A stretch of DNA of 64,000 bases, from assembly GCA_043821365.1 (NCBI GenBank), contig JBDRCX010000006.1, positions 32,001 through 96,000 on the forward strand, given 5' to 3'. Shown here one piece after another: positions 1 through 64,000 of this stretch. The translations under genes and the position numbers were made by a program. The notes beneath the pieces are model-generated. The model was not told the origin of the DNA. It saw only the letters and a program-made list of their open reading frames with translations, and made no database searches. This DNA comes from Candidatus Micrarchaeota archaeon (GTDB taxonomy: Archaea > Micrarchaeota > Micrarchaeia > Anstonellales > Bilamarchaeaceae). Numbering within the stretch: position 1 is the stretch's first letter; each line of letters starts with the position of its first letter.

Positions 1-53
1 TTGTGTTTGGTGCTATCGGAGCTTTAGTTGCACAACAAATGGCAAAAAAATAA
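1..53 (+). CDS. 3' end of a gene starting before the window (hydrophobic C-terminus VFGAIGALVAQQMAKK*)
   Basis: Open frame from position 3 to TAA at 51-53; partial. Confidence 0.4.
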   Translation, partial: VFGAIGALVAQQMAKK

Positions 54-244
54 ATCTTATTTTTTTCTTATTTTTTCTTTACTTGCATATGTTGAATCCT
101 TATCCTAGGTAATAGCATCTCTAAGCCCCAAAATTAAGATATAAAACCACAAAACAAAGTCTTCGATGATTTATATTAGCTTAAAATATCATTGAAATTT
201 TACCATTCTAGGCTGTTGAAAAGAAAAATAAAATAAAGAAAAAA

Positions 245-679
245 TTATTTGTTTGCCTGTTTTTCTGCGAAATCACCGATAATTGGTAATTTGTATTTCT
301 CACCAAGGTACGCCTTGTATGCAACAAATAATATTGCACATAATGCTACCAAACCAACTGGTAAGAATAAACAGCTCAACAATCCTCCAATGCCCATAGT
401 TACAATGCTTATTACAGTAACTAAAATTCCACCAACAGAGAAGATCGCAAACCATGCAATACAAAATATCAATGATTGCCAAGCATGAAATGCTAGGAAC
501 TTATTTTGTTTCTTCTCAGTGAATAGGATGAACAAAGGAACAATAATACCAATTATATAACAAAGTGCTCCGAAAATGTTATCATCACTACTTGAAGCTG
601 GTTTTGGGGCTTCTTTTGGTTTTTCCACTGGAGTATCAATTTTTTCATCTACTTTCTCATCTACTTTTTTGCCTCCCAT
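245..679 (-). CDS. DUF4870-like small membrane protein
   Basis: Charged N-tail, three hydrophobic helices, FHAWQS motif and C-terminal YKLPIIGDFAEK typical of DUF4870. Confidence 0.8.
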   Translation of the reverse strand: MGGKKVDEKVDEKIDTPVEKPKEAPKPASSSDDNIFGALCYIIGIIVPLFILFTEKKQNKFLAFHAWQSLIFCIAWFAIFSVGGILVTVISIVTMGIGGLLSCLFLPVGLVALCAILFVAYKAYLGEKYKLPIIGDFAEKQANK

Positions 680-770
680 TATATACCTCCGGTTCTCGAC
701 TAATGTCGAATTGTATGAAATACACTCACATACTATCTTTATAAATATTTTTCGTGACGTGAACCTTCTG

Positions 771-2222
771 ATGCATATCTTAAATTCGCTAACTAAGAGT
801 ACAGAAGAACTAATTTCCTCTGAAAAGACGATTTCAATGTATGTTTGCGGCCTGACCCCTTACGACAGTACACACATTGGCCATGCAAGAACATATGTAT
901 CATTTGACGTCATAAAACGCTATTTGACAAAAAAAGGATACGATGTATCGCACATACAGAATATCACAGATGTCGATGATAAAATAATAAAAAGATGCAA
1001 GGAAACCGGTGCTGACCCAAAAACATTAACAGAACAAAACCATAATGAAGCCCTGGAACTGTTTGCCCAGCTAAACATACTTCCTGCAGATATATACCCA
1101 AAAGTAACAGATCATATTCCGCAAATAATTGAACTTATAAAATTGATAATAGAAAATGGTTCAGCATATGAAACAAATACTGGTATTTACTTTGATGTTT
1201 CTTCATTCAAAAACTATGGTATTTTATCAGGACAGAACATGGATGAGATAAAATCAGGGTCAAGATTTGATGTTGATGAAACAAAGAACGATCCTGCAGA
1301 TTTTGCTCTTTGGAAGAAAACTAACAGTGAGATAATAGAATTTGACAGTCCATGGGGAAAAGGAAGACCAGGATGGCATATTGAATGTTCAGCAATGATA
1401 AGAAGCCATGTAAAAGGAACTTTAGACATACATGGTGGCGCAAGGGATTTAATTTTCCCACACCACGAAAATGAGATTGCCCAGAGCGAAGCTGGAACCA
1501 AACAAAAGTTCTGCAACTGTTGGATGCATACTGGTTTTCTAACTGTTAATGGAGAGAAAATGAGCAAATCACTAGGTAATTTCATAACCCTGAAACATGC
1601 TCTTTCAAAATCAAGTCCAAACGCACTAAGACTATTTTATTTGCAAGCACATTACCGCAGTCCTCTTGACTATGATGAAGAGAAATTAGAGGCAATGGAA
1701 GAGAGTGTAGAGCGGATATTCAACACCATTGGATTGCTAACTGAAACTCTTGCTCAGCCAAACACTGGATCTTACCTTGATGAGGAATTTAGAGAGAGAA
1801 CCAATAAGTTAGTAACTGCATTTTACAAAAATATGGAAAATGATTTCAACACACCAGAAGCACTGTCTTCGATGTATACAATTATCAGAATGGTAAACAG
1901 TCATTTGGCAGCTGGAAAATTAGATCATGAACAGCTAGAGATAATCAGAAAATCATTGGACGATATATTATGGATATTTGGACTTAAAGAAGAAAAACAA
2001 CCCTTTGAGAATACAGATGATGTAATTGCACTGGCTAGTGAATTTGGTTTAGAAACGAATACAGCAGAAGAAGCAATTGAATTTTTAATAAAATTAAGAA
2101 ATGATGCCAGAACAGCAAAAGATTACAAAAAATCAGATGAAATAAGAAACAAACTCAAAAAAATTGGAATACTTCTAGAGGATAAATCTGGCCAGACTGG
2201 AGCAAGATGGAAATTAGCCTAA
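771..2222 (+). CDS. cysS: Cysteine--tRNA ligase
   Basis: MYVCGLTPYD, HIGH, NITDVDDKI, PGWHIECSAM, KMSKS; start moved to ATG 771 because the longer ORF overlaps the opposite-strand gene. Confidence 0.97.
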   Translation: MHILNSLTKSTEELISSEKTISMYVCGLTPYDSTHIGHARTYVSFDVIKRYLTKKGYDVSHIQNITDVDDKIIKRCKETGADPKTLTEQNHNEALELFAQLNILPADIYPKVTDHIPQIIELIKLIIENGSAYETNTGIYFDVSSFKNYGILSGQNMDEIKSGSRFDVDETKNDPADFALWKKTNSEIIEFDSPWGKGRPGWHIECSAMIRSHVKGTLDIHGGARDLIFPHHENEIAQSEAGTKQKFCNCWMHTGFLTVNGEKMSKSLGNFITLKHALSKSSPNALRLFYLQAHYRSPLDYDEEKLEAMEESVERIFNTIGLLTETLAQPNTGSYLDEEFRERTNKLVTAFYKNMENDFNTPEALSSMYTIIRMVNSHLAAGKLDHEQLEIIRKSLDDILWIFGLKEEKQPFENTDDVIALASEFGLETNTAEEAIEFLIKLRNDARTAKDYKKSDEIRNKLKKIGILLEDKSGQTGARWKLA

Positions 2223-2923
2223 TTTTTAGTATATCCTTTCATCACATCTATTCCTTTGCCAAATAACGCACAAATATCGCTCCATATCCAAAGTGCAACT
2301 GTTCTAAAAAAACCATCCTCCTTGAATCTTCTATCTGAAAGAGTTGCTACTAGTTTGAAATCATAGACAACTTTTCGATTTGGAGGAGCGCGATGCATAA
2401 AATCAGTATCCTCCATTATCACTGATCTGTACCCCCCAACTTTGAAGAAAAGTTCCTTCCGCATAGCACAATTGTTTGCAGCTATCCAGTATTTTCCAGT
2501 AATGAGATGAATAATTCTAACAAGCCAGAAAACTTTCAGGGAATATAGATTATAGATAAACTTCCAAATTTTTGAATCTGATTCATACAAATCAAAACCA
2601 CAAACAGCAGGAACATCTTTATTAGAAAAATGTTTTTTCAAACGTTGTACAAAATCAGGTGAAAGAACACAATCACAATCAAAAAAAACAAAAACATCGT
2701 TCTTTGCTTCTTTTGCCCCTTCAGTTCTTGCTAACCCAACCCCTTGTTTTGGCCTGAGAACTACTTTTGCCCCATATTTTTTTGCTACTGACGCAGTATT
2801 ATCCTTGCTATGAGAATCAACAATAATGATCTCATCCTTTTTATCTATCTGTTTAACAAGATTTTTCAGCAACCTCTCGACATTTTTTTCTTCATTTAAT
2901 GTAGGTATGATAAAACTCAACAT
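2219..2923 (-). CDS. Glycosyltransferase family 2
   Basis: SFIIPTLNEE, VDSHSKDNT, FFDCD (DxD), GGYRSVIMED. Confidence 0.92.
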   Translation of the reverse strand: MLSFIIPTLNEEKNVERLLKNLVKQIDKKDEIIIVDSHSKDNTASVAKKYGAKVVLRPKQGVGLARTEGAKEAKNDVFVFFDCDCVLSPDFVQRLKKHFSNKDVPAVCGFDLYESDSKIWKFIYNLYSLKVFWLVRIIHLITGKYWIAANNCAMRKELFFKVGGYRSVIMEDTDFMHRAPPNRKVVYDFKLVATLSDRRFKEDGFFRTVALWIWSDICALFGKGIDVMKGYTKN

Positions 2924-3000
2924 AAAAGTCCTCTTTTCGAAAATTACACAGAAAACTATAATAAGTATTAAGCTATTTGAAACCGCACCATATTTTCAAT

Positions 3001-3309
3001 CTAATTTCTAAATTGTCCAAGTTGATCAGACAAAACCTGACACTGCCCTTTGAGTTTGTTTAGTTCTTCGATACTGAATGTAGAACGTTGTGCTTCACGA
3101 ATAGTAACTATTTTAGATTCCCAGACTTTAAGACTGAAATTCCTTTTTGTTTGATTGATTCTTCGTGCTTGTTGCAAGAGAATTGAGCAATCAAAATCAA
3201 TTTTTTTGCGCAAATTATCTATTATTATCTCTATTGGTACGGCATCTTGAACATCAGGAACCGAATACCGGTCCGATTTCACAGCCATGTATAAATCTTT
3301 ACAAAGCAT
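3001..3309 (-). CDS. Hypothetical protein
   Basis: 102-aa ORF filling the intergenic space; no recognised motif. Confidence 0.5.
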   Translation of the reverse strand: MLCKDLYMAVKSDRYSVPDVQDAVPIEIIIDNLRKKIDFDCSILLQQARRINQTKRNFSLKVWESKIVTIREAQRSTFSIEELNKLKGQCQVLSDQLGQFRN

Positions 3310-3443
3310 GCTTATATAGTTTATGTTAGTCAGTAAAATTCAGAACTTTTTAAAAAAAATGTTATAGTAAGTTTATTTTGTGTTTGAAAATTACCGAGGG
3401 GAAAACAATCATTTATAAGGACTTATTACGTAATGAAAAAGGG

Positions 3444-3626
3444 ATGACCATGACCGATGAAAAAATCTCTTTTCCAACAGTTTCTGTTAACGTTGATGTA
3501 CCACAAAATGCTCTTTCTGAAGCTCAAAAAATAAAAAAAGGGATATGTCCGTCGTGTGAAGGAAGTTTGGTTTTCCAAGAAGGATGTAAGGTTTGCTATT
3601 CTTGTGGCTGGGGAGGCTGCGAATGA
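3444..3626 (+). CDS. Small Zn-ribbon protein resembling the C-terminal Zn domain of class II ribonucleotide reductases
   Basis: CPSCEGSLVFQEGCKVCYSCGWGGC; ATG at 3444 or 3450. Confidence 0.7.
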   Translation: MTMTDEKISFPTVSVNVDVPQNALSEAQKIKKGICPSCEGSLVFQEGCKVCYSCGWGGCE

Positions 3627-3646
3627 AAAGAACTCTGGTTCTTTTC
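3625..3646. terminator. Perfect 9-bp hairpin at the stop codon (possible terminator)
   Basis: GAAAAGAAC-TCTG-GTTCTTTTC. Confidence 0.4.
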
Positions 3647-3713
3647 GAATTGCCTAATTTTTAAAAGTAATGCCATCCTAATTTATCCTGCTTGATTGTG
3701 GTTATTAGTAAAT

Positions 3714-3840
3714 GGGCTCGTAGCTCAGTCCGCCTTTTAGAAAAAGGCGGCCCAAAACTGGGTCGCTATATAGGTGGGAGAAACAGCAGAGCACTCGCCT
3801 TGCACGCGAGGGGCCGAGGGTGCGAGTCCCTCCGAGTCCA
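3714..3840 (+). tRNA. tRNA-Ala(TGC) with a ~54-nt D-loop insertion
   Basis: Acceptor GGGCTCG/CGAGTCC-A with G3:U70; D-stem GCTC/GAGC; anticodon arm CTCGC-CTTGCAC-GCGAG (anticodon 3801-3803); T-arm GAGGG-TGCGAGT-CCCTC; 59 nt (3729-3787) between G15 and A21. Confidence 0.9.
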
Positions 3841-3884
3841 TTTTATAGTTATCCATCTAATTTTAGATTGCGGTTAAGAGATAC

Positions 3885-4409
3885 ATGGACAAAAAAATAG
3901 AGGGAATTATTCAGATAATAATTGCAATTGGAGTAGTTGCACTTATTCTTTATTTTGCCAGTGACATTGAAAAATTACGAGAGTATGGGTATTTGGGGGT
4001 ATTTTTAATATCACTAATAGCATCAGCAACACTCTTCTTCCCAGCACCAGGTTGGGCTGCTGTTATAGCCATGAGTGGTTTTCTGAACCCAGTCTATCTT
4101 GGGTTGGCTGCAGGGATTGGAAGTGCATTAGGTGAATTAACTGGGTATGTAGCTGGAAAAGGAGCAAGAGATCTTTTAAGTAAAAACATCAAGGAGAGTA
4201 AAAAAATAGAGAGACTAGTTGAAAAATATGATATGCTTGCAATTTTCTTTTTTGCATTTATACCAAACCCACTATTTGATATTGCGGGTATAATATCAGG
4301 TGGACTCAAAATTCCCTGGTGGAAGTATCTAATTGCATGTAGTTTGGGGAGAATACTGAGATATTCACTATTGGCGTATTTTGGCAAATTAACTCTTGAT
4401 TTAGTCTAA
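3885..4409 (+). CDS. VTT/DedA (SNARE-associated) family membrane protein
   Basis: PAPG, GSALGELTGY and FIPNPLFDIAGIISG motifs; hydrophobic. Confidence 0.88.
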   Translation: MDKKIEGIIQIIIAIGVVALILYFASDIEKLREYGYLGVFLISLIASATLFFPAPGWAAVIAMSGFLNPVYLGLAAGIGSALGELTGYVAGKGARDLLSKNIKESKKIERLVEKYDMLAIFFFAFIPNPLFDIAGIISGGLKIPWWKYLIACSLGRILRYSLLAYFGKLTLDLV

Positions 4410-4480
4410 TTACAGATTAGTTCTTTTTCGCATTCATCGTTTAGAATCAAGATTATTTCCAAATCAAGTTCATCTGCCAT
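4406..4480 (-). CDS. Candidate 24-aa acidic small ORF (MADELDLEIILILNDECEKELICN)
   Basis: GGTG SD-like site 6 nt upstream of ATG and a TTTAAATA TATA-like box further upstream; below the ORF-track cutoff. Confidence 0.35.
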   Translation of the reverse strand: MADELDLEIILILNDECEKELICN

Positions 4481-4569
4481 AATCAACACCTGTGTTATAA
4501 TATATGGTAAAAAGAGTATTTAAAGGTATGTTTCAAAATGATTATAATATTCAGAAATATGATTAGGTT

Positions 4570-5121
4570 ATGGAAATGGGAAAAACTATTTATATAACTA
4601 AAAGAGAGGACTGGCGTTCTTGGCTGAAGAAAAATTATAACAGGGAAAAAGAGATATGGTTGATATATTACAAAAAAACATCAGGCAAACCAAGAATAGA
4701 TTATAATGACGCCGTGGAAGAGGCATTGTGTTACGGATGGATTGATAGTATAGTTAAGAGAGTAGATGACGAAAGATTTGCACAGAGATTTACACCCAGG
4801 AGAACTGGAAGTCCCATATCTGAAATGAATAAGGAACGGGTCAGGAGATTGATAAAAAAGAGACTTATGACTAAGATAGGACTTGGGGCAATTTCATTTG
4901 ACAGAAGGGAGAAATTCACAATTTCCCCGGATATTTTGAAGGCGTTGCAATCAAATGAACTGATATGGAAAAATTTTCAGAGGTTTTCCTTGGGATACAA
5001 AAGAGTTCGCATAGGTTATATCGAACACGCTAGAGACCATAGTAAGAAAATGTTTAATAGTAGATTAAATAATTTTATCAAAAAAACAGCCAAAAATAAA
5101 AAATTCGGACATATTAAATAA
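4570..5121 (+). CDS. YdeI/OmpD-associated family protein
   Basis: REDWRSWL...EIWLIYYKK...AVEEALCYGWIDS...RFTPRR; C-terminal GYKRVRIGYI. Confidence 0.88.
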   Translation: MEMGKTIYITKREDWRSWLKKNYNREKEIWLIYYKKTSGKPRIDYNDAVEEALCYGWIDSIVKRVDDERFAQRFTPRRTGSPISEMNKERVRRLIKKRLMTKIGLGAISFDRREKFTISPDILKALQSNELIWKNFQRFSLGYKRVRIGYIEHARDHSKKMFNSRLNNFIKKTAKNKKFGHIK

Positions 5122-5126
5122 AAAAA

Positions 5127-5241
5127 TAGCGGGGGGTAGATTTGAACTACCGGTCCCTGGGTTATGAGCTTCACCCCTAATATTCTTTAAATAAAATGGA
5201 ATATCAGGTCCAGTGGGAACTCCAAGCTTCCCTACCCCGCT
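5127..5241 (-). tRNA. Initiator tRNA-Met(CAT) with a 40-nt intron at non-canonical position 30/31
   Basis: AGCGGGG acceptor (A1:U72), three G:C pairs in the anticodon stem after splicing, CTCATAA loop, TTCAAAT T-loop; intron 5170-5209 folds a 10-bp helix plus a 4-bp CACT/GGTG helix between 3-nt bulges. Confidence 0.92.
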
Positions 5242-5298
5242 TTTTGGAGTTGACTTAACCCAGTAGAAATAGATGATAGGCTAGTATTTATAACTATA

Positions 5299-5944
5299 TC
5301 ATAAATTATCAGAAGATGGATTTAGAAAAGAATCTGCAATTTTTTGATTTCTAGGATTAGAGAACTTTATAATTTTGGTCCATTTTTTTAATTTAGGAAT
5401 GCCTGCAAGACAAACTCTTACTTTGCTCTTTCCCAGTCTGTTTATTTGAGGACCCAACCCATGTTTTGAAAGTATGGAAATCAATTGATTTTGCATAGGG
5501 GAAGGGCTAATTTTCATCTCTAACCTAGGATACCGCGTACCATTATTATTAACACAGGAAATGCATCCGTCTGTGTCAAAATACCCCCTTACAATTAAGA
5601 TACTAAGGTCATGAGTCATAAAACGAAGAGGTATAATTGCTCGATTCCATTTTGGTGCTAGAACCAGACCGAGATTGAGTAAATAATCTAGATATTGTTT
5701 ACCAAATAGAAAGATATCCAGAGCCCCTACATTTTTTTCTAAATCTTATTTTAGGATCTTTACCAAAAATAATTTTGATGAGGCTAGCCACATATTTAGA
5801 ATATTCTTTATCCTTAACAGAATTGAGTGTAATTTTAATCCGATATTGTGTCTTTATTCTACCATTAACAGTAGATTTGTAAATTCCGATATTTCCATCT
5901 CCGAGCAATATACCAACAAACTCGGCAAGTTCTTCATCCCCCAT
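5299..5944 (-). pseudogene. Double-motif LAGLIDADG endonuclease-like gene with a single-base frameshift
   Basis: LAEFVGILLGDG and IVRGYFDTDG motifs lie in different frames; removing one base of the A7 run (T7 at 5732-5738) joins them through KNVGALDIFLFGKQYLDYLLNLGL. Confidence 0.82.
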
Positions 5945-5985
5945 AAAAAGAAAAACAAAAATTAATTAATAAATAAAACTAGGCC

Positions 5986-6411
5986 TTATTTCCGCGGCTT
6001 GGCCTTTTCCTTTTCCATCTTCTTTACAAGCCTATGGACAACTGCCCTCTTTAATTGGTCTTCTGCCTTTGCATGTTCATCGATCTTGCCTTTATGATAG
6101 TAGAAACCTGCCAAAAACATCAGAAGAGAGATCATTACAAAGAAAATTGGAAGACCATAATAGAGAAATGGTAAAATAATCACATTAAGATCTGCATTAA
6201 GATGAGTAAGGTCTGGAGGTAACAGAATGCCACATTCTTGTAGATTCGAAATCCCGTTTTTATTTAAAAAGTCAATTATTGCATTTAGCATGGAATTTAC
6301 ATAATCAGACGATAGATAGACAAAAACAAATATCAATAAAATAGTCAATAAAACAAACATATAGCTCATTGATTTGTATTTGCTCATCCCAACACCAACA
6401 ATACTATTCAT
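5986..6411 (-). CDS. Hypothetical two-TM membrane protein
   Basis: Two hydrophobic segments and a basic C-tail; overlaps the stop of alaX. Confidence 0.7.
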   Translation of the reverse strand: MNSIVGVGMSKYKSMSYMFVLLTILLIFVFVYLSSDYVNSMLNAIIDFLNKNGISNLQECGILLPPDLTHLNADLNVIILPFLYYGLPIFFVMISLLMFLAGFYYHKGKIDEHAKAEDQLKRAVVHRLVKKMEKEKAKPRK

Positions 6412-7102
6412 TTAAAGTAAAATAAATCCTTCGGTTTGATTTTCCCTTGTTTTCCATCTTTAAAATTGAGATTTTTCCAACTTCTTTTAGATTTTTCACG
6501 TGAGTTCCGCCATCAGCTTGAATATCAATTCCTGGAATTTCAACAATACGTAAGACTGATATGGATGGTGGAAGAGCTGCTGCTAGTTTAACAACACCTT
6601 CAATTTTCATGGCACCTTCACGAGGAAGAGAATAGATTTTGAGTTCAATGTCCTTCAGAAGTTCCTGGTTGGCTTTTTCAACTACTTTTTCAAATGCAGT
6701 TCGATCAAATTCATCCATCGTAAAATCAAATCTGGTTTTATCCTCTTCAAGTTGATTTCCACTAATGAGAACTCCGAGTTCTTTATACATTAGAGCACCC
6801 AGAACATGAGCTGCGGTATGCATCCTCATTAATTTATATCGCCTTGACCAATCAAGAACGCAATTTACTTTAGTTCCTTCTGTTAGGCTGTGTGTGTCGG
6901 TTTCAAGTTCATGAATAGTTTTGCTCTCTTTTTTCATTACAGTAGTGACTTTGAAATCATTTATTTTACCAGTATCTGATGGTTGGCCCCCTCCACGAGG
7001 ATAAAAAATAGTTTGATCCAGTACGATTTCTTTGCCATTAACCGATTCAACAGTAGCCTGGCACTCCTTTAGGTAGCTATCTTCAAGATAAAGGGTTTTC
7101 AT
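6404..7102 (-). CDS. alaX: Alanyl-tRNA editing protein AlaX (AlaX-M type)
   Basis: LYLEDSY, TIFYPRGGGQPSDTG, MRMHTAAH (HxxxH), QADGGTHV; start at ATG 7102. Confidence 0.93.
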   Translation of the reverse strand: MKTLYLEDSYLKECQATVESVNGKEIVLDQTIFYPRGGGQPSDTGKINDFKVTTVMKKESKTIHELETDTHSLTEGTKVNCVLDWSRRYKLMRMHTAAHVLGALMYKELGVLISGNQLEEDKTRFDFTMDEFDRTAFEKVVEKANQELLKDIELKIYSLPREGAMKIEGVVKLAAALPPSISVLRIVEIPGIDIQADGGTHVKNLKEVGKISILKMENKGKSNRRIYFTLNE

Positions 7103-7145
7103 AATGTTTTTAAATAAGAGAAAGGAATTATAGATAGGGATGTTT

Positions 7146-7418
7146 ATGGCAGACGAAGAAGGACCAATTAGGATGAAAAGGCCAGAAGAGAGACAGCCAA
7201 GTGATAGACTAGCAGCTATACCAAGAGTTGTGGTGCCAGTTGGAGATGCAGTTAGAGCATCTGTTGAAGCTTCAAAAGGTGAAGACTCAAAAAGACGGGC
7301 AGGTGAAATGGTGGTCGTATCAACATTCCAAGGGTTTAGAGATGCTATAGAAAAAAACGGGGACTTCAATACAAAAAGACTGTTCCAAAATTCTGAACTT
7401 AATCGTCTTCTGAGTTGA
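7146..7418 (+). CDS. Hypothetical protein
   Basis: Divergent from alaX; no recognised motif. Confidence 0.55.
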   Translation: MADEEGPIRMKRPEERQPSDRLAAIPRVVVPVGDAVRASVEASKGEDSKRRAGEMVVVSTFQGFRDAIEKNGDFNTKRLFQNSELNRLLS

Positions 7419-7422
7419 TCAT

Positions 7423-7647
7423 ATGATAGAAGATTTATTCAAAAACTCTAAGGTTAAGTATGCATACGATAAAAAACAAAAAATTTATAGCGTGCTTGTT
7501 ATGTTGGATGGACGTCCAAGAATATTGACAGTACGTGCCGGTGAGAACTTCACTGAGTTATCACTTTCTGACAAAGATGGTAATTTGTTAGAAATACTTA
7601 GACAGGAAGAGGGTAAAGGAGTAACCATGCACAAGATGATGAAATGA
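7423..7647 (+). CDS. Hypothetical protein
   Basis: 74-aa ORF coupled (ATGA overlap) to rpiA. Confidence 0.6.
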   Translation: MIEDLFKNSKVKYAYDKKQKIYSVLVMLDGRPRILTVRAGENFTELSLSDKDGNLLEILRQEEGKGVTMHKMMK

Positions 7648-8297
7648 GTAAATCCAAAATAAATGCTGCAAACGCAGCACTTGAGTATGTAAAGAGCGGA
7701 ATGTGCATAGGTTTGGGGAGTGGAAGCACTACAAAAGAATTCATCAAATTACTTGGGGAAAGAGTAAGAAAAGGACTAAAGATAACATGCGTAACTACTT
7801 CTTTTGACTCAAGAATGCTTGCTATTGAAAATGGTATATTCGTCACAGAAACAGATGCAATAGACGAGATAGATCTTACTGTTGATGGTGCGGATACAGT
7901 TATCAAAACTGCACTTCTCAAAGGAGGAGGCGGAGCACTTACACGAGAAAAGATAATAGGTTACAATGCAAAAAAATTCATAATAATCGTAGATGAGAGC
8001 AAAGTTCAGACTGGTACACTGGAAGGTGAAGTAAATCTTGAAGTTTTGCCATTTGCTGCTCCTTTGGTTATGCGACAATTGAAAAAGTATAATCCAAGAA
8101 TACGGATGGCCAAATCAAAACTTGGGCCAGTTATTAGTGATAATGGTAGTTTTATTATTGATTGTGATATGAAAATCGAAGATCCCAAAAAAATGGAAAG
8201 CTGGCTGAAAAGCATTCCAGGAATCATTGAAAACGGAATATTCACAAAATTCGATATGATAATAGTTGGAAATGAAAAGGGGCATAGAATCCTCTAA
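7644..8297 (+). CDS. rpiA: Ribose-5-phosphate isomerase A
   Basis: IGLGSGST, DGAD, KGGGGALTREKI, SDNG, IPGIIENGIF. Confidence 0.97.
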   Translation: MSKSKINAANAALEYVKSGMCIGLGSGSTTKEFIKLLGERVRKGLKITCVTTSFDSRMLAIENGIFVTETDAIDEIDLTVDGADTVIKTALLKGGGGALTREKIIGYNAKKFIIIVDESKVQTGTLEGEVNLEVLPFAAPLVMRQLKKYNPRIRMAKSKLGPVISDNGSFIIDCDMKIEDPKKMESWLKSIPGIIENGIFTKFDMIIVGNEKGHRIL

Positions 8298-8305
8298 GGG
8301 AGCAT

Positions 8306-8824
8306 ATGGAGATTCCAGAAAAAATAAAAAATGAATTAAAAAAACCGCTTGGGCAACTAATTACTTTAGAAGAGATAAAAAAAACAGAAGCAAAAAGAAT
8401 AATATCTGTTGGGGATGTTTGTACACTCAATTTGATATTTGTTGGGATTACCCCACATCTTGCTGTTTTCGATCATTTATACATGAGACGAAAACTTGAA
8501 GCAGATGCAATTGCCAAATTAAAATCAAAATTCGCCAATCCTAAAAAATACAAAAACCAGCCAGGAACCATTTCAGAAGAACTAATTAATGATGCGGAAA
8601 AAATATTGGAAGAGGGCGGCGCAGTGTTAATAGAAGGGGAAGAAGACCTCACAGCATTGGCTTTCATACTTGTAGCAAATGAAAATGACATAATAGTTTA
8701 TGGTCAACCAAATGAAGGAATGGTAATGGTAATTCCTGATAAAGAGATAAAGAATAAAATAAAAAATTGGTTAGCCACCGCGGCCCTTGGCCATGAAGTA
8801 AAGGGCGATGAAAGCAAAGACTGA
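8306..8824 (+). CDS. GTP-dependent dephospho-CoA kinase (DUF359)
   Basis: LKKPLG, SVGDVCT, AVFD, NQPGTIS, IEGEEDL, YGQPNEG. Confidence 0.9.
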   Translation: MEIPEKIKNELKKPLGQLITLEEIKKTEAKRIISVGDVCTLNLIFVGITPHLAVFDHLYMRRKLEADAIAKLKSKFANPKKYKNQPGTISEELINDAEKILEEGGAVLIEGEEDLTALAFILVANENDIIVYGQPNEGMVMVIPDKEIKNKIKNWLATAALGHEVKGDESKD

Positions 8825-8956
8825 GACAACAATTGCTATAATTATCTGAGTCTGTTGGTCTAATTTAATTAATTGAGAAGAGAAGTAGGTCATCCCAACT
8901 CCAATAACTATTGACCCAACCAGAAGTAAAAAATTGCCAAATGCGCTGCTTCCCAT
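8771..8956 (-). CDS. Small two-TM protein
   Basis: Two hydrophobic helices; GGAG upstream. Confidence 0.6.
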   Translation of the reverse strand: MGSSAFGNFLLLVGSIVIGVGMTYFSSQLIKLDQQTQIIIAIVVSVFAFIALYFMAKGRGG

Positions 8957-8966
8957 AATGACTCCT

Positions 8967-9239
8967 TTAATCAGATTTGTGTGAAGCTGACAGACCCTTT
9001 GTTACAACAATAACATCTTCGACTGATTTTACATTTTTATAAAGAATGCTTTTTTCACGAAGAGCTTTTCTTGCATCATCTTTTCCAAGTGGTAATGATT
9101 CAATTAATATCCTTGATACTTCCCCACCTTCAAGATCAACAATGAAGTCCTGTGCATTGCCAATGAACTTACCAGAGTCCGTAAAAATATCCATACCATA
9201 TAGTCTTGATAGCTTTGTGCTCATCAGATCACCTTGCAC
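8967..9239 (-). CDS. PRC-barrel domain protein
   Basis: LSRLYGMDIFTDSGKFIGNAQDFIVD...VKSVEDVIVV. Confidence 0.85.
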   Translation of the reverse strand: MQGDLMSTKLSRLYGMDIFTDSGKFIGNAQDFIVDLEGGEVSRILIESLPLGKDDARKALREKSILYKNVKSVEDVIVVTKGLSASHKSD

Positions 9240-9288
9240 AATTAATCGTGAAACTAATTAAAAAACCTTTCTCTCCCTAAATACGACG

Positions 9289-9873
9289 ATGAAAAGCGAA
9301 TACATAGTTTATGGAGTATTTATTTTGTTTTTTTTGTTACTTATGGGGGCAACTTTTATTGTTCCTTTTATGGCATTTGACCAGGATATGGATTCTGCAT
9401 ATACTGCATTTGCATATACTTGCCACCAAAAACTTTCACGATCTCATTGTTTGTTTAAAGATGATCAAAATTTTTGGATAGCAGATTGCACTATACAAGA
9501 TGGAAGTTTTGTAAACACAAAACAAGATAGAACAACAATAATGGTACAAGATGGAGACGCGATAGGTTACAAAATACCAATTTGTTCGAGAGATGTTGGG
9601 ATATACGGTGCATTGTTAATTGGTGGAATAGCTTATCCTTTTGTTCGCAAACTAGATGAACGACACATCTACCCAGCCATATACCTAATCCTAGCTCTGA
9701 TCCCACTTGGACTTGATGGTAGCGTACAATTACTATCAGAAATAGGGATACTACCATTCCTATATGAAAGTACAAATTTGATAAGATTATTCACTGGAGT
9801 AGTTGCTGGGTTTGTTTCCTCGTTTTATGCAATCCCAGTATTGATGAATATGTTTGGTGGAATAAAAAAATAA
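9289..9873 (+). CDS. DUF2085 family membrane protein
   Basis: CHQKLSRS, PICSRDVGIY, PLGLDG, NLIRLFTG. Confidence 0.85.
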   Translation: MKSEYIVYGVFILFFLLLMGATFIVPFMAFDQDMDSAYTAFAYTCHQKLSRSHCLFKDDQNFWIADCTIQDGSFVNTKQDRTTIMVQDGDAIGYKIPICSRDVGIYGALLIGGIAYPFVRKLDERHIYPAIYLILALIPLGLDGSVQLLSEIGILPFLYESTNLIRLFTGVVAGFVSSFYAIPVLMNMFGGIKK

Positions 9874-9874
9874 A

Positions 9875-11116
9875 TTAAAAATCAGACAAGCTTTTTTGCT
9901 TTCTATCAATTTTATTTTTTATTTGTTGTGAATCATCCAATATTAGCTGGCCAAAAACACCATCATAACCAGGAACCCAACTAACTTTACCCTCTTGGAC
10001 ACGAATAATTGAACTTGCAATATCTGTAGTAGTTGCCAAACGAATTTGTTCTGCAGATGCTTCATAAACAGAAAACTCACTGCCAAAATAACGAATTAAT
10101 TTGGAATATTCATCTAAAACTAATCTGGATGTTTCTGGTTTCTTCAATGTTTTCGATATGACAATTGATAGTGGGACTACATATTTGAAAGGGATATGAT
10201 CAGATGGTTTGTACCCTAATCTTCGATCTGCAAGATCAGTTACACGATGAAGAACACCGAGTGTGAGTTTCTTTTTGCAAACAGGACAGATATTTCCATG
10301 TTCTTTTGATTCAAGTGGTGAGTAAGTAATATTGCAATTACGATGACCATCATAGTGGTATTTGCCTTCTTCTGGATAGAATTCATAGGTATGAGTAAAA
10401 TTTTTTCTTGTTTTTATGGCATTGATAATATTTTCATAAGTCAATTCTTCAAGATCAAAAACATTTGCTTCACGACCAAGTTTTTCCAAACTGTGCGCAT
10501 CACTATTGGATAATAGTGAAATACCATCCAGATTACTCAGCATCCAATTCATAGATGGATCTGAACTGAGTCCTGTTTCCAATGCAAATATTCTATCAGT
10601 TTTATCCTCAAATGCATCCTTGAGCCTATCAACACCAGTCGAAGAACCAAAAACACCAAAATAAGGAGTCCATGCATGTGCTGGAAAAATAACAAACTTT
10701 TTTGATATTTCTTCACATTGCTCAATAAGTTCAGCAGATGACATCTTAAGCATCGGTCGACCATCAGCAACCAGACTTCCAAAAGACTTCAATCTATCAT
10801 TTAATTGCTCTGCCTCACTCAATCCAGGTGCAAGTACAACATTGTGTATACGAAGGGAATGTTCTGGTGTTTTATAAAATAACGCAAGCTCTGTAGATAG
10901 GATAAAATGAACTCCGTCGTAAGGAAACAATCCATGTTCTTCTTTTTTTAAGTGTGTTTTGAGCTCATTAAAATAAGAAGGATGAGTAAAATCACCAGTG
11001 GCCATTACACTTATGCCTTTGATCTTTGCCCCTTGTGCAAGACCAGGAACATCACATTTTGGACTGGTTGCACGAGCATATTTGCTATGAACATGAAGAT
11101 CAGCAATAATTCGCAT
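9875..11116 (-). CDS. Endonuclease Q family (PHP-domain) protein
   Basis: ADLHVHSKYARATS, TGDFTHP, PAHAWTP, ETGLSSD, SNSDAHS, GKYHYDGHRNC..CPVC, PGYDGVFG. Confidence 0.92.
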   Translation of the reverse strand: MRIIADLHVHSKYARATSPKCDVPGLAQGAKIKGISVMATGDFTHPSYFNELKTHLKKEEHGLFPYDGVHFILSTELALFYKTPEHSLRIHNVVLAPGLSEAEQLNDRLKSFGSLVADGRPMLKMSSAELIEQCEEISKKFVIFPAHAWTPYFGVFGSSTGVDRLKDAFEDKTDRIFALETGLSSDPSMNWMLSNLDGISLLSNSDAHSLEKLGREANVFDLEELTYENIINAIKTRKNFTHTYEFYPEEGKYHYDGHRNCNITYSPLESKEHGNICPVCKKKLTLGVLHRVTDLADRRLGYKPSDHIPFKYVVPLSIVISKTLKKPETSRLVLDEYSKLIRYFGSEFSVYEASAEQIRLATTTDIASSIIRVQEGKVSWVPGYDGVFGQLILDDSQQIKNKIDRKQKSLSDF

Positions 11117-11169
11117 TAAAATTGATAAGGCGGAGCAAATTAAAAAACAGATATTACAATAGGTTGTGT

Positions 11170-11898
11170 ATGCGCGGGAAAAAAACATTTGAAAAAATAA
11201 AAAAACAGATTGAATCTTTTTCTCCATTTGTAAAAAGCTGGGAAAGTGCAAAGGCACTGTTTACGCCAAAGAAGATTGATAGCACATTAAAAGAATCAAT
11301 AAAACTAGCTGATATGAATTTGGCAATAAAAATATTTATTCTAGCGTCCATAATTGCCACATTCTTAACCTTACTTGGATTGGTCGAAATAATTTATCTT
11401 CTGAATTTTACTTCTGAAACAATGACAGATGTATTTGGAGTTGAGCAGCAGATGATGACATTGGAGGATATCATACCACTTGCCATATTCCATATCATCA
11501 CTGGAATACCCCTTGCATTATTCATGAATATTGGTGGCGAATTCCTTGCTTATAAGATAGCAAAAATAAGCGGTGGAAAAGGAACTCTTGCTCAGCACCT
11601 ATACCTTATTTCAGTTATAACATTGGCACTCGCAATGTTGAATGTAATTGCATTGGCATTACCAATACCATGTATACAAATAATTGCATGGATAATAAAT
11701 ATAGTAGGAATGATCTACCTATGGGGATACGTAGCAAGCAAAGCATATTCAGAAGCACATAATATAACTTTTGTACATTCATTGACCATTATCATAATAG
11801 TATCAATCATAAGATTTGCAATTATGATAACAGTAATAAATTGGTTGACTGGTGCATTGAATTTAACAGAAATATTAGATTACCAAATTGGTGTGTGA
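11170..11898 (+). CDS. Yip1-like multi-TM membrane protein
   Basis: Five or six TM segments; KISGGKGT motif typical of Yip1 domains. Confidence 0.65.
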   Translation: MRGKKTFEKIKKQIESFSPFVKSWESAKALFTPKKIDSTLKESIKLADMNLAIKIFILASIIATFLTLLGLVEIIYLLNFTSETMTDVFGVEQQMMTLEDIIPLAIFHIITGIPLALFMNIGGEFLAYKIAKISGGKGTLAQHLYLISVITLALAMLNVIALALPIPCIQIIAWIINIVGMIYLWGYVASKAYSEAHNITFVHSLTIIIIVSIIRFAIMITVINWLTGALNLTEILDYQIGV

Positions 11899-11899
11899 T

Positions 11900-12859
11900 A
11901 TGGGATTTCATCCGAAAAAATTCATTTTAGAAGCAGAAAACAGCATAAAACAAACAATAGGAAAAGAACATGCAATAACTGCTCTTTCAGGTGGTGTTGA
12001 TTCATTTGTTGCCGCAACTCTTGCATCAAGAGCTTTACCTGGCCAGATCCACGCATTTTATGTTGACAATGGGTTAATGAGAAAAAATGAAACAGAAAAG
12101 GTTATGGCAATTGCAAAATCACTTGGAGTTGAACTTACTGTAATAGATGCAAAAAAACGATTTTTAGATGCACTTAAGGGAATTGATGAACCAGAAAACA
12201 AACGTAAGGTGATTGGTGAAACTTTTGTAAGAATTTTCGAAGAAGAAGCAAAGAAAAAGAACAATATAACTTTTCTTATCCAAGGCACTATTGCACCAGA
12301 CTGGATTGAAAGTGGTGGAATGGGAAGGGATACGATAAAAAGCCACCATAATGTCGGTGGATTACCAGAAAAGATGCACCTGAAGCTTTGTGAACCATTA
12401 CGAGAATTGTATAAGCATGAAGTACGTGAAGTAGGCAAAGAACTTGAACTTCCAGAAATAGTACACCAAAGGCAGCCATTTCCAGGCCCAGGTCTTGCAG
12501 TTCGTGTAGTTGGGGAGATTACTGAAGAAAAAGTGAAGATAGTGCAGGATGCATGCGAGATTGTAGAAACAGAACTTGACAATGCAGTCGAAGCAAAGGA
12601 AATTGACAAACCATGGCAGTATTTTGCTGCACTTCTTCCATCAAAAACAGTTGGGGTCAGAGGAGACGAAAGAGCTTACCAGTATACCGTTATTGTTAGA
12701 TCAGTAAGAAGCCTTGATGGTATGACTGCAAACTTTTCGCATATACCAATGGATATACTTGAAAAAATTTCAACTAGAATAACAAATGAAATAAGATCAG
12801 TTGGTAGAGTGGTTTATGATATAACGAATAAACCGCCAGGAACAGTAGAGATGGAATAA
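11900..12859 (+). CDS. guaA: GMP synthase subunit B (ATP pyrophosphatase)
   Basis: ALSGGVDS, QGTIAPDWIES, IKSHHNVGGLP, QPFPGPGLAVR, YDITNKPPGTVE; no glutaminase domain (archaeal split form). Confidence 0.95.
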   Translation: MGFHPKKFILEAENSIKQTIGKEHAITALSGGVDSFVAATLASRALPGQIHAFYVDNGLMRKNETEKVMAIAKSLGVELTVIDAKKRFLDALKGIDEPENKRKVIGETFVRIFEEEAKKKNNITFLIQGTIAPDWIESGGMGRDTIKSHHNVGGLPEKMHLKLCEPLRELYKHEVREVGKELELPEIVHQRQPFPGPGLAVRVVGEITEEKVKIVQDACEIVETELDNAVEAKEIDKPWQYFAALLPSKTVGVRGDERAYQYTVIVRSVRSLDGMTANFSHIPMDILEKISTRITNEIRSVGRVVYDITNKPPGTVEME

Positions 12860-13108
12860 TTAGACACGTTCCATTAAAGCAGCAAAGCGTCTGCTAATAG
12901 GATTTGCAGGATTATCGTATTTTTCTTTGTTTGTAAGAGCACGGGTACTTATATCTGCCCTTGCAACTGTTGTATGTATCTCTCTCGAACGAACATCTGC
13001 AGCCCTTGAAAGAACATCGATACTAGAATGAGGTTCAGATTCTGTTTTTCTGGCAACTGGAGAAACGATTATTGTTGGTTTTTTACGTTCTTTATATGCT
13101 TCAGCCAT
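12860..13108 (-). CDS. Hypothetical protein
   Basis: 82-aa ORF; no recognised motif. Confidence 0.55.
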   Translation of the reverse strand: MAEAYKERKKPTIIVSPVARKTESEPHSSIDVLSRAADVRSREIHTTVARADISTRALTNKEKYDNPANPISRRFAALMERV

Positions 13109-13184
13109 GTTCCCACATTTTTACATTCTTTACAATAAAGCAATGTATAAAACCATTTAAAAGGTTACCTCTAAAGGAATAGTA

Positions 13185-13691
13185 ATGGCAGAATTCGACG
13201 AAGCACGTAATTTATTAAGCCAGCAAAAATACAAGGAAGCTGCCTTGATGCTTGACAGAACTATGCCTAATAATAAAAATAAAGACGAGTTTTGGTATCT
13301 TCGCGGAGTTGTATCATTAAAATTAAAAAATTATGATGCAGCACAAGAATTTTTTGATCGTGCATTGGCAGTTGAAAAAAAATCAAAATATTATCAGATA
13401 AAGGGAATGGCATATTTTGAACTTTTTGAGATTGACGAGGCAGTTGATGCATTTCTCAGTGCACTTGCACTTGAACCAGATAATGCAACAATAAACTTTT
13501 TCCTATCAATAAGTTACTTGTTCTTAGATGATCCAAGATCAGAGCAATACATAAGAAAAGCATATACAGCTGATATGAAAAAAACAAGACAGCTACTTCT
13601 TAATTTTTACACTGTATTTTTGAAAAATGATAGAAGCTTAACAGATGTACAAAAAAGAAAAATAGAAGAAAAAATAAGAGGAAAGAATTAG
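13185..13691 (+). CDS. Tetratricopeptide repeat protein
   Basis: Repeated TPR-like helices (WYLRGVVSLKLKNYDAAQEFFDRAL; YYQIKGMAYFELFEIDEAVDAFLSAL). Confidence 0.85.
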   Translation: MAEFDEARNLLSQQKYKEAALMLDRTMPNNKNKDEFWYLRGVVSLKLKNYDAAQEFFDRALAVEKKSKYYQIKGMAYFELFEIDEAVDAFLSALALEPDNATINFFLSISYLFLDDPRSEQYIRKAYTADMKKTRQLLLNFYTVFLKNDRSLTDVQKRKIEEKIRGKN

Positions 13692-13693
13692 CT

Positions 13694-13806
13694 GAATTTT
13701 TTCTTTAGGTTGAAAATTCGGAAGAATTTTTGACCTTGAAAAATTCAGACGAAATTTTTCTTCAGGTTGAAAATCTAGCAGGGTTTTCGACTATAGAGAA
13801 AGTTCA
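13694..13806. repeat. Mosaic of short palindromic repeats between convergent genes
   Basis: Three imperfect TTGAAAA(A)T...ATTTT hairpins starting at 13710, 13736 and 13767; ~26-bp direct repeat at 13694 vs 13751. Confidence 0.7.
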
Positions 13807-14694
13807 ACTAAACTTTCTCTTCATCTCATTTAACCATGCTCTTTCTCTCAGAGTGTGTGGAGTAATTGTTTGAACGAATTTTTCAAGTCCGGTTGGTTTT
13901 TCTTTTGACAACCAGGCTTTTTTTTGTTTTATTTTCCTTAGATAGGATGGATTAGTAAGGAGGATCTGTCTGAGAATTCTTTCGTAGCGTTCTTTTTTTC
14001 TTGTTACTTCTTCTAATCTTCTTTGCGCAGCTGTTTCAACAACAGTGCCTTTTCCAAGAACCCTGTAAAGATAACTTTTTGCAGTATTTTGTTCATAAGT
14101 ATAATGATTTATTTTTGTCATAAATTTGGCTATGGGAATTTGGATTAAAGAATCGGAAATAAGAAGAAGCCAGCCTTCACGAAGAACAACTTTTTCAGCT
14201 TCTTTAATTGCATCAAGAGCATCTGCCTTCATCATATCCTTATTTATGAAACCACGCAAGACAGGGAAATTTGCATCCATAGCACGTGCATTTACCTTTC
14301 CAACCCAACCACGTAATGATTCTCTTGCAGCTTTTATCTGCATTCTCCATTCCACAAGTTGTTCAAGTTTAACTGATGCCTCTTGTGGAGGAACCTGGTT
14401 AAAATCTAAAAGCCATGCTTTTTTCGATACAATAGGACCGACATATTTATCTTCCATTATAACACTAAGAAGTTCAGGATGGTATTTGTGCAATGCACGG
14501 AATTCATCAAGATTGAGGAGAAGTTGATCTATAACTTCACCTCTTTTCTTTGACACTTCCCTACGAAGTATCATGGTTTCTCTTTTCAAATCACGATCAT
14601 ACACATCATGGAATTTACGTTCTAATTTTTGTATTTGAATCATGCGATCTTTTATGTATTCAGATGCCTCTTCTAAATATTCCACAAGTAACAT
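13804..14694 (-). CDS. Hypothetical alpha-helical/coiled-coil protein
   Basis: 296-aa ORF rich in E/K/R/L; stop-start overlap with the upstream endonuclease gene. Confidence 0.75.
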   Translation of the reverse strand: MLLVEYLEEASEYIKDRMIQIQKLERKFHDVYDRDLKRETMILRREVSKKRGEVIDQLLLNLDEFRALHKYHPELLSVIMEDKYVGPIVSKKAWLLDFNQVPPQEASVKLEQLVEWRMQIKAARESLRGWVGKVNARAMDANFPVLRGFINKDMMKADALDAIKEAEKVVLREGWLLLISDSLIQIPIAKFMTKINHYTYEQNTAKSYLYRVLGKGTVVETAAQRRLEEVTRKKERYERILRQILLTNPSYLRKIKQKKAWLSKEKPTGLEKFVQTITPHTLRERAWLNEMKRKFS

Positions 14695-15530
14695 TATTTC
14701 CCCTTTTTAAATTTCTCATATCTTTCCTTTAATACTAAAGCATCGATGTCGAGTTTGGGTGTTTCGCAAATAATTGTTCCGGAATAACCATTTTCAGCAA
14801 GTATTTTCATAAATGGTTCAAATGGCGGTTCGTTGTTTGTGCCAAGTACGTAATGATTCAGTTCTCCTTTATCTGAATAATTTATCTCAGAAAAATGACA
14901 GTGAAATCTTTTTACATAATCCCCAAGTTCATTTTCAAGTTTGTTGAAGATTGATAAATAATCTTTTTCGCCAGTGATTTTAAAATCACCGCGAGCATGA
15001 AGATGAGCGAAATCAAGCACTGGTTCAACCATATCCAATTGCTGAGATAGTTTTATGTTCTCATCAAATCCACCAAATGCACTTTTTTTACCAACTGTTT
15101 CTGCACCAAGACGAATTTTGACATTGTGTTGTTTTAATTTTTCAACTAGATCAGAAAGGTTTTTTTTAGCGATCTCAAATGCTTTTTCTTTTGTTAACTT
15201 CTGATAGAAACCGGGATGAAAAACAGTTATGTTGCCACCACACAACGAAGTTATTCTGGCAGATTCGAAAATATGTCTTTTTGTATTTTGAAGTTTATGC
15301 TCTTCAAGAGTGCAAAAATTAACATAGTATGGAGCATGTGAAGAAAGTGAGATATTGTATTTTTTTGAGATTGATGCTGCTTCTTTTGCAGTATCATCTT
15401 TCATTCTGACTCCATGAACAAATTCCATCTCCATTGCAGACAATCCAATTTCTGAACAGCATTTTATTCCATCAAGAGTACTACTACCATTACATTGAAT
15501 GGGAACTCCTGCTGGACCAAAAAGGATCAT
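14694..15530 (-). CDS. nfo: Endonuclease IV-like TIM-barrel (AP endonuclease 2 family)
   Basis: MEMEFVHG, SSHAPYYVN, VFHPG, ETVGK, LDFAHLHAR, HCHFSEI, IICETP. Confidence 0.88.
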   Translation of the reverse strand: MILFGPAGVPIQCNGSSTLDGIKCCSEIGLSAMEMEFVHGVRMKDDTAKEAASISKKYNISLSSHAPYYVNFCTLEEHKLQNTKRHIFESARITSLCGGNITVFHPGFYQKLTKEKAFEIAKKNLSDLVEKLKQHNVKIRLGAETVGKKSAFGGFDENIKLSQQLDMVEPVLDFAHLHARGDFKITGEKDYLSIFNKLENELGDYVKRFHCHFSEINYSDKGELNHYVLGTNNEPPFEPFMKILAENGYSGTIICETPKLDIDALVLKERYEKFKKGK

Positions 15531-15687
15531 AAAGTAGATTTGAAGTGAAAAGATAAAAAAGGAAGGTTGAAACCTTAGGTTCTAAACAAAAAGGAAGCTC
15601 AGATAGAAAGGAGATTCGAAAAGGACCTCGCTCAAAATGCCTTGCATTTTGGGTGTACAAAACCTGCGGTTTTGAACATGGTCCTTT

Positions 15688-16533
15688 TCATTGGCACATA
15701 TGTGTTTGCTGATTACATTGTTCTCCTTGTACACAATCAGCTGCAGTATTACAGTAACCTGTTTTTGCATTGCAATAATGGCTACTATCGCAAACTTGCC
15801 AAGTGCCACAGTCATCGTTTGAATTACAACGATCAACATCATGCACACAAATATGAGTTGTGCTGCTGCACAATTCCCATTCATTACACTCATTGTGCCC
15901 CATACAGTAACCTTGTCTTGCAACACATTTGTTAGTTGTCTTATCACAAACTGACCATGCTTGACAATTCTCAGTACTTATACAGAAACCAACTTTTGGA
16001 ATGCATGTATGTGAAGCTGAGTCACATGTTTGCCATGTTTCACAATCACCATCAAGATCGCATTTACCATCTAGTAGCATACATCTCTTAGAGGAGATAT
16101 CACATTGTTTCCATGCATCACAATCTCTTGTGTCCACACAGTAACCTGGAGCTGGACCACATTCATGCTTTGCTGGATTACAATATTCGTATGGTTGATT
16201 GCATTGATTGTCAGCATCACAGTAACCTGGAGCAGGTCTGCATGTTTGTGCTGAATCGCAAACCTGCCAACTCTGACAATCACTTGTTTTTCTACATAAT
16301 CCAGTCTTATAAACACAAAGATGAGTTGAATCCGAATCGCATGTTGTCAGATTATCTGAACAATCAGTTTCAACATAACAAAAACCAGAACGAAGACCGC
16401 AGGTCTGAGAGGTTACATTACAACCTTCCCACGCCTGACATTCAGAATCAGATGTACATGCTTTGGGAGCACTACTGTCGCATCCAGCTAATATAAAAAC
16501 AATGGCTATAAGCCCGATTAAGATTACTCTCAT
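15688..16533 (-). CDS. Secreted or lipid-anchored Cys-rich repeat protein
   Basis: Signal peptide ending LAGC; about 10 tandem ~24-aa C-x5-C-x2-W-x2-C-x5/6-C repeats. Confidence 0.85.
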   Translation of the reverse strand: MRVILIGLIAIVFILAGCDSSAPKACTSDSECQAWEGCNVTSQTCGLRSGFCYVETDCSDNLTTCDSDSTHLCVYKTGLCRKTSDCQSWQVCDSAQTCRPAPGYCDADNQCNQPYEYCNPAKHECGPAPGYCVDTRDCDAWKQCDISSKRCMLLDGKCDLDGDCETWQTCDSASHTCIPKVGFCISTENCQAWSVCDKTTNKCVARQGYCMGHNECNEWELCSSTTHICVHDVDRCNSNDDCGTWQVCDSSHYCNAKTGYCNTAADCVQGEQCNQQTHMCQ

Positions 16534-16561
16534 GAGGATGTATTAGATTGATGGTTTTAAA

Positions 16562-17221
16562 TTACTTAAGTTTGGCTAGAATAGACGATAGATCATGAAT
16601 ATTGTTGCTAATAAAATCTGCTTTACTTGGGATTTCTGAGTATTTTCCAGTTAAAACTCGGATTGTTTTTATGCCCACCTGTTTTGCAGGAAGGATATCC
16701 ACATCCTCCCGATCACCAATCATCAAACATTCTTCTGGTTTCGCTCTGAGTTCGGATAGGATTTTCTTATAGAAATTTTTATCTTTCTCTTTTTTCGTTA
16801 CGAAAACTCCATCAAAATACAATGACAAGCGCAATCGAATGAGTTTATCCCATTGTTTAATTGAATTTCCACTTGTTGCTGCATAAATTTTGAATCCCTG
16901 TTCTTTAAGTCGTAGAAGGAGAAGTGGAACTTGAGGAAATGGTTGGATTGATGTTTTAGTGTCATGATATGATGCAACTGCAGCAGCAACATATTTTTCA
17001 GGATTTTTTATTTTTAGTTGTTTGCACAACTCATCAAAATGACCCTCATAGTTGGAACCCTTTTGTTTTATGATTCTCATTAATTTCTTGTTCAATGTGT
17101 TGTAATCATATCTGAGCCCCATTCCAATCATTGAAGTTAATGCATTTTTTCTGGCTAAAGAAGAGAATTCTGTTGATGGGAATAAAGTATCATCAATATC
17201 AAATAAAACAAACCTAAGCAT
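16562..17221 (-). CDS. HAD-superfamily hydrolase
   Basis: LFDIDDTL, ATSG, MIGDREDVDILPAKQVG; start at ATG 17221. Confidence 0.92.
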   Translation of the reverse strand: MLRFVLFDIDDTLFPSTEFSSLARKNALTSMIGMGLRYDYNTLNKKLMRIIKQKGSNYEGHFDELCKQLKIKNPEKYVAAAVASYHDTKTSIQPFPQVPLLLLRLKEQGFKIYAATSGNSIKQWDKLIRLRLSLYFDGVFVTKKEKDKNFYKKILSELRAKPEECLMIGDREDVDILPAKQVGIKTIRVLTGKYSEIPSKADFISNNIHDLSSILAKLK

Positions 17222-17291
17222 AATAGTAATTTGATGAATAAATCTTAAGAATAGGATGATTTTATAATAAGAAAAATTATAAAATAAAAAA

Positions 17292-18344
17292 TTATTGTCT
17301 TTGTTCTGGGCCAACTACCACAGTGTGTGCAACACCTTTACATTCTCCACTGTCTAAACGTACTAATTTGCTTGTTGCAAGGCTTAATACTTGTGATTCG
17401 TTACCTGGACTTGCACAGCCATCTCTTCCACATGATACGCCTCCATTTCTTACTACTGGCATACCAGAAGAATCAACATCAATAGTAACACTAACTGTAA
17501 AGTCTCTGTCTTCTGCTCCTACTGTGCCTCTTATGCGTTTTATGTGTGAAAGAACAGATTGCTTTACCCTTTGATAAATTGATGCATTAACATCATCAGT
17601 ACATTCTGGGACTATTTTTACACGTGCTGCTGCCCTTACTGGGCTGGGTTTTCTTCCACTACAATCATCCTTACATCTTGGGTCAATTCCTGGATCGCAA
17701 ACTTCGTTAATTTTAACTGTTGCAAATTCATAGACAGTTGTTCCATCCTCACGAACAACTGGAACTTCTACACCAACAACTACGTTTCTTTGTAGTATAC
17801 CATCACCACAGTGAGTGTCTGCAAGACAAACAACTGGCTTGGCATCTTCTGGTGTGAAAGTAGGCTCACCATCTTGTTTTGATCTAACTGGAGCATCCGC
17901 ATTAGGTATTTCTAATGGACCTGCAACCCCATCACCACAACGACCAGCATCTGCTGGATCATGTCTTGGTGATCTTGATTCGCCTTCACCTTTACTTAAT
18001 TCTACTATTCCGTCTCCTTTAACTGGAGGAAGATCACATGGAACACAATCAGTTCTTGGTGCTTCAACTTCCACCCATTCTATTTGAGTTACTTCTTGAA
18101 CATTTCGCACAACTCTAGTAACTTGAACACACTCTTTTGGTTCTTCATGCATAGTTGCTGCGGCAACTGGTTTTGATGGTTCTGGAGGCAATATTGGTCC
18201 TTCAGTTTGTGGTCCGCCACTGCATGTTTTGAAAAGAAGCATAGCTGCAACTGCAGCTGTAGTTGTACCGATAGCAGCATAATTCTTCCATCCCATCTTT
18301 TTTGATTCTGGTGTTTTAGGACCAGATGTGCGAGTTGTTCTCAT
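17292..18344 (-). CDS. Membrane-anchored exported protein with Cys-rich CGDG repeats and a C-terminal TonB-C-like alpha/beta domain
   Basis: N-terminal TM anchor, Pro-rich linker, RCGDGV and HCGDGILQ...EVCDPG motifs; GGTGA SD upstream of ATG 18344. Confidence 0.7.
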   Translation of the reverse strand: MRTTRTSGPKTPESKKMGWKNYAAIGTTTAAVAAMLLFKTCSGGPQTEGPILPPEPSKPVAAATMHEEPKECVQVTRVVRNVQEVTQIEWVEVEAPRTDCVPCDLPPVKGDGIVELSKGEGESRSPRHDPADAGRCGDGVAGPLEIPNADAPVRSKQDGEPTFTPEDAKPVVCLADTHCGDGILQRNVVVGVEVPVVREDGTTVYEFATVKINEVCDPGIDPRCKDDCSGRKPSPVRAAARVKIVPECTDDVNASIYQRVKQSVLSHIKRIRGTVGAEDRDFTVSVTIDVDSSGMPVVRNGGVSCGRDGCASPGNESQVLSLATSKLVRLDSGECKGVAHTVVVGPEQRQ

Positions 18345-18452
18345 AAATTTCACCAAATAAACATTTTATACCCCATAGGGTAGTTGTGTTATATTATATA
18401 CTTTAGTGGTAAAGTATATTTAAACCTATCTTTTTTCTGGTTTGTTGAAAAA

Positions 18453-19973
18453 TCATGACTTTACCTCTAAAGATGCTGCTTCCTTATTGAGGTTGGTGTT
18501 TCTTGTTCCTCGGCTGAATAAAAGTAAACCTGCCTGTACTGCTGCAAGGGCCACAAGTGCTGGTTGGTAGAAAGTACCCAAAAGATCACTGCCAGTTGAT
18601 GTTAAAAACAACGCAGCATCTGCACCAAAACATACTGTAGCAGTTGCTATTTCGAATGTGTATGGTTTCAACCTCAAGTTAGACCACATTTCTGCAATGC
18701 CTCCTCGAGATATTGAATCAAGGATTTTTTGCTGAGTTTCCATTTTAACTGAAACCAACTTATTTCCTGATTTTCCATTGTGTGAATTTAGTGTTATTTC
18801 AACATCAGCTTTGACGCCTTTGATAGTAACTTGTTTTGAATACTGTTCTGTAATAACTAATCTGAATAGATCTGGTTTAGCACCTTTTTGATGAAGAACA
18901 AACTCGTATTGACCATCTTTTGCACCTTTGTATTCAAGATAGCACCCTGATGCTAGCCTTCTTTTTGATCCTGGAAGACCGAACGAATGTGGATAAGTTT
19001 TTTCACCCATTTTTGGTGGTTCTACTTTCTTTGGTTCGGGTTTTGGCTTAAGAGATTCTGCAATTGCTCTTACTATTCTTTTGTTATTTTTATTCATTAC
19101 AGATGAAAAACCATTTTGAGTTCTTCCGTTACACACCAACCAATCAATTACTTGTTTATCAGTGTGTTTGAAGTTTCTAGTTGTTGAAGCTTCAAGAACA
19201 ACAGCTGAAAATCTTGGTAAATAATATCTGATATTGGTTTCTGATGATTCTGTTTCGCCTAATTTTTGTTTTAAAAGTTCAACTGCACTTTCAGCTCTTG
19301 CAGTACCGAATGTTTTAAGTTGTCTTAAATATTTATCATTAAACTTGTGTGGTTTGTTAATATTGAAAAGATTAGAGTTATCTGCAAACAATCTACCGTC
19401 TTGATGGTAAAACCTAATTGATGTTTCTAAAGCAAGCCTAACAAGGTCTTCACTATATCCTGCTTTTTTTGCTGCTTCTGAAAATGCAACAATTGCAGCT
19501 TGGTATTTATCATTACTAAAATTGGCTCTTACAAAAACACCTTCTACCCATGTTTGAATAGCAGAAACTTTTGGTATTGGTGGTTTTTCAACAAATGCTG
19601 GGTCTCTTTCTGATGGTGCAAAATCTAATACATCGCCCAACTCAGAATATGCTGCTCTTGGTGGTTCTGCTGGCCCTGGTGCCACACCTGGTGCTTCCTC
19701 TCTGAATCTTGCTGGTGGCATTGAACCAAGATCAACTGAATGATCACCTGGTGGACTAAAACCATCTGCATGAACATCAGTTCTGTCTGGTTCTCTGACT
19801 GGTGGTCTTGGTTCAGCTACTGGTGGTTTTCCACCGGTTGGAGCATCTTCAATCAAACTAGGTCTAAGTACTGGCCTTGGTAAAACTGTGGTGTCAAGAA
19901 CTTTTCTTGCATCATCAAGTCTTCTTTTTGCTGCATCTCTTCCTGATGGTCCTACCTGTCCTCTTCCTGCCAT
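18453..19973 (-). CDS. Hypothetical protein: Pro-rich disordered N-terminus, globular core, two C-terminal TM helices
   Basis: 506-aa ORF; GGTGGTG SD; shares a base with the upstream stop codon. Confidence 0.8.
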   Translation of the reverse strand: MAGRGQVGPSGRDAAKRRLDDARKVLDTTVLPRPVLRPSLIEDAPTGGKPPVAEPRPPVREPDRTDVHADGFSPPGDHSVDLGSMPPARFREEAPGVAPGPAEPPRAAYSELGDVLDFAPSERDPAFVEKPPIPKVSAIQTWVEGVFVRANFSNDKYQAAIVAFSEAAKKAGYSEDLVRLALETSIRFYHQDGRLFADNSNLFNINKPHKFNDKYLRQLKTFGTARAESAVELLKQKLGETESSETNIRYYLPRFSAVVLEASTTRNFKHTDKQVIDWLVCNGRTQNGFSSVMNKNNKRIVRAIAESLKPKPEPKKVEPPKMGEKTYPHSFGLPGSKRRLASGCYLEYKGAKDGQYEFVLHQKGAKPDLFRLVITEQYSKQVTIKGVKADVEITLNSHNGKSGNKLVSVKMETQQKILDSISRGGIAEMWSNLRLKPYTFEIATATVCFGADAALFLTSTGSDLLGTFYQPALVALAAVQAGLLLFSRGTRNTNLNKEAASLEVKS

Positions 19974-21373
19974 TATGCACCACCTGAGTTAACTGAATCC
20001 CATTGGACAAGTACAAGCATTTCTGATGCTTTTGCCCTTACGGTTTCAGCTATTTGAGTTACCTCTTCTTTGAGTTTTGCGTTCTCTGGTTTATCAAGAT
20101 CAGTTAAAGAAACTCCTGCTTCTCTTGCAATAACTGCTTTAACTGAGCCTGGATCTTCAGTGAAAGATTCTAAAACTCCTTTCACTGTTTCAGCACCATA
20201 TTGAGATGCAATTGTAGTCACTGTATTAGTGTCCTCTCTTGCTGGTCTTCTGCTTTTGTCAGCTGACAAAGCACCAATAAGCAAGTTTGAAACAATTTGT
20301 AATGTAAACTGTCTTACTCCATTTGCACTTTCTGCATTTGTACCAAGTGCTCTATCAAGATCTTGTTCAAGCTGTGCTACTCTGCCTGCTAAACCATGAT
20401 CAGTTTTTTCTCCTTCTGCTGGCTCTGGTCCTTCAATTACATCAAAGATACCATCAACTGTTTTTCTAAGTTCAGCCATGAAAGGATCGACTATTCCTCT
20501 TAATTCTCTCCTGATTGTTCTGGCAACTTCACCAGTGACTTCTTCAACAGCTTCTGCTTTGAGTTGTTTTTTAAGATCTGGCAATACTCTGTCAAGAGCT
20601 GCTGCAACCATTGCTTCAAAATCAGGTTTTGCTTCTGGTTCTTGAACTACTGGAATTTGTCTTTCTGTATCTGGACCATCATCCATAGCTGGCATTTCTC
20701 TTTCTGGTTCTCGTTCTAAAAATGCTGGTCTTTCAACTGTATCTCTTGGACCAGCTGGTCTGTCTGCTAATGCATCTAAACCATCTGGAATTCCTGTAGC
20801 GTCTGGTTCTGGAACTTCAAATGGTGTACCTAGATCTCCAAAAGGATCAGAATCTAGATCAAAATCAGATGGTGGTGGTCTAGGAAGATCAGAAAATGCA
20901 TCACGAACTTCGTCGCTTGGCCCTAGATCTGAATAACCGTCTCCTGAATCAACAGATACAAGAGCACCCACATCTAAATCATCAAATGAACGTCCTCTAT
21001 CTTCTGGTTCTATTTCTGCAAGAACTTCAACTACTTCATCCGTTCCTTGACCATCTTGGTGATCTCTTGTTACTAAACTAGCTAAATCATCTTCTGGTGC
21101 GAGACCTGGACCATGTAATGTTGGTTCTTGATCAACTGAATCACCTTCAAGTGCTGGTGTTTCTTCTTGAACATCTGCAGCTTCACTTGGTAATTTTGCA
21201 TCACGTTCAACTACTGGTGCTTTTGGTTCAGCTGCTGGACCTTCTGTTAATCCAGCTCCAAGAACACCTGGTTTTAGTGGATCTGCAACTTTTTCAGGTG
21301 GTTTAGCTGCTCTTAATTTTGCTGCTTCCAATCTATCTTTCAAAGCTTGTCTTGGATCTGTCATCATAATCAC
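19973..21373 (-). CDS. Hypothetical highly acidic, Pro-rich protein with a helical C-terminal region
   Basis: 466-aa ORF; AGGTGA SD; overlaps both neighbours. Confidence 0.8.
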   Translation of the reverse strand: MIMMTDPRQALKDRLEAAKLRAAKPPEKVADPLKPGVLGAGLTEGPAAEPKAPVVERDAKLPSEAADVQEETPALEGDSVDQEPTLHGPGLAPEDDLASLVTRDHQDGQGTDEVVEVLAEIEPEDRGRSFDDLDVGALVSVDSGDGYSDLGPSDEVRDAFSDLPRPPPSDFDLDSDPFGDLGTPFEVPEPDATGIPDGLDALADRPAGPRDTVERPAFLEREPEREMPAMDDGPDTERQIPVVQEPEAKPDFEAMVAAALDRVLPDLKKQLKAEAVEEVTGEVARTIRRELRGIVDPFMAELRKTVDGIFDVIEGPEPAEGEKTDHGLAGRVAQLEQDLDRALGTNAESANGVRQFTLQIVSNLLIGALSADKSRRPAREDTNTVTTIASQYGAETVKGVLESFTEDPGSVKAVIAREAGVSLTDLDKPENAKLKEEVTQIAETVRAKASEMLVLVQWDSVNSGGA

Positions 21374-22818
21374 CTTTTAATATCTTCAACTGGTTCTGTG
21401 GTCTTTGCCACTCCTTCATAACTTGGCTTTAGCATTAATTCTGCTTGAGTCATTTCAGTCTCACTCAAATCTCTTCCAGCAGTTAGCATGTCAAATAATG
21501 CAGCAAGTTTTTGATCAACTACTTCAAATGCAGCTTTTACTGCACCTTCAACTCCACTTAATTGTTCTTGAACTCCTGCAACAGCTTCTTGTGCTTGTAC
21601 AAGCAAACCATTTGCTTGTTCAACAAGACCTTCTGCCCTGTCTGCTGCTTTTCTTGCTTCACTTGCTTCTCTTACAGCAGAACCTGCACTTCTTTTTGCA
21701 GTTCCAACTTCTGCTACAAGGTAGGCACTGAGTTCAGCTCCTGATAATGTTCTTTCTTCTCCATCGATTGTTACTCTGCATGTGAATACATCATCAACTG
21801 CTTTTCTTGTTTGTTCTGGTAATTCGAATTTTACTTTTTCTAAAGCATCAAACATATAGCCTAAAAGTTCAACACCCTTCTTTCTAACAGTTTTCAATTC
21901 ACCAGAACCATTATCTGGAACTTGAACAGTTGCACTGAATAGTTCATCCAATGAAACAGAAACAACACCTTTCATTACCATAGGATCTTGTAAATTATCA
22001 ACTTGTGCACATAGATATGCCAAAGCCTCTAATCCTTTCAATTGTTTAACTTCAGGTGTACCAAAATCAACTGAATGATCAACTGATTCGCCCATACCTT
22101 CAACAAGAACTTCTGTTCTGTCTGCTGGTTTTGATTGAACTGGACGATTAATTGTAATTGATTCTATTCCACTAACCATTTCTCCCAAAACTTCCATACC
22201 AACAACTTTATGTTCGCCACGCATTATTTCCAAACTTCCAATAGAACGAACAAGTTGTGCAACTGCTTCTGGTCCTTTTAGTTCTTCAGTACCAACAGCA
22301 ATAGATACTTCAGCTATTGCAGCAACAACAGAACTTATTTGTTCCAATGCTTCTGGTCCTTTTAGTTCTTTCTCACCAACAGTAATTGTAATTGAATCTA
22401 CCATTCCTTTCAAATCAGCTGCATCGCTTTGTGCTTTTTGTGCAGCGTCTGCAGCTTCAAGTGCTGAAGTTGCAGCTACTTCTGAATTTCCTCGAATCTC
22501 AACAGCAGCTTCAGATTGTTCTCCGATAAATCCTTCGAGCATATGACCTTGTTCTTCAACAAGTGTAGTAGCCTGAGTAAGTTTTCCTTTAGCTTCTTCA
22601 GCTGCTTCTTTAGCTCCCCGAGCATCTGCTCTAAGACCATCCAATTGAGCATCAACATTTCCTTTAACAGCATCCAGTCCTTCGACAAGCGCTGCACCTA
22701 CTGAACCAGTTTCACTACCAAGAACTTTACGAATATTTCTTTTTGCAACGTCTAAATCTGGTTGCCTAACTTCCTTTTTATCTGGAACCCCCGTACCTCT
22801 CTTCGTCAAACATATCAC
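21370..22818 (-). CDS. Hypothetical coiled-coil protein with about 6 internal repeats (xTxxxxxxxLKGxEAL)
   Basis: 482-aa ORF; GAGGTGAT SD; repeats ELKGPEAL, ELKGPEAV, VVGMEVL, LKGLEAL, KKGVELL, LSGAELS. Confidence 0.82.
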   Translation of the reverse strand: MICLTKRGTGVPDKKEVRQPDLDVAKRNIRKVLGSETGSVGAALVEGLDAVKGNVDAQLDGLRADARGAKEAAEEAKGKLTQATTLVEEQGHMLEGFIGEQSEAAVEIRGNSEVAATSALEAADAAQKAQSDAADLKGMVDSITITVGEKELKGPEALEQISSVVAAIAEVSIAVGTEELKGPEAVAQLVRSIGSLEIMRGEHKVVGMEVLGEMVSGIESITINRPVQSKPADRTEVLVEGMGESVDHSVDFGTPEVKQLKGLEALAYLCAQVDNLQDPMVMKGVVSVSLDELFSATVQVPDNGSGELKTVRKKGVELLGYMFDALEKVKFELPEQTRKAVDDVFTCRVTIDGEERTLSGAELSAYLVAEVGTAKRSAGSAVREASEARKAADRAEGLVEQANGLLVQAQEAVAGVQEQLSGVEGAVKAAFEVVDQKLAALFDMLTAGRDLSETEMTQAELMLKPSYEGVAKTTEPVEDIKR

Positions 22819-22965
22819 CTCATAGCGAAATATCTAAATGTGTGTTATGGTATATTTTAGTGGGGACCAATATTTAAATGTTTGTATTTGTTCAATTGTG
22901 GTGGTACTAAGACATTCTTCATGCCCCCAAACCATACAATACATTTCTAACAAAAACTAATAATA

Positions 22966-25158
22966 TCAAACTCGACGGAACATTAACGTCTTGTCATCAT
23001 CATTTTTACTTTCTCTTTCTTTACATGAACACATGGTTGGGAATTTTGTTATTCTTTCCCCATCTGGACCATCATTATTATCTGCTCTTCTTTCTTCTGC
23101 CATTGATATTAGAGCATCTCTTGCCATAGTCAAATCCCCAGAATAAAGATCTATTACATCAACAATTTCATGATTGCAAATCGGTACTCCGATTCCATCA
23201 CTATGCACAGCAATGATGTCACCTTTTTGTAGAACAAATGGTTGGTGATGATAAAGTCTACCATTTATATGAATATGAGCAGCACCATGACCTAATGCTG
23301 AACCGATTATATGATCTGGATAATTAAGTTCAACTTGTTTTTTTAGAACTGCTTCGTAAAATTCTTTTGTTTGTGTTTCATCAAGATCTCTTACTCGAAG
23401 TCCTCTTTCTTCAAATTCATTAGAGACCAATCCAAAAGCACCAACATAGTTAAAAGAGTGGCCAGCACTTTCAGCTACTATTTTACCACCACGAATTATT
23501 TTCCAATCACTATCCCCACAGTGAATTCCATAAAACTCATTTTCTTTTTGATAGGATATTGTTACTGTGGTCCCCATATTGTTTATTTGTCTTCTATCTA
23601 GTGTTTGTTTTGATGCTATCTGGTCCATAACCACTGCCAAGTCCATTGCAACAATAGTAGCACGCACATCTTCTGGAGTTGATATCCAGCCCGCAGCAGA
23701 TGCAATCTCAAAAACTTCTTTTGCAATTTCACTTGCTCTGCTGCCACCGCCATGTCCACCCATACCATCAAAAACTGCATCAAGATAGACTAGTTTACCA
23801 TCAGGAAGAGTTACTCTGGCTGATGAGAAATTATCCTCACACTCTTTTGGAGTACCATCACGACATCTTTTTGCTTTCATACTTGTGTTTTTGTAAGTTA
23901 TTGAACCATAAACCTGGTGATTGAAGCCAAGAAACGAAGAGAAAACACTAAATTCTGCCTGTCTTAGTGCAGCTTGCCTAAGTGCACTCAGTTGCATTGT
24001 TTCTCCAAAAGCAGCAATATCAAGCAGTAGTTGTTGATGATAATTTTGTTGATAAACTGGATGTAAAAAAGCACGTTCTAAATTTCCCACTACTTCCGAA
24101 GGGATTCTTCTTGCATTAGAATAACTTGGAACCAACCTTGTTGATAAACCATGTTGTTCTCTTTCATATTTACCCTCAAGTTGTGGTGTTTGCGTCAGCA
24201 AATCAACCAAACCAGTTTCTTCTCTTGTGAACCTAGGGGCATCTTCAAATCGAATTTTGTGAGCTAATGAAGCAAGAGTCCTAAGGTCTAAAACATTTCT
24301 ACTATGAAATTGGAATCGCTCTGCAATTGGTGTGTTGAACCAAAGATCGTGTGTTGAATTGTATTTGAACACAGTATTCTTATGTGCCATTGTTGCAGCA
24401 TTTGTATCAACCAATAGACCTTTGCCTTTTTTTGCTTGTATAAGTATTTGTACTCCTTCAACCCTTTCCATCCATCGTATAACTGCAATTGTTCTTTCAT
24501 TTAATTTTCCTTTTCCAGATATTGCATCTGCAACAGATTGAAAATCAGAAGCAGAAGGATATGCCTTGCTCCAAAAATCAGAAAGTGCAGCATTATTTCC
24601 ATCTAACCATGCATGAAATAATTCAAGTTTTAGTGCAGTTTCTGGTAAACAAACATCAGTAAGATTCTTGAATCTCGGTGCATTTGGTCCAAGTGATTCC
24701 ATTGGCATTAAATAAAATGAATCAAGTTGAAAAGAATCTTCCATTGCCAGTGCTTCCAATCTTTTAGTTGGAGTTCCTGGAATAAGATCGCATTTGTCAT
24801 AAATAGAACGAACAGCCAGACGAACTTCCTGTACTCTGTGCTGACCATCTTGTTTTTCCCACATTCCTGCAACTAAAAGCTGCATTCTCAAATCCCTAAT
24901 TCCAGGATGCATTGCAAGGAACTCATTGAATCTTGATTGATCTAATTCACCAACTGATATTCTCAAAGCTAATGAAATCGCATCTCTTTCTCTCACATTT
25001 AATTCATTGAAAAGCATTTCTTCTCTTGAAGTTATTTTTGATCTTAGTTCAAGTGTTGGTAGACCCATCCTATCAGCTAAACCTTTGGTAATATCTTTAG
25101 GAATAGCTCTGGTATGTAGCTGACGTGAAAGTAAAGTTTGTGGGTTAATCTCGGCCAT
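22966..25158 (-). CDS. Large protein with a C-terminal PP2C/PPM-type phosphatase domain
   Basis: ECEDN, AVFDGMGGHGGG, MGTT, HCGDS, HSDG, NDDDKT; N-terminal ~430 aa unrecognised. Confidence 0.85.
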   Translation of the reverse strand: MAEINPQTLLSRQLHTRAIPKDITKGLADRMGLPTLELRSKITSREEMLFNELNVRERDAISLALRISVGELDQSRFNEFLAMHPGIRDLRMQLLVAGMWEKQDGQHRVQEVRLAVRSIYDKCDLIPGTPTKRLEALAMEDSFQLDSFYLMPMESLGPNAPRFKNLTDVCLPETALKLELFHAWLDGNNAALSDFWSKAYPSASDFQSVADAISGKGKLNERTIAVIRWMERVEGVQILIQAKKGKGLLVDTNAATMAHKNTVFKYNSTHDLWFNTPIAERFQFHSRNVLDLRTLASLAHKIRFEDAPRFTREETGLVDLLTQTPQLEGKYEREQHGLSTRLVPSYSNARRIPSEVVGNLERAFLHPVYQQNYHQQLLLDIAAFGETMQLSALRQAALRQAEFSVFSSFLGFNHQVYGSITYKNTSMKAKRCRDGTPKECEDNFSSARVTLPDGKLVYLDAVFDGMGGHGGGSRASEIAKEVFEIASAAGWISTPEDVRATIVAMDLAVVMDQIASKQTLDRRQINNMGTTVTISYQKENEFYGIHCGDSDWKIIRGGKIVAESAGHSFNYVGAFGLVSNEFEERGLRVRDLDETQTKEFYEAVLKKQVELNYPDHIIGSALGHGAAHIHINGRLYHHQPFVLQKGDIIAVHSDGIGVPICNHEIVDVIDLYSGDLTMARDALISMAEERRADNNDGPDGERITKFPTMCSCKERESKNDDDKTLMFRRV

Positions 25159-25231
25159 TTTATCCCTTGTTTCTATGTATGTATTTTTGTGGGTATGTAT
25201 TTTTAAATAAACCTTTTATGAAAATGGAAAA

Positions 25232-25936
25232 TTATGTTAATGAGATTTGAAATAGAGTTCCAACAAAATAGCCAGTTAAAGCAGCTGCACCACCAATAAG
25301 CATCAACTCAATCCCACCATGAAGCCATTTGCCCGAGGTTAAATGACTTTTATATGCACCAAAAACAAATAGAAAAACAATGCTTATTATCAAACTTAGT
25401 ATAATTGAAAAATTCACTGAAAAGAAAAAGAATGGGGCAATAGGTATCAAAGATCCGATAATTGCACTGACTCCGACAATCAAACTTTGTTTCAAAGGAG
25501 ACATACTTTCCCTTGGATCTTCAAGTTTTAGCTCATCCCGCATCATTGTTTTAAGCCAGACTTTTCTATTTGAAACAATTTTGTCAACAACTTGATTCAA
25601 TAGTTTCCCTGAGAAACCTTTTTCTTTATATATCTCAGCTATTTCTTCACGTTCTTTATCTGGAAGATTTTCCATTTCCCAGATTTCTCTTGCTATTTCT
25701 GCTTCATAATGTTCAACTTCTGCACGTGCAGATGTATATGCAACTGCCGCCATGCTTACACTCTCTGCAAATGTTGCAGCAAGACCAGCAAGAAGAACAA
25801 GCTGAGTTGATTGAGTTGCAACCGCCACACCCAAAAGAATACCAAGAACATTGACAAGACCATCCTGGCCACCTAGAATAAGATTTCTGAAAAGTTCTCC
25901 TCGACCAGTTCGATGTTGCTCAATATGTTCTAACAT
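25232..25936 (-). CDS. VIT1/CCC1 family iron/manganese transporter
   Basis: LILGGQDGLV, AESVSMAAVAY, EIWEMENLPDKEREEI, MMRDELK. Confidence 0.93.
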   Translation of the reverse strand: MLEHIEQHRTGRGELFRNLILGGQDGLVNVLGILLGVAVATQSTQLVLLAGLAATFAESVSMAAVAYTSARAEVEHYEAEIAREIWEMENLPDKEREEIAEIYKEKGFSGKLLNQVVDKIVSNRKVWLKTMMRDELKLEDPRESMSPLKQSLIVGVSAIIGSLIPIAPFFFFSVNFSIILSLIISIVFLFVFGAYKSHLTSGKWLHGGIELMLIGGAAALTGYFVGTLFQISLT

Positions 25937-26010
25937 ACAAAATCAATATAGTATATTACGATTAAAAAGATATCAAATTTTTCAGAATGAAAAATTCATC
26001 AACAAAAAAT

Positions 26011-26100
26011 GGACTTGTTGTGAACTTCCAACTGAACGACGAATCGTTCAGTGGACCATAGAACGAATACTTCGTTCTGTAGGTCGTTCACTTCTCGTCC
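26011..26100. other. 90-bp Y-shaped (three-way junction) inverted-repeat element
   Basis: GGAC/GTCC and GTGAAC/GTTCAC closing stems; hairpins 26031-26052 (9 bp) and 26054-26085 (14 bp with a bulge). Confidence 0.7.
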
Positions 26101-26147
26101 AAATTTCTTGAGTATAGCTAATAGAAGAACAAAAATAAAATGAAATT

Positions 26148-26407
26148 TGGACTTGAGGGGACTCGCACCCCTGGCCTCTCCGATTTTCTATTTACCATGA
26201 AATTGATAATTGCATGGCCGCATTGAACAGAGTCCAATAGCGTAGATATGCGAACGGAGCGCTCTGCTTCCCGCTTTTAGGAAAAGCGGGACCAAACCCC
26301 GCAGTTCATAAAAGATAATGCTCCAACCTTTTTCCTAAAAAGGTTGGACCAAAAACTAATTTTTGATCCAAACTTTTTTTCAAAAAGTTTGGCTGAGCTA
26401 CAAGCCC
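26148..26407 (-). tRNA. tRNA-Ala(CGC) with a 65-nt canonical 37/38 intron and a ~122-nt D-loop insertion
   Basis: Acceptor GGGCTTG/CAAGTCC-A with G3:U70; anticodon arm CTCCG-TTCGCA|T-CGGAG (anticodon 26252-26250); intron 26184-26248 with a relaxed BHB; T-arm AGGGG-TGCGAGT-CCCCT; 127 nt (26266-26392) between G15 and A21. Confidence 0.85.
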
Positions 26408-26450
26408 TTCTGATAAATAATTAGGAGAAGATAATTAAGACTTATCTAAG

Positions 26451-28079
26451 TCAATACATTGGTTGGGTTGCTTCACCATAATCTTTTGCCCACCTGTCAG
26501 CCATATTGGACAAATGCCTCTCAACTCTATCCCAAACTAATTGATATTGTTCTTGTAAATAATCACTACAACCATATTCTACTGAACCAAACTTAAATTC
26601 AGACATTTTATTGATCATAAATTTTGCATATCTAAGAAGAGTACTAACTTCTCTCTCAGTAAGATCATACTCTTGCTTTAGTCTTCGTCTTTCATTATCT
26701 GGAATTTCTGTTTGTCCATTTGGTAGAGTCAATAGACTATCAATAGCAAAATCAAGAGCATGCTGGAGTTGACTATACCTTCTATCAAATAATAGAGAAT
26801 CAGCACTAACTATTCTCATAGGAAGGTGTTCTTCCAGAGGCAGTTCATGACCATTTGAACAAATGCCCTGTAGAAATCGATTTACATCTGAATATCTTTC
26901 TGTTCTCATAAGACGATAAATCCTATAAAGTCCTGCATTTAATTCAAATAATGGACTTGATGGATCATCATGCAAACCAAGAATTCTTTGCCTACGAGCA
27001 CCGTATTGTAAATCAAACATGATAGTATCATTTGAACGAGCTTCTCTGGCTCCTTGTATTTGGCGCTTTTCTGCTGCAGAAACTGCATAATTTGAATAGT
27101 CCAATAATGGTGTAAGCAACCATGACTGTTCACTGTCTAATAGACCTGCTTTAAGTGGTGCTCCAACCTCATTAATTCCAGCAGGATTTTTTGGTTGTAA
27201 ATATTTCAAAAATAAACCATCATCAGTAATTGCAATGCAAAGATAGTACCTTGCATTAGAAACAACAAGATTAAGGTGGTAACCATAGGCCCCTTCTTTT
27301 GAATTGCCAGACCACCAAAAGGACACTAGACGATCTATACCATCACCAGGCTCTGCAAATGTTAAGCTGCTTATTCCTTCTCTCATAGAATCCTGAATAT
27401 CTTCTTCTGTCCTGAGGATAAGAGTATGCGCAACTGCCTGTCCGTCTTTGGTTTTTGCAACTGCATTTATACCAAAAGTTTCCAATTTTGTGTAGCCTCC
27501 TTTCAGAGTATAAACAATTGGAGCATCATGGTAAACTCTATCAATAATATTTTGGATATCAAAATGGAAATTCTGTAAATGCTCCCCATCTCTTTGTGAA
27601 CCTTTCCAAAAAATATTATGATATATAGAAAATCCAGCAAACCTACGCCAGCATTCTTGCGATTTTGAACGATAGGCAAAAACTAATCTTGTTTCATTAT
27701 TCTGATGGACGTAAACTGGAACTGCTTCATACCCAACATTAATTGGACTGCCAACACCAACCCACCCATCCTGAATTTTAACCATTTCACGTATTTTGAA
27801 TGGCTCTTTGTTTCTTCTTATTATAGCTTCTATATGTCTTGCATGACGGTCAATTAAATTTGCTGCAATTGAACGTTTATCAGATTGAACACGCCACAAT
27901 GAAGCATCACGATCAAATAAAGAGAATTTTGGAATGTCACCAACACGAAAAGGTTTTGCATCAACTTGCCTTCTGATCGGATCCGAATATGGTAACCCCA
28001 GCTTATCAGCAAGAGAACGTGCTAATGCTGAGGGATTAAGATCTCTAGATTTATAGTTTAATCTGACTACCATATACAA
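26451..28079 (-). CDS. Hypothetical protein
   Basis: 542-aa ORF; no recognised motif. Confidence 0.75.
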   Translation of the reverse strand: MYMVVRLNYKSRDLNPSALARSLADKLGLPYSDPIRRQVDAKPFRVGDIPKFSLFDRDASLWRVQSDKRSIAANLIDRHARHIEAIIRRNKEPFKIREMVKIQDGWVGVGSPINVGYEAVPVYVHQNNETRLVFAYRSKSQECWRRFAGFSIYHNIFWKGSQRDGEHLQNFHFDIQNIIDRVYHDAPIVYTLKGGYTKLETFGINAVAKTKDGQAVAHTLILRTEEDIQDSMREGISSLTFAEPGDGIDRLVSFWWSGNSKEGAYGYHLNLVVSNARYYLCIAITDDGLFLKYLQPKNPAGINEVGAPLKAGLLDSEQSWLLTPLLDYSNYAVSAAEKRQIQGAREARSNDTIMFDLQYGARRQRILGLHDDPSSPLFELNAGLYRIYRLMRTERYSDVNRFLQGICSNGHELPLEEHLPMRIVSADSLLFDRRYSQLQHALDFAIDSLLTLPNGQTEIPDNERRRLKQEYDLTEREVSTLLRYAKFMINKMSEFKFGSVEYGCSDYLQEQYQLVWDRVERHLSNMADRWAKDYGEATQPMY

Positions 28080-28180
28080 ACCTTCTGTTATTATCTATGT
28101 ATATTAATGTAGAAAGAGTTTTTAAATATGTTCTAACTTGGGTTTTTATATATTAGCATATAATTTCTCGTAAGATTCTA

Positions 28181-29269
28181 ATGTTGCCTAATATTTACAA
28201 AGGAAATTATTTGTTACTAGCAATATTCCCGATTGCTTTGATTCTATTATCTATCTATTATATACCCACAATAAAATTAGGTGTTGATTTCCAGGGAGGT
28301 ACGCTCATCACATTATCACTAAAAGAAAGCGTAGATGCAGATCAACTTGAGAGTCAACTTAATCAAGAAGGTTTAGAAGCTGATGTTAGAGTTTTTGAAA
28401 CTGCTGTTGGTACAAGAGCAGAAATAGAAGTTCCACAAAGCACTGATTTGATAGAAGCAGATGAACTAAGAAATAAATTCAATATACTTTTACCAACAGT
28501 AACTCAACTAGAAGTTGCAAATTACCAAAACTCAAGTTTTAGTGATGAATACATAACAAAAAAAGCAGAATTAGATGCCCTAGCTGATGAAATGTTCACT
28601 CTTGCAGGAACAAATAGAAACGCATTGAACATAACAAGCACAAATGAACTACAACAAGCTTTTTCACATGCATACACTGAGATTTACAAGAACTATCAGA
28701 CTTCGATCTCACAACCAATAAACAAATATGTGGAATATGACTCTATATCAGTCCAGACAGTTAGTCCTGCGTTAACCAGCCACTTTATCGAGGTCGCAAC
28801 AAATGTTGTTATTATGGCAATAGTCTTGAGCCTCGTACTTGTGTTTTTATTTTTCAGGGCATTCGTACCAAGCCTTGCAGTTATGCTTGGAGCTGTTAGT
28901 GACATTTTAATAGCACTTGGTGCAATGGGTTTGTTTGGTATACCATTAACCTTGGCTTCTTTTGCTGCGCTCCTCATGCTTCTCGGTTTCTCATTAGATA
29001 CCGACATATTATTGACGACTAGAATGCTTAAGAGAAAAGGAGACCCAAGAGAAAACGCACACGATGCAATGAAAACAGGAATGACAATGAGTATTACTGC
29101 AATAATAGCTTTTTCTGCACTATTTATTTTAGCAACTTTAACACACATACCAACTTACCATGAAATATCTGCAGTTGCACTTGCGGGTTTGGTTGGAGAC
29201 CTGTTTGCAACCTGGGGAATAAATGCAGTATTGATATTGCATTACGTAGAACATAGGAGGAGAACCTAA
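28181..29269 (+). CDS. secF: Protein translocase subunit SecF
   Basis: LGVDFQGGT, VSPAL, GFSLDTDILLTTR; six-TM pattern. Confidence 0.92.
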   Translation: MLPNIYKGNYLLLAIFPIALILLSIYYIPTIKLGVDFQGGTLITLSLKESVDADQLESQLNQEGLEADVRVFETAVGTRAEIEVPQSTDLIEADELRNKFNILLPTVTQLEVANYQNSSFSDEYITKKAELDALADEMFTLAGTNRNALNITSTNELQQAFSHAYTEIYKNYQTSISQPINKYVEYDSISVQTVSPALTSHFIEVATNVVIMAIVLSLVLVFLFFRAFVPSLAVMLGAVSDILIALGAMGLFGIPLTLASFAALLMLLGFSLDTDILLTTRMLKRKGDPRENAHDAMKTGMTMSITAIIAFSALFILATLTHIPTYHEISAVALAGLVGDLFATWGINAVLILHYVEHRRRT

Positions 29270-30978
29270 TGGATTTTTATAAGGATAATCATTTCCTATT
29301 CTTATTATTCATTTTTGCATTATTTGCAGTTGCAATAGCAATGGTTGCAGGATGGATACTGATAATTGCAATTGTCTTTTTTGGAATTACTTCACTCAGG
29401 TGGAAACAGCCACACATAAAGATTTCTGGGATGGTATTCTTGGTTCTTTTGGCTCTTTTAAATGTCTACGTACACGGTATGAATTTTGGTATTGATTTTG
29501 TTGGTGGTACGCGAATCCCAGTTGTACTTGAACATGCAGTTGACCAAGATACAATGAACGAGATGGTTAATACAATAAAAAGCAGGGCAAATACACTTGG
29601 TCTTAAAGAAATTAAAGCAAGGGCAGTTGGCAATAGTCTTATCAACGTTGAAGTTGCAAGCAGCGATGAGGCAACTATTGAATATATAGAAAAAACACTT
29701 TCACAACAAGGAGTTTACATAGGTGTTGTTGATGGAGAAATTGCCATAAGCGGAGACCATATTTTTAGAACATCCATAAGATCATTATCACCAAACGAAC
29801 TTATACAGCAAGGTGGAGCAGATTGGGGAGTTGGATTTTCAGTTGATAGAGAAGGAGGAGAAATATTTGCAAGTACAGCAAAGGGAAAGGCAGATTATCC
29901 AGTTTACATGTTCATAGACAGACCAAATGATGCAGTCTTATTTTATGATAAGGCCACATTCAAATCATATATACTTTCAGACGCAGGAGAAAAAGAATCA
30001 TTGAAGGCAGTGCAAGAAATGCTTGAACTCGAAAATTCAAACATATCAGTCTATTTGATTGAAACAATTCCAGAGAATTTTACTGCTGCAACAAACTCAA
30101 CTAAAGCAATAATTTCTTCCAACCTATCTGCAGAGATAAAACAAAACCTAACGAATATGGGTTTCACTCTTGTAGAATATGCAGAAGAAAAAATGAAGCC
30201 TGAATTTATGAGATCACGAACAGGAGTTCTTATTGTTAACAAGCTGGAAGCAGTTGGATTGTTAACTGCACCATTGTTGAGCGGCGGAGTAACCTCTGGG
30301 GTTCCTAGTTATAATTATGTTATCACCGGAAGCATTGAAGCAAGCGATGGTAAATCAAAAAGTGCAGAGGCACTTGAAAAAGTAAAGAGCATAGAATCAA
30401 TTTTGAAAGGAGGGGCATTACCAGTACAAATATCACTTGGATCAAGAACAACCTTACCAGCATCTCTTGGAAGTGAATTTTTAAAGCTAAGTTTGATCGC
30501 AATTGGCGGGTCGCTTCTTGCAATAGCTGTTTTGATTGGTTTGAGATATAGAAACATAAAAGCAACATTACCAATAGTTTTGATTAGTTTTGCTGAGTTA
30601 GCAATATTATTATCCATCCTAGGCTCATTTACAATTGATCTTGCAGCAATGGCAGGTATTATTGCAGCCATAGGTGTTGGTGTAGATGCACAGATAGTTA
30701 TTACTGATGAACTTCTGAAAAAGGACGACCATAAGATTTCTGAGAAAGTTGAACTTGCTTTCGGTATAATAAGAACAAATGCAATAGTTGCAATTTGTTC
30801 GATGATACCGCTTTTGTTCTCTGGTTTGGTAGAAATTATCGGTTTCGCAATGTCAACCATGTTAGGTGCTTTGCTTGGTTATTTATTGACAAGACCAGCA
30901 TATGCAGCGATGGTAGAGAAAGTGCTTGAAGCAGAAAAGAAAGGAGAAGCACACAAGCACGGGCATCCGATTGCTTAG
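29269..30978 (+). CDS. secD: Protein translocase subunit SecD
   Basis: FGIDFVGGTRI, LKGGALPV, LGSEF, IGVGVDAQIVITDE. Confidence 0.92.
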   Translation: MDFYKDNHFLFLLFIFALFAVAIAMVAGWILIIAIVFFGITSLRWKQPHIKISGMVFLVLLALLNVYVHGMNFGIDFVGGTRIPVVLEHAVDQDTMNEMVNTIKSRANTLGLKEIKARAVGNSLINVEVASSDEATIEYIEKTLSQQGVYIGVVDGEIAISGDHIFRTSIRSLSPNELIQQGGADWGVGFSVDREGGEIFASTAKGKADYPVYMFIDRPNDAVLFYDKATFKSYILSDAGEKESLKAVQEMLELENSNISVYLIETIPENFTAATNSTKAIISSNLSAEIKQNLTNMGFTLVEYAEEKMKPEFMRSRTGVLIVNKLEAVGLLTAPLLSGGVTSGVPSYNYVITGSIEASDGKSKSAEALEKVKSIESILKGGALPVQISLGSRTTLPASLGSEFLKLSLIAIGGSLLAIAVLIGLRYRNIKATLPIVLISFAELAILLSILGSFTIDLAAMAGIIAAIGVGVDAQIVITDELLKKDDHKISEKVELAFGIIRTNAIVAICSMIPLLFSGLVEIIGFAMSTMLGALLGYLLTRPAYAAMVEKVLEAEKKGEAHKHGHPIA

Positions 30979-31063
30979 CGATGAAATGTATACCCTATTA
31001 TACTAATTACTTGATTTGAAAGAGCTACCTAGTATTTAAAAACTATAATTGGATTAGTAAAAT

Positions 31064-33487
31064 ATGTGCAACTTATACCTAGAGGGTACAAGGGCAATAG
31101 TGGACTTAGCAAAATGTCCATATGAATTTGCCTCACCAGAGTTTCTTAATCTTCATCTAAAGGACCTCTCAACAACTGAATCACCAATAAAAACATTAAG
31201 GTATGAAGAGGAAATAGTTGTAGAACTTAATGAAGAAAAAACTGCAATCCTAACTCAATATGCTTCATTTATACGCCAATTGGAAACAATACTTTTGAAA
31301 GATGATATTTATGGATTACGACAGGATCCAGCATGTGACAATAGGCGCAAATTATTGAAAAGATTTTATGAATATGTGTTCCTCAACCCACAGATGGCTT
31401 CTCAACAACTCAGAGATTATAATGAACCTGAACCTGAAAAAGCTATTTTTGTCAAAGGATATCAAACATTCAAGGGATGGATCGCAGGTATTTTGAAAAG
31501 TTATGAAGTGACAAAACTCTATAATTTAGTTAAGAATACCGGAGATCTACGTGCAGCATTTCTTGAACTCGTTGGACTTAAGACTCTTTACTTTGTCCCT
31601 TCTTTGGTTTTAGGAATACCAAAAGATGCAGTTCCAATGAAAGGTCCTGAAGCAAAATATAGCCTTTCTTTTGGTGTTGATGTACAGATATATGAGATTC
31701 CGGGTGAAGAAGCATACTTATATGTCCAAGAAAACAAAGCCATAGATGGACTAAGTCCTGAACTCAATAAACTGTTGAAAACAACCATAAATGAACAATT
31801 CAAGGAAACGTTCTCAAATGTAGATTGGGACATATTAATGAATTTAAAAACAAGAGATTATCGTCAATACTTCATAGATAGAGCAGTTATGGAAGGGATA
31901 CCGATTACTCCACAACAGGCAATGGCCATGGGACACGAATGTGCTGCATGGGTTGTTGGTCTTGGTGCCCATATTGAGAACCTATCTCTGGATAAAGAAA
32001 ATATAACTGATATTTATATTGACAGCGAAAACTCTCCTTTGTACGTAGAACATGCAAAATATGGCCTGTGCCACACATTATACAGGTATAATAGAGATTT
32101 GCTAGATAGATGTTTCAGAAATATAGTCTATACACTTAAGGGCACTAGAAAATTTGATGAAAGCAACCCGATTGTTGATGTTGTACTAAAAAGACTTTCA
32201 ATGAGATGCCACTTACAAAGACCTCCAGCTACATTCGGTGAATTGCAAGCTGCTTTGAGAATTATGAAAGAACAGCCATTTACATATGCACAATATTTAA
32301 ACTTTAATTCATTTACCCCGTTTTTTGCAGGCTATGACGATACAATGGTAACCTTAGGTTGTTCTGAAGCAGTTCTTGGATTAAAAGGTGTTGGAAAAAC
32401 ATCATTCACTGCAGCAAAAATTACCTCTATTGGAACTAGAAGAAGAATCATACCAGTTCAGGATATTGAAGAAATTCCAGTACGTGCATTTAGAAAACGT
32501 GGATTCCATATTGGTGCTGCGAGGGTTCAGAGTTCAGATGTCGAAGAATCCCACACAAAAGAATTAGACCTTGTTGCAATGGCCAATGCTCTTCTGCGTA
32601 TGGGTGATGCTGCACTTATTATTAACGAAGTTAGATCACGTGTTGCAGTGCAGGGTATTATCAACTTACTTAATACCCAGCCAGGTGTTTTCCTTTTATA
32701 CAATCTACACGCAGAATCACTTCGAGACATTCAAGATAGATTGGAACTGGTATTTGGACTTCCAGCTGCCAGCATGTATGCCACTGATAGATATACCTTC
32801 TTGAAAAAAGTAAGATTTGGAAGAAAAGGAAGGATATATCGTGTGGTTGGTTTTGAATTTGAAAGTGACATTGAAGAGAAAAAATTCGTGGAGATATTTA
32901 GGTTTAGAAGAGGGGAAAACATAAATAGCTGTACTTGGGAAGCAAAATTCCTTAGAAACCCTGAAGCAAGTATGTGGAATTTTGATAAAGTAGATATAAA
33001 GAAGTTGATGAAGGAAATTGACATTTCTTTTGTACCCCCAGCACTTGGAAGAAGAAGTGAAGAAAGTGGAATTTCACCAGAACAGTATATGCTTCAGGCA
33101 TTCTGGAAAGGAAAAATGTACTATGATATATACAAACTTAGTAAACAGATGAATGATAAACTAATGCTTGAACTTGATTTTGTCCTCAAAGTGAATACTG
33201 CGGCAGGTAGACTACTTGTTTCAATGGAACAGGAACAGGGTGAAATTGATTTTGGAGAAGCATGGGATAGATGGGGACCAATCTTCAAAGATGTTGTAAA
33301 GAAAGACCTTGAAAAACGAAAATTAGGTGTGCCTGAAATACCAGATGAGCCAGAACTACCACAACCAGAAGATGATATCGATGATGGTGATGAACCACCA
33401 GAAGATGAAGAAATGGTTGAAGATCCAAGAATGAAAACTTTGAGAGAACGATTAAGACAAAAGAAATTGGAAACAAAGAAAAAATAG
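31064..33487 (+). CDS. Type II/IV secretion or pilus assembly ATPase (VirB11/FlaI/CpaF-like)
   Basis: Walker A GLKGVGKT, Walker B LIINEVR, His-box-like LHAES, IYIDSENSP; acidic C-tail. Confidence 0.8.
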   Translation: MCNLYLEGTRAIVDLAKCPYEFASPEFLNLHLKDLSTTESPIKTLRYEEEIVVELNEEKTAILTQYASFIRQLETILLKDDIYGLRQDPACDNRRKLLKRFYEYVFLNPQMASQQLRDYNEPEPEKAIFVKGYQTFKGWIAGILKSYEVTKLYNLVKNTGDLRAAFLELVGLKTLYFVPSLVLGIPKDAVPMKGPEAKYSLSFGVDVQIYEIPGEEAYLYVQENKAIDGLSPELNKLLKTTINEQFKETFSNVDWDILMNLKTRDYRQYFIDRAVMEGIPITPQQAMAMGHECAAWVVGLGAHIENLSLDKENITDIYIDSENSPLYVEHAKYGLCHTLYRYNRDLLDRCFRNIVYTLKGTRKFDESNPIVDVVLKRLSMRCHLQRPPATFGELQAALRIMKEQPFTYAQYLNFNSFTPFFAGYDDTMVTLGCSEAVLGLKGVGKTSFTAAKITSIGTRRRIIPVQDIEEIPVRAFRKRGFHIGAARVQSSDVEESHTKELDLVAMANALLRMGDAALIINEVRSRVAVQGIINLLNTQPGVFLLYNLHAESLRDIQDRLELVFGLPAASMYATDRYTFLKKVRFGRKGRIYRVVGFEFESDIEEKKFVEIFRFRRGENINSCTWEAKFLRNPEASMWNFDKVDIKKLMKEIDISFVPPALGRRSEESGISPEQYMLQAFWKGKMYYDIYKLSKQMNDKLMLELDFVLKVNTAAGRLLVSMEQEQGEIDFGEAWDRWGPIFKDVVKKDLEKRKLGVPEIPDEPELPQPEDDIDDGDEPPEDEEMVEDPRMKTLRERLRQKKLETKKK

Positions 33488-33490
33488 ATC

Positions 33491-34648
33491 TTATTTATTA
33501 TTTTTCATATATTTTTCAATTCGATTCATTGCTTCATTTATTTGTTCAGGTGAACCAAGGAAAACAACCCTGAAGTATTTCCCTTTGAGTGTTGGTGCAA
33601 ATCCAGAGCCTGGGACTGCAACCACACCTGCTTTCAGTAACCCATGAATAAATTCAACATCATTCTTCCAAGGACCTTCTACTTTTATGAATGCATAGAA
33701 AGCACCTTTAGGTGAAGCAAGGCTGAGACCTGGGATCTCACTTACTCTTTTTGCTAGAATATCTCTTCGTTCTTTCAATTGAGCATTAAACTTGGCAATG
33801 TGATCATGTGGTCCTTTAAGTGCAGCAGTATATGCTCTTTGCATCTCCCAATTTACTGATAGTCTTTGGTTGCATAACCTTTGGACTGCATCCTTAATAC
33901 CATCCCATTTATCTCCATGGAATGCTACATACCCAACACGTGCACCTGGATAGATGTAATTTTTAGATAACGAATTACCAGAAATTAATGGAACGTCTTT
34001 ATGAATTTCACGAAGATTTGTGTATTCTCCATCAAAAACAAGTTTCTCATATGCATCATCTGAGATTATTGGGAGGTTGTGTTCTCCTGCAATATTAACA
34101 ATTTCCTGGAGTGTTTTTCTTGAATAAACTGCACCAGTTGGATTATTTGGATTAATAACCAAAATTGCTTTTGTAAATTTATTTATACCTCTTCTGAGGC
34201 TGTCAGTATCTGGCTCGAAAGTTTCATCACAATCATAGAATTCAACAGTACCATAACTTAGTCTTTCTTTTGTAAGATAAAGTGGGTATGTTGGAACAGG
34301 AAGAAGAATATTCCTACCAGGATCAACTAATGCCTGGAAAAGAAAATCAATTCCTTCGCTCAGACCAGATGTTATGAAAACATCTTCGTGAGAGGTTTTT
34401 TCATATTCTGCAATTGCTTTACGAAGATCATGATCTCCTTCGGATGGAGCATAACCAGAATAATTTTGTTTAAGTGCTTCTGCAGCTGCATCAAGAATAT
34501 GTTGCGGTGGTCTAAAACCAAATGGAGCAGGATCACCAATATTAAGATAAACCATTTCGGTTCCTTGTTTTTCCAAACGTTTTGCTTCCTGGACTATATC
34601 TCTAATTGGGTATGAAACTAATTCACTTCTCATAGATGGTTCAATCAT
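33491..34648 (-). CDS. Class I/II PLP aminotransferase (AlaAT/AspAT-like)
   Basis: LNIGDP, INPNNPTGAVY, DDAY, NSLSKNYIYPGARVGY; GGAGG SD before ATG 34648. Confidence 0.93.
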   Translation of the reverse strand: MIEPSMRSELVSYPIRDIVQEAKRLEKQGTEMVYLNIGDPAPFGFRPPQHILDAAAEALKQNYSGYAPSEGDHDLRKAIAEYEKTSHEDVFITSGLSEGIDFLFQALVDPGRNILLPVPTYPLYLTKERLSYGTVEFYDCDETFEPDTDSLRRGINKFTKAILVINPNNPTGAVYSRKTLQEIVNIAGEHNLPIISDDAYEKLVFDGEYTNLREIHKDVPLISGNSLSKNYIYPGARVGYVAFHGDKWDGIKDAVQRLCNQRLSVNWEMQRAYTAALKGPHDHIAKFNAQLKERRDILAKRVSEIPGLSLASPKGAFYAFIKVEGPWKNDVEFIHGLLKAGVVAVPGSGFAPTLKGKYFRVVFLGSPEQINEAMNRIEKYMKNNK

Positions 34649-34693
34649 GTGAAAACCTCCCGAAAATAGGGATTCATCTACCAAATCAATTAA

Positions 34694-34792
34694 CCAGATA
34701 TATTCTGGAATCTTTTTATTAATGTCGTAATTGCATCGATTATGATAATCTGGAACGAACGACGTTCCAGACTTGTTGATACGTCATAAGTC
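34694..34792. repeat. Cluster of four adjacent hairpins in an intergenic region
   Basis: 34694-34708, 34725-34745, perfect TCTGGAACG-AACGA-CGTTCCAGA at 34749-34771, and 34770-34792. Confidence 0.6.
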
Positions 34793-34797
34793 GATGG

Positions 34798-35154
34798 TCA
34801 TCTCGGTGAGATTGAAAATGTAAATCTTTTCGATGTCCCGTAATATATTGTTGTTTTGGATAAGGAAGCTAATATGGTGTGGTTATTGCCAGAACGGCAA
34901 TTTGTGAATTCAATACCATTAATGAAAAAACAAAGATTTGTCTTGTTGCCCATTATCTCCATGTCTGATTCAATTTTAATTCTACTAAGATCAGACATGT
35001 CCTGGAAATTATTTCTTAGATAGAGTACACGCCAACTATCCTGAGCCAGTTGAAAATTGTAGAGTAGATTGGACGACTGGTATGGTTCAGGTATAATTGA
35101 AACTATGATTATTGTAAAAAATAATAACGACAAAAACGCTTCTATTGATTGTAT
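34798..35154 (-). CDS. Pilin-like/accessory protein (possible ATA start)
   Basis: In-frame extension to ATA 35154 gives (M)QSIEAFLSLLFF, followed by a hydrophobic helix; otherwise TTG 35133. Confidence 0.65.
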   Translation of the reverse strand: MQSIEAFLSLLFFTIIIVSIIPEPYQSSNLLYNFQLAQDSWRVLYLRNNFQDMSDLSRIKIESDMEIMGNKTNLCFFINGIEFTNCRSGNNHTILASLSKTTIYYGTSKRFTFSISPR

Positions 35155-35580
35155 TTAACCACCACAAACAAAAAGCTGTTTTATTTCTTTTTCATCTCCA
35201 GTAACAACGATACGGTAGATACAGATAGGATATGTTTCTGAAGGAGGATTTGTCCCCAAGTAAAGTTTGGATAGGTCTGTTTTTTCCCTTAGATTTTCAG
35301 TTAGATTTTTATTTAATTTTTGTTCATCAATCCAGTTTGGATATTTCACATCATTAATATGTATTGCCGCACTGTTTTTTACCACATTATCTGCTATTGC
35401 AATAATCTTATTCATTATTTTTTGATGACGAGCATTCGTTGCATCTGTACTTGACAAAATAGAAATAGTCTTAGTAAGAAGGAAAATTATCAAAATGACT
35501 GATAGTAGGCTAATTAATCCATCAAGAGCAATAAAACCATTATACTGGTTGGGCCTTGTCTGATTCAAAAACACCACCAA
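35155..35580 (-). CDS. Pilin-like protein (class III signal peptide-like)
   Basis: NG|FIALDGLISLL followed by a TM helix. Confidence 0.7.
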   Translation of the reverse strand: MVVFLNQTRPNQYNGFIALDGLISLLSVILIIFLLTKTISILSSTDATNARHQKIMNKIIAIADNVVKNSAAIHINDVKYPNWIDEQKLNKNLTENLREKTDLSKLYLGTNPPSETYPICIYRIVVTGDEKEIKQLFVCGG

Positions 35581-35830
35581 CCTCGATAATTTTACTTCCG
35601 TTAGTTATATGAAGTTTGTTTTGCTCTATACTAAAATAGCCATCAAAAGTAGCTTCCACTCCATCATTCAGAGCGCAATCAATTGCTATTGCCATGGAAT
35701 GTGCTTTGTTTATGTCATTCTGGGAGTATATGGAAGATTTATCCATTTCAAAGAGAATTGCCCCGGTTAATATTATTATTAGAATAAATGAAATAAAAAA
35801 TATCATGAAAAATTCTACAGTTAATGACAA
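35540..35830 (-). CDS. Pilin-like protein
   Basis: SLTVEF followed by an N-terminal hydrophobic helix. Confidence 0.6.
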   Translation of the reverse strand: MSLTVEFFMIFFISFILIIILTGAILFEMDKSSIYSQNDINKAHSMAIAIDCALNDGVEATFDGYFSIEQNKLHITNGSKIIEVGGVFESDKAQPV

Positions 35831-36381
35831 GAAACCACCAGTTCTGGCAAAGTAGAATTCACTGAAATAAATATAGAATCAAGAGCCAGCTGAATTTTAT
35901 TTAATTTTATATAATCAAGAGAAAACATATTTTTTGCAAGCGGGTCTAATTTCAGGATTGTTGATATCGAAGGAGCTGAAAACGAAACAGAAAAATCAGG
36001 ATCAAATTCGTGATTTAATAGGCTAGAAATTTTCATATTTGATGAGCCTGCTGCACTTAGCCGCGCTTCATTCTCTCTAAAACATAACGAACACAAATGA
36101 TCATCACAATAGTTTGGATGATCTCTATCATAACTACAAAAATTATCTTTACAATGCATACACATTCTCACATCATGACTTAGATCATATTTTACAAATC
36201 CTTCCATTGCACCTTGTAAAGCACTCTCGATAATTGCTTCTTTTACATTCATAGATAGTGCATATGATCTTTCAATAGCCAATGCTTTGGAAAAATCAAA
36301 TTTATTAGACAGATTAGCCATTGTAGTAAATATAAGCAGAAGAGAAACAAATACCAGTAGAAACGAAAAGTAACCTTTCAT
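35821..36381 (-). CDS. Pilin-like protein with a Cys-rich insert
   Basis: MKG|YFSFLLVF class III-like signal; CMHC..C..C..LC..C. Confidence 0.7.
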   Translation of the reverse strand: MKGYFSFLLVFVSLLLIFTTMANLSNKFDFSKALAIERSYALSMNVKEAIIESALQGAMEGFVKYDLSHDVRMCMHCKDNFCSYDRDHPNYCDDHLCSLCFRENEARLSAAGSSNMKISSLLNHEFDPDFSVSFSAPSISTILKLDPLAKNMFSLDYIKLNKIQLALDSIFISVNSTLPELVVSCH

Positions 36382-36464
36382 TCATCCCCCGGATTTGCTC
36401 TCAGCTAAAATTAAAATGTCTTTTGTTTAGCTGGAAAATGATAAAAATTAAGAAAAAAAGCTTT

Positions 36465-36647
36465 TCACTTTACTTTTACTGCATAACTGCCAACAACATT
36501 TATCCCTATAACTTTGGCAACTTCTGAACGTTCTGCATCAATAACAACAATCATCCCCGAATATTTTTCTGAAAGTTCACCCTGGCACTTTGGACAGGTT
36601 TTATCTTTTGTATGAACGATATATCTACATTGTTTACAGGCACTCAT
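36465..36647 (-). CDS. spt4: Transcription elongation factor Spt4 (RpoE'')
   Basis: ACKQCR..CPKC..LSEKYSGMIVVID...YAVKVK; directly after rpo7. Confidence 0.93.
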   Translation of the reverse strand: MSACKQCRYIVHTKDKTCPKCQGELSEKYSGMIVVIDAERSEVAKVIGINVVGSYAVKVK

Positions 36648-37219
36648 TTCTCTTCACCTTTTTTCTTTTCTTTTTTTGGAGCTGCCTTTGCTTCCAACCA
36701 TTCTGGTCTTCCAAGTCCATCTGGTCTCATGGTCAAACCAATCTTTGTATCTGAAGAAGTTGATTTTAAACTTACAGTTGAAACCTTGACAATTAGTTCA
36801 TCTCCTTTTTTTATTACCTTTTTCAGAACTTTTGAACCAAGAGTTTTTGCTTTCTTATCATAATAGAATTTTTCTTTATCAATCTGTGAAACATGTAAAA
36901 GTCCTTGGAACGGACCAATAGATGCGAATGCACCGAATTCAACAATTTCTTTTACTTCTGCCTTGTAGACCTCATTTACCATTGGATAGAAACAAAGTGC
37001 TTCATACTGAACAGAATAATATGCACCACTGTCACCTGGAATGATGGTACCATCAGAAACAACTTTTGGATTGTTAATTGATAATATAATACCAAGATCT
37101 TTGTAAATGCGACCTTCATACCTTTCTCTTACGATTGCCTGAACTGCATTCTCAAGCTCACTGCCAAACATTGATGGCGGTACTCTAATCCGATCTTCAA
37201 CTGTTTTTGTATAATACAT
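36644..37219 (-). CDS. rpoE1: DNA-directed RNA polymerase subunit Rpo7 (E')
   Basis: IRVPPSMFG, GDSGAYY, EIVEFGAF, GLLHVSQI, KIGLTMRPDGLG; GGAGG SD before ATG 37219. Confidence 0.95.
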   Translation of the reverse strand: MYYTKTVEDRIRVPPSMFGSELENAVQAIVRERYEGRIYKDLGIILSINNPKVVSDGTIIPGDSGAYYSVQYEALCFYPMVNEVYKAEVKEIVEFGAFASIGPFQGLLHVSQIDKEKFYYDKKAKTLGSKVLKKVIKKGDELIVKVSTVSLKSTSSDTKIGLTMRPDGLGRPEWLEAKAAPKKEKKKGEEK

Positions 37220-37380
37220 GAAATTTTCCTCCTGCTTCACACCGGTTAAAATTTCATTAAACTTCTACCGGCAATATTGAGGATTAGTTCCTCCGTCATT
37301 CGCCTCACGAGATTTTCGTGGGAGAGTCTAGCTAATTTTTTAGCAAGTAATATGAGAATGGATTAGTTTAAATGGCTTAC

Positions 37381-38901
37381 TTATGGTGGGCAGACAGTAG
37401 GTGGCATGTTTTTTCGGCCTTCACAGAAGTCATTGAATTCTGGTTCATATACTTTCTCCCCTTCACCAACATAGCGATACCACTTTCTAACTTCATGGTC
37501 ATAGTACCACCAAATGACCTCTCCGTCAATTACATTTAATCTGTTATGCTCAAACGCATAACGAATATCATTTGCCAGTCGTCTTCCAGTCATGTCATTC
37601 ATTGATTCGGCTTCTTTAATTTCAGCATAAAAACCAAGCTCACGAACAGAAAAATCCTGGAACCCATAAATAAATGGTCCTGCCAGAGGACTTTCGCAAT
37701 TTTTACCTGGAATTCTTCTACAGATAGCTGTTGCTTCTTCTTTATCAAGCCAATAATTTCTATCAGCGTCTGCATAAACAAGCACTCGTGCTTCCAATAA
37801 TTTTCTATTAAGATCAGTAATCTTGTTTCGTTCTGTCATGTATGCCCATACCACCAAACTCACAACTGCAGCTGTGGCTAGAATAATACTAGCATACTTA
37901 AATGCTGACCTTAGTCGTTGAATCCAATGTTTTTCAACAGCTTTTTTATCATATACCCCTTCGCCAGTATTGACAATAACGATAGTATCTTTTGCACCTA
38001 AACCATATCCTCTAGAATATTGCATTGCTCCTGCAAATGCAATAGCAGCAGATGGTTCAGAATGTATTCCAATTTCCTGTAATCTTCTGTACATTCTGAG
38101 TATATCTCTATCTTTTACAGTTATAAGTTCAAGTTTGTTAGCACTTTGAAGATCACGCACTAATTCAGAATACGGAGAACATGGAGTCACAATTTTATCA
38201 GCTATGCTTCGATCACGTTTTTTTGAAAAACGTTTACCAGAAATATGAGCATTAGTAGGAATTGATACTCCTATAATTTTAGGTGCATCTTCTCCCCAAA
38301 GATTTGATGCCTCAACTACCAGCTCAATTGCAAGTTCTGCACTACCAACAGGACAAACAATATGTGATGGTGGACTAGGAATACCACGAGCTGCAAGGTC
38401 TCTCTGAATCTCTTGGATTATTGTCCTATAACCAGTATCAAGTTGATAACTTTCAACCATACGAACTTCTTCATCAGTACAATCAGTGAGTCTCTTTGCA
38501 ATTGACCGCATTTCATCTTGAGTAAGTTCATGATTGGTGAGATCCATTTCGTGGACAAATGAGCATTCTTTTAATCTATCTTTAATGACTTTTGGAAGAT
38601 CTTTTGAAACTATATTCACAACTTTAACTCGGAAACTTTTCCAATCTCTCCCTTCTGATTCAGCAAGAGTTTTTGTTAACTGACCCATACTAAGACCAGA
38701 GTTCCCACATGTAATATGTATAAGAACTGCTTTCTCATCTGGTTTGACAGTTGCTAGTAATGCCTCACATCGCCTGTCCTTGTGGGTGCCAGAAATTTCA
38801 TTAACACTTTCATCCTTTATGAAAGCTCTAGCACCGCGACACATGCCTGAAACCTGATGGTATTCACGTAATGGCGTATGCCCTATTCTGAGTAGTCTCA
38901 T
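37381..38901 (-). CDS. PLP-dependent fold-type II (threonine/cysteine synthase-like) domain fused to a TM helix and an EF-hand-like C-terminal domain
   Basis: SGTHKDR (PLP Lys), TCGNSG, CPVGSA, EPSAAIAFAG, NTGEG; TM segment YASIILATAAVVSLVVWAY; DADRNYWLDKEE. Confidence 0.78.
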   Translation of the reverse strand: MRLLRIGHTPLREYHQVSGMCRGARAFIKDESVNEISGTHKDRRCEALLATVKPDEKAVLIHITCGNSGLSMGQLTKTLAESEGRDWKSFRVKVVNIVSKDLPKVIKDRLKECSFVHEMDLTNHELTQDEMRSIAKRLTDCTDEEVRMVESYQLDTGYRTIIQEIQRDLAARGIPSPPSHIVCPVGSAELAIELVVEASNLWGEDAPKIIGVSIPTNAHISGKRFSKKRDRSIADKIVTPCSPYSELVRDLQSANKLELITVKDRDILRMYRRLQEIGIHSEPSAAIAFAGAMQYSRGYGLGAKDTIVIVNTGEGVYDKKAVEKHWIQRLRSAFKYASIILATAAVVSLVVWAYMTERNKITDLNRKLLEARVLVYADADRNYWLDKEEATAICRRIPGKNCESPLAGPFIYGFQDFSVRELGFYAEIKEAESMNDMTGRRLANDIRYAFEHNRLNVIDGEVIWWYYDHEVRKWYRYVGEGEKVYEPEFNDFCEGRKNMPPTVCPP

Positions 38902-38958
38902 ATCTCTCCATAATAGTTGTGGTTGTTAGTGTTTTTAAATGTGGTGTTTGATGAGTAT

Positions 38959-38980
38959 TGTCGTATTACTTTGTTCAACA
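38959..38980. promoter_or_regulatory. Candidate operator TGTCGT-N10-TCAACA
   Basis: Imperfect copy of the palindrome at 41328; upstream of the first Cys-rich pair. Confidence 0.4.
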
Positions 38981-39013
38981 GAAGAATAAGAACAAAAAAT
39001 GGGAAATTAAAAC

Positions 39014-39751
39014 ATGGAAATAAATCGTGCATTCAGATCAACAACAAAAATTTTACTTGGACAAGAACTTGGACCAGTGGAAGAATACCATGGATTTCTT
39101 AGTAGATATATTGATCTTCCAGTAGAGACAAAATCAATTCTATCAGGAAAGCCAGTTTATCTTGCAGCAGAAACAAAAAAGAAAATTATATCAAACGAAG
39201 AAATGAGTAAGTTGTCTTTGCCTTCGGTAAGTATCAATGAAATAAAAGATATTGATTCCCTTTTTCATGCAGTTCAAGAAAATTTTCATCATGCAGGAAA
39301 TAAGATTGGGGGTCAGTTCAAAGAAATTAATCGATCAGATGAATGTTATGATGTTTATTTCATTAACAATTGCCTCAATGTTTACGAAACTCAATATGCT
39401 TCAAATTGTCAAATGATGAAGGATACTAAATATGTTTTTGGTTGTGCCTGGGGGGTGGAAAATACTTTTGGGATTAATACGAATGAATTCTACAAAGTTT
39501 CGAGAGTATTTGAATCAACGATGGTTCTTCATTCTAATGATGTCTACTACTCTTACAATTGTAGAAATTGCCATGATGTAATGTTTTGTATGAATCAAAG
39601 ATCAAAAAGAAATGCAATTGGGAATAATGAACTTTCAAAAGAAAAATATTTCGAATTGAAGAAAAAACTTCTTTCTGAAATTTGTGATCTGTTAATTAGG
39701 AAAAAAACTGCACCCGGCCATATGGATTTGTTTCAGGGGGTAAATGAATGA
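39014..39751 (+). CDS. Cys-rich repeat protein family, module A
   Basis: STTKILLGQELG..EY, SINEIKDIDS, C-terminal CxxCxxxMFC..I.N...KEKY. Confidence 0.85.
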   Translation: MEINRAFRSTTKILLGQELGPVEEYHGFLSRYIDLPVETKSILSGKPVYLAAETKKKIISNEEMSKLSLPSVSINEIKDIDSLFHAVQENFHHAGNKIGGQFKEINRSDECYDVYFINNCLNVYETQYASNCQMMKDTKYVFGCAWGVENTFGINTNEFYKVSRVFESTMVLHSNDVYYSYNCRNCHDVMFCMNQRSKRNAIGNNELSKEKYFELKKKLLSEICDLLIRKKTAPGHMDLFQGVNE

Positions 39752-40464
39752 ACATTCAGGAAAAATTTGATGGGACAGCATTAGTACTTTTTGGGACTGT
39801 ATTAGGTGAAATTGATGATTTTGAAAAAACTTTAAGCAAGAAACTACCAAGAACAGTTGGTGAGAAAGGACTAACTATACCACAATATGGCTCATTTAAA
39901 AAAATACCAAAAAACAAAGTTGTTCCAATAACTGAATTAGATAGAGTAGGACAACATAGGATAGAAATTGGACCTGGTGAAAATCTGGAAACCATCTCAG
40001 AAAAATGGTCGGAAAAAGCAATTTTTGTAGCAGATTTGAATGAAGGAATAAACAATGAGGTTATTGATTCTGCAATTTATTATAATCTGACAAATGCTTA
40101 CAAAATAATTGATTGTTTTAGTTCCAAACATATTGCATACTCTTTTTTCTCTGATAATTGCGATCATGCATTTGGAATAGAAAAATGCTTTGATTGTAGT
40201 TTTGTAATGAATGTAAGAGCATCCAGAAAAATAACAAGGGCATATGAAGTTGATTTTTCAGAGAACTGTAGTGACATAATGTTTTGCCATAATGTTGCAA
40301 ATGTTAAAGACTCATTATTTTGCCATAATGTAAAAAATCTGAGATATGCAGTGTTAAATAAAGTAGTTGGAAAGGAAGAGTATCTTAGAATAAAGAAAAT
40401 GGTAATTGAAGAAATAATAAAAAAATTAAAAACAAAAAATTCCTATTTTTTGGCATGTACTTGA
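39748..40464 (+). CDS. Cys-rich repeat protein family, module B (C-terminus altered by the 54-bp repeat)
   Basis: KFDGTALVLFG..IDDF, FCHNVKNLRYAVLNKVVGKEEYLRIKK. Confidence 0.85.
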   Translation: MNIQEKFDGTALVLFGTVLGEIDDFEKTLSKKLPRTVGEKGLTIPQYGSFKKIPKNKVVPITELDRVGQHRIEIGPGENLETISEKWSEKAIFVADLNEGINNEVIDSAIYYNLTNAYKIIDCFSSKHIAYSFFSDNCDHAFGIEKCFDCSFVMNVRASRKITRAYEVDFSENCSDIMFCHNVANVKDSLFCHNVKNLRYAVLNKVVGKEEYLRIKKMVIEEIIKKLKTKNSYFLACT

Positions 40465-40565
40465 ACGGCGTTCCGTTCAAGATAGTCAAAAAATTCCTAT
40501 TTTTTGGCATGTACTTGAACGGCGTTCCGTTCAAGATAGTCAAAAAATTCCTATTTTTTGGCATG
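40433..40565. repeat. 54-bp tandem repeat (2 full copies plus 25 bp) made of two hairpins
   Basis: Unit CAAAAAATTCCTATTTTTTGGCATG-TACTTGAACGGCGTTCCGTTCAAGATAGT starting at 40433, 40487 and 40541 (partial). Confidence 0.95.
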
Positions 40566-41294
40566 CTTCCATAAAAGCTCAAACTGTCTGCGGTAGGCTT
40601 CTGCAAGATCCTTTCCACGAATAATAATCCCGTGGAATGGTTCTGAAAATGTAATAAAAGCAACATTATCACCATAGATAAAAGTTGCTGTTGGACTGAA
40701 GAATTCAGATGATAAAAACCTGTATTCAGTGGTACCATAATCCTTTCCTGGAAGAAATCGATCACCTTCCCTAACAAGGACCCGTTCTTTGAGTTTGTGT
40801 TTTTTTAGAAGAAGGAAAATTTTGCTAAGGCCAATGGGATCTGCATCCATGAATTTTTTTTCATCTACACCCATAACAAGATCCTCACCACCGGTACGGA
40901 TAAGGGTTTCAATAACATCCATCATTATGGCTCGCACTGCTTTTTTACCGCTAAAAAGTTCAACCACTGAACGATCTTTCGAAGTGCCTGCTATTTTTGT
41001 AAGTTTTGGCATTATTTTTTTTACATTCTCATCAAATGAACTTGCCCAAGATAGAAATTCAGTTGGTGGAGCTGCATTGTAAAGTCTAACTTTATCTTTG
41101 ATAATAAAACTAACCAAACCTTTTTCAGAGAGTTTTTTCAAAGTGTCATAAACATATGGCCTATAGATACCAGAATATTGTGCAATTGTAGACACTGTTG
41201 CTTCGCCAATTCTCAGAAGAGTTAGATAGGCCAATGCTTCATTTTTTGTAAATCCAAGTTTGGTTAATGATTCTATTTCTTCTTCAAATGCCAT
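40551..41294 (-). CDS. TrmB-family transcriptional regulator
   Basis: LTKLGFTKNEALAYLTLL...RPYVYDTLKKLSEKGLV HTH; C-terminal effector-type domain. Confidence 0.9.
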   Translation of the reverse strand: MAFEEEIESLTKLGFTKNEALAYLTLLRIGEATVSTIAQYSGIYRPYVYDTLKKLSEKGLVSFIIKDKVRLYNAAPPTEFLSWASSFDENVKKIMPKLTKIAGTSKDRSVVELFSGKKAVRAIMMDVIETLIRTGGEDLVMGVDEKKFMDADPIGLSKIFLLLKKHKLKERVLVREGDRFLPGKDYGTTEYRFLSSEFFSPTATFIYGDNVAFITFSEPFHGIIIRGKDLAEAYRRQFELLWKHAKK

Positions 41295-41327
41295 AGTTAA
41301 TTTATGCAATATAGCTATTTTTATGTT

Positions 41328-41349
41328 TGTCGTTCTTACTAATACGACA
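41328..41349. promoter_or_regulatory. Palindromic operator candidate TGTCGT-N10-ACGACA
   Basis: Lies between the divergent TrmB-like and HTH-10-like genes. Confidence 0.5.
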
Positions 41350-41445
41350 GCCTCGTGATATAGGCGATGAATAGACGAATAAAGTGTCTATAAGTAAATA
41401 TATGTGGAGCGAATATTTAAATAATAAACAGAACATAATTAAAGT

Positions 41446-42102
41446 ATGAAATTTTGTGAAATGGGAGTTTATCATCATGATTGTTGGTTTACAGATGCAA
41501 TAGAAAAATTCCCAGAACTACAAGTCAAAGAAATATCTGCGCGAGTATGCAAATTAGAATCAGGGACAAAAATAAATACTGCGTGCTATCGTTTATTTTC
41601 ACCAAAAAAAGAATCACTAGATGGTTTTGTCAAGCAGATAGTTCCAAATGTATCTGGTGCTAAGCTTCTTTCTAGTGATGGTTCGGTTGCTTTATTGGAG
41701 GTATCATGGAGAGCACCAAAAACCTCCTACGATACTGTACTTGCAAGTGGATGTTCCACCACTTCATCCTGTTATGCAAAAGATGGATATGAAACATACT
41801 CATTATTCACTGAGGATCCTACGCAAATAAAGAAATTGTTTACAGATATGAATGAGATAGGCGAGGTAAAAATATTTGGCATAAAGAATGAACCAAAAAA
41901 TAATGATAATTACGGTCTAACTCCAAAACAAAGACAGGCACTGGCATCTGCAGTTTCCATGGGATATTACGAATGGCCAAAGAAGGTTAACTTAGAGGAA
42001 CTTGCATCCAGACTTGGAATCAAAAGACGTGCATTACAAGAGAATTTGAGAAAAGCGGAAGGTAGAGTGTTGCAGAAACTTTTGGATGAACTAACTAGTT
42101 AG
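41446..42102 (+). CDS. HTH-10 (bacterio-opsin activator-like) transcriptional regulator
   Basis: C-terminal LTPKQRQALASAVSMGYYEWPKKVNLEELASRLGI...ENLRKAE. Confidence 0.9.
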   Translation: MKFCEMGVYHHDCWFTDAIEKFPELQVKEISARVCKLESGTKINTACYRLFSPKKESLDGFVKQIVPNVSGAKLLSSDGSVALLEVSWRAPKTSYDTVLASGCSTTSSCYAKDGYETYSLFTEDPTQIKKLFTDMNEIGEVKIFGIKNEPKNNDNYGLTPKQRQALASAVSMGYYEWPKKVNLEELASRLGIKRRALQENLRKAEGRVLQKLLDELTS

Positions 42103-42866
42103 TTTTTTGCAATTATCCAAAGTGTATCAAAATATGCCCTAAAACTTTTTACTGCTTCTTCACTTTCAATCAGAAACCCTTTTGGCTCATTAGTAAAAAG
42201 TGCGATAAATGCTTTATTTTTATAGAAAACAATTTCCATATTCGTAATAAAATATTGCGGAAGAAAACGAATCTTAGATTTTTTCTGAGTAGTTGCCACC
42301 ATCTTTCCTTTGATATCAAAATTAGCAAGCATGTTCACTTTGATACCCTTTACTACCCTTCTCAGATGATGTTTATAGAAAAAATTTCTCCACATCGAGG
42401 TTATTTCATCTTTTGTTTCCTCGCCATAATAGGCTCCAATCACAAAATATTCATCATCCTTTTCCAACTCATCAACAAGATTCCTAAAGAAACTTGACAC
42501 CCCCTTAAAGCCTTCATAAAGAGTTGCGTTGGTTTTCTGCTCTGCTGCTTTTTTTTGCATTTCTAAATCAGGAAGCAGTTTCATCAGAAGTTCCCGATTT
42601 TGTTCCATACGCAAACGATTTTCATCAACATAATCCATGATTCGTTTAGGCTCCATTGCAGAGAAATGTTTTATTTTACCCTTGAGTACATGACCAACAA
42701 GACCTTTTTTTTCAAGTCGTCCCAGTATTTTGTAAACCTTGGATGATGAAACAGATGCAAGGGACGCGAGCTCTCCTGTTTTTGAACTGCCAAGTTTGAG
42801 AAGTGCAAGATAGACTTTTACCTCTCCTTTGCTCAATCCAATTTCTTCCAATAACTTCAAATCCAT
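42099..42866 (-). CDS. TrmB-family transcriptional regulator
   Basis: LEEIGLSKGEVKVYLALLKLG...VYKILGRLEKKGLV. Confidence 0.9.
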   Translation of the reverse strand: MDLKLLEEIGLSKGEVKVYLALLKLGSSKTGELASLASVSSSKVYKILGRLEKKGLVGHVLKGKIKHFSAMEPKRIMDYVDENRLRMEQNRELLMKLLPDLEMQKKAAEQKTNATLYEGFKGVSSFFRNLVDELEKDDEYFVIGAYYGEETKDEITSMWRNFFYKHHLRRVVKGIKVNMLANFDIKGKMVATTQKKSKIRFLPQYFITNMEIVFYKNKAFIALFTNEPKGFLIESEEAVKSFRAYFDTLWIIAKN

Positions 42867-42901
42867 GAATATTATTGATATTTACAATTTATTAATTTTA
42901 G

Positions 42902-42940
42902 CAACTACGACCCCTCCAGGGGAAGATAGAATTAAAATAC
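42902..42940 (+). promoter_or_regulatory. Conserved upstream motif CAACTACGACCCC..AGGGG plus BRE/TATA-like segment (copy 1)
   Basis: Near-identical to 47077-47115; precedes a fused A-B gene. Confidence 0.65.
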
Positions 42941-42960
42941 ACGCATTGGGCAGTTAGCCC

Positions 42961-44529
42961 ATGGATTTAGATATTTATAATCATTTAAACAAACAATGGA
43001 AATCAACATACAAAATTCTTCTTGGCCAAGAAGCAGATGAACTAATTGAGCATAAAGATTGGCTCTGTAGAGGTAATGGTCCAAGATTACTAAAAAAATC
43101 TTCTATTTCTGGAAAAGAAATTGTATATTCAAGTGATAAATACTCTGATAATTCAAAATGGATAGGACATGATGAAGTGGGGGGGAAATTCGAACCATTG
43201 AATATGAATGAGATCAAAGATATTGATTCTATAATAGAGGCAGTAAGAGAAAGAATAACCTATTCTGGTAGTGTTGTTCTTGGAAACTCGAAATTTGTCA
43301 AAGGTAGTACAACCATTAGTGATTGTTTTTACATTTTGGATTCAGAAAGAGTTGCATTTTCTAAAAATGTTGCGTACTCAACCAGAGGAGGGTACAGTGA
43401 GAACATATTCGGGTGTTATGGTTTCGGGCCAGTAACATTTGCAATAAAATCATATGGGATAACTGAATCAACCAGGATTTTTTTGACTTCAAAAGCAGAT
43501 TTCTCTTCGGATATTTATTATTCGCATGGGATCTCAAACTGTATGGAATGTATTTTTTCATTCAATATAAGAAGCAAAAGATATGCAATTGGAAATTTAG
43601 TTCTTCCAAAAGAAAAATATGCTTTGCTTAAAAAGAAACTTCTTGCTGAGATTGCAGAAAAATTGAAAAAAGAAAAAACACTACCATCAATTGCTGAATT
43701 GATAAAGCATGAGGGAAATCCGATAGAATTGATAGATTTAGTTGGAACCACATCGAAAACTGAAAAGGAAGACAAACAAAGAATCGAAAAAGCATTTAAA
43801 CAAACAACAGAGGTTTTGATTGGTAAACCATTGAATGGCATAGATAAATATGCAACATGGATGAAACGTGAATCAAGTGTTTTATTGAAACCGGCAAACT
43901 CATGTATATCAGGAGAACCAATCACACTACCAGATTATGCAGGATTCATTGATTACCCGGATCAACGACTATTAACCCAAGAAGAAGCATACCGAGCAGG
44001 TGAAAAACTTGCCATTATAGAGGGAGAGGCACATAAATTATCAATTGAAAACGCTTCTGTTATTCTTAGTAAAATAGCCTATTTCTGTCCGTTTTGGTTT
44101 GCAGGAAAACTTGAGAATAATATTGATTCACCATTGAACATTGATTCTAGAGATTGCTATAGTGGAATCTTATACATACGATCAAAATTATGTGCATTTT
44201 CTTTTAGCCCACGAAGTTGCGAATACTGTTTTGGTTCAAGAGAAGGAAGGCATGTTTCATTTTCCATAAATTCACATTTTTCTATGCGTGTAACCCGTTG
44301 TTTCGAAGTGGACCATTGCTCGGATTGCTCAGATTGCTATTTTTGCCACAATTGCGAAAACGTTCAAGATTCAATGTTTTGTTTTAATGTAAAGAATTTG
44401 AGAAATGCAATTGGAAATACTCCAGTTGATCGCGGATTATATCAACAAACAAAGACCAATTTGAGAGAGTGGTTAGCAGAAAAACTTGAACAGAAAAATA
44501 AGGTGGACTCAACTATTTTTTCACTCTAA
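42961..44529 (+). CDS. Cys-rich repeat protein family, fused A-B
   Basis: A: WKSTYKILLGQE, FEPLNMNEIKDIDS; B: IEKAFKQTTEVLIGKPLNGIDKY; C-terminal CHNCENVQDSMFCFNVKN. Confidence 0.88.
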   Translation: MDLDIYNHLNKQWKSTYKILLGQEADELIEHKDWLCRGNGPRLLKKSSISGKEIVYSSDKYSDNSKWIGHDEVGGKFEPLNMNEIKDIDSIIEAVRERITYSGSVVLGNSKFVKGSTTISDCFYILDSERVAFSKNVAYSTRGGYSENIFGCYGFGPVTFAIKSYGITESTRIFLTSKADFSSDIYYSHGISNCMECIFSFNIRSKRYAIGNLVLPKEKYALLKKKLLAEIAEKLKKEKTLPSIAELIKHEGNPIELIDLVGTTSKTEKEDKQRIEKAFKQTTEVLIGKPLNGIDKYATWMKRESSVLLKPANSCISGEPITLPDYAGFIDYPDQRLLTQEEAYRAGEKLAIIEGEAHKLSIENASVILSKIAYFCPFWFAGKLENNIDSPLNIDSRDCYSGILYIRSKLCAFSFSPRSCEYCFGSREGRHVSFSINSHFSMRVTRCFEVDHCSDCSDCYFCHNCENVQDSMFCFNVKNLRNAIGNTPVDRGLYQQTKTNLREWLAEKLEQKNKVDSTIFSL

Positions 44530-44578
44530 TGACAAATGTCAGTTCATCCTTATATCAGATAAATTTTCAGTAGATTGC

Positions 44579-46222
44579 ATGGAAGGTAGCTACAATGAAC
44601 TCAACAAAGAATGGAAAATAACATCACGACTCGTATTTGGAGGAGAAATAGGGGAACTCCAAGATTATAGAGACTGGCTCATTGAATTGAATAATCCTAG
44701 ATTTACAAAAAACTCCTCAATTTCTGGTAAGGAAACTATTTTCTCAAGTAGTGAATATGATGACCAGTCCAGATTTCTGGCTCTTGACGAAATTCCAGCA
44801 ACACAATATTTTGAACCATTGAAAAATCATCAGATTTTTCAAAATTTGAACGGTAAACCGTTCAATCCTTTGAATATCAATGAGATCAAAGATATTGATT
44901 CCATAGTAGAAGCGATCCAAGAAAGAATCTATTATTGTGGGAATATAGTTTTAGGTAATTCGAAGTTTGTTGAGAAAAGTTCAAACATAACAAACAGTTT
45001 CTATGTTTATGATTCTGTAAAAATTAGTGATTGTAAAAATATAGCATACTCACAGTATCTTCGCCTATGTGAAAATGTATTCGGAACAAATGAGGGTGGA
45101 GAATCAAAATATTGCATACGGTGTTGTATACTTTTCAAAAATGCAAGAAGTTTTGAGTTGTGGAAAAGTACTTGTTGCACAGATTGTTATTATTCATTTG
45201 GATTGAATGGGTGTAATGATGTTATTTTCTCATTTAACATCCAGGGAAAGTCCAACGTAATAGGAAATCTTTCGCTTCCAAAAGACAAATACCGTGAGAT
45301 AAAGAAAAAACTACTTGATGAAATGAGAGACGAACTTGTTAAGACTAAAAAACTACCATCACTCGTAGAGCTGACTATAAAAGAACCGGAAATCCCTGAT
45401 GGCTATGGTTTGTGTGGACAGGATAAGGAAAAAAGCAGAAGTACAGTTGATAGTGCATTTAGCAAAACTTCTGAACTTTTGTTTGGTCAACAACTTCAAG
45501 GAAAGATGGAGGATTACGATGAATGGTTACGCTCACATATAATTGTCCCATATTCTGTGAAATCAGTACTAAGCAAAAAAACAGTCCAACTTTCTCAATG
45601 GCCTGGTTTGGCTCAGTTGCCAAAAAACAGGATAGTAACTTTGAATGAGGCTAGAGAACTAGCCAAACTTATGATAACAAATGAGCAAGCAGAAAGAATA
45701 TCACTAACAAATGCATCAGATTACTTAACAAAAATAGCATATTTCCCACCTGAAGAGATGACAGGAGAAAATACAAACTTAATTGAATGTCAATGGGGAT
45801 CATCAGCAGCAAATTGCTATCGATCTGTGATATGTGTATATAGTAAAAACTGCGGTTATTGTTCCTGGCCACGAAGTTCGGAAAATTGTTTTGGCTGTGG
45901 AATTGTTTTTGACTCTAATTTTTCGATGAAATGCTATGATTCAATTAAACTTTCCAGATGTTTTGAAGTAGATGCATCATCATCCTGTACTGACACGTAC
46001 TTTGCACATAACTGTGAAAATGTACGAGACTCGATGTTTTGCTTCAATGTAAAGAATTTGAAAAATGCAATTGGAAATTGTCAACTCCAAACTGATCAGT
46101 ATAAGAGTATAAAATCATCATTACAAGTGCAACTCCATAATGGATTAGAATTAAAAAAATGTCTTGGTCTAAGTATTTTTAGTCTTAATAGAAATAAGCC
46201 ACTTAAAGCATATCCCACATAA
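44579..46222 (+). CDS. Cys-rich repeat protein family, fused A-B (carries a 17-aa in-frame hairpin insertion)
   Basis: Both modules present; start at ATG 44579. Confidence 0.88.
   Translation: MEGSYNELNKEWKITSRLVFGGEIGELQDYRDWLIELNNPRFTKNSSISGKETIFSSSEYDDQSRFLALDEIPATQYFEPLKNHQIFQNLNGKPFNPLNINEIKDIDSIVEAIQERIYYCGNIVLGNSKFVEKSSNITNSFYVYDSVKISDCKNIAYSQYLRLCENVFGTNEGGESKYCIRCCILFKNARSFELWKSTCCTDCYYSFGLNGCNDVIFSFNIQGKSNVIGNLSLPKDKYREIKKKLLDEMRDELVKTKKLPSLVELTIKEPEIPDGYGLCGQDKEKSRSTVDSAFSKTSELLFGQQLQGKMEDYDEWLRSHIIVPYSVKSVLSKKTVQLSQWPGLAQLPKNRIVTLNEARELAKLMITNEQAERISLTNASDYLTKIAYFPPEEMTGENTNLIECQWGSSAANCYRSVICVYSKNCGYCSWPRSSENCFGCGIVFDSNFSMKCYDSIKLSRCFEVDASSSCTDTYFAHNCENVRDSMFCFNVKNLKNAIGNCQLQTDQYKSIKSSLQVQLHNGLELKKCLGLSIFSLNRNKPLKAYPT
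44819..44874. mobile_element. 51-bp in-frame double-hairpin insertion flanked by TTGAA direct repeats
   Basis: TTGAAAAAT-CATCAG-ATTTTTCAA (44819-44842) plus TTGAACGG-TAAA-CCGTTCAA (44846-44865); absent from paralogs (FEPLNINEIKD). Confidence 0.75.
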
Positions 46223-46940
46223 ACCAAAAGAATTTTCTATAACCATCTGCCAATTGCCTACTCTTCACTACGAATTGGATTGGGTTGTCACCCAACTTCC
46301 CAACTTCAACCCCAGTAAAACTAACCACATAATCTCCAAAAATATCGATTGCAGTTGGACTTGAATATTTTTTTGGTAGGAACTTATATGGTTTCCCAAC
46401 AAATTTTAGTATCTCTGGTTTATTTTCCTTAACCTCATGATCAAATAAATGCATGAATTTTATACCGCGTTTTTTTCTTTCACTATCAAACTTTGGAAGG
46501 AAATATTGCAATCTAGGATCAAGCCAAAATGCTTTTGCACCTATGAAATAGACTGTTTCTTCTTGCTCAAGTATGTCGTTGAGGTAGTTTTTGAATCCTT
46601 CCATACCTCTATAAAAATAAGCTTCTTCATTTTCTCTAACTTTCCGATATTCTTTCTGAAGCGAAGGAAGGATAGCACCCAATTCATTTTGTCTTTCTAC
46701 AAGTATGTCTGCAAGCCTGTTTGGGTCCCTTGGGATATAATGCTTTTTTCCGGATACTACCAACTCTGATATCAGGCCTTTATCGAGTAATTTTGCGATA
46801 GAATCGTAAATGTTTCTTCTATGAACACCAGAACGTACTGCTATCTTTTCTATTGGTGCCTGGCCCATTCTGATTAATGCTTCGTAAACCTTAACCTCAT
46901 TGATTGTAAGGCCTATTTTTGCAAGTGTATCCTCGTACAT
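46203..46940 (-). CDS. TrmB-family transcriptional regulator
   Basis: LAKIGLTINEVKVYEALI...HRRNIYDSIAKLLDKGLI; YSSPTAIDIFGD. Confidence 0.9.
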   Translation of the reverse strand: MYEDTLAKIGLTINEVKVYEALIRMGQAPIEKIAVRSGVHRRNIYDSIAKLLDKGLISELVVSGKKHYIPRDPNRLADILVERQNELGAILPSLQKEYRKVRENEEAYFYRGMEGFKNYLNDILEQEETVYFIGAKAFWLDPRLQYFLPKFDSERKKRGIKFMHLFDHEVKENKPEILKFVGKPYKFLPKKYSSPTAIDIFGDYVVSFTGVEVGKLGDNPIQFVVKSRQLADGYRKFFWFMWDML

Positions 46941-46964
46941 AGTACTATGGTGACATATGTCACC
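46938..46964. promoter_or_regulatory. Two abutting perfect palindromes (12 bp and 16 bp) between the TATA-like box and the start codon
   Basis: CATAGTACTATG (46938-46949) and GGTGACATATGTCACC (46949-46964); ATATTTAAAT on the minus strand at 46971-46980. Confidence 0.6.
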
Positions 46965-47076
46965 AACATTATTTAAATATGCCCAGAGCGTAATAGTTTC
47001 AGGAAGTTTGAAAAGGGAAAATCAAACAAATTAGGTGGGGAGGATTATGATTACACATATTAGATTTAGCGTAAGC

Positions 47077-47115
47077 CAACTACGACCCCCAGGGGGGAAA
47101 ATAAACTTAAAGAAT
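47077..47115 (+). promoter_or_regulatory. Conserved upstream motif (copy 2)
   Basis: CAACTACGACCCCCAGGGGGGAAAATAAACTTAAAG. Confidence 0.65.
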
Positions 47116-47155
47116 AACATCTGGTGCAGTTATAAACAACAAAAAGGCGAGGATT

Positions 47156-48748
47156 ATGGATAATCTGACTACTAACGAGCTTGAGAAGAAATGGAATAGC
47201 TCTTGCAAGCTAATCTTCAATCAAGAAATCGGAGATATGAACAGTTATGAACACTGGCTTACTGAACTTGTTGAACCTATTAATTATCACAAATCAAGCC
47301 TTTCTGGAAAAGACGTCATATCTGCACCAAACGGGTACTCTAAAGAATCAAAATGGCTTGCTTTCGATGAAGTTGATTTTAACAAGAAGTTCGAACCATT
47401 GAATATCAATGAAATTAAAGATATTGATTCATTAGTTCAAGCAATTTCAGAAAGATGGTACTACTCTGGAAACATATTTTTTGGGAATTCAGCATATATT
47501 GAAAAAAGCTCTAACATAAACGACAGTTTTTACATTTTCAAGAGTGCAAGATTCGGGAATTCAAAATATCTTGCCCATTGCACAATAGGAAGACAAAACC
47601 AGGAATGTTTTGGTTGTAATGTAATCAGTGAATCAAAAAACTGTATTAAGTGTTATAGGTCTTTCCGTAATTCACGTTCATTTGAGCTTTGGATGAGCCA
47701 GAATTGCTCTGGATGTTACTACTCATTTGGATTGAATGGTTGTATTGATTGTATATTTTGCTTTAATGTTGAGAGCAGAAGACAATCCATAGGAAATCTA
47801 ACGCTTGAACGTGATAAGTACATTAGCATAAAGAGTAAGTTACTAGAAGAAATAGCAGAAAAACTGCAAAAAGATCGTAGACTCATTTCCTTATTAGAGA
47901 TAATTGACAAAGTTCCGCATAAAGGCCTTAGATTTAGTAATAAAGATGGTATAAACGAACGAAATAATATAAATAAAAACAAAATTGAAAATGCATTTTC
48001 ACAAACAACCAGCACATTATTTAGTAAAAAACTTGAAGGCATTGATGATTATTCAGATTATTTAAACAGACATATAAGAATAACAAAAAAATACTCATCA
48101 GCATTTAGTGGAGATGATCTTTTCATACCAGATTATGCAAATTATTCCAGATTACCTAAAGAAAGACTGCTTAGTTCAGGTGAGGCACACACTCATAGTA
48201 AGACGGTCCAGATAAAACCAAACGACCTAGAAAACCTAAACTTAGACAATGTGCATGAAAAAATAGGTAGGATGTGTTTTTTCAATGCTGAGATGTTTGA
48301 AGGCACGAATTTGAATATGATTGAATGTGCAGTATCTGTTGATTCAGCAGATTGTTATCGGAGTTCAGTAACAGAATACTCGAAACACTGCGGGTATTCA
48401 TTCTGGCCAAGAAGTTCCCAGTATCTGTTTGGTTGTGATTCGCCTTTTGATTCAAGTTTTTGTATTAACTGTTATTCATGCACTTCACTTATACGATGTT
48501 TTGAAGTAGACTGTAGCGGCTACTGTTCAGATCTTTATTTTGGGCATAATTGCGAAAACGTTAGAGATAGCATGTTTTGTTTTAATGTCAAAAATCTCAG
48601 AAATGCAATTGGGAATGTACCACTACAATCTGATTCTTACAAAAAAATCAAAGTAATGCTTCAGAACCAGATTCATGATGAATTACAATCAAAAAAATTC
48701 TTAGAATGGGATATTTACTCCCTGAATAGAGGTGGCAGACATGGCTAA
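47156..48748 (+). CDS. Cys-rich repeat protein family, fused A-B
   Basis: FEPLNINEIKDIDS; IENAFSQTTSTLFSKKLEGIDDY; HNCENVRDSMFCFNVKN. Confidence 0.88.
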   Translation: MDNLTTNELEKKWNSSCKLIFNQEIGDMNSYEHWLTELVEPINYHKSSLSGKDVISAPNGYSKESKWLAFDEVDFNKKFEPLNINEIKDIDSLVQAISERWYYSGNIFFGNSAYIEKSSNINDSFYIFKSARFGNSKYLAHCTIGRQNQECFGCNVISESKNCIKCYRSFRNSRSFELWMSQNCSGCYYSFGLNGCIDCIFCFNVESRRQSIGNLTLERDKYISIKSKLLEEIAEKLQKDRRLISLLEIIDKVPHKGLRFSNKDGINERNNINKNKIENAFSQTTSTLFSKKLEGIDDYSDYLNRHIRITKKYSSAFSGDDLFIPDYANYSRLPKERLLSSGEAHTHSKTVQIKPNDLENLNLDNVHEKIGRMCFFNAEMFEGTNLNMIECAVSVDSADCYRSSVTEYSKHCGYSFWPRSSQYLFGCDSPFDSSFCINCYSCTSLIRCFEVDCSGYCSDLYFGHNCENVRDSMFCFNVKNLRNAIGNVPLQSDSYKKIKVMLQNQIHDELQSKKFLEWDIYSLNRGGRHG

Positions 48749-48974
48749 ACAGTTATCGTCTTCATGCATACGACAACAGGATAAATATGCTGAAAGAGCA
48801 AGTTTACAAATGGGAAAGAAAACTTGGGAAACAAATAAACAGCCAGTTTTGGACCTTATCTTTTCGATGAGTTTTTGGGTACCTTTTTCCAAAAAAGGTA
48901 CAAAACCGCTCTACAGCGGCACTAGAGATATATATTTCAAAAAAGAGATAGTTGGTGTGGGAATATGGAAGTAA
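48741..48974 (+). CDS. Small hypothetical ORF containing a hairpin element
   Basis: GAGGTG SD before ATG 48741; overlaps both neighbours; spans the hairpin at 48879-48901. Confidence 0.4.
   Translation: MAKQLSSSCIRQQDKYAERASLQMGKKTWETNKQPVLDLIFSMSFWVPFSKKGTKPLYSGTRDIYFKKEIVGVGIWK
48872..48905. repeat. Copy of the tRNA D-loop hairpin element
   Basis: TTTTTGG-GTACCTTTTT-CCA-AAAAAGGTAC. Confidence 0.65.
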
Positions 48975-51109
48975 GAGAAATACACCTCTACTCGGAAAAA
49001 GTAGAGGATAATGATGTTAAGAATCTGTTCAACCAGGTTACCAAATCTAGGTTTCCACTATTTGGACTGATAGATCTGTCTAATATTTTCTCTCCTAATG
49101 CCCTTACGCTAGTAGTTAAAAGGAATATAAATACAGTAAAATTCTATGCAAAGGAAAAAGATTGCCTCCAGAATATCTCTCCACTAATTTTTCCATACAG
49201 AATGTGTGATCCAAGCTTGCTGAAGCTTTCTGGGGGCTCTTATTTCCCTTTTCCAAGAATGTACATCATCAATGGTGCAACCCATGATCTGCTTGACTTT
49301 ATACTAAAAGAAAAGATAGAACAAATGACATTAAACGTAACAAAAGTCATGGGACAGTTCATTGCAAACGGAACAGTAGTATGTGAAAATGGACAAAAAG
49401 GGATGTTCACTGTGCTAGCACCTCAAAAATTCCTTACGATTAATCTTGAGAAAAACCCATCAATTTACATTGAACTCCTTGAGCCATTGCCAAAACAAAT
49501 ATATGTAAGCTCAAAATTCCCTGTTTTTGAAGAAACCGGAATTACTATGGGTGTGGATAACTACGACCCATTACAACACACAATAATAGCAGGAACTTCT
49601 GGTTCAGGAAAAAGTAAAGGGCTTTTTGTGTTGTTAAAAGCATTAGAAGCAAAGTACAAAGACGGTGCACGGGTGGTTGTGGTTGACCCACATGGGGAAT
49701 TTGCAAGACTGTTCCCTCATGCCAAAGTTATAGATTTCATAAAAAATTATGTTGAGCCACTAGACGTAGGAAAAGATAAATCCCCAATGCTGACCCAGTT
49801 GGTCTCACAATTAATTACCTCTTCGATAGGGCAAGAAAACAAATATTCAGAACGTGTATTGTTTTATACTGTTCACCTTCTCTCATCAATCAATAAACTT
49901 GACCTTAACAATATAAGCCTACTTTTAACAGACTCATCAGTAAAGGCAGAATATGTCAGCATGTGTGATAATGATGAGGTAAAAAGATTCTTTGATGAAG
50001 AATACAATGACATACACATCCACCATTTCAACAATGCTATTCTTCCAATTTTGAACTTTATTGGGGAGTACCAATTGTATTTAGGAAAGGAGAAAAAACG
50101 AGAGGGGCTTTTGGAATCCATCCAACAGAACAGAATAACTGTAGTTGCATTTGACCCCAAATTCTTCGGAAGAAGAATGATTAGTTTCCTTGCTGGAGCA
50201 GTTATCAATCAGATGTATATTCTAGCAATTACAGGAAAACTCCAAGAAAAACCAACTGTTTTGGTTGTTGATGAATTCCCAAGAGTGGAAACAAGAGTAA
50301 CCAAGGACATTCTTTCAGAAACAAGAAAATTCAATTTATTCGCATACCTATCATGCCAGTATTTGGGCCAGCTGAGCAAAGAAGTTCTTGATTCAATTGT
50401 ATCAAATGCAAGAAACATAATTGCATTTAAGATAAATAAACAAGATGCTGCAATGCTCAGCTCAATCATGGAAATAAAGGTCGAGGAATACTTCAAAAAG
50501 AGCAGAGCAACAACTGAACTTGAAGAGTCTAAAAAAGAGATGTTTGTACGTTTACACCAGAGAGAGTGCATTGTCAGATTATTTGATGGTGTCAAATATC
50601 TTTTACCAATGAAACTAAAGATTGTTGATGCAAAAAAGTGGGGGCTGAGAGAAGGGACAGTACCTTACGTTGAAAGAGATCCACCACCAGAGGCACCAGG
50701 AGTGCCAAGATCAAAACCAATGACAAATGCATTCCAAGGACAAGAACCTCAAGAAAGCGAAAAACCACAAATGACACCAGCAGGACCATTACCAAGAATG
50801 TCTGTTTCGCAACAGCAGGGAATACCAGGAGCACCACCAATTGACAATGACACTGGACTGTATTGTGTAGCTGAAGAAGGAGAAACACCACCAGAAGAAG
50901 AAAAAGAAGAGAAACCAGCATTACCAGAACCAATGACTGAGAGTCCATGGTTGCAAGAAACACCAGATGCGATATACCAATTGGAAAAAGCAAAACTTAA
51001 TGGTGTTATAAAAGATATGCCAAAACAACCTAAAGAAACAGAAGATACAGATAAAAAACCAGAAGAGAAAAAACACAAAAAATCAAAAAAACCTAAGAAG
51101 AAAGAGTGA
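48965..51109 (+). CDS. HerA/FtsK/VirD4-like (DUF87-type) P-loop ATPase with a low-complexity C-tail
   Basis: Walker A GTSGSGKS, VVVVDPHGEF, Walker B VLVVDEF, ILSETRKFN..CQYLGQL. Confidence 0.85.
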   Translation: MEVREIHLYSEKVEDNDVKNLFNQVTKSRFPLFGLIDLSNIFSPNALTLVVKRNINTVKFYAKEKDCLQNISPLIFPYRMCDPSLLKLSGGSYFPFPRMYIINGATHDLLDFILKEKIEQMTLNVTKVMGQFIANGTVVCENGQKGMFTVLAPQKFLTINLEKNPSIYIELLEPLPKQIYVSSKFPVFEETGITMGVDNYDPLQHTIIAGTSGSGKSKGLFVLLKALEAKYKDGARVVVVDPHGEFARLFPHAKVIDFIKNYVEPLDVGKDKSPMLTQLVSQLITSSIGQENKYSERVLFYTVHLLSSINKLDLNNISLLLTDSSVKAEYVSMCDNDEVKRFFDEEYNDIHIHHFNNAILPILNFIGEYQLYLGKEKKREGLLESIQQNRITVVAFDPKFFGRRMISFLAGAVINQMYILAITGKLQEKPTVLVVDEFPRVETRVTKDILSETRKFNLFAYLSCQYLGQLSKEVLDSIVSNARNIIAFKINKQDAAMLSSIMEIKVEEYFKKSRATTELEESKKEMFVRLHQRECIVRLFDGVKYLLPMKLKIVDAKKWGLREGTVPYVERDPPPEAPGVPRSKPMTNAFQGQEPQESEKPQMTPAGPLPRMSVSQQQGIPGAPPIDNDTGLYCVAEEGETPPEEEKEEKPALPEPMTESPWLQETPDAIYQLEKAKLNGVIKDMPKQPKETEDTDKKPEEKKHKKSKKPKKKE

Positions 51110-52667
51110 ACACGCTCCACTTCAAACTTTTATTATTTTCTAGTTTTTGGTTTATTTCATCTAAAACCATTTTTTTAATTTTAAGATACCTCTCTTTACC
51201 AACCTCAACATTGCCTATAGCGTACCGTTTATTCTTTAGATTAAAACAGAACAGACAATTCGACAAACTTTCGCAGTTATGGCAGAATAATGAATCTGAG
51301 CAATCCCTGCAATTATCCATTTCAAAACATCTTGATAATTTTTGAGAATGATAACAATTGATACAGAAATTAGAATCGAAAATAGTATCAAATCCAAAGC
51401 AATTATTGGAATCCTTGGGCCACATACCACAAGCACAGTATTTTGACCTCACTACGGCAGATGCCTTGTAACAATGTGCTGCTCCAACAGTGACCGTAGA
51501 CTCGATAAAATTCTCAACTTTGCCCTCTCTAATATCAACAGTAAAATAGGATATTTTTCCAATATTTTCATGTGCATTTTCCAAACTTAATTTTTCGACT
51601 TCGTCTAGGTTAAATTTCACAGACTCGCCAATCTGTCTAGCCTCACCCATTGTAACAACAATATCCTCTGGGAGGGCCTCAAGTGCAATAACATAGGGTA
51701 GCATAAGTAGTCTTTTTCCACTGATGGCAGATTTTCTTTCCTCTATTTTATGTGCATGCCTATAGAGCCAATCATGATACTCGTCGATATCCTTTAGTCT
51801 TTTTCCAAAAATTACTGCCGATGTATTTGTAAATGCATTTTCAACTATTTCCTTATTTTCAGAATATTTTTCTTCATCAAGTGGAGGTAAATTTGGCTTT
51901 TGTAATTTGCCTTTTTTAACAATATCAAGCAAAGAAGGCAATGATTTGTTCTTTTTTAGTTCATCAACCATTTGTTCACAGAGGGATTTTTTTATTGAGA
52001 AATATTTTTCTTTGTCGATTTCCAGATTCCCTATGCAGTATCTTTTATTTTTTAAGTGGAAAGAAAAAAGACAGTTGGAACAACCAGTTAGGTTTGATAC
52101 ATAATAACAATCTGAACAGTTCTGAGCAGACCAAATTTCAAACGAACGTTTAACAGAAAATGTCTGAGTACAACGAATACAGAATTCTGTTTCTCCTGGG
52201 CCATGGACTCCAAAACAATTGTTGCTATCCCTACCAACAGTGCAGTAAGCAAGATATTTTGAATTTATAAATTGGGCTGAATCAGTTACATAAAAACAAT
52301 CAGTAAGATTACAACTTCTTTCTACATGGCTTGAGTTACCAAGAACAGTATTACCACAGTAATAAGCCCTATCCGAAACCGCTTGTATAAGAGAATCAAT
52401 ATCTTTAATTTCGTTAATATCCAATGGTTCGAACTTCTTGTTAAAATCAACTTCATCGAAACTTATCCACTTGGAATTTGGATAATACTCCTTTATTGAA
52501 AATGCAACTTCTTTCCCAGATAGGGTTGATTTTCTGATTAGGTTTGAATCGATAAGACCAGAAAGCCATTTTGAATATTCTTCAAGCTCACCAATCTCTT
52601 CGCCAAATAATAGTTTTGTAGTTTTTTTCCATGATTGATTCAGTATATTATACGTTTCTGATGACAT
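51093..52667 (-). CDS. Cys-rich repeat protein family, fused A-B
   Basis: WKKTTKLLFGEEIG; FEPLDINEIKDIDS; VENAFTNTSAVIFGKRLKDIDEY. Confidence 0.88.
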   Translation of the reverse strand: MSSETYNILNQSWKKTTKLLFGEEIGELEEYSKWLSGLIDSNLIRKSTLSGKEVAFSIKEYYPNSKWISFDEVDFNKKFEPLDINEIKDIDSLIQAVSDRAYYCGNTVLGNSSHVERSCNLTDCFYVTDSAQFINSKYLAYCTVGRDSNNCFGVHGPGETEFCIRCTQTFSVKRSFEIWSAQNCSDCYYVSNLTGCSNCLFSFHLKNKRYCIGNLEIDKEKYFSIKKSLCEQMVDELKKNKSLPSLLDIVKKGKLQKPNLPPLDEEKYSENKEIVENAFTNTSAVIFGKRLKDIDEYHDWLYRHAHKIEERKSAISGKRLLMLPYVIALEALPEDIVVTMGEARQIGESVKFNLDEVEKLSLENAHENIGKISYFTVDIREGKVENFIESTVTVGAAHCYKASAVVRSKYCACGMWPKDSNNCFGFDTIFDSNFCINCYHSQKLSRCFEMDNCRDCSDSLFCHNCESLSNCLFCFNLKNKRYAIGNVEVGKERYLKIKKMVLDEINQKLENNKSLKWSVFTLSS

Positions 52668-52668
52668 G

Positions 52669-53442
52669 CTATTTTTTACCCCCCAAATTGTAGATGTTCA
52701 GAACAAGCTTTTTTTCATTTTCTATTTTTTCTGCAATTTCACTCACAATCATTTTCTTTATTCTAAGGTACTCCTCCTTTCCAACTTCCACATTCATTAT
52801 AGCATATCTAAGCGATTTTGCATTAAAACAGAACATACAATTGTTCAAATTCTCGCAGTTATGGCAAAAGTAGCAATCAGTACAGTTGCTACAATCGCTT
52901 AATTCAAAGCACCTTGCTAGTTTTACGGAATTATAACATTTGATAGAAAAATTTGAAGCAAATAAAAAGTGGGAACCAAAACAATATTCTGATTCTCTTG
53001 GCCAAAAACAGTAAGCATCACATTTTGAATAGATATACCAGACTCCATCTAAACAATGTTGGGCATGCATACAGGTGGATGTTTTTTGAAGGTCTTGATT
53101 CTGGCCAAGCATGACATCAGAAGTTACATAGTTTATTTCTTGTAATTTTTCTGAGGCATTAGATAGGGTTAATGTCTTTGCACCATGTTCTGAGATTTGT
53201 TTTTTACCAAGTTCAAGTGATTCTTCTAAAGTAACAAGATTCTTTTTTATGGAATTGAAGAAGAGGATATCTGGCACGTAGACAATCTTGTCACTTACCT
53301 GGGATTTGGTATGGAGTGCTTTGTTTACATTTTCTAAAAGCCAATTTCGATAGCTTTCCAAATTAGTCAATTTTCTACCGAAAATAATTGAAGTGGTTTC
53401 CTGAAAGGCTTTTTCAATTTCCAAATTACCCATGCACATCAC
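52669..53442 (-). CDS. Cys-rich repeat protein family, module B
   Basis: IEKAFQETTSIIFGRKLTNLESYRNWL; CHNCENLNNCMFCFN. Confidence 0.88.
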   Translation of the reverse strand: MMCMGNLEIEKAFQETTSIIFGRKLTNLESYRNWLLENVNKALHTKSQVSDKIVYVPDILFFNSIKKNLVTLEESLELGKKQISEHGAKTLTLSNASEKLQEINYVTSDVMLGQNQDLQKTSTCMHAQHCLDGVWYIYSKCDAYCFWPRESEYCFGSHFLFASNFSIKCYNSVKLARCFELSDCSNCTDCYFCHNCENLNNCMFCFNAKSLRYAIMNVEVGKEEYLRIKKMIVSEIAEKIENEKKLVLNIYNLGGKK

Positions 53443-54196
53443 CGTTAATTATATCTATCAATGATGGAAGTTTCTTTCTTGCTTTCAGAATCTCACGCAT
53501 TTCACCAATGAGTTTTTCCTTTAATTTATGGTATTCTTCAGGACTAAATTGGTGGTTTCCGATCATATAACTTTTATTTCTTTGATTGAAAGAAAACATA
53601 CAATTGGTGCAATTTTCCAGACTTCCTGTAAAATAACAATCTGATGCAACATAGTTTCTGATGGTTTCCAAGCATCGGACATTTTTGTAGGTTTCAAAGG
53701 TTTTGATATTAAACTTACTCCCTTCACCAATTGCATTACCACCAAAGATGTACTCTGCAAATCTTAGAACTGATGAGTATGCGACAAATTTACAATCATA
53801 AACATCTTGGGTTTTATAAATAAATGAGGAATTGATGCACCTATTAGAGACCTGAACTTCACGGGAGTTACCAAGAACAACATTACCAATATAATATGCT
53901 TTTTCATTAACAGCTTCAATAATGGAATCAATATCTTTGATTTTGTTTATATCATATTTTTGCTTGCCAATTGTGTTCATATATTGATCAATTTCATCAA
54001 GGCTTAGGAATTTGGCCCCTGGAGCAACTTTTTCAGATGATACAATAACTTCTTTCCCAGATAAGGCGGATTTTTTCATACCAAATGGATCAACATATCT
54101 TAGAAGCCATGTCTCGTATTCACCAAGGTTGCCAAGTTCTTCTCCAAATAGCACCTTGGATGTTTTTTTCCATGCAACATTAATATCAGAATTCAT
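53426..54196 (-). CDS. Cys-rich repeat protein family, module A
   Basis: AWKKTSKVLFGEELG; INKIKDIDS; GNVVLGNS. Confidence 0.88.
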   Translation of the reverse strand: MNSDINVAWKKTSKVLFGEELGNLGEYETWLLRYVDPFGMKKSALSGKEVIVSSEKVAPGAKFLSLDEIDQYMNTIGKQKYDINKIKDIDSIIEAVNEKAYYIGNVVLGNSREVQVSNRCINSSFIYKTQDVYDCKFVAYSSVLRFAEYIFGGNAIGEGSKFNIKTFETYKNVRCLETIRNYVASDCYFTGSLENCTNCMFSFNQRNKSYMIGNHQFSPEEYHKLKEKLIGEMREILKARKKLPSLIDIINGDVHG

Positions 54197-54984
54197 TATT
54201 GCTGCCCCACATTAAAAATATTCAAACTAAGTCGTTTGTCTTTTTCTAGTTTTTTTGTAAGTTCTTCAAGAACTTTTTGTTTTATTTCGAGGTATTTTTC
54301 TTTACCGACTTCGATATTGGCAATTGCGTACCTCTTTGCTTTTACATTAAAACAAAACATGCAGTTATTCAGATTTTCACAATTATGACAGAACAGTGAA
54401 TCAGTACAATTGCTACAGTCACTCATTTCAAAGCAACGATTAAGGTTTTCAGAATTGTAACACTTGATACAGAATTGAGAGGAAAAAGTGTAGAAAGTAC
54501 CAATATTGTAATCTGATTGCCTTGGCCAAAAACAATAGAAACAATATTTGGAACGGACAAGAGCAACACACTTGTAACTATAATGAGATGAATAGTAAAA
54601 ATCACAATCAATAAGATTGCTGCACTCACCATAGCGAGTATTTGGAGTGGTGGTGGATAATTTTGCCAAAAGATTTTTAGCAGTGGAAAAGGTTAGTTGG
54701 TTTAGTTCATCATCAGAAAGATGGTTTTTTCCGTGGGTAAAATAGGCTTCTTCTATGGTAAGTATGTTGTGTTTTATGTCTCGATAAAAATCAAATGGTG
54801 GAAGGTATATTTTTTCACCACTAATAAGTGATTTGCCATATTCATTCGTTGATACATTTTCAGTTAGCCAATCTTCATAATCTTTGAAATTACAAAGTTT
54901 TTTGCCTAGAACAATCGAAGTAATGGTCTGAAAAGATTTTTCAAGATCAGATTCTAGTTTATCCATTCCAATCACCTTTCCCAC
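54196..54984 (-). CDS. Cys-rich repeat protein family, module B
   Basis: LEKSFQTITSIVLGKKL..FKDYEDWL; CHNCENLNNCMFCFN. Confidence 0.88.
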   Translation of the reverse strand: MGKVIGMDKLESDLEKSFQTITSIVLGKKLCNFKDYEDWLTENVSTNEYGKSLISGEKIYLPPFDFYRDIKHNILTIEEAYFTHGKNHLSDDELNQLTFSTAKNLLAKLSTTTPNTRYGECSNLIDCDFYYSSHYSYKCVALVRSKYCFYCFWPRQSDYNIGTFYTFSSQFCIKCYNSENLNRCFEMSDCSNCTDSLFCHNCENLNNCMFCFNVKAKRYAIANIEVGKEKYLEIKQKVLEELTKKLEKDKRLSLNIFNVGQQ

Positions 54985-55756
54985 TTATTATCTCTATTAT
55001 CGAGGGAAGTTTCTTCTTTCTTTTAAGTTCATCGGCAAATTCACCAACTAATTTTGATTTCAGTTCAGCATATTTATCTTTAGTCAGCTGTATATTGCCA
55101 ATTAGATAGTTCTTATTTCTTTGATTAAATGAAAAGATACAGTTGGTACAGTCCTCAAGACTTGCAGAATAGAAACTATCAGATGCAACATTACAATGAT
55201 AGGTTTCCAAGCACCGGAGTTGTTTGTGCGGATCAAGGACTTTTATACAGAACTGAATCTCTCCACCAAAACAACAACCAAATGAGTACTCTGGACTGCG
55301 AATAGAAGTTGTATATGCAACGTATTTTCCATCATAAACATCCTGGCAACCCATGGCATAAACAGTATTAACGCAACGGTGTGAGTTTATCACATTGGTT
55401 GAATGTCCCAAAACAATATTTCCAGCATAACAGACTTTTTCTTTAGCTGCATGAATAATTGAATCAACATCTTTGATATCATTGATATTGAAGGGCATTG
55501 AAAACATTCTTTTTTCGTATTCATGCATTTCCTCATGACCTATCACTGGTGCTTGTTTTGGCACCCTATTGGATGAGATTGTAACATCATTGCCACTTAG
55601 AATGGATTTTCTTTTTACGATTGGGTCAGTATATGTTTTTAGATAATTTGTAAATTCTGATAGTTCACCAACTTCTTGACCAAGCAGAACCTTACAAGTG
55701 GATTTCCAAGATTTATTTAATTGATTAATAATCATAGCATCAGACATTAGGATCAC
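54959..55756 (-). CDS. Cys-rich repeat protein family, module A
   Basis: SWKSTCKVLLGQEVG; FNINDIKDVDS; GNIVLGHS. Confidence 0.88.
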   Translation of the reverse strand: MILMSDAMIINQLNKSWKSTCKVLLGQEVGELSEFTNYLKTYTDPIVKRKSILSGNDVTISSNRVPKQAPVIGHEEMHEYEKRMFSMPFNINDIKDVDSIIHAAKEKVCYAGNIVLGHSTNVINSHRCVNTVYAMGCQDVYDGKYVAYTTSIRSPEYSFGCCFGGEIQFCIKVLDPHKQLRCLETYHCNVASDSFYSASLEDCTNCIFSFNQRNKNYLIGNIQLTKDKYAELKSKLVGEFADELKRKKKLPSIIEIISGKGDWNG

Positions 55757-56537
55757 CTTTTCCTATTGAATAAATGTCAAAATTTACGGTTTTAGTTTTT
55801 GATAATTGATCGTTAATATGAGTAAGTAGAATTTTTTTCACACGCATATATTCTTCACGGCCAACTTCTATGTTTCCTATCGCATAGCGCTTATTTTTCA
55901 CATTAAAGCAAAACATGCAGTCGTTCAGACCTTCTGAATTATGACAGAATAGAATATCGCTTGAATGATAGCAACCATCAACTTCGAATGACCGGATAAC
56001 TTTAACTGAATTGTAAGCATGAATGCAGAATTGGGAATAGGGAGTATTATGGCAACCAAACATATTCTGAGAATACATTGGATAGTTGGAATATGCCACG
56101 TTTTTTATGCCGCCATAAAGGTCGTCACCGTAGTATAGATACATGCCATCCCCTGCACCACTGCATTTTTCAATGTTTGAAAATGTCTTCCATCTGAAAT
56201 TACCGATGGCATAGGCAACTGGTTTTACAATCCTGTTTACCATGTCTTTTATGTCAGAATCCTTTATCTCATCATAAATGAATTTAGTATGATTTACTTT
56301 GTCCATTTCTTCCATGGAAATAGATCTTTTGCTTGAAATTTTTCTCCCCATAAAATTTAGAGTTGGGAAGTTCCAAACCTCAACATCACTAACTGCAGAT
56401 TTAGCTGGATGGGGGAGTGGAACATATTTACCAAGCCAGGGACCATAATCATCAATACCAACTAGTGGTTTGCCAAGTAAAAGGTTAGATGTACTAGAAA
56501 ATTCCTTTTCTAATTCAGGCCAGACCATATTAGGCAC
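55740..56537 (-). CDS. Cys-rich repeat protein family, module B
   Basis: LEKEFSSTSNLLLGKPLVGIDDYGPWL; CHNSEGLNDCMFCFN. Confidence 0.88.
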   Translation of the reverse strand: MPNMVWPELEKEFSSTSNLLLGKPLVGIDDYGPWLGKYVPLPHPAKSAVSDVEVWNFPTLNFMGRKISSKRSISMEEMDKVNHTKFIYDEIKDSDIKDMVNRIVKPVAYAIGNFRWKTFSNIEKCSGAGDGMYLYYGDDLYGGIKNVAYSNYPMYSQNMFGCHNTPYSQFCIHAYNSVKVIRSFEVDGCYHSSDILFCHNSEGLNDCMFCFNVKNKRYAIGNIEVGREEYMRVKKILLTHINDQLSKTKTVNFDIYSIGKGDPNV

Positions 56538-57306
56538 CCTCCCCCAGAATATCCATTATGGACATTATTCTCTTTCTTTTTTTCAAATCCTCAGCCATTT
56601 CGCCTATTAATTTTGCCCTCAACGGGGCATATTGTTCTTTTGTGAGTTGTACATTGCCGACCATATTTCGTTTTGCACGTACATTGAAAGTGAAAAGGCA
56701 ATCAGATGAACCAGTAACATTATGGCAGAAATAACAATCAGAACTACTTACAGTAAGACTGCACTCAAAACAGCGTTTGAGAGAATTGTTATAGAGGCAT
56801 CTTATGAGCATGGAACTGTCACCGCTTGAAGTTGATGCAAAACAATATTCGTTATTCCGTAGCATGTAGCAGTATGCAACATATTTTCCATTGACAATCA
56901 TTGATGAATCAAGAACATAATTGCTGTCAGTTATGTTATCTGAATTTTTCACAAATTTCGAGTTTCCGAGAACTTTGTTGCCACTGTAAATGAATTTTTC
57001 TTCTACTGCATCAAAGAGAGAATCAACATCCTTGATTCGGTTTACATCAATTGGCTTGGACAGAATAGATGCACTTTGGATTTCTTTATTGTAATCAAAA
57101 AATCTGGCTTTTGGAGGATAATGTTTTGACGTGACAAATAGGTCTTTGCCAGATATTATTGATTTTACTGATTTGCCAACCAATGGTTCTTTTAGATAGT
57201 CAGAATAATCAGACATCACGCTAAGTGGTTCCCCAAATAGGACTTTGGTAGTTTGCTTCCAAGCATTATCCATAATTGTCTCTATGCCATTAGTTTCGAA
57301 TGCCAT
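56530..57306 (-). CDS. Cys-rich repeat protein family, module A
   Basis: AWKQTTKVLFGEP; DVNRIKDVDS; GNKVLGNS; start at ATG 57306. Confidence 0.88.
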   Translation of the reverse strand: MAFETNGIETIMDNAWKQTTKVLFGEPLSVMSDYSDYLKEPLVGKSVKSIISGKDLFVTSKHYPPKARFFDYNKEIQSASILSKPIDVNRIKDVDSLFDAVEEKFIYSGNKVLGNSKFVKNSDNITDSNYVLDSSMIVNGKYVAYCYMLRNNEYCFASTSSGDSSMLIRCLYNNSLKRCFECSLTVSSSDCYFCHNVTGSSDCLFTFNVRAKRNMVGNVQLTKEQYAPLRAKLIGEMAEDLKKRKRIMSIMDILGEGA

Positions 57307-58886
57307 AATTTTGACCCTCTTCCACCTAAATTGAAAATGCTCCACGGAATGCTCTTTCTTTTTTCAAGATCATCAACGATCTGAGCAAGAACAGTGGATT
57401 TAATTGATTTGAACTTATCCTGTGGCAACACTCCATTGCCAATTGCAAACCGTAAATTTTTTGCATTAAAACAAAACATACTATCTCGTACATTTTCGCA
57501 ATTGTGTGCAAAGTAAATATCTGAACAGTTATTTGATGCATCCACCTCAAATGCTCTTGAGAGATTCATGGAATAATATGTGTGAATACAGAAATTCGAA
57601 GTAAATGAAAGACCACAACCATAGACATATTTTGAATGCCTAGGCCAATAGGAAAAGGCAACATTTTCATTGAATGATGCAATTGGACAGTAATAACAAT
57701 TTACAGAAGTATTGCAAAGTGGAACCATGATTAAATTTTTTGTTTCTCCCAATTGACCTTCTGGATTGAAATAAGCAATTTTACCGATTGATTTTTTCAA
57801 GCTAGACAATGACTCTATATCTTCTCCATCAAGTTGCAGATTTTCTCCTAATGCCCAATTTTCCCATTGGGTAACTAATCGATCACGAGAATAAAGGTGG
57901 AATGGTGAAGTTTCACCAAGATAAACTGGTTTTCCGGTTGCCGAAGATTTTTCTTCACTTATATATGGCACATGACTTAGCAACCAGCCCTTATAATTAT
58001 CAATTTGTGAAAGGGGGTTGTTGAATAAAAGAGATGTTGTTTTTTGAAAACCTAATTCAATAGGTCCTTTATTTTTTTGTTCTTTATCATCAGAAGGATT
58101 GAAATTTTTTGGAACAGGAAGTGCATCACAACTTTTTGATGCAATTTCCATCAATGATGGAAGTTTTTTCTTTATCTCAAGCTCAATCTTAAGATCTTCA
58201 ATAAGTTTTTCTTTTAAAGAAAGATATTTTTCTTTTGTCAATTGGATATTTCCTATGACATTTCTTTTGTTTTTTAGATTAAATGAAAAAAGAACATCCT
58301 GTGAACCCTGGACACATGAACTGAAATAACAATCACTTGAATCATAACATTTCCATGCTTCAAGACATCGTGATTGTTTGTGGGTTTCAAATGCCCTTAC
58401 TGTTGAGGTTGTAAAAGCATCACTAACAACACCAAAAAGATATTTGCTACCCCGGCAATATGAACAATATGCCATATATTCTGAATCATAGATAAAATTG
58501 GAATTGTAAACATAGAACGAGTTTTGTACATCTGAACTTTTTTCAACATGTTTGGAATTTCCAAGAACAACATTACCGCAATAGTAAACTCTTTCTTCCA
58601 AAGCTTCAATGATAGAATCGATATCTTTGATCTCATTTATATTCAATGGTTCGAATTTTTGGCCATAATCAATTTCATCAAGTGAAATAAATTTGGCATT
58701 GTCTTCATAATCAGATACGGCACAGTACACTTCTTTATTTGATTTTGCTGATTTTTTATTTTTTAGAGGAACACAACCTTCTGAAAGCCATTCGGAATAG
58801 TTATCAATATCACCTACCTCTGCACCTAAGAGCACTTTCATAGTAGATTTCCAAGACTTGTTTATTGATTCACGAACCTCGGTCAT
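57282..58886 (-). CDS. Cys-rich repeat protein family, fused A-B
   Basis: FEPLNINEIKDIDS; IELGFQKTTSLLFNNPLSQIDNY. Confidence 0.88.
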   Translation of the reverse strand: MTEVRESINKSWKSTMKVLLGAEVGDIDNYSEWLSEGCVPLKNKKSAKSNKEVYCAVSDYEDNAKFISLDEIDYGQKFEPLNINEIKDIDSIIEALEERVYYCGNVVLGNSKHVEKSSDVQNSFYVYNSNFIYDSEYMAYCSYCRGSKYLFGVVSDAFTTSTVRAFETHKQSRCLEAWKCYDSSDCYFSSCVQGSQDVLFSFNLKNKRNVIGNIQLTKEKYLSLKEKLIEDLKIELEIKKKLPSLMEIASKSCDALPVPKNFNPSDDKEQKNKGPIELGFQKTTSLLFNNPLSQIDNYKGWLLSHVPYISEEKSSATGKPVYLGETSPFHLYSRDRLVTQWENWALGENLQLDGEDIESLSSLKKSIGKIAYFNPEGQLGETKNLIMVPLCNTSVNCYYCPIASFNENVAFSYWPRHSKYVYGCGLSFTSNFCIHTYYSMNLSRAFEVDASNNCSDIYFAHNCENVRDSMFCFNAKNLRFAIGNGVLPQDKFKSIKSTVLAQIVDDLEKRKSIPWSIFNLGGRGSKLWHSKLMA

Positions 58887-60448
58887 TTCATCCCTCCGAT
58901 GGTAAAAATATTAAATCGAAGATTTTTCTTGTCAAGTATTTCTGAACTTAGTTGCTCAGTGATAGATTCTTTTATTTTGGAATAATCTGCTTGTGGGATG
59001 GTCGTATTCCCAATTGCATGCCTCTTGCCTTTTACATTAAAACAGAACATACTGTCACTTAGACCCTCAGAATTATGACAGAAAAATGAATCAGAACATT
59101 TGTTCGACGTGTCTACTTCTAGACAACGGCTAAGATATAGTGAATTATGACAATTGATACAGAACTCGGAATTCATATTACGGTAGCCACCAAAAATATA
59201 CTTTGAACTAAATGCTGATGATATGACACCAAGATTTTCACTTTGGACTATGTCAAAGCCTTTGTAGACATTGTTCGTATAGTAAACTAATGGTGACTGA
59301 ATGATATTACTATTTACACCATCCAAAATTTCAACTGAAAAATAGGCAATTTCAGCGAGATTTGAAATGATTGAATCTACTGAATTGATTTTTGATGGAT
59401 CCAGAGTGAGTTTACTAAGTTCCAACCCTTCCCCTAAAGTAACTAGAAGTTCTTTTGGAAAAAGAGAAAGGGCATATAGATCTGGATGAAGAGGGAGATA
59501 GGTTGTTCTTCCAAACATTGTTTTTATTGAATCCATCTTTATTTTTTCAGATGAAAGCCAAGACTCATAATTTTTTATTGTTCCAGGATCTTTTTTCAGA
59601 ATAATTTTGAATGTTGATGTAAAACTCCTCTCAATTACTTGCATATCGCCTGTATCTGGTTTTTTTGGTGTGGAAAGAACTGGTCGTTTTGGTATTTTTC
59701 CCTTTCTTACTAGATCAAATAATGAAGGGTATTTTTTATTCTTTTTCAGATCATGAACAACTTCGGATATAAGCTTCTTTTTCAATTCTAGATATTTGTC
59801 CCTAGTAAGTTGAAGATTTCCAATTCTATACTTTTTATTTCTTTGGAAAAATGAAAACAAAAGCTCACTAGAATTGACGCATTGATTAGAAAAATAGATA
59901 TCAGTACAATCACCGAGAATTTGACTTTCAAAAATACGCTTGCAATGAAACCCACCATAGAACTTTATTGTAAATTCTGTTTTTCCGAACCACCCTGAAC
60001 CAAAAATATGTTTACTGTTAAGACGAACTAAAGATGAATGGAAAACGTTAGTAGATTGGGAGATATTCAGAGAATTGGCAACATAATTTGAATCCATTAC
60101 AAGATCTGAAGATTCAACGAACTTGGAATTACCTAGAATTCTGTTGCCTGTGTATGTCCATTCTTCAGAAACTGCCCTTGTAATTGAATCAATGTCTTTG
60201 ATATCATTTATTGACAGTGGTTTTGATTCTTTTATTTCATCTGCAGAAATAACTTTTGCCAATTTAGAATAATCTGATGCAAGTACCACATCTTTACCAG
60301 AAATTGCGGATTTTGAAACTTGAGGTTTTGGACAGTACTCCTTCAACCACTCTTCATAATCCCTAAGCTCACCTAGCTCTTCTCCAAGAAGAATCTTGCA
60401 TGTTGATGACCAGGATTTGTTAAGTGATGAATAAAGCTCGGAATTCAT
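58883..60448 (-). CDS. Cys-rich repeat protein family, fused A-B
   Basis: SWSSTCKILLGEELG; PLSINDIKDIDS; IERSFTSTFKIILKKD. Confidence 0.88.
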   Translation of the reverse strand: MNSELYSSLNKSWSSTCKILLGEELGELRDYEEWLKEYCPKPQVSKSAISGKDVVLASDYSKLAKVISADEIKESKPLSINDIKDIDSITRAVSEEWTYTGNRILGNSKFVESSDLVMDSNYVANSLNISQSTNVFHSSLVRLNSKHIFGSGWFGKTEFTIKFYGGFHCKRIFESQILGDCTDIYFSNQCVNSSELLFSFFQRNKKYRIGNLQLTRDKYLELKKKLISEVVHDLKKNKKYPSLFDLVRKGKIPKRPVLSTPKKPDTGDMQVIERSFTSTFKIILKKDPGTIKNYESWLSSEKIKMDSIKTMFGRTTYLPLHPDLYALSLFPKELLVTLGEGLELSKLTLDPSKINSVDSIISNLAEIAYFSVEILDGVNSNIIQSPLVYYTNNVYKGFDIVQSENLGVISSAFSSKYIFGGYRNMNSEFCINCHNSLYLSRCLEVDTSNKCSDSFFCHNSEGLSDSMFCFNVKGKRHAIGNTTIPQADYSKIKESITEQLSSEILDKKNLRFNIFTIGGMK

Positions 60449-60535
60449 GTTAGTATGGACGCTTTAATCATATAATAGAGTAACACCGTTGCAGAGCGGT
60501 TTTGGCATCTCTCAATGAAATAATGCGTTGTTTAA

Positions 60536-61252
60536 TCAGCGCATGATCCGTAAGATGTCATTCAAAACTGGAAGTAACTTCTTTTCTGCTTTTCTCAAAA
60601 GTTCTGCACAAGTAGACGGACTTATGTCTAGTTTCTTTGACAGCTCTTCTATATTGATTTTTTTAGGTTCTTCATAATACCCATATCTACAGGCAAGATC
60701 AAAAACTTCCATCTGTCTATCTGTTAAAATTTCACTGGCAAATTTTAGTTTACTAAACCCAGACGTTCTAAAATTATCAAGAGAAACTGATTGTGAAGGT
60801 TCAAGATATCTTTTTGATTTGATTTTAAGATCATAACCATGGTCTTTTACAAGTTCCATAAAATGTTTTAAACTTTTGAAATTCGGTGCAAGCATGGTAA
60901 CATGATCAACACCATCCTCTGTCCATGTTGGCTCTATCCACATGGTTTTAGTTTTTGCAAGTGCAGGAGCAGTGGCAAGATCCTTGCTTTGTTTAACAGA
61001 AATTTGTGACTTGTGATTACCTATTATGATTATTGCGACTTCTTTGACTTTTGATTGTTTTTTGAAGAGTTCGACAGTAGACCTGAGGTTGGATGTATCA
61101 ACTTCAAAAAGATTAGTAATTGTTTTTTCATCCTGGCCTATTGTTGCAAGCCATTTTATTTTGACATCTTTTAATTTGTCAGTAACTGCTATTGAAGTAC
61201 AATCATGGATTTGTTCAAGCTCCACAATAAGAGGTTGAATTTTATCAGCCAT
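60536..61252 (-). CDS. HTH-10 (bacterio-opsin activator-like) transcriptional regulator
   Basis: LTDRQMEVFDLACRYGYYEEPKKINIEELSKKLDISPSTCAELLRKAE. Confidence 0.9.
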   Translation of the reverse strand: MADKIQPLIVELEQIHDCTSIAVTDKLKDVKIKWLATIGQDEKTITNLFEVDTSNLRSTVELFKKQSKVKEVAIIIIGNHKSQISVKQSKDLATAPALAKTKTMWIEPTWTEDGVDHVTMLAPNFKSLKHFMELVKDHGYDLKIKSKRYLEPSQSVSLDNFRTSGFSKLKFASEILTDRQMEVFDLACRYGYYEEPKKINIEELSKKLDISPSTCAELLRKAEKKLLPVLNDILRIMR

Positions 61253-61281
61253 ATAACAGATTCACCTTGATGATTTTAATA

Positions 61282-62388
61282 TTATGCAGCTTTTAGATTT
61301 TTTACAGGAAGAACTGTTTGTCCTTGGCCTCTGTGACTTGGGATTCTCTTCTTATCAAGTGCAAATGCCTCCCTTGCTCTTTTGCAGACAGTGTCACATA
61401 TGGAACCCTGTTCAGTTTCCTTATTTGACCTAAGCCAGGCTTCTGCTTCTCTTACATAATGTGTAATTAAAAGAACACGATTTGCTACGATTTCTTCAAA
61501 TGAATGGCCTCTAAGATCACCTTCATTCATATCAAGATTTGTAAATTTAGATGTGAAACATGCAGTAATATGGCCTTCTGCAGTTACACGCATATTATTT
61601 GAGGCACCATCGTGCACATCAGATAAAAAACGTTCGACTCTTTCCCTTGTTGTTAAACCATCACTTAGGATTAATGGTAAAGTGCATGCCCTTCCAGTTC
61701 TGCGCAATGGTTTTGCTGTTAAATCAACATCTAGAAATGGATTTGGAAGAGATCTTGGACTGCCATCAGGATTTGTCCTTCTTGCATTTTCAAAAATTGC
61801 AAAGTTTTCTCTTACCCATCTAAAAAAATCAGTCTCAAGAATTTCTCTTTCTGTTAAAACAGGGAATAGAGAACGGATCTGAACAGGCATCTCAACAGAT
61901 TCAGGAAAACAAAGGACTTTTAGGCCTCTTGCAGCTAACGGTGCTCTTGATATGAATAGAAGAGCATCACGAATTCTATTTTCATCTGAAAGATAACCGT
62001 ATGGATGGTATGTGACATTGAAACGAACGTGTATACCAGATTCTGCAAATTCTCGCAAAACAGTTTCAAGATGATCTTTATCCATATGGGGATTAAATCC
62101 ACCAGTTAATACTCCTATGAAATTTGCATAACGTGAGACTGAACGCAAAAAATTTGGAAGATCGCTGTGATAGGTTGGATCTCCACCTCCAAGTAGATTG
62201 ATTTTTGTTCCAAGATCAGGAACTAGACGGGACTTGGGTCTTAGTCGGAAGTGACCAGACTGAAATAAAAGATCAACATCTTCTGGAGACAGCTCCAGTC
62301 CTTTCATATTGGCACTATCCCCACAGTGCTTGCAACCATTGCCGCATTTGGATGTTGGATCTAATTGGCTGATGGTAAGATTATCCAT
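61282..62388 (-). CDS. Radical SAM protein with a C-terminal SPASM/twitch-like extension
   Basis: CGNGCKHC (CxxxCxxC), LLGGGDPT, RVTAEGHITAC..., ICDTVC. Confidence 0.85.
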   Translation of the reverse strand: MDNLTISQLDPTSKCGNGCKHCGDSANMKGLELSPEDVDLLFQSGHFRLRPKSRLVPDLGTKINLLGGGDPTYHSDLPNFLRSVSRYANFIGVLTGGFNPHMDKDHLETVLREFAESGIHVRFNVTYHPYGYLSDENRIRDALLFISRAPLAARGLKVLCFPESVEMPVQIRSLFPVLTEREILETDFFRWVRENFAIFENARRTNPDGSPRSLPNPFLDVDLTAKPLRRTGRACTLPLILSDGLTTRERVERFLSDVHDGASNNMRVTAEGHITACFTSKFTNLDMNEGDLRGHSFEEIVANRVLLITHYVREAEAWLRSNKETEQGSICDTVCKRAREAFALDKKRIPSHRGQGQTVLPVKNLKAA

Positions 62389-62538
62389 AGGCTAGTATTG
62401 TGTGGAAAACTATATAAAAGTGATGAATAGTGATAGAGAATAAGTGTTTTAATTATTAGCAACTATTTAACATTTGTTAAATACTGGTTGTTAAAAATTT
62501 CACTTCGTGAAATTTTGACAAACCAACATAGTGATATT

Positions 62539-63624
62539 ATGAACAAGATCAAATGTGCAGTTGTTGGGGTTGGAAATTGTTTTGCTGGTCTGGTACAGGG
62601 AATTGAGTATTACAAACTGAATCCTGAACAGAGAGTAGTTGGAGTCATGCATGAAGAGATGGGCGGATATTCTATTCATGATATTGATTTTGTTGCTGGG
62701 TTTGATGTTGATTCTAAAAAAGTGGGCCAAACATTAAGCAATGCGGTTTATGCCGAACCGAATAAAGTAAAATGGGTTGAATCTTTATCTTCCATGAGTG
62801 ATGTTACTGTGAAACAATCCCCCCAATTGGATGGAGTGGGGATATATGTAAGTAAAGTCGTGCACCCAGTAAAAGAAAGGCCAATTGAAGAACTTAAAAA
62901 AGAGATTGTGACAGAGTTGGCTGAAAAAAAAGTAGAGATTATTGTTTCCTATTTACCAGTTGGATCTGATAATGCTACAAAATTCTGGGCACAGGTTTGT
63001 TTGGATGCTGGAGTTGGATTTGTTAATTGTATGCCGAGTTTTATTGCTTCAGATCCAGAATGGGCAGCGAAATTTGAAAATTCTGGAATTCCCATCGTTG
63101 GAGACGACATAAAAGGCCAGGTCGGAGCTACCATAGTTCACAGAACACTTGCAAAACTCTGTGATAAAAGAGCAACAAAAATAGAAAAAACATATCAAAT
63201 CAATGTTGGTGGAAATACTGATTTTTTATCCATGAAAGAACAGGATAGACTCACATCAAAAAAGATATCAAAAACAGAATCAGTTCAATCACAACTTTCT
63301 CAGAGATTGGAGGATGACCAGATATATGTTGGGCCATCAGATTTCATCCCATTTTTAGGAAATACAAAATTAATGTTTATGCGAATAGAAGGTAAGATGT
63401 GGGCAAATATTCCTTATAATATGGAAGTTAGATTAGAAGTTGATGATAAAGCCAATTCAGCAGGAATAGTAGTTGATGCAATAAGATATTGTAGAATAGC
63501 ACTTGACAGAAAGCAAGGAGGCCCATTGATTGGCCCAAGTGCCTGGTTGATGAAACATCCACCAAAACAGTTCAGTGATGATGAAGCACAACGACTTGCA
63601 AGTGAATTTGTAAAAAATAAATAA
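62539..63624 (+). CDS. ino1: Myo-inositol-1-phosphate synthase
   Basis: AVVGVGNC, SYLPVGS, IVGDDIKGQVGAT, NVGGNTDF, DKANSAG, MKHPP. Confidence 0.95.
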   Translation: MNKIKCAVVGVGNCFAGLVQGIEYYKLNPEQRVVGVMHEEMGGYSIHDIDFVAGFDVDSKKVGQTLSNAVYAEPNKVKWVESLSSMSDVTVKQSPQLDGVGIYVSKVVHPVKERPIEELKKEIVTELAEKKVEIIVSYLPVGSDNATKFWAQVCLDAGVGFVNCMPSFIASDPEWAAKFENSGIPIVGDDIKGQVGATIVHRTLAKLCDKRATKIEKTYQINVGGNTDFLSMKEQDRLTSKKISKTESVQSQLSQRLEDDQIYVGPSDFIPFLGNTKLMFMRIEGKMWANIPYNMEVRLEVDDKANSAGIVVDAIRYCRIALDRKQGGPLIGPSAWLMKHPPKQFSDDEAQRLASEFVKNK

Positions 63625-63625
63625 T

Positions 63626-64000
63626 CTAACGTACCAGAGCACGTGCTTTCAAGACAGTGTTTCCATGCCCGCGATGACTTGGAAAACGCTTGGGGTCATC
63701 TATAAATGCTTCTCTTGCTCTTCTACAAACAGTATCACATATTGTACCTGATTCAGACGTATGTGATCTTAGCCATCTTCTTGATTCAGAAATAAGATGT
63801 TCGATAAATAATAAACGATTAGACCGAATTTCATCATAATTATGACCATACAAATCTCCCTCAAAAAAATCTGTTCGTGGAAATCTGGATGATTCACAAC
63901 CTGTCACAAAACCATCATATGTGACTCTAAGAGGATGGACATATAATTGCGGTGCTAAAGCAAGCATAGCTTCAACATTCCTCGTAGTGGTAGTACCAGA
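63626..64000 (-). CDS. 3' part of a second radical SAM paralog (runs off the window)
   Basis: Frame open to the window edge; RVTYDGFVTGC...GTICDTVCRRAREAF...PSHRG matches the C-terminus of 61282..62388. Confidence 0.8.
   Translation of the reverse strand, partial: SGTTTTRNVEAMLALAPQLYVHPLRVTYDGFVTGCESSRFPRTDFFEGDLYGHNYDEIRSNRLLFIEHLISESRRWLRSHTSESGTICDTVCRRAREAFIDDPKRFPSHRGHGNTVLKARALVR

Follow-up and report, generated by a model that had tools for sequence, protein, structure and literature searches.

The D-loop of a Micrarchaeota tRNA-Ala(UGC) gene is very probably interrupted by a single 55-nucleotide relaxed bulge-helix-bulge (BHB) intron at tRNA position 15/16, located at 3729–3783 of the window (the whole 64,000-nucleotide stretch of DNA analysed here) and excised by an epsilon2-type endonuclease; we put the chance that this reading is correct at nearly nine in ten. 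The gene structure, the splice junction, the geometry of the motif, the presence of the enzymes and the family of hairpins to which part of the intron belongs are regarded as established, unlike cleavage and ligation in vivo, which, like the role of the hairpin, we infer. In the proposed pathway, the D-stem strand G10–C13 of the pre-tRNA would pair with an intronic GAGA to give a short central helix, and CCGCCU, the 5′ arm of the hairpin, would pair with a distal AGGUGG to give the inner helix. Together these helices would place A14-G15↓U16 and A69-A70↓C71 (arrows mark the cuts) in two 3-nt bulges on opposite strands. An epsilon2-type endonuclease would then cut both bulges and RtcB would join the exons, the ligation product being a 72-nt tRNA with the D-loop AGCAGCA.

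The interrupted gene and its exon junction

The tRNA-Ala(UGC) gene was identified by reading the sequence and occupies positions 3714–3840 on the plus strand. It begins GGGCTCG-TA-GCTC-AGT (3714–3729) and ends, at 3840, with AGAGC-A-CTCGC-CTTGCAC-GCGAG-GGGCC-GAGGG-TGCGAGT-CCCTC-CGAGTCC-A. The 5′ exon (3714–3728, plus strand) consists of acceptor strand 1–7, U8 A9, the D-stem strand G10–C13 and A14 G15, and is identical to the 5′ ends of uninterrupted orthologues. The 3′ exon (3784–3840, plus strand) supplies the D-loop residues CAGCA, the D-stem strand GAGC, the anticodon arm (UGC), the variable loop, the T arm, the acceptor strand and the discriminator A; its T-loop reads UGCGAGU and CCA is not encoded. 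An earlier note, made from the sequence alone, had described a D-loop insert containing a perfect hairpin followed by CCCAAAAC, with exactly 59 nt between G15 (3728) and the A preceding GAGC (3788), and had judged G3:U70 and all the other arms to be intact. Each of these features is present in the sequence as described, the intact parts being the acceptor stem, the anticodon arm (TGC) and the T stem. The G at position 55 of the T-loop is a feature absent from that note.

Neither ARAGORN with default settings nor Rfam at the gathering threshold called a tRNA in the whole window. The Rfam tRNA model matched the 3′ part of the gene alone, with 22 bits, and at E ≤ 1 the only Rfam result for the window was a tmRNA-like match of 12 bits to the acceptor and T arm, which is spurious. 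Deletion of positions 3729–3783 left a 72-nt sequence that ARAGORN called as tRNA-Ala(tgc). The conclusion that this is a real and probably essential gene stands: GCA is the main alanine codon, at 63.5% across 506 long ORFs, and the sole UGC anticodon arm in the assembly lies in this gene, so that the second, uninterrupted UGC copy considered in the earlier note was not found there, although the assembly, being 87% complete, may lack a further copy. The T-stem pair A50–U64, which is G50–C64 in most orthologues, is a compensatory difference and therefore points to continuing structural selection on the exons.

To place the exon junction we turned to relatives. The query was searched in 60 relatives and gave matches in 36 of 36 same-genus genomes, in which homology to the 3′ exon resumes at window position 3784/3785. 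In 15 orthologues the D-loop is uninterrupted; many of these sit 3′ of the same upstream gene (end ...GCKVCYSCGWGGC). They read GCUCAG↓CAGCAGAGC or GCUCAG↓UAGCAGAGC, exactly the predicted ligation product, and score 63–65 bits on the Rfam tRNA model RF00005. From the sequence, the spliced product is predicted to be ...GUAGCUCAG joined to CAGCAGAGCAC..., and the joined D-arm, GCUC-AGCAGCA-GAGC, is the one encoded by uninterrupted syntenic orthologues of the same genus. In a further five orthologues the loop is interrupted by unrelated introns, placed at 15/16, 17/18 or 18/19, and each of these resolves to AGCAGCA through its own BHB-like motif. A short ORF 5′ of the gene (3378–3626, plus strand), with a cysteine-rich tail ending ...FQEGCKVCYSCGWGGCE, is conserved and syntenic throughout the genus and served as the synteny anchor. 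Contigs of four metagenome DNA runs break at the intron repeat at this locus, none of them joining across the intron, and the X3 metagenome contigs contain the uninterrupted Ala gene of one relative as a loose end.

The D-loop and T-loop sequences of these tRNAs are unusual in their own right. Transfer RNA residues G18, G19 and U55 are near-universal. In tRNA-Ala(UGC) and Ala(CGC), and in Ala(GGC) of many relatives, the D-loop AG(Y)AGCA, with A at the G18 site, is combined with the T-loop UGCGAGU, with G at the U55 site (window 3784–3840; loci L006–L030 and L122–L151). Of the 98 genomes of the family, 59 contain the D-arm GCTCAGNAGCAGAGC, and a reversed control gave 0 matches; G55 was present in all 18 complete Ala tRNAs that have this D-arm. 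One Thr(UGU) has A18 but a normal UUCAAAU loop. Judged from these sequences, two residues of the tRNA elbow seem to have changed together, G18A with U55G.

Splicing motif and processing enzymes

All pairs of 5′ and 3′ cuts were scored for BHB geometry, which calls for a central helix of 4 bp, an inner helix and bulges of 3 nt that are each cut behind their second base. Just one solution was compatible with a tRNA, G15 (3728)/C71 of the precursor (3784), that is p = 15/q = 71; together with the ARAGORN call after removal and the homology and junctions of the orthologues, it delimits the intron at 3729–3783. The predicted motif combines a central helix GCUC/GAGA, paired at three of four positions, with a 6-bp inner helix and the bulges AG↓U and AA↓C; it has no outer helix (0 bp). 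Its central helix is formed by the D-stem strand G10 C11 U12 C13 (3723–3726) and GAGA (3778–3781), a 3′ strand also seen in paralogous introns, with three Watson–Crick pairs and a G·A. Bulge 1, A14 G15↓U16 (3727–3729), sets the 5′ splice site after 3728 and is unpaired in the minimum-free-energy fold. Bulge 2, A69 A70↓C71 in precursor numbering (3782–3784), sets the 3′ splice site after 3783, as do the orthologues. The inner helix pairs CCGCCU (3730–3735), which is also the 5′ arm of the local hairpin, with AGGUGG (3772–3777) at a pair probability of about 0.9 in the ensemble. All of these elements are on the plus strand. A register shifted by one nucleotide (16/70) obtained the same score in the scan, but its product, AGUACAGCA, occurs in no orthologue, and the orthologue D-loop alone ruled it out.

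Measured against a strict hBHBh′ motif, which demands four Watson–Crick central pairs and 2 bp or more of outer helix, the motif falls short, with three of four pairs and 0 bp. The missing outer helix makes it a relaxed BHB, and a strict alpha4 or alpha2 enzyme would reject a central helix of three Watson–Crick pairs plus G·A that lacks an outer helix. Three properties of a relaxed BHB intron are present: the cloverleaf is regained on removal, the two sites lie in opposite-strand 3-nt bulges with a helix of about 4 bp between them, and both RtcB and an endonuclease of a type that cuts relaxed motifs are encoded. The boundary GCUC/GAGA-AA↓ recurs in the Ala(CGC) intron of genome G021 and in a 21-nt Ala(GGC) mini-intron of genome G026. 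Because GAGA-AA↓ is common to paralogous Ala introns, the three-of-four central helix is a conserved feature, not decay.

The unconstrained minimum-free-energy fold of the precursor already contains the BHB motif. With the cloverleaf helices enforced, the BHB conformer had an energy of –51.7 kcal/mol, compared with –48.3 kcal/mol for a fold that retains the central helix but forms the local hairpin, and the ensemble pair probability was about 0.9 for the BHB inner helix and 0.08 for the local hairpin. The minimum-free-energy fold, in which the BHB inner helix is closed, contains an alternative 9-bp hairpin, GGCGGCCCA/UGGGUCGCU with loop AAAC (3746–3767, plus strand; pair probabilities 0.81–0.94). 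The BHB and local-hairpin conformers are only about 1–3 kcal/mol apart (energies at 37 °C), so on these folding models the local hairpin may form for a good part of the time. In the orthologous intron of genome G011, a compensatory change of C17–G64 to G–C is found in the inner helix. The first base of its arm is G, not C, and both partners of that base, the one in the local hairpin and the one in the BHB-closing helix, have changed alongside it; both folds therefore seem to be maintained.

The genome that carries this gene was assembled as 1.198 Mb in six contigs, with 36% GC, an archaeal SSU rRNA, an assignment to the Micrarchaeota (DPANN) and an estimated completeness of ~87%; DNA of the organism was found in groundwater and biofilm metagenomes. 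Without intron handling only 8 tRNA genes were detected in it, and a custom scan based on the T-arm and acceptor closure recovered ~36. Most of these are interrupted, often more than once, so interruption is the normal state in this genome. A 393-aa ORF encodes an EndA that matches the ARMAN-2 epsilon2 EndA (PDB 4FZ2) from end to end (E 3.5e-132), and its closest relatives, labelled Candidatus Micrarchaeota, Bilamarchaeum or Bilamarchaeaceae, show 77–91% identity. RtcB is encoded as well.

Two further observations concern these enzymes. RtcB is matched in two pieces, ~1.4 kb apart in one 910-aa open frame, and a hairpin of the same kind as that in the tRNA introns, TTTCTTTT-GAT-TAAAAAGAAA, lies immediately upstream of the first matched piece (G000:C6:673845-673865 and 673872-676544); the two-piece match suggests an intein or other insert. 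A second EndA-like ORF of 163 aa (G000:C6:480404-480895; L003:1291-1782, plus strand) contains a tRNA_int_endo catalytic domain (Pfam, E 3.4e-12), and its top PDB match is the M. jannaschii alpha4 enzyme (E 2.4e-9).

The earlier note considered the insert probably either spliced or tolerated in the tRNA. The BHB geometry, the orthologue junctions and the presence of the endonuclease support the former view, that the insert must be spliced. Nothing requires that it be tolerated unspliced, because the host has an endonuclease of the epsilon2 type, which is known to cut relaxed motifs (PMC3239211). That note had also offered a parse with two introns, cut at 16/17 and 18/19, that leaves the D-loop AGUGGCA with G18 G19. 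The parse recovers these near-universal residues, and CCCA/UGGG would form one 4-bp helix, but acceptable BHB geometry was found at neither cut. Moreover, the orthologues read GCUC-AG↓CAGCA-GAGC or AG↓UAGCA, as expected of one intron at 15/16. Those that are uninterrupted, 15 in all, have AGCAGCA or AGUAGCA and never AGUGGCA, and the GG at 3760–3761 falls in sequence conserved in no orthologue. The orthologue D-loops thus rule out this parse together with the 16/70 register, and we give the two-intron parse essentially no chance of being right.

Other readings would leave the insert in place or give it another function. The gene could be a decaying pseudogene, or the insert could be kept in the mature RNA, GCA then being decoded by an unassembled copy. 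The 87% completeness of the assembly, the relaxed BHB and the failure of standard finders to see the gene would all fit such a view. We nevertheless think it very improbable, since the exons are those of functional orthologues save for one compensatory T-stem pair, most tRNA genes of the genome are interrupted likewise as their normal state, the main alanine codon GCA has no other UGC arm to read it, and a matching endonuclease is present in the genome. It is at least as improbable that the intron encodes a functional small RNA, such as a box C/D guide, of which the hairpin would be part. The euryarchaeal tRNA-Trp intron bears a box C/D guide, UGAUGA-like strings follow the tail in some members of the hairpin family, and the sequence of the hairpin unit is kept across species. 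Positions 3729–3783, however, lack a C box (RUGAUGA) and a D box (CUGA) in the required arrangement, and Rfam is empty within the intron even at E ≤ 1. Group I and group II introns have a catalytic core, span hundreds of nucleotides and are detectable by Rfam models; a self-splicing intron of either group was rejected, the insert being only 55 nt long and giving no Rfam match in the intron at the gathering threshold or at E ≤ 1.

The hairpin-plus-tail module

Within the intron, the perfect hairpin CCGCCTTTT-AGA-AAAAGGCGG (3730–3750, plus strand) is followed by the tail CCCAAAAC (3751–3758, plus strand). Hairpin and tail together make up a module, CCGCCUUUU-AGA-AAAAGGCGG plus CCCAAAAC (3730–3758, plus strand), of which copies are found elsewhere. 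The earlier note took the hairpin to be a special element of the D-loop; this view finds no support, as copies of the module occupy a variety of positions across many of the genome's tRNA introns. The family extends across the genus, and its members share a plan: an outer stem that varies, a run of U paired with a run of A, a loop of 3 nt and, as the tail, YCAAAA(A)C. TTTT-N2-4-AAAA cores with 5/5 Watson–Crick flanks and a CAAAA tail number 34 genome-wide versus 0 in each of ten first-order Markov genomes, a comparison in which pairing was not presupposed and by which the pattern greatly exceeds what chance would give. The 34 cores use 23 different stems, all of them paired, which means that the stems covary. 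About 50 tailed copies are present in the genome: ~41 (roughly 80%) in or against tRNA genes, one in a 23S rRNA insert and ~10 in intergenic sequence without a nearby tRNA.

In tRNA-Arg(CCU) (C6:417904-418044) the intron consists of U, the hairpin, GAGU and AC, and forms a strict 4/4 BHB with the hairpin as inner helix. In the simplest members of the family, then, the hairpin itself is the BHB inner helix; in the Ala(UGC) intron it is one of two folds that compete for the 5′ arm, whose partners are a proximal GGCGG (local hairpin) and a distal GGUGG (BHB closure). Where an intron has two different bracketing hairpins, as in Gln(CUG) (C6:14158-14348), the long-range closing helix cannot form, and the model proposed here does not account for the way in which the splice sites are presented.

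The tRNA-Ala(CGC) gene ~22 kb away (window 26407 to 26148, minus strand, 260 nt) was correctly said in the earlier note to contain hairpins of the same architecture, with stems that differ yet are perfectly paired. Its D-loop insert of ~124 nt holds three modules, two forward and one reversed, and the gene also has a 37/38 intron. Scored by the same rules as one BHB intron, the ~124-nt insert gave no acceptable central helix; it may be spliced stepwise or through some other presentation of the sites. A module with its tail also occurs at G000:C4:16866-16887, within sequence that reads as 23S rRNA (...GGGAACTCGGCAAAATAGCCC...), which suggests a BHB-type intron of the hairpin family in large-subunit rRNA. 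Modules abut mature tRNA 5′ or 3′ ends, in leader or trailer, within 0–1 nt at G000:C6:734173-734195, at G000:C6:696872-696892 and at G000:C2:125998-126021, raising the question of whether the endonuclease is used in end processing.

How the module came to be in so many introns is a separate matter. It is 100% identical over 38–40 nt in the D-loop intron of a tRNA-Asn of the same genome (C6:684593-684632) and in a differently placed intron of a different tRNA in genome G030. Orthologous Ala(UGC) introns, on the other hand, are unrelated in sequence, and the presence and position of introns differ among close relatives. Identical modules across tRNAs combined with unrelated orthologous introns suggest spread by gene conversion between identical D-arms, or some form of mobility. 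One possibility, to which we assign distinctly less than even odds, is that the module is a small mobile element (MITE- or REP-like DNA, or reverse-spliced RNA) that spreads into tRNA introns because splicing removes whatever is inserted there; the Ala(UGC) intron would then be an older mini-intron, like the 21-nt one of G026, that gained such a module. This proposal is compatible with BHB splicing and competes with our reading only over the nature of the hairpin. The identical copies in different tRNAs and positions set against unrelated orthologous introns, the ~50 tailed copies with their ~10 intergenic members away from tRNAs, the existence of module-free mini-introns with the same boundaries and the variable presence and position of introns among close relatives all speak for it. 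Against it, neither a target-site duplication nor a linked transposase or homing endonuclease was seen at the locus, and the hairpin itself accounts for the only terminal inverted repeats; 23 covarying stems, all paired, point to selection on a folded strand rather than to simple copy-and-paste; the hairpin is a working part of the BHB in the simplest introns; and spread among tRNAs that share the D-arm GUAGCUCAG...AGAGC could equally have occurred by gene conversion.

More speculative again is the idea that the hairpin with its CAAAAC tail is an autonomous mobile unit, nearly confined to endonuclease-spliced introns and hidden by host tRNA splicing, which moves between tRNA genes and species and drives the very high intron load of Micrarchaeota tRNA genes; the two competing folds of the Ala(UGC) intron would then correspond to two lives, as mobile element and as splicing substrate. 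A separate observation is an ORF at G000:C6:553700-554000, between tRNA-Gln(UUG) and tRNA-Val, that carries a TnpB-like C-terminal zinc-finger/RuvC-type motif (...CNRCGSSVPKRLWERQHICPSCGLSMDRDLNAAINIL...).

Relation to known introns and significance

In Methanocaldococcus and Haloferax, among others, alpha4 or alpha2 endonucleases act on strict hBHBh′ introns at 37/38. The Ala(UGC) intron resembles these in that a short central helix lies between two 3-nt bulges, with the predicted cuts behind the second nucleotide of each. It differs in that its central helix has three Watson–Crick pairs plus G·A, there is no outer helix and the exon strand involved is that of the D-stem rather than the anticodon loop. 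Non-canonical and multiple BHB introns reportedly occur in the Thermoproteales, for which transposition of introns between tRNA genes is said to have been proposed. That system is similar in its related introns at different positions of different tRNAs, its many D-arm introns and its host endonuclease of broad specificity, but belongs to another phylum and has an (alpha-beta)2 enzyme instead of epsilon2.

The closest known system is that of Candidatus Micrarchaeum acidiphilum ARMAN-2, of the same phylum and with a full-length homologue of the endonuclease (Fujishima et al. 2011, PMC3239211; Hirata et al. 2012, PMC3488258; PDB 4FZ2). There, too, introns occur in most tRNA genes, at canonical as well as non-canonical sites, and the BHB motifs are relaxed: 56% of tRNA genes are disrupted (PMC3239211; see also PMC3488258 and PMC12397907), and in vitro the ARMAN-2 epsilon2 EndA cleaves relaxed BHB motifs as well as strict ones (PMC3239211). 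The ARMAN-2 examples illustrated in that paper lie at 37/38, 53/54 and 59/60, whereas the Ala(UGC) intron lies in the D-loop at 15/16. As a relaxed BHB intron whose site is non-canonical, the Ala(UGC) intron is thus of a known kind, and its lineage was known to possess introns of this sort. Searching the text of the 2011 (PMC3239211) and 2025 papers brought up no recurrent hairpin-plus-tail module.

With the intron recognised, an essential tRNA gene that had looked broken becomes an ordinary one, and the exact splice junction helps annotation, given that standard finders overlook tRNA-Ala(UGC) and most tRNA genes of the genome (8 of ~36 found without intron handling). The result also supplies natural relaxed substrates, with a G·A in the central helix and no outer helix, for the structurally characterised epsilon2 endonuclease. 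Within one genus, the same gene has no D-loop intron, a mini-intron or unrelated introns at three sites in the loop, a natural series for the gain, loss and shift of BHB introns, and the conserved hairpin module may be an agent of their spread.

What the first reader, a model, noticed from the sequence alone, without database searches (positions are those of the whole stretch)
26148..26407. tRNA-Ala(CGC) whose D-loop holds three copies of a hairpin micro-element
Seen: 127 nt separate G15 from A21 (normally ~5). The insert contains CCCGCTTTT-AGG-AAAAGCGGG (26270-26290), CCAACCTTTTT-CCT-AAAAAGGTTGG (26323-26347) and CCAAACTTTTT-TTC-AAAAAGTTTGG (26368-26392). Each has an (A)(C/T)CAAA(AA) tail, and two are arranged as an inverted pair. 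The gene also has a 65-nt canonical intron. A GGAGC in the insert can pair with G10-C13 to give a BHB-like motif at 15/16, but I cannot find BHB motifs that remove the whole insert. Established: ARMAN/DPANN tRNAs have non-canonical introns, and Rickettsia palindromic elements insert into RNA genes. Inference: repeat-derived tRNA introns, or tolerated D-loop expansion segments.
Basis: partly seen in the sequence, partly recalled or inferred. Interest (0 to 1): 0.8.

Follow-up and report, generated by a model that had tools for sequence, protein, structure and literature searches.

The report
Alanine tRNA gene with three introns
This is a real alanine tRNA gene of a tiny groundwater archaeon (Micrarchaeota) whose swollen D-loop most likely holds two adjacent enzyme-spliced introns two bases apart; it is an extreme but recognisable case of a known kind of gene.

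Summary
A tRNA-Ala(CGC) gene lies on the minus strand at 26148-26407, with 127 nt between G15 and A21, three perfect stem-T4/5-N3-A4/5-stem hairpins and a 65-nt anticodon-loop intron.

About 25 orthologues in the same genus, two of them intron-free, fix the mature sequence. Its GG-less 7-nt D loop and odd T loop TGCGAGT are genus traits, not decay.

The insert resolves into two bulge-helix-bulge (BHB) introns:
- D1 (26318-26392, 75 nt, position 15/16) has a perfect 4-bp helix between G10-C13 and an internal GAGC.
- D2 (26268-26315, 48 nt, position 17/18) is homologous to the sole D-loop intron of tRNA-Ala(UGC) in two relatives, where the BHB is strict.
- Two exon bases (U16 A17) lie between them.

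Removing all three introns gives a 72-nt perfect cloverleaf. D2's motif exists only after D1 is spliced out, so the order is forced.

The genome encodes an ARMAN-2-type three-unit splicing endonuclease and RtcB. Independent metagenome assemblies reproduce the DNA. No RNA data exist.

The hairpins are inverted-repeat end-caps of an intron family shared across tRNA genes. This scan had already noted that family elsewhere in this genome. It is a new member of a known kind, moderately interesting as a snapshot of intron turnover.

The parts
26148..26407 (-). tRNA-Ala(CGC) gene, 260 nt; 72 nt after splicing
   Evidence: Manual parse. Orthologues in about 25 genomes of the same genus. The spliced product folds to a perfect cloverleaf at -28.7 kcal/mol.
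26393..26407 (-). Exon 1, tRNA positions 1-15 (acceptor 5' strand, U8 A9, D-stem 5' strand, A14 G15)
   Evidence: Identical to, or one compensated change from, the orthologues.
26318..26392 (-). Intron D1, 75 nt, position 15/16. It comprises hp1 (26368-26392), the linker helix (26348-26367), hp2 (26323-26347), then GAGC (26320-26323) and AT.
   Evidence: Strict BHB: H = G10-C13/GAGC with 4 of 4 Watson-Crick pairs, and bulges AG|C and AT|T. The unconstrained MFE of the local context is exactly this four-way junction. Homologous introns ending GAGC-AA| occur in G024, G028 and G007.
26316..26317 (-). Micro-exon U16 A17 (2 nt) between D1 and D2
   Evidence: Follows from the BHB cut sites of D1 and D2. 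G001 has the same layout (T A between its two D-loop introns), and G024 has a 3-nt micro-exon CAG. This is an inference and has not been shown on RNA.
26268..26315 (-). Intron D2, 48 nt, position 17/18. It contains hp3 (26270-26290) and ends CGGG-AA|
   Evidence: It aligns with the only D-loop intron of tRNA-Ala(UGC) in G012 and G023 and with D2 of G001. There the BHB is strict (H TCAG/CTGG 4 of 4, h' 8-10 bp) and the product is the conserved D loop. Here H is 3 of 4 and h' is 6 bp. The same 3' cap followed by AA| ends the anticodon-loop introns of tRNA-Thr(UGU) in this genome and of Ala(CGC) in L018 and L020.
26249..26267 (-). Exon, tRNA positions 18-37 (rest of D loop, D-stem 3' strand, anticodon stem 5' strand, anticodon CGC, A37)
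   Evidence: Identical 16-nt block GAGC..CGCA in all orthologues.
26184..26248 (-). Canonical intron, 65 nt, position 37/38
   Evidence: Boundaries come from intron-free orthologues. BHB: H 3 of 4 Watson-Crick pairs, outer helix is the 5-bp anticodon stem, bulges CA|T and AA|T.
26148..26183 (-). Exon 3, tRNA positions 38-73 (anticodon stem 3' strand, variable loop, T arm with T loop TGCGAGT, acceptor 3' strand, discriminator A73; no encoded CCA)
   Evidence: The T loop is conserved in all orthologues. The T-stem difference from them is compensated, A49:U65 versus G49:C65.
26131..26140 (-). T-rich trailer, a possible terminator
   Evidence: Sequence only. Inference from the established oligo-T termination of archaeal RNA polymerase.
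26431..26438 (-). TTAATTAT, a possible TATA box 24-31 nt upstream of position 1
   Evidence: Sequence only. Inference, not tested.

Best explanation
This is a functional tRNA-Ala(CGC) gene of a Micrarchaeota (DPANN) archaeon. It is interrupted by three protein-spliced (bulge-helix-bulge) introns at positions 15/16, 17/18 and 37/38.

Splicing mechanism (inferred):
- The precursor first folds so that G10-C13 pair with an intronic GAGC. This presents the two D1 cut sites in 3-nt bulges, with hp1, the linker helix and hp2 as the inner arms of a four-way junction.
- The three-unit epsilon2-type endonuclease cuts, and RtcB ligates G15 to U16.
- Only then are U12-G15 and U16 A17 contiguous, so the D2 motif can form (U12-G15 with CGGG, CUUUUA with UAAAAG). 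D2 is then removed, leaving the D loop AGUAGCA.
- The anticodon-loop intron is removed independently.

The hairpins are the inverted-repeat end caps (hairpin plus AUCAAAA tail at the 5' end, its reverse complement at the 3' end) of an intron family. That family is shared among many tRNA genes of this genus.

Shown: the gene, its orthologues, the motifs, intron homology, the enzymes and the reproducibility of the DNA. Inferred: actual cleavage, the order of splicing, the exact D2 boundaries and expression.
For: (1) Ala identity: G3:U70, A73 and anticodon CGC.
(2) About 25 orthologues exist, and two are intron-free (L013, L023). They fix the mature sequence. Our exons differ only by a compensated T-stem pair and, under this model, C16 to U.
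(3) D1 has H 4 of 4 Watson-Crick pairs with 3-nt bulges. The BHB fold is the unconstrained MFE of nt 8-100.
(4) The same cut rule reproduces the conserved D loop in every relative with a D-loop intron: L014, L017, L018, L012, L021, L022, L025, L002, and the in-window Ala(UGC).
(5) D2 aligns with D-loop introns of G012, G023 and G001, which have strict BHBs.
(6) The 3' cap plus AA| is used at known 37/38 splice sites.
(7) The spliced product is a perfect cloverleaf.
(8) The 393-aa EndA matches PDB 4fz2 over its full length at E 3.5e-132. The ARMAN-2 epsilon2 enzyme cleaves strict and relaxed BHBs at non-canonical sites (PMC3239211, PMC12397907). RtcB is present.
(9) No second Ala(CGC) exon set was found in the assembly.
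(10) Independent assemblies reproduce the locus.
Against: - No RNA evidence of any kind exists.
- D2's helix H has an A:G mismatch in this species. Its BHB conformer is predicted about 10 kcal/mol less stable than the fold with hp3.
- The hp3 stem covaries with the G012/G023 homologue at the expense of H, so the hairpin itself seems to be what is selected.
- The product AGCAGCA (a single 123-nt block out, C16|..|A17) fits the orthologues even better than AGUAGCA. Sequence alone cannot exclude it.
- BHB-like 3-4-3 patterns are common by chance in this T/A-rich insert: 224 candidates in 160 nt. The motif argument therefore rests on homology and on the product.
- T5 runs on the sense strand should favour premature termination.
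- tRNA-Ala(UGC) at window 3714-3840 could read GCG, so the gene is not strictly essential.
Confidence: 0.68

Rival explanations
1. The gene is functional but has other splice sites. The whole 123-nt block between C16 and A17 leaves as one intron, or as two introns with shifted borders, giving the D loop AGCAGCA identical to the orthologues.
For: Comparison with intron-free orthologues places the insertion exactly between C16 and A17. AGCAGCA is the conserved D loop in nearly all relatives.
Against: No BHB of any quality forms at C16|..|A17: CTCA versus GCGG gives 2 of 4 pairs (reasoned and the rule validated). D1's perfect helix and the homologous introns in G024, G028, G007, G001, G012 and G023 all point to cuts at 15/16 and 17/18. 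G001, G028 and G007 also carry U16.
Confidence: 0.12
2. This is a decaying or silent gene. Introns piled up because tRNA-Ala(UGC) already reads GCG, and the transcript is no longer processed correctly.
For: D2's BHB is degraded (A:G mismatch) and thermodynamically disfavoured. T5 runs lie in the introns. An Ala(UGC) gene is present. There are no expression data.
Against: All 72 exon positions are intact, and the only stem change is compensated. The gene is kept in about 25 species of the genus. Multi-intron tRNA genes are the norm in this genome. An identical sequence occurs in samples of other studies.
Confidence: 0.08
3. This rival concerns origin. The hairpin-plus-tail units are ends of a small non-autonomous palindromic DNA element (MITE- or PATE-like). 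The element inserted into the D loop and into an older intron, and splicing merely tolerates it.
For: D1 is almost a pure inverted repeat: cap, 4-nt centre, reverse-complement cap. Near-identical caps occur in about 29 places in at least 16 genomes and in introns at different positions of different tRNAs. Some hairpins lie outside known tRNA genes. hp3 covaries as a hairpin.
Against: No target-site duplication was seen. The single Y1 transposase and the TnpB remnant in the genome show no link to these hairpins. The variable stems with a constant T/A core look like structural selection rather than copies. In G028 and G024 the dispensable arm of hp2 is lost while the arm used for the BHB is kept.
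Confidence: 0.2
4. The hairpins are expansion segments that stay in the mature tRNA.
For: Palindromic elements retained in RNA genes are known in Rickettsia (from memory).
Against: A 127-nt D loop would abolish D-loop/T-loop contacts. The insert is bounded by valid splice motifs and is absent from orthologues.
Confidence: 0.02

Closest known systems
Disrupted tRNA genes of Candidatus Micrarchaeum acidiphilum ARMAN-2 and their epsilon2 splicing endonuclease (Fujishima et al. 2011, PMC3239211; Hirata et al. 2012, PMC3488258; Miyata et al. 2025, PMC12397907)
   Same: Same phylum. The three-unit endonuclease is the same type, with a full-length match to PDB 4fz2. Introns sit at non-canonical positions. 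ARMAN-2 pre-tRNA-Pro(GGG) has two adjacent introns in one loop, at 53/54 and 59/60.
   Different: Here the two adjacent introns are in the D loop and only 2 nt apart. The second motif exists only after the first is spliced. The introns carry hairpin-plus-tail inverted-repeat caps, which those papers do not describe.
Multiple-intron tRNA genes and transposed tRNA introns of Thermoproteales (Sugahara et al. 2008; Fujishima et al. 2010; as summarised in PMC4033280 and PMC4090602)
   Same: There are up to three introns per gene. Similar intron sequences occur in different tRNA genes and positions. BHB or relaxed BHB motifs lie at the junctions.
   Different: The phylum and the endonuclease type differ, (alpha-beta)2 versus epsilon2. 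Here orthologues within one genus range from 0 to 4 introns, which gives presence/absence pairs for individual introns.
Rickettsia palindromic elements and other MITE-like repeats inserted in RNA genes
   Same: Short palindromic repeat units are found inside structural RNA genes.
   Different: Those elements are retained in the product. Here the units lie within introns bounded by splice motifs. No transposition hallmarks were found.

Membership tests
tRNA-Ala | G3:U70 wobble pair in the acceptor stem, A73 discriminator, alanine anticodon | tested here: met
   G3:T70, A73 and CGC read directly from the sequence. Conserved in the orthologues.
Archaeal BHB (endonuclease-spliced) tRNA introns | 3-nt bulge, 4-bp helix, 3-nt bulge at the exon-intron junctions, cut 2|1 in each bulge | tested here: met
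   D1: 4 of 4 Watson-Crick pairs, and the motif is the free MFE. Anticodon intron: 3 of 4 plus the 5-bp outer helix.
Archaeal BHB (endonuclease-spliced) tRNA introns | The same motif for the second D-loop intron (D2) | tested here: inconclusive
   H is 3 of 4 with an A:G mismatch, h' is 6 bp, and the conformer lies 10 kcal/mol above the hp3 fold. The motif is strict in homologues of G012, G023 and G001.
Archaeal BHB (endonuclease-spliced) tRNA introns | Excision restores a canonical tRNA | tested here: met
   The 72-nt product is a perfect cloverleaf, and its D loop has the same length as in intron-free orthologues.
Archaeal BHB (endonuclease-spliced) tRNA introns | The host encodes a splicing endonuclease able to cut non-canonical sites, and an RNA ligase | tested here: met
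   393-aa three-unit EndA, E 3.5e-132 to 4fz2. RtcB is present.
Archaeal BHB (endonuclease-spliced) tRNA introns | Cleavage and ligation observed on RNA | not testable with these tools
   No RNA holder is listed for this DNA.
Transposed or shared tRNA introns (Fujishima 2010 type) | Closely similar intron sequence in different tRNA genes or positions | tested here: met
   D2 is shared by Ala(CGC) and Ala(UGC) of different species. The hp3-type cap occurs in Thr(UGU) and Ala(CGC) anticodon introns. There are about 29 near-identical cap copies in the genus.
MITE / PATE-like DNA transposon | Terminal inverted repeats | tested here: met
   The 5' cap and the 3' cap are reverse complements.
MITE / PATE-like DNA transposon | Target-site duplication, or a cognate transposase linked to the ends | tested here: not met
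   No duplication flanks D1 or D2. The single Y1 TnpA and the TnpB remnant are not associated with this hairpin type. This was a limited test.

The most novel reading that the evidence does not exclude
The hairpin-plus-tail caps are the ends of a small mobile palindromic DNA element. It seeds new tRNA introns wherever the neighbouring exon bases can pair with its G-rich end (CGGG, or GAGC-like) to make a BHB. On this reading, this locus and its 0-to-4-intron orthologues record individual intron gains, including one intron landing 2 nt from another.
Probability: 0.2. Interest if true: 0.7.

Novelty: new member of a known kind. Interest (0 to 1): 0.42.

Why it matters
How archaeal tRNA genes acquire non-canonical introns is an open question. 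A review of the field explicitly asks for sequence 'snapshots' of insertion events (PMC4033280).

This gene and its orthologues give such snapshots. The same tRNA carries from 0 to 4 introns within one genus. Individual introns can be matched between species and between isoacceptors.

Two introns only 2 nt apart must be removed in a fixed order. That makes a clean substrate for testing how the broad-specificity epsilon2 endonuclease chooses its sites.

There is also a practical point. Standard tRNA finders miss this gene and others like it, so the tRNA complements of such genomes are under-called.

Tried and rejected
- ARAGORN (default) and Rfam (gathering and E-value modes) find no tRNA here. 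This is blindness of the tools, not absence.
- My first idea was a TGGT micro-exon giving a standard GG-containing D loop. The intron-free orthologues refute it.
- The best-scoring BHB in a blind enumeration has hp3 as the inner helix, with H GTTT/AAGC. I rejected it because it deletes G22 and leaves a 13-nt D loop. The enumeration gave 224 'good' candidates in 160 nt, so motif search alone is uninformative here.
- The helix CAGT/ACTG is present in the MFE after D1 removal, but it gives no valid tRNA.
- A single intron from the D1 5' site to the D2 3' site would leave a 5-nt D loop and has no helix H.
- Pairing of hp2 with hp3 through their complementary loops AGG/CCT (12 bp) leaves an unremovable remainder.
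- No RNA holder is listed for this DNA, so expression and splice junctions could not be examined.
- An IS200/IS605 or PATE link was looked for. There is one Y1 transposase and one TnpB remnant, and neither is linked to these hairpins.
- Sugahara 2007 (PMC1852824) is not held. Whether ordered splicing of neighbouring introns was described there could not be checked.
- A literature search found no description of hairpin-capped introns in Micrarchaeota.

Full report
**Observation**

On the minus strand of 26148-26407 the sequence reads as a tRNA.
- The acceptor stem is GGGCTTG/CAAGTCC, with G3:U70 and discriminator A73.
- U8 A9 is followed by the D-stem 5' strand GCTC, then A14 G15.
- Then come 127 nt, then A21 and the D-stem 3' strand GAGC.
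- The anticodon stem is CTCCG/CGGAG, with loop TT-CGC-A interrupted by 65 nt.
- The variable loop is AGGCC, and the T arm is AGGGG-TGCGAGT-CCCCT.

ARAGORN and Rfam report nothing here.

The hairpin type (variable outer stem, T4-5, 3-nt loop, A4-5) occurs 43 times as a perfect hairpin in the 1.2-Mb genome. Ten shuffles gave 0-2 each. At least half of the copies lie within 150 nt of recognised tRNA loci, which cover 1.3% of the genome.

Contigs from runs of two studies other than the likely source sample cover the D-loop insert without a single difference. Assembly error is therefore excluded.

**Organism and enzymes**

The window is part of a 1.2-Mb, 36% G+C, 87%-complete genome.

Its 393-aa splicing endonuclease matches PDB 4fz2 over its whole length (E 3.5e-132). 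That is the three-unit epsilon2 enzyme of Ca. Micrarchaeum acidiphilum ARMAN-2. It cleaves both strict and relaxed BHB motifs at non-canonical positions (PMC3239211, PMC3488258, PMC12397907).

The closest relatives of this protein are all labelled Micrarchaeota, and several are labelled Bilamarchaeum or Bilamarchaeaceae. A second 163-aa endonuclease-domain protein and RtcB are also present.

**Orthologues fix the mature sequence**

A DNA search of 40 genomes of the genus found the exons of this tRNA in most of them. I parsed 22 orthologous genes, plus four more by eye.

Two are uninterrupted 72-nt genes (L013, L023). They show that the D loop is the 7-nt AGCAGCA without the usual GG, and that the T loop TGCGAGT is a trait of this tRNA across the genus. 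Neither feature is therefore decay.

Our exons differ from these by one compensated T-stem pair and, under the model below, by C16 to U. My early idea of a TGGT micro-exon restoring a standard D loop is refuted by these genes.

**The cut rule and its validation**

In a BHB the four exon bases that end 2 nt before the 5' cut pair with intron bases -6 to -3. Each 3-nt bulge is cut 2|1.

Applied to every relative with a D-loop intron, this rule returns the conserved D loop. All of the following give AGCAGCA:
- L021 (182 nt, 15/16, helix GCTC/GGGC)
- L022 (43 nt, 15/16)
- L014 (31 nt, 18/19, CAGC/GTTG)
- L012, L017 and L018 (42 nt, 18/19)
- the Ala(UGC) gene in this same window at 3714-3840 (15/16, GCTC/GAGA)

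G028 and G007 (15/16, GCTC/GAGC) give AGTAGTA.

In G024 the rule yields two D-loop introns. The first is homologous to ours (78% identity). The second has a perfect helix CAGC/GCTG that exists only once the first is out.

**Resolution of the insert**

D1 runs from 26392 to 26318 (75 nt).
- G10-C13 pair with the intronic GAGC (4 of 4 Watson-Crick pairs). The bulges are AG|C and AT|T.
- Between them, hp1, the 9-bp linker helix and hp2 form the other three arms of a four-way junction.
- This is the unconstrained minimum-free-energy fold of nt 8-100.

After D1 the transcript reads GCTC-AG-TA followed by 48 nt and then GCA-GAGC.
- That 48-nt stretch (D2, 26315-26268) aligns along its ends with the only D-loop intron of tRNA-Ala(UGC) in G012 and G023, and with the second D-loop intron of tRNA-Ala(CGC) in G001.
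- In those genes the BHB is strict (TCAG/CTGG, inner helix 8-10 bp). In G012 and G023 excision gives exactly AGCAGCA.
- In G001 the intron is a minimal 31 nt, and its single hairpin is the inner helix.
- By homology our cuts are TA|T and AA|G, leaving U16 A17 as a 2-nt micro-exon and the D loop AGUAGCA.
- The same 3' cap (GGTTTGGT, hairpin, AA|) ends anticodon-loop introns whose 3' cut is known: tRNA-Thr(UGU) of this genome, and Ala(CGC) of L018 and L020.

Removing D1, D2 and the 65-nt canonical intron gives a 72-nt RNA that folds into a perfect cloverleaf (-28.7 kcal/mol).

**Order of splicing (inference)**

D2's helix uses U12-G15, and its bulge uses U16 A17. These are contiguous only after D1 has been cut out and the exons ligated.

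D1's helix uses G10-C13, so the two motifs are also mutually exclusive. The structure therefore enforces D1 first and D2 second, and the dinucleotide is never released.

**Weak points**
- There is no RNA evidence.
- In this species D2's helix has an A:G mismatch. The BHB conformer is predicted about 10 kcal/mol above the fold containing hp3.
- The hp3 stem has changed in a compensated way relative to G012 and G023 (CCAGC/GCTGG to CCCGC/GCGGG), although this weakens the BHB helix. The hairpin itself therefore appears to be under selection.
- The alternative product AGCAGCA (block excision between C16 and A17) cannot be excluded from sequence, though no motif supports it.
- BHB-like patterns abound by chance in this T/A-rich insert (224 in 160 nt). 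The argument rests on homology and on the product, not on motif counting.
- T5 runs on the sense strand are unexplained.

**What the hairpins are**

On the tRNA strand the 5' cap is a hairpin followed by ATCAAAA. The 3' cap is its reverse complement, GTTTTGGT or GTTTTGAT followed by a hairpin.
- 5' caps start 1 nt after the 5' cut.
- 3' caps end 2-6 nt before the 3' cut.
- The last bases of the 3' cap supply the intron strand of the BHB helix.

This layout recurs in anticodon-loop introns of the orthologues (L003, L006, L018, L020) and in other tRNA genes of this genome (Asn, Thr, Pro).

D1 is little more than two caps back to back. D2 has only a 3' cap. The three hairpins are thus parts of two introns, not three insertions into a loop.

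Cap sequences near-identical to hp3 occur about 29 times in at least 16 genomes of the genus. Earlier notes of this scan on other parts of the same genome reached a similar reading of the caps. I tested the points I use here myself.

**Comparison with what is known**

Multi-intron tRNA genes, non-canonical positions, two adjacent introns in one loop (ARMAN-2 tRNA-Pro, 53/54 and 59/60), and similar introns in different tRNA genes (Thermoproteales) are all described (PMC3239211, PMC4033280, PMC4090602).

I did not find the following described:
- the D-loop pair 2 nt apart with forced order
- the inverted-repeat hairpin caps
- the 0-to-4 intron range among orthologues of one genus

**Verdict**

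This is a new member of a known kind. Its moderate interest lies mainly in being material for studying intron gain and the site choice of the epsilon2 endonuclease.

Noticed in passing
window 3714-3840 (+): tRNA-Ala(UGC) gene missed by ARAGORN and by Rfam at gathering score. It has one D-loop intron at 15/16 with a 5' cap hairpin (CCGCC..GGCGG) and ends GAGA-AA|C. Excision gives the D loop AGCAGCA.
   Followed up: partly
L002 1501-1910 (G024:C54): The orthologous tRNA-Ala(CGC) carries four BHB introns, at 15/16 (79 nt), 18/19 (30 nt), 37/38 and 59/60 (helix TGCG/CGTA). Fujishima et al. 2011 quote a maximum of three per archaeal tRNA gene.
   Followed up: partly
L013, L023 versus L002, L021, L018 and others: Orthologues of this one tRNA gene range from 0 to 4 introns within a single genus. 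D-loop introns at 15/16, 17/18 and 18/19 have unrelated sequences, which implies fast gain and loss.
   Followed up: partly
L008 678-736, L011 1407-1465, L012 1365-1423, L029 13-136: One or two pseudo-copies of the tRNA 5' exon (GGGCTTG[C/T]AGCT..) plus a hairpin lie 59-62 nt upstream of the real 5' end. In L029 they form a tandem 62-nt repeat. Their meaning is unknown.
   Followed up: no
window 26016-26100: Two hairpins of a second genome-wide family (NTGAACG-type stems, 4-nt loops) lie about 100 nt downstream of the tRNA, for example ACTGAACGA-CGAA-TCGTTCAGT.
   Followed up: no
G000:C6:673872-676544 (outside the window): The RtcB match is split into residues 23-50 and 45-426, about 1.4 kb apart, within one 910-aa open frame. 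This looks like an intein-containing RtcB.
   Followed up: no
window 26268-26392 (-) and other tRNA introns: Runs of five or six T on the sense strand inside the introns should act as archaeal termination signals, yet they are conserved across the intron family.
   Followed up: no
window 5127-5241 (-): ARAGORN calls a tRNA-Met(CAT) with a 40-nt intron only in intron mode (genome C6 37127-37241). The default run on the window missed it.
   Followed up: no

Follow-up and report, generated by a model that had tools for sequence, protein, structure and literature searches.

In the HerA-NurA, Sir2-HerA and DUF4297-HerA systems, a HerA/FtsK-superfamily ATPase adjoins, and is co-inherited with, one soluble partner that probably forms a multimer matched to the ATPase ring. 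Type IV coupling proteins (VirD4/TrwB/TraD/TraG) have an N-terminal membrane anchor and T4SS genes nearby, and type VII secretion joins an FtsK-type ATPase (EccC/EssC) to many Esx or PE-PPE paralogs encoded as heterodimers by adjacent genes. The region that we describe, at 39014-61252 of the window (the whole 64,000-nucleotide stretch that was analysed), likewise encodes a HerA/FtsK-superfamily ATPase adjoining and co-inherited with one kind of soluble partner, which is probably also a multimer matched to the ring, but this partner lacks a nuclease, Sir2 or any other catalytic domain and its genes reach 10-25 per genome, and the ATPase matches HerA only near the P-loop and scores at least as well against T4SS coupling proteins. 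With the coupling proteins it shares the TrwB_AAD_bind domain and the possibility that one ATPase serves many clients, although it has no membrane anchor and the module lies among chromosomal housekeeping genes. It shares with type VII secretion the multiplicity of paired paralogs encoded by adjacent genes, but the substrates there are small helical WXG100 proteins, whereas here they are 250-aa solenoids; the system described here also lacks membrane components, and its ATPase contains only one P-loop domain. We give roughly even weight to the reading in which the region represents the expanded version, found in Micrarchaeota, of an old and hitherto undescribed module made of a ring ATPase, a beta-solenoid partner and a ligand-type transcription factor.

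The region contains 14 paralogous genes encoding 20 modules (ORF listing and translation), together with three TrmB regulators, two HTH_10 regulators and one DUF87/TrwB-type ATPase (Pfam). All-against-all BLASTP interlinks the 14 genes (E-values 1e-15 to 1e-163), and alignment resolves their products into six proteins of ~525 aa with two modules each and eight of ~250 aa with one each. An earlier note on this DNA had proposed this inventory of Cys-rich paralogs, modules, regulators and ATPase, and ORFs, BLASTP and Pfam confirm it. The shared motifs that it described are present in the paralog alignment (N-terminal W/F-x2-T-x3-L-[FL]-G...Y..WL; a C-terminal Cys-rich block, then I-G-N...Y), and the operons are as tight as it had claimed, with overlaps of 1-26 nt and nine genes in a minus-strand operon running from 60448 down to 51093. 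The paralogs have a pI of 6.2-8.8 and 2-6% Cys, and its claim that they carry no obvious signal peptide or TM segment is borne out, every 19-residue Kyte-Doolittle window scoring at most 1.64. The array accounts for ~2% of the genome of this DPANN archaeon, and the 20 solenoid modules of that 1.2-Mb genome are confined to it. Its features are as follows.

39014..39751, + strand: A-type solenoid module gene, A member of split pair 1, with a 4-nt overlap with the next B gene (BLASTP, alignment)
39748..40464, + strand: B-type solenoid module gene, B member of split pair 1 (BLASTP, alignment)
40551..41309, - strand: TrmB-family regulator 1 (Pfam PF01978, E 1e-17)
41446..42102, + strand: HTH_10 regulator a (Pfam PF04967, E 3.6e-19); a relative heads the array in G013
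42099..42866, - strand: TrmB-family regulator 2, divergent from a fused A-B gene (Pfam PF01978, E 7e-16)
42902..42928, + strand: operator-like motif, copy 1, in the TrmB2/AB divergent interval (CAACTACGACCCC-N4-GGGGAARATA)
42961..44529, + strand: fused A-B solenoid gene (ORF, BLASTP)
44579..46222, + strand: fused A-B solenoid gene (ORF, alignment); the ORF opens at 44486, with translation probably starting from the ATG at 44579
46203..46940, - strand: TrmB-family regulator 3, divergent from a fused A-B gene (Pfam PF01978, E 1.4e-12)
47077..47103, + strand: operator-like motif, copy 2, in the TrmB3/AB divergent interval (motif match)
47156..48748, + strand: fused A-B solenoid gene (ORF, BLASTP)
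48901..48919, + strand: palindromic motif CAAAACCGCTCTACAGCGG before the ATPase gene, directly upstream of a TATA-like run (motif match)
48965..51109, + strand: soluble HerA/FtsK/VirD4-class ATPase (Pfam DUF87, TrwB_AAD_bind, TraG-D_C; no TM segment)
51093..52667, - strand: fused A-B solenoid gene, last in the nine-gene operon (modelled protein; pLDDT 92.4, pTM 0.90)
52669..53442, - strand: B-type module gene, modelled alone (pLDDT 93.4)
53426..54196, - strand: A-type module gene (ORF, alignment)
54196..54984, - strand: B-type module gene (ORF, alignment)
54959..55756, - strand: A-type module gene (ORF, alignment)
55740..56537, - strand: B-type module gene (ORF, alignment)
56530..57345, - strand: A-type module gene (ORF, alignment)
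57282..58886, - strand: fused A-B solenoid gene (ORF, BLASTP)
58883..60448, - strand: fused A-B solenoid gene, first in the nine-gene operon (ORF, BLASTP)
60486..60504, - strand: second copy of the palindromic motif (CAAAACCGCTCTGCAACGG), before the nine-gene operon (motif match)
60536..61252, - strand: HTH_10 regulator b, heading the minus-strand operon (Pfam PF04967, E 2e-19); orthologues head arrays in G069, G037, G062 and G109

The ATPase promoter and the promoter of the nine-gene operon have one palindromic site in common (two window matches vs 0.03 expected), and the two TrmB/AB intervals have another, operator-like site in common (two matches vs 0.00 expected).

ATPase and solenoid genes co-occur and adjoin in both archaea and bacteria. 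Among 151 Micrarchaeota genomes, 26 have the solenoid and 29 the ATPase; 25 have both, one the solenoid only and four the ATPase only. The two genes are adjacent in 7 of the 13 loci examined, loci with adjacent genes coming from at least six genera, and several genera conserve the chromosomal order PALP enzyme, ATPase, AB genes, HTH_10; within the genus of the window genome, and not counting that genome, two of seven sampled genomes carry the system. The only recurrent neighbours at other loci are regulators and solenoid genes, and neither the 13 archaeal nor the 80 bacterial loci have a recurrent channel, pilus or other membrane gene beside the system. Conserved linkage elsewhere supports the earlier idea of a regulated system, and it does so unevenly for its parts: the link to the ATPase holds across Micrarchaeota families and bacteria, HTH_10 heads the arrays in 5 of 13 loci, and TrmB recurs in only one. 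The genomes with the ATPase or the solenoid alone are MAGs, and may reflect missing assembly.

Gut Bacillota-type MAGs carry the same ATPase-solenoid gene pair with a single-module solenoid homologue. The bacterial ATPase shares 29% identity with the window ATPase across 388 aa (E 7e-37), and its gene and that of the homologue overlap by 8 nt. The homologue is recognised by hhalign (98.9%, E 1.4e-17), and of the residues conserved among archaeal modules it retains only R-Y-x-I-x-N...K-E-E-Y...K. The ATPase lies directly upstream of the homologue in all 78 testable bacterial loci, and an AraC/Cass2 (AraC/GyrI-like) regulator is upstream in 55 of 80; the pair is rare (1 of 399 evenly sampled Clostridia genomes). 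As the same pair is found in gut bacteria, this is a real, undescribed cellular system. The earlier statement that similar proteins occur in CPR and DPANN genomes is partly right: it holds for Micrarchaeota, with gut Bacillota-type MAGs in addition, and CPR is only a lead.

The window ATPase consists of a ~200-aa unassigned N-domain, a P-loop core and a Pro/Glu/Lys-rich tail. Its orthologues match TrwB_AAD_bind above cut-off in 45 of 45 cases (best E 2.5e-12), TraG-D_C in 13, T4SS-DNA_transf in 8 and HerA_C in 2, while NCBIfam HerA models align over only ~50 P-loop residues at 17-21 bits vs cut-offs of 800-970. No N-terminal TM anchor is present, the top 19-residue Kyte-Doolittle mean being 1.66, at residue 405. 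No neighbour gene in the window region encodes NurA or another nuclease domain, and T4SS channel or relaxase genes are absent both there and among neighbours at other loci. PADLOC assigned none of the three tested solenoid proteins to a family and gave the ATPase only weak P-loop matches.

Two sub-types of solenoid module, A and B, can be distinguished, with 35-48% identity within each (A-A and B-B) and 23-30% between them. Of the ten A-B units in the window, six are fused and the other four are split into adjacent overlapping genes, with A always before B. The genes counted at 14 loci comprise 48 AB, 14 A and 12 B, with no BA, AA or BB among them, showing that in Micrarchaeota the partner is obligatorily made of A and B, either fused in one protein or split over two, strictly 1:1 and with A first. 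On the tree the ten A modules of the window require 10 changes and each is sister to modules of other families; no two window paralogs ever group with each other, each joining genes of other genomes. Diversification of the pair has produced many ancient paralog lineages, and ten are represented in this window. The family is large (2491 clusters at 50% identity) and has no known family assignment: its named matches are all "hypothetical" proteins of Micrarchaeota, nothing in Pfam, NCBIfam, PADLOC or PDB matches it, as the earlier description of an uncharacterised family had implied, and we found no publication on the ATPase-solenoid system. In a separate observation, the fused gene at 44579..46222 carries an in-frame 51-nt insertion near 44810-44886 (repeat family D12).

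AlphaFold2 models are confident, for the fused A-B protein (pLDDT 92.4, pTM 0.90) and for the B module (pLDDT 93.4, pTM 0.88), and predict an N-terminal alpha/beta domain, a narrow beta-solenoid of 12 residues per coil and a long C-terminal helix. Structural neighbours are weak and every one is a beta-solenoid, the best being phi29 gp12 (Z 6.7), in support of the beta-helix or solenoid that had been proposed from the sequence; the proposed ~6-residue periodicity is instead every third residue within strands and 12 per coil, as two alternating hexads, with Cys/Ser ladder columns 12 apart (e.g. 150, 162, 174, 186, 198, 210). Conservation among the archaeal modules falls on an Asn ladder, a Phe stack and a cap motif at the C-terminus, all of which look structural, and no catalytic or ligand site was identified in the modules.

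In the reading that we favour, a soluble, ring-type ATPase of the HerA/FtsK/VirD4 class would act with a dedicated cytoplasmic solenoid partner. The A-B pair would bind the ATPase ring, the single-module bacterial version probably doing so as a dimer, and by analogy with NurA or Sir2 on HerA may serve, without enzymatic activity, as a rigid subunit for recognition or scaffolding; alternatively, the pair may be what the motor acts on. The paralogs could be alternative isoforms sharing one motor and switched by different signals via the interleaved regulators. Bolder, and in our judgement unlikely, is the proposal that a DNA-translocase-class ring ATPase has been recruited for proteins, not nucleic acid, its clients being rigid solenoid rods that it might thread, load or move. 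The rods would be about as thick as duplex DNA, and Micrarchaeota would possess a cassette of at least 12 interchangeable A-B rods, each with its own metabolite-sensing regulator. If true, such an ATPase working on proteins would represent a new type of ATP-driven protein machine, common to reduced-genome archaea and bacteria.

The coupling-protein domain matches of the ATPase orthologues (TrwB_AAD_bind, TraG-D_C and T4SS-DNA_transf), together with the service of many paired paralogs by a single ATPase, would also suit A-B proteins that are substrates, delivered to a membrane channel encoded elsewhere for surface display or for transfer into a host or neighbour cell, by analogy with T4SS effectors and VirD4 or with Esx/PE-PPE heterodimers and EccC. 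The conserved, poorly packed C-terminal tails of A and B modules are consistent with such cargo, as are the small genomes of these lineages and the dependence on hosts attributed to Micrarchaeota (PMC12892359). We nevertheless regard this account as unlikely, as a TM anchor is missing from the ATPase and a signal peptide from the solenoid proteins, no channel, pilus or membrane gene recurs in the archaeal or bacterial loci, and the 1:1, translationally coupled bacterial pair better fits subunits of a complex. A HerA-type anti-virus system, with solenoid paralogs as sensors or effectors on the ATPase ring as in Sir2-HerA and DUF4297-HerA, appears decidedly unlikely. In its favour, HerA defence models and mad8 match weakly at the P-loop, occurrence is patchy within the genus and copy number varies; against it, the solenoid proteins lack any nuclease, Sir2, TIR or protease effector domain, the chromosomal position is retained in several genera, the paralogs are old and kept without recent diversification, and phage and plasmid collections yield no match. 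The sensing or defence repertoire of the earlier note, taken as a fast-diversifying one, is not supported: the ten paralogs are ancient lineages with orthologues in other families, PADLOC has nothing for them, and the locus is syntenic and not island-like.

We consider it very unlikely that the solenoid pairs polymerise end to end as bactofilin-like rods assembled or dismantled by the ATPase. Rigid, narrow solenoids with flat ends, strict A-B pairing and cytoplasmic, near-neutral proteins would accommodate such a filament, but neither sequence nor profile relates them to bactofilins, ten distinct isoforms are hard to square with a polymer, and in the models the N-terminal domain and C-terminal helix cap each solenoid, which would hinder head-to-tail stacking. 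Binding of metal ions or Fe-S clusters by the inward Cys ladders, whether to sequester, to sense or to carry out redox chemistry, is highly unlikely, even with 2-6% Cys, C-x2-C spacing in B modules, bacterial homologues that are also Cys-rich (9-14 Cys in ~231 aa) and close relatives of the window genome from iron-rich groundwater (PMC8561730). The cysteines occupy core ladder positions, in columns spaced 3 and 12 residues as expected of an inward solenoid core, and do not form a conserved set of ligands. The metal or Fe-S site of the earlier note is not supported because, across 89 fused sequences, none of 26 Cys columns reaches 90% conservation. Cys makes up 40-80% of most of these columns and is replaced mainly by Ser, Val, Ile or Ala, and the window's A modules often lack most Cys.

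Left-handed beta-helices (LbH), as in hexapeptide-repeat acyltransferases and gamma-carbonic anhydrase, have [LIV]-G-x4 repeats and a triangular 18-residue coil, whereas the sequence ladders here repeat every 12; Hexapep Pfam has no match at E<=1 among 10 paralogs, Foldseek reports LbH proteins only at E>=0.005, TM<=0.25 and rmsd>10 A, and VIA gives Z 5.2-5.6 over ~115 residues. Pentapeptide-repeat proteins (Qnr/MfpA) have A(D/N)LXX repeats and an acidic, DNA-mimicking surface, in contrast to the pI of 6.2-8.8 here, and no Pentapeptide Pfam match was obtained. An ice-binding role is implausible because the solenoid proteins have an ATPase partner and gut-bacterial homologues. In insect antifreeze beta-helices, the TmAFP consensus TCTxSxxCxxAx belongs to a secreted, disulfide-bonded protein, whereas the repeats here read C-x-[DN]-C-x-F / C-x-N-x-x-N in proteins without a signal peptide, and the models superpose poorly on TmAFP (PDB 1ezg), with Z 5.4 and rmsd 8.3 A. 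The ice-binding protein of Lolium perenne (PDB 3ult) is a structural neighbour at Z 6.1, with 97 residues superposing at rmsd 2.6 A. Neither protein is related in sequence to those described here, which are cytoplasmic with extra N- and C-terminal domains, but all are very narrow beta-solenoids of ~12-15 residues per coil, 12 being the period shared with TmAFP, with small residues (Cys, Ser, Thr) stacked in the core.

Our analysis suggests that the A-B solenoid proteins encoded between 39014 and 61252 are alternative partners of a single ring ATPase, a partner set that would be controlled by ligand-type regulators. ORF listing and translation recovered all 14 paralogs described in the earlier note, and every pair of them is linked by BLASTP (E 1e-15 to 1e-163). 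Alignment resolves the 14 proteins into 20 modules, six proteins of ~525 aa being internal duplications and eight of ~250 aa single modules. The N-terminal halves define sub-type A and the C-terminal halves sub-type B, with identities of 35-48% among A modules and again among B modules but only 23-30% between the two. In the four split cases an A gene always comes first and an overlapping B gene follows directly, so that ten A-B units make up the array, six of them as fused genes and four as split pairs. The same order governs other genomes: the window and 13 further loci together hold 48 AB, 14 A and 12 B genes, no BA, AA or BB arrangement was seen among them, and the A:B ratio is 1:1 in each complete locus. 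The pairing of A with B is thereby shown genetically, and the predicted structure of a fused protein supports it. All 20 modules of the source genome (1.2 Mb, six contigs) lie inside the array, which fills ~1.8% of an assembly otherwise stripped of most functions. By Pfam, the interleaved genes are three TrmB and two HTH_10 regulators and one DUF87/TrwB_AAD_bind ATPase, and the closest named relatives of the window's proteins belong to the Bilamarchaeum/Anstonella group of Micrarchaeota.

The solenoid proteins form a family of their own. A profile built from the 20 modules and searched against 1.84 billion representatives clustered at 50% identity matched 2491 clusters at E<=1e-3, of which 340 reach E<=1e-30, and every named match is a "hypothetical protein" from Micrarchaeota. 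Scans of the solenoid proteins with Pfam, NCBIfam and PADLOC gave only sub-threshold noise, the PDB returned no match by sequence or by profile, and a degenerate motif scan of genome contigs found matches in Micrarchaeota only. One NCBIfam match of a fused protein, to TIGR00308 (TRM1) at E 2.4e-5, scores 23.9 bits against a cut-off of 280; lying so far below the cut-off, and with no PDB or profile search in agreement, it is treated here as an artefact of Cys-rich composition. Literature searches covering Micrarchaeota with cysteine-rich paralogs and the two nearest named genera turned up neither the family nor the ATPase. In an even sample of the phylum the family occurs in 26 of 151 genomes, nearly all in the window's own order, with carriers in 0 of 45 and 1 of 25 genomes of other families and up to 51 candidate modules in some genomes; all genomes compared are MAGs, so these absences are provisional.

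The earlier note had named a lack of conserved linkage in other genomes as something that would refute its idea, and the idea survives this check. Of the 151 genomes, 29 encode an orthologue of the ATPase, 43-73% identical along most of its length. Across the whole sample, 25 genomes carry both genes, one (a fragmented genome) the solenoid family only, four the ATPase only and 121 neither, counts to which we attach no statistic because related genomes are not independent. The ATPase adjoins the array in 7 of 13 loci examined, and these seven represent at least three families and six genera. In five of the 13 loci the array is headed by an HTH_10 regulator; a TrmB regulator occurs in one, and two others carry Lrp/AsnC regulators. 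Three genomes of one family share the window's order of PLP enzyme, ATPase, AB genes and HTH_10, which marks the locus as a stable chromosomal site and not an island. The PLP-dependent (PALP) enzyme (37381-38901, minus strand) is also the conserved left-hand neighbour in genomes G037 and G062; its C-terminal extension of ~190 aa holds the most hydrophobic segment of the region (Kyte-Doolittle 2.09 at residue 337). In the related genome G106 (C1:337850-339629) the match to the ATPase gene next to an AB gene is divided between reading frames (residues 1-209 and residues 219-568), so this may be a broken gene or an assembly error.

A bacterial counterpart repeats this association in a smaller form. 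Single-module bacterial proteins in the Atlas share the whole-module shape (TM 0.81/0.88), and a survey of 399 sampled Clostridia genomes gave one match. At that locus (L257) an ATPase of 636 aa, 29% identical to the window's ATPase over 388 aa (E 7e-37) and with the same Pfam domains, is encoded by a gene (7462-9372) that overlaps by 8 nt the gene (9365-10063) of a 232-aa solenoid homologue (218 columns of the module profile, hhalign 98.9%, E 1.4e-17). The upstream gene (6567-7376) codes for an AraC regulator whose effector domain is Cass2/GyrI-like, and both flanks are unrelated housekeeping genes. Relatives of the 232-aa protein are encoded in 111 species-level genomes, most of them gut MAGs labelled Clostridia, Bacilli, Erysipelotrichaceae or Tenericutes, with a few labelled Saccharibacteria or Muribaculaceae. 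In 78 of the 80 loci kept, the gene immediately upstream, in the same orientation, encodes the ATPase, and the other two start at a contig edge, so that all 78 testable loci have it. The AraC/Cass2 regulator is present in 55 of the 80, and each other neighbour is common to just 2-3 loci; the conserved unit is therefore regulator, ATPase and solenoid. In the Atlas, the clusters nearest to the bacterial ATPase carry the labels Saccharimonadota, Bacillota and Micrarchaeota. Several Saccharibacteria- or Muribaculaceae-labelled contigs among the bacterial loci (L258-L337) encode proteins 44-53% identical to the Clostridia query, which, given such labels, suggests mis-binning or recent transfer.

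The core of the motor is of the P-loop type and contains Walker A and B motifs. Among 45 orthologues, DUF87 and TrwB_AAD_bind were found in all and FtsK_SpoIIIE in 39. PDB matches to HerA, FtsK and EssC, by sequence and by profile, are confined to the P-loop, and the N-domain of ~200 residues gave only weak language-model leads (VirB4/TraC N-domains and DUF8128). On these sequence grounds we place the ATPase within the HerA/FtsK/VirD4 superfamily and, as far as the profiles indicate, outside every characterised family there. The first ~555 residues are strongly conserved and total length runs from ~560 to 990 aa; the Pro/Glu/Lys-rich tail (residues ~560-714 of the protein encoded at 48965-51109), of highly variable length among orthologues P0368-P0486, is probably disordered.

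The inference of a beta-solenoid made in the earlier note is supported by AlphaFold2 models, by the sequence ladders and by structural neighbours that are all beta-solenoids, and the fold is predicted with high confidence. The fused protein 51093-52667 was modelled at pLDDT 92.4 and pTM 0.90 (89-sequence alignment) and the single B module 52669-53442 at pLDDT 93.4 and pTM 0.88 (77-sequence alignment). Each module has an N-terminal alpha/beta domain of ~100 residues bearing the W-x2-T-x3-L-F-G...Y-x2-W-L motif, a series of very short strands and a helix of ~22 residues. Cys/Ser-rich columns stand 3 apart within strands and recur each 12 residues (for example 150, 162, 174, 186, 198 and 210), from which we read a coil length of 12 residues, with two alternating hexad types (C-x-[DN]-C-hydrophobic-F and C-x-N-x-x-N). 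Structure searches returned only beta-solenoids, all weak: by VIA-align, phi29 gp12 (Z 6.7), YadA-type heads, LpxD/GlmU (Z ~5.5), the Lolium ice-binding protein (Z 6.1, rmsd 2.6 A across 97 residues) and TmAFP (Z 5.4, rmsd 8.3 A). Membership of the hexapeptide-repeat superfamily is not supported, as left-handed beta-helix enzymes reach TM<=0.25 to the module models and neither model matched the PDB in Foldseek at E<=0.001.

Other readings of the array have to be weighed against that of alternative partners for the ATPase. A metal-binding reading, in which inward-facing Cys would form a metal or Fe-S site as the earlier note proposed, draws on the Cys ladders and on a Cys content of 2-6% in the solenoid proteins, whose pI is 6.2-8.8. 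The behaviour of these columns argues against a conserved site: in the alignment of 89 fused sequences, Cys accounts for 30% or more of 26 columns and reaches 90% in none, Cys is replaced usually by Ser and next by Val, Ile or Ala, and the window's A modules often have Ser where B modules have Cys. The columns thus appear to be core-packing positions, not a ligand set. Phe, Asn, Gly, Arg, Glu, Asp and Tyr are the residues kept nearly invariant across archaeal modules, and their spacing suggests Asn ladders, a stack of Phe and capping residues.

Defence is another reading, and was among the roles that the earlier note proposed for a diversified repertoire. In a maximum-likelihood tree of 62 A modules, no two of the window's ten A modules come out as sisters, their 10 rows requiring 10 label changes. 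Each is placed, often at full support, beside modules of other genomes, other families included, and the split genes form three old clades. Most duplications therefore predate the divergence of the families and the isoforms were kept, which points to distinct roles and not to a rapidly churning repertoire; local duplications do occur in some other genomes. Compared with a genome of the same genus, orthologous solenoid proteins are 43-57% identical, against 66-73% for HTH_10b, inositol-phosphate synthase and the ATPase, and so evolve more quickly than the products of neighbouring genes. A tblastn search of phage and plasmid collections with a B module found no match. An export reading would make the solenoid proteins cargo of the motor, whose Pfam domains are of the coupling-protein kind; the ATPase has no TM segment, and the paralogs, cytoplasmic in look as had been noted earlier, have no hydrophobic stretch fit for a signal peptide or TM helix. 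A filament reading would lean on the solenoid shape. Returning to the reading of alternative A-B partners, we infer that the solenoid proteins physically bind the ATPase, presumably as its adaptors or its clients.

Regulation of the partner set may be written in two motifs, each found exactly twice in the 64-kb window:

48901-48919, before the ATPase gene: palindromic site CAAAACCGCTCT(A/G)CA(G/A)CGG, then a TATA-like run
60486-60504, before the nine-gene operon: the same palindromic site, then a TATA-like run
42902-42928 and 47077-47103, in both TrmB/AB divergent intervals: CAACTACGACCCC-N4-GGGGAARATA

The expected counts are 0.03 for the palindromic site and 0.00 for the second motif. These motifs fit a motor co-regulated with the large operon and other AB genes controlled separately, and the regulators could be paired with these putative sites accordingly. 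One loose pattern of the palindromic motif, scanned in the other fetched loci, found no instance. An 80-codon ORF with a GTG start (48732-48974, plus strand), which bridges the end of an AB gene and the start of the ATPase, overlaps the palindromic motif, has no counterpart in other loci and is probably not a gene.

What we contribute here is a presence/absence table, a paralog tree, adjacency in 78 of 78 testable bacterial loci and shared promoter motifs. The solenoid family, with ~2,500 sequence clusters, has no name, domain model or solved relative. The strict tie of a solenoid family to one conserved motor ATPase spans an archaeal phylum and gut bacteria, and gives a large set of "orphan" DUF87/coupling-protein ATPases a concrete partner. 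Regulator, ATPase and solenoid make up a small cassette, clonable and testable. Solving its function could uncover a new role for HerA/FtsK-type motors and might show why DPANN archaea commit so much of their genomes to it.

Of 11 genomes checked, 5 have radical-SAM genes beside or within the ATPase/solenoid neighbourhood:

61282-62388 and 63626-64000, in the window
6578-9805, in fetched locus L015
9139-10686, in fetched locus L019
668426-668959, in genome G062, contig C1
5926-6363, in genome G109, contig C18

They are of differing types, and with 4-17 such genes per genome their adjacency is near chance, so we leave them out of the system; the idea that radical-SAM enzymes might modify Cys/Ser-ladder proteins nevertheless merits a look.

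Two local features of the array DNA deserve record. The fused gene 44579-46222 contains a 17-codon in-frame insertion (44810-44886) that duplicates the F-E/N-P-L motif, its DNA copies lying at 44810-44835 and 44861-44886, 51 nt apart; alignment comparison shows it to be absent from all other window paralogs. A 54-bp unit that holds a hairpin (CTTGAACGG / CCGTTCAAG) is repeated perfectly in tandem at 40433-40565, with 2 full copies and 25 bp of a third. The repeat occupies the convergent ends of a B gene (39748-40464) and TrmB1 (40551-41309), and both coding ends enter it.
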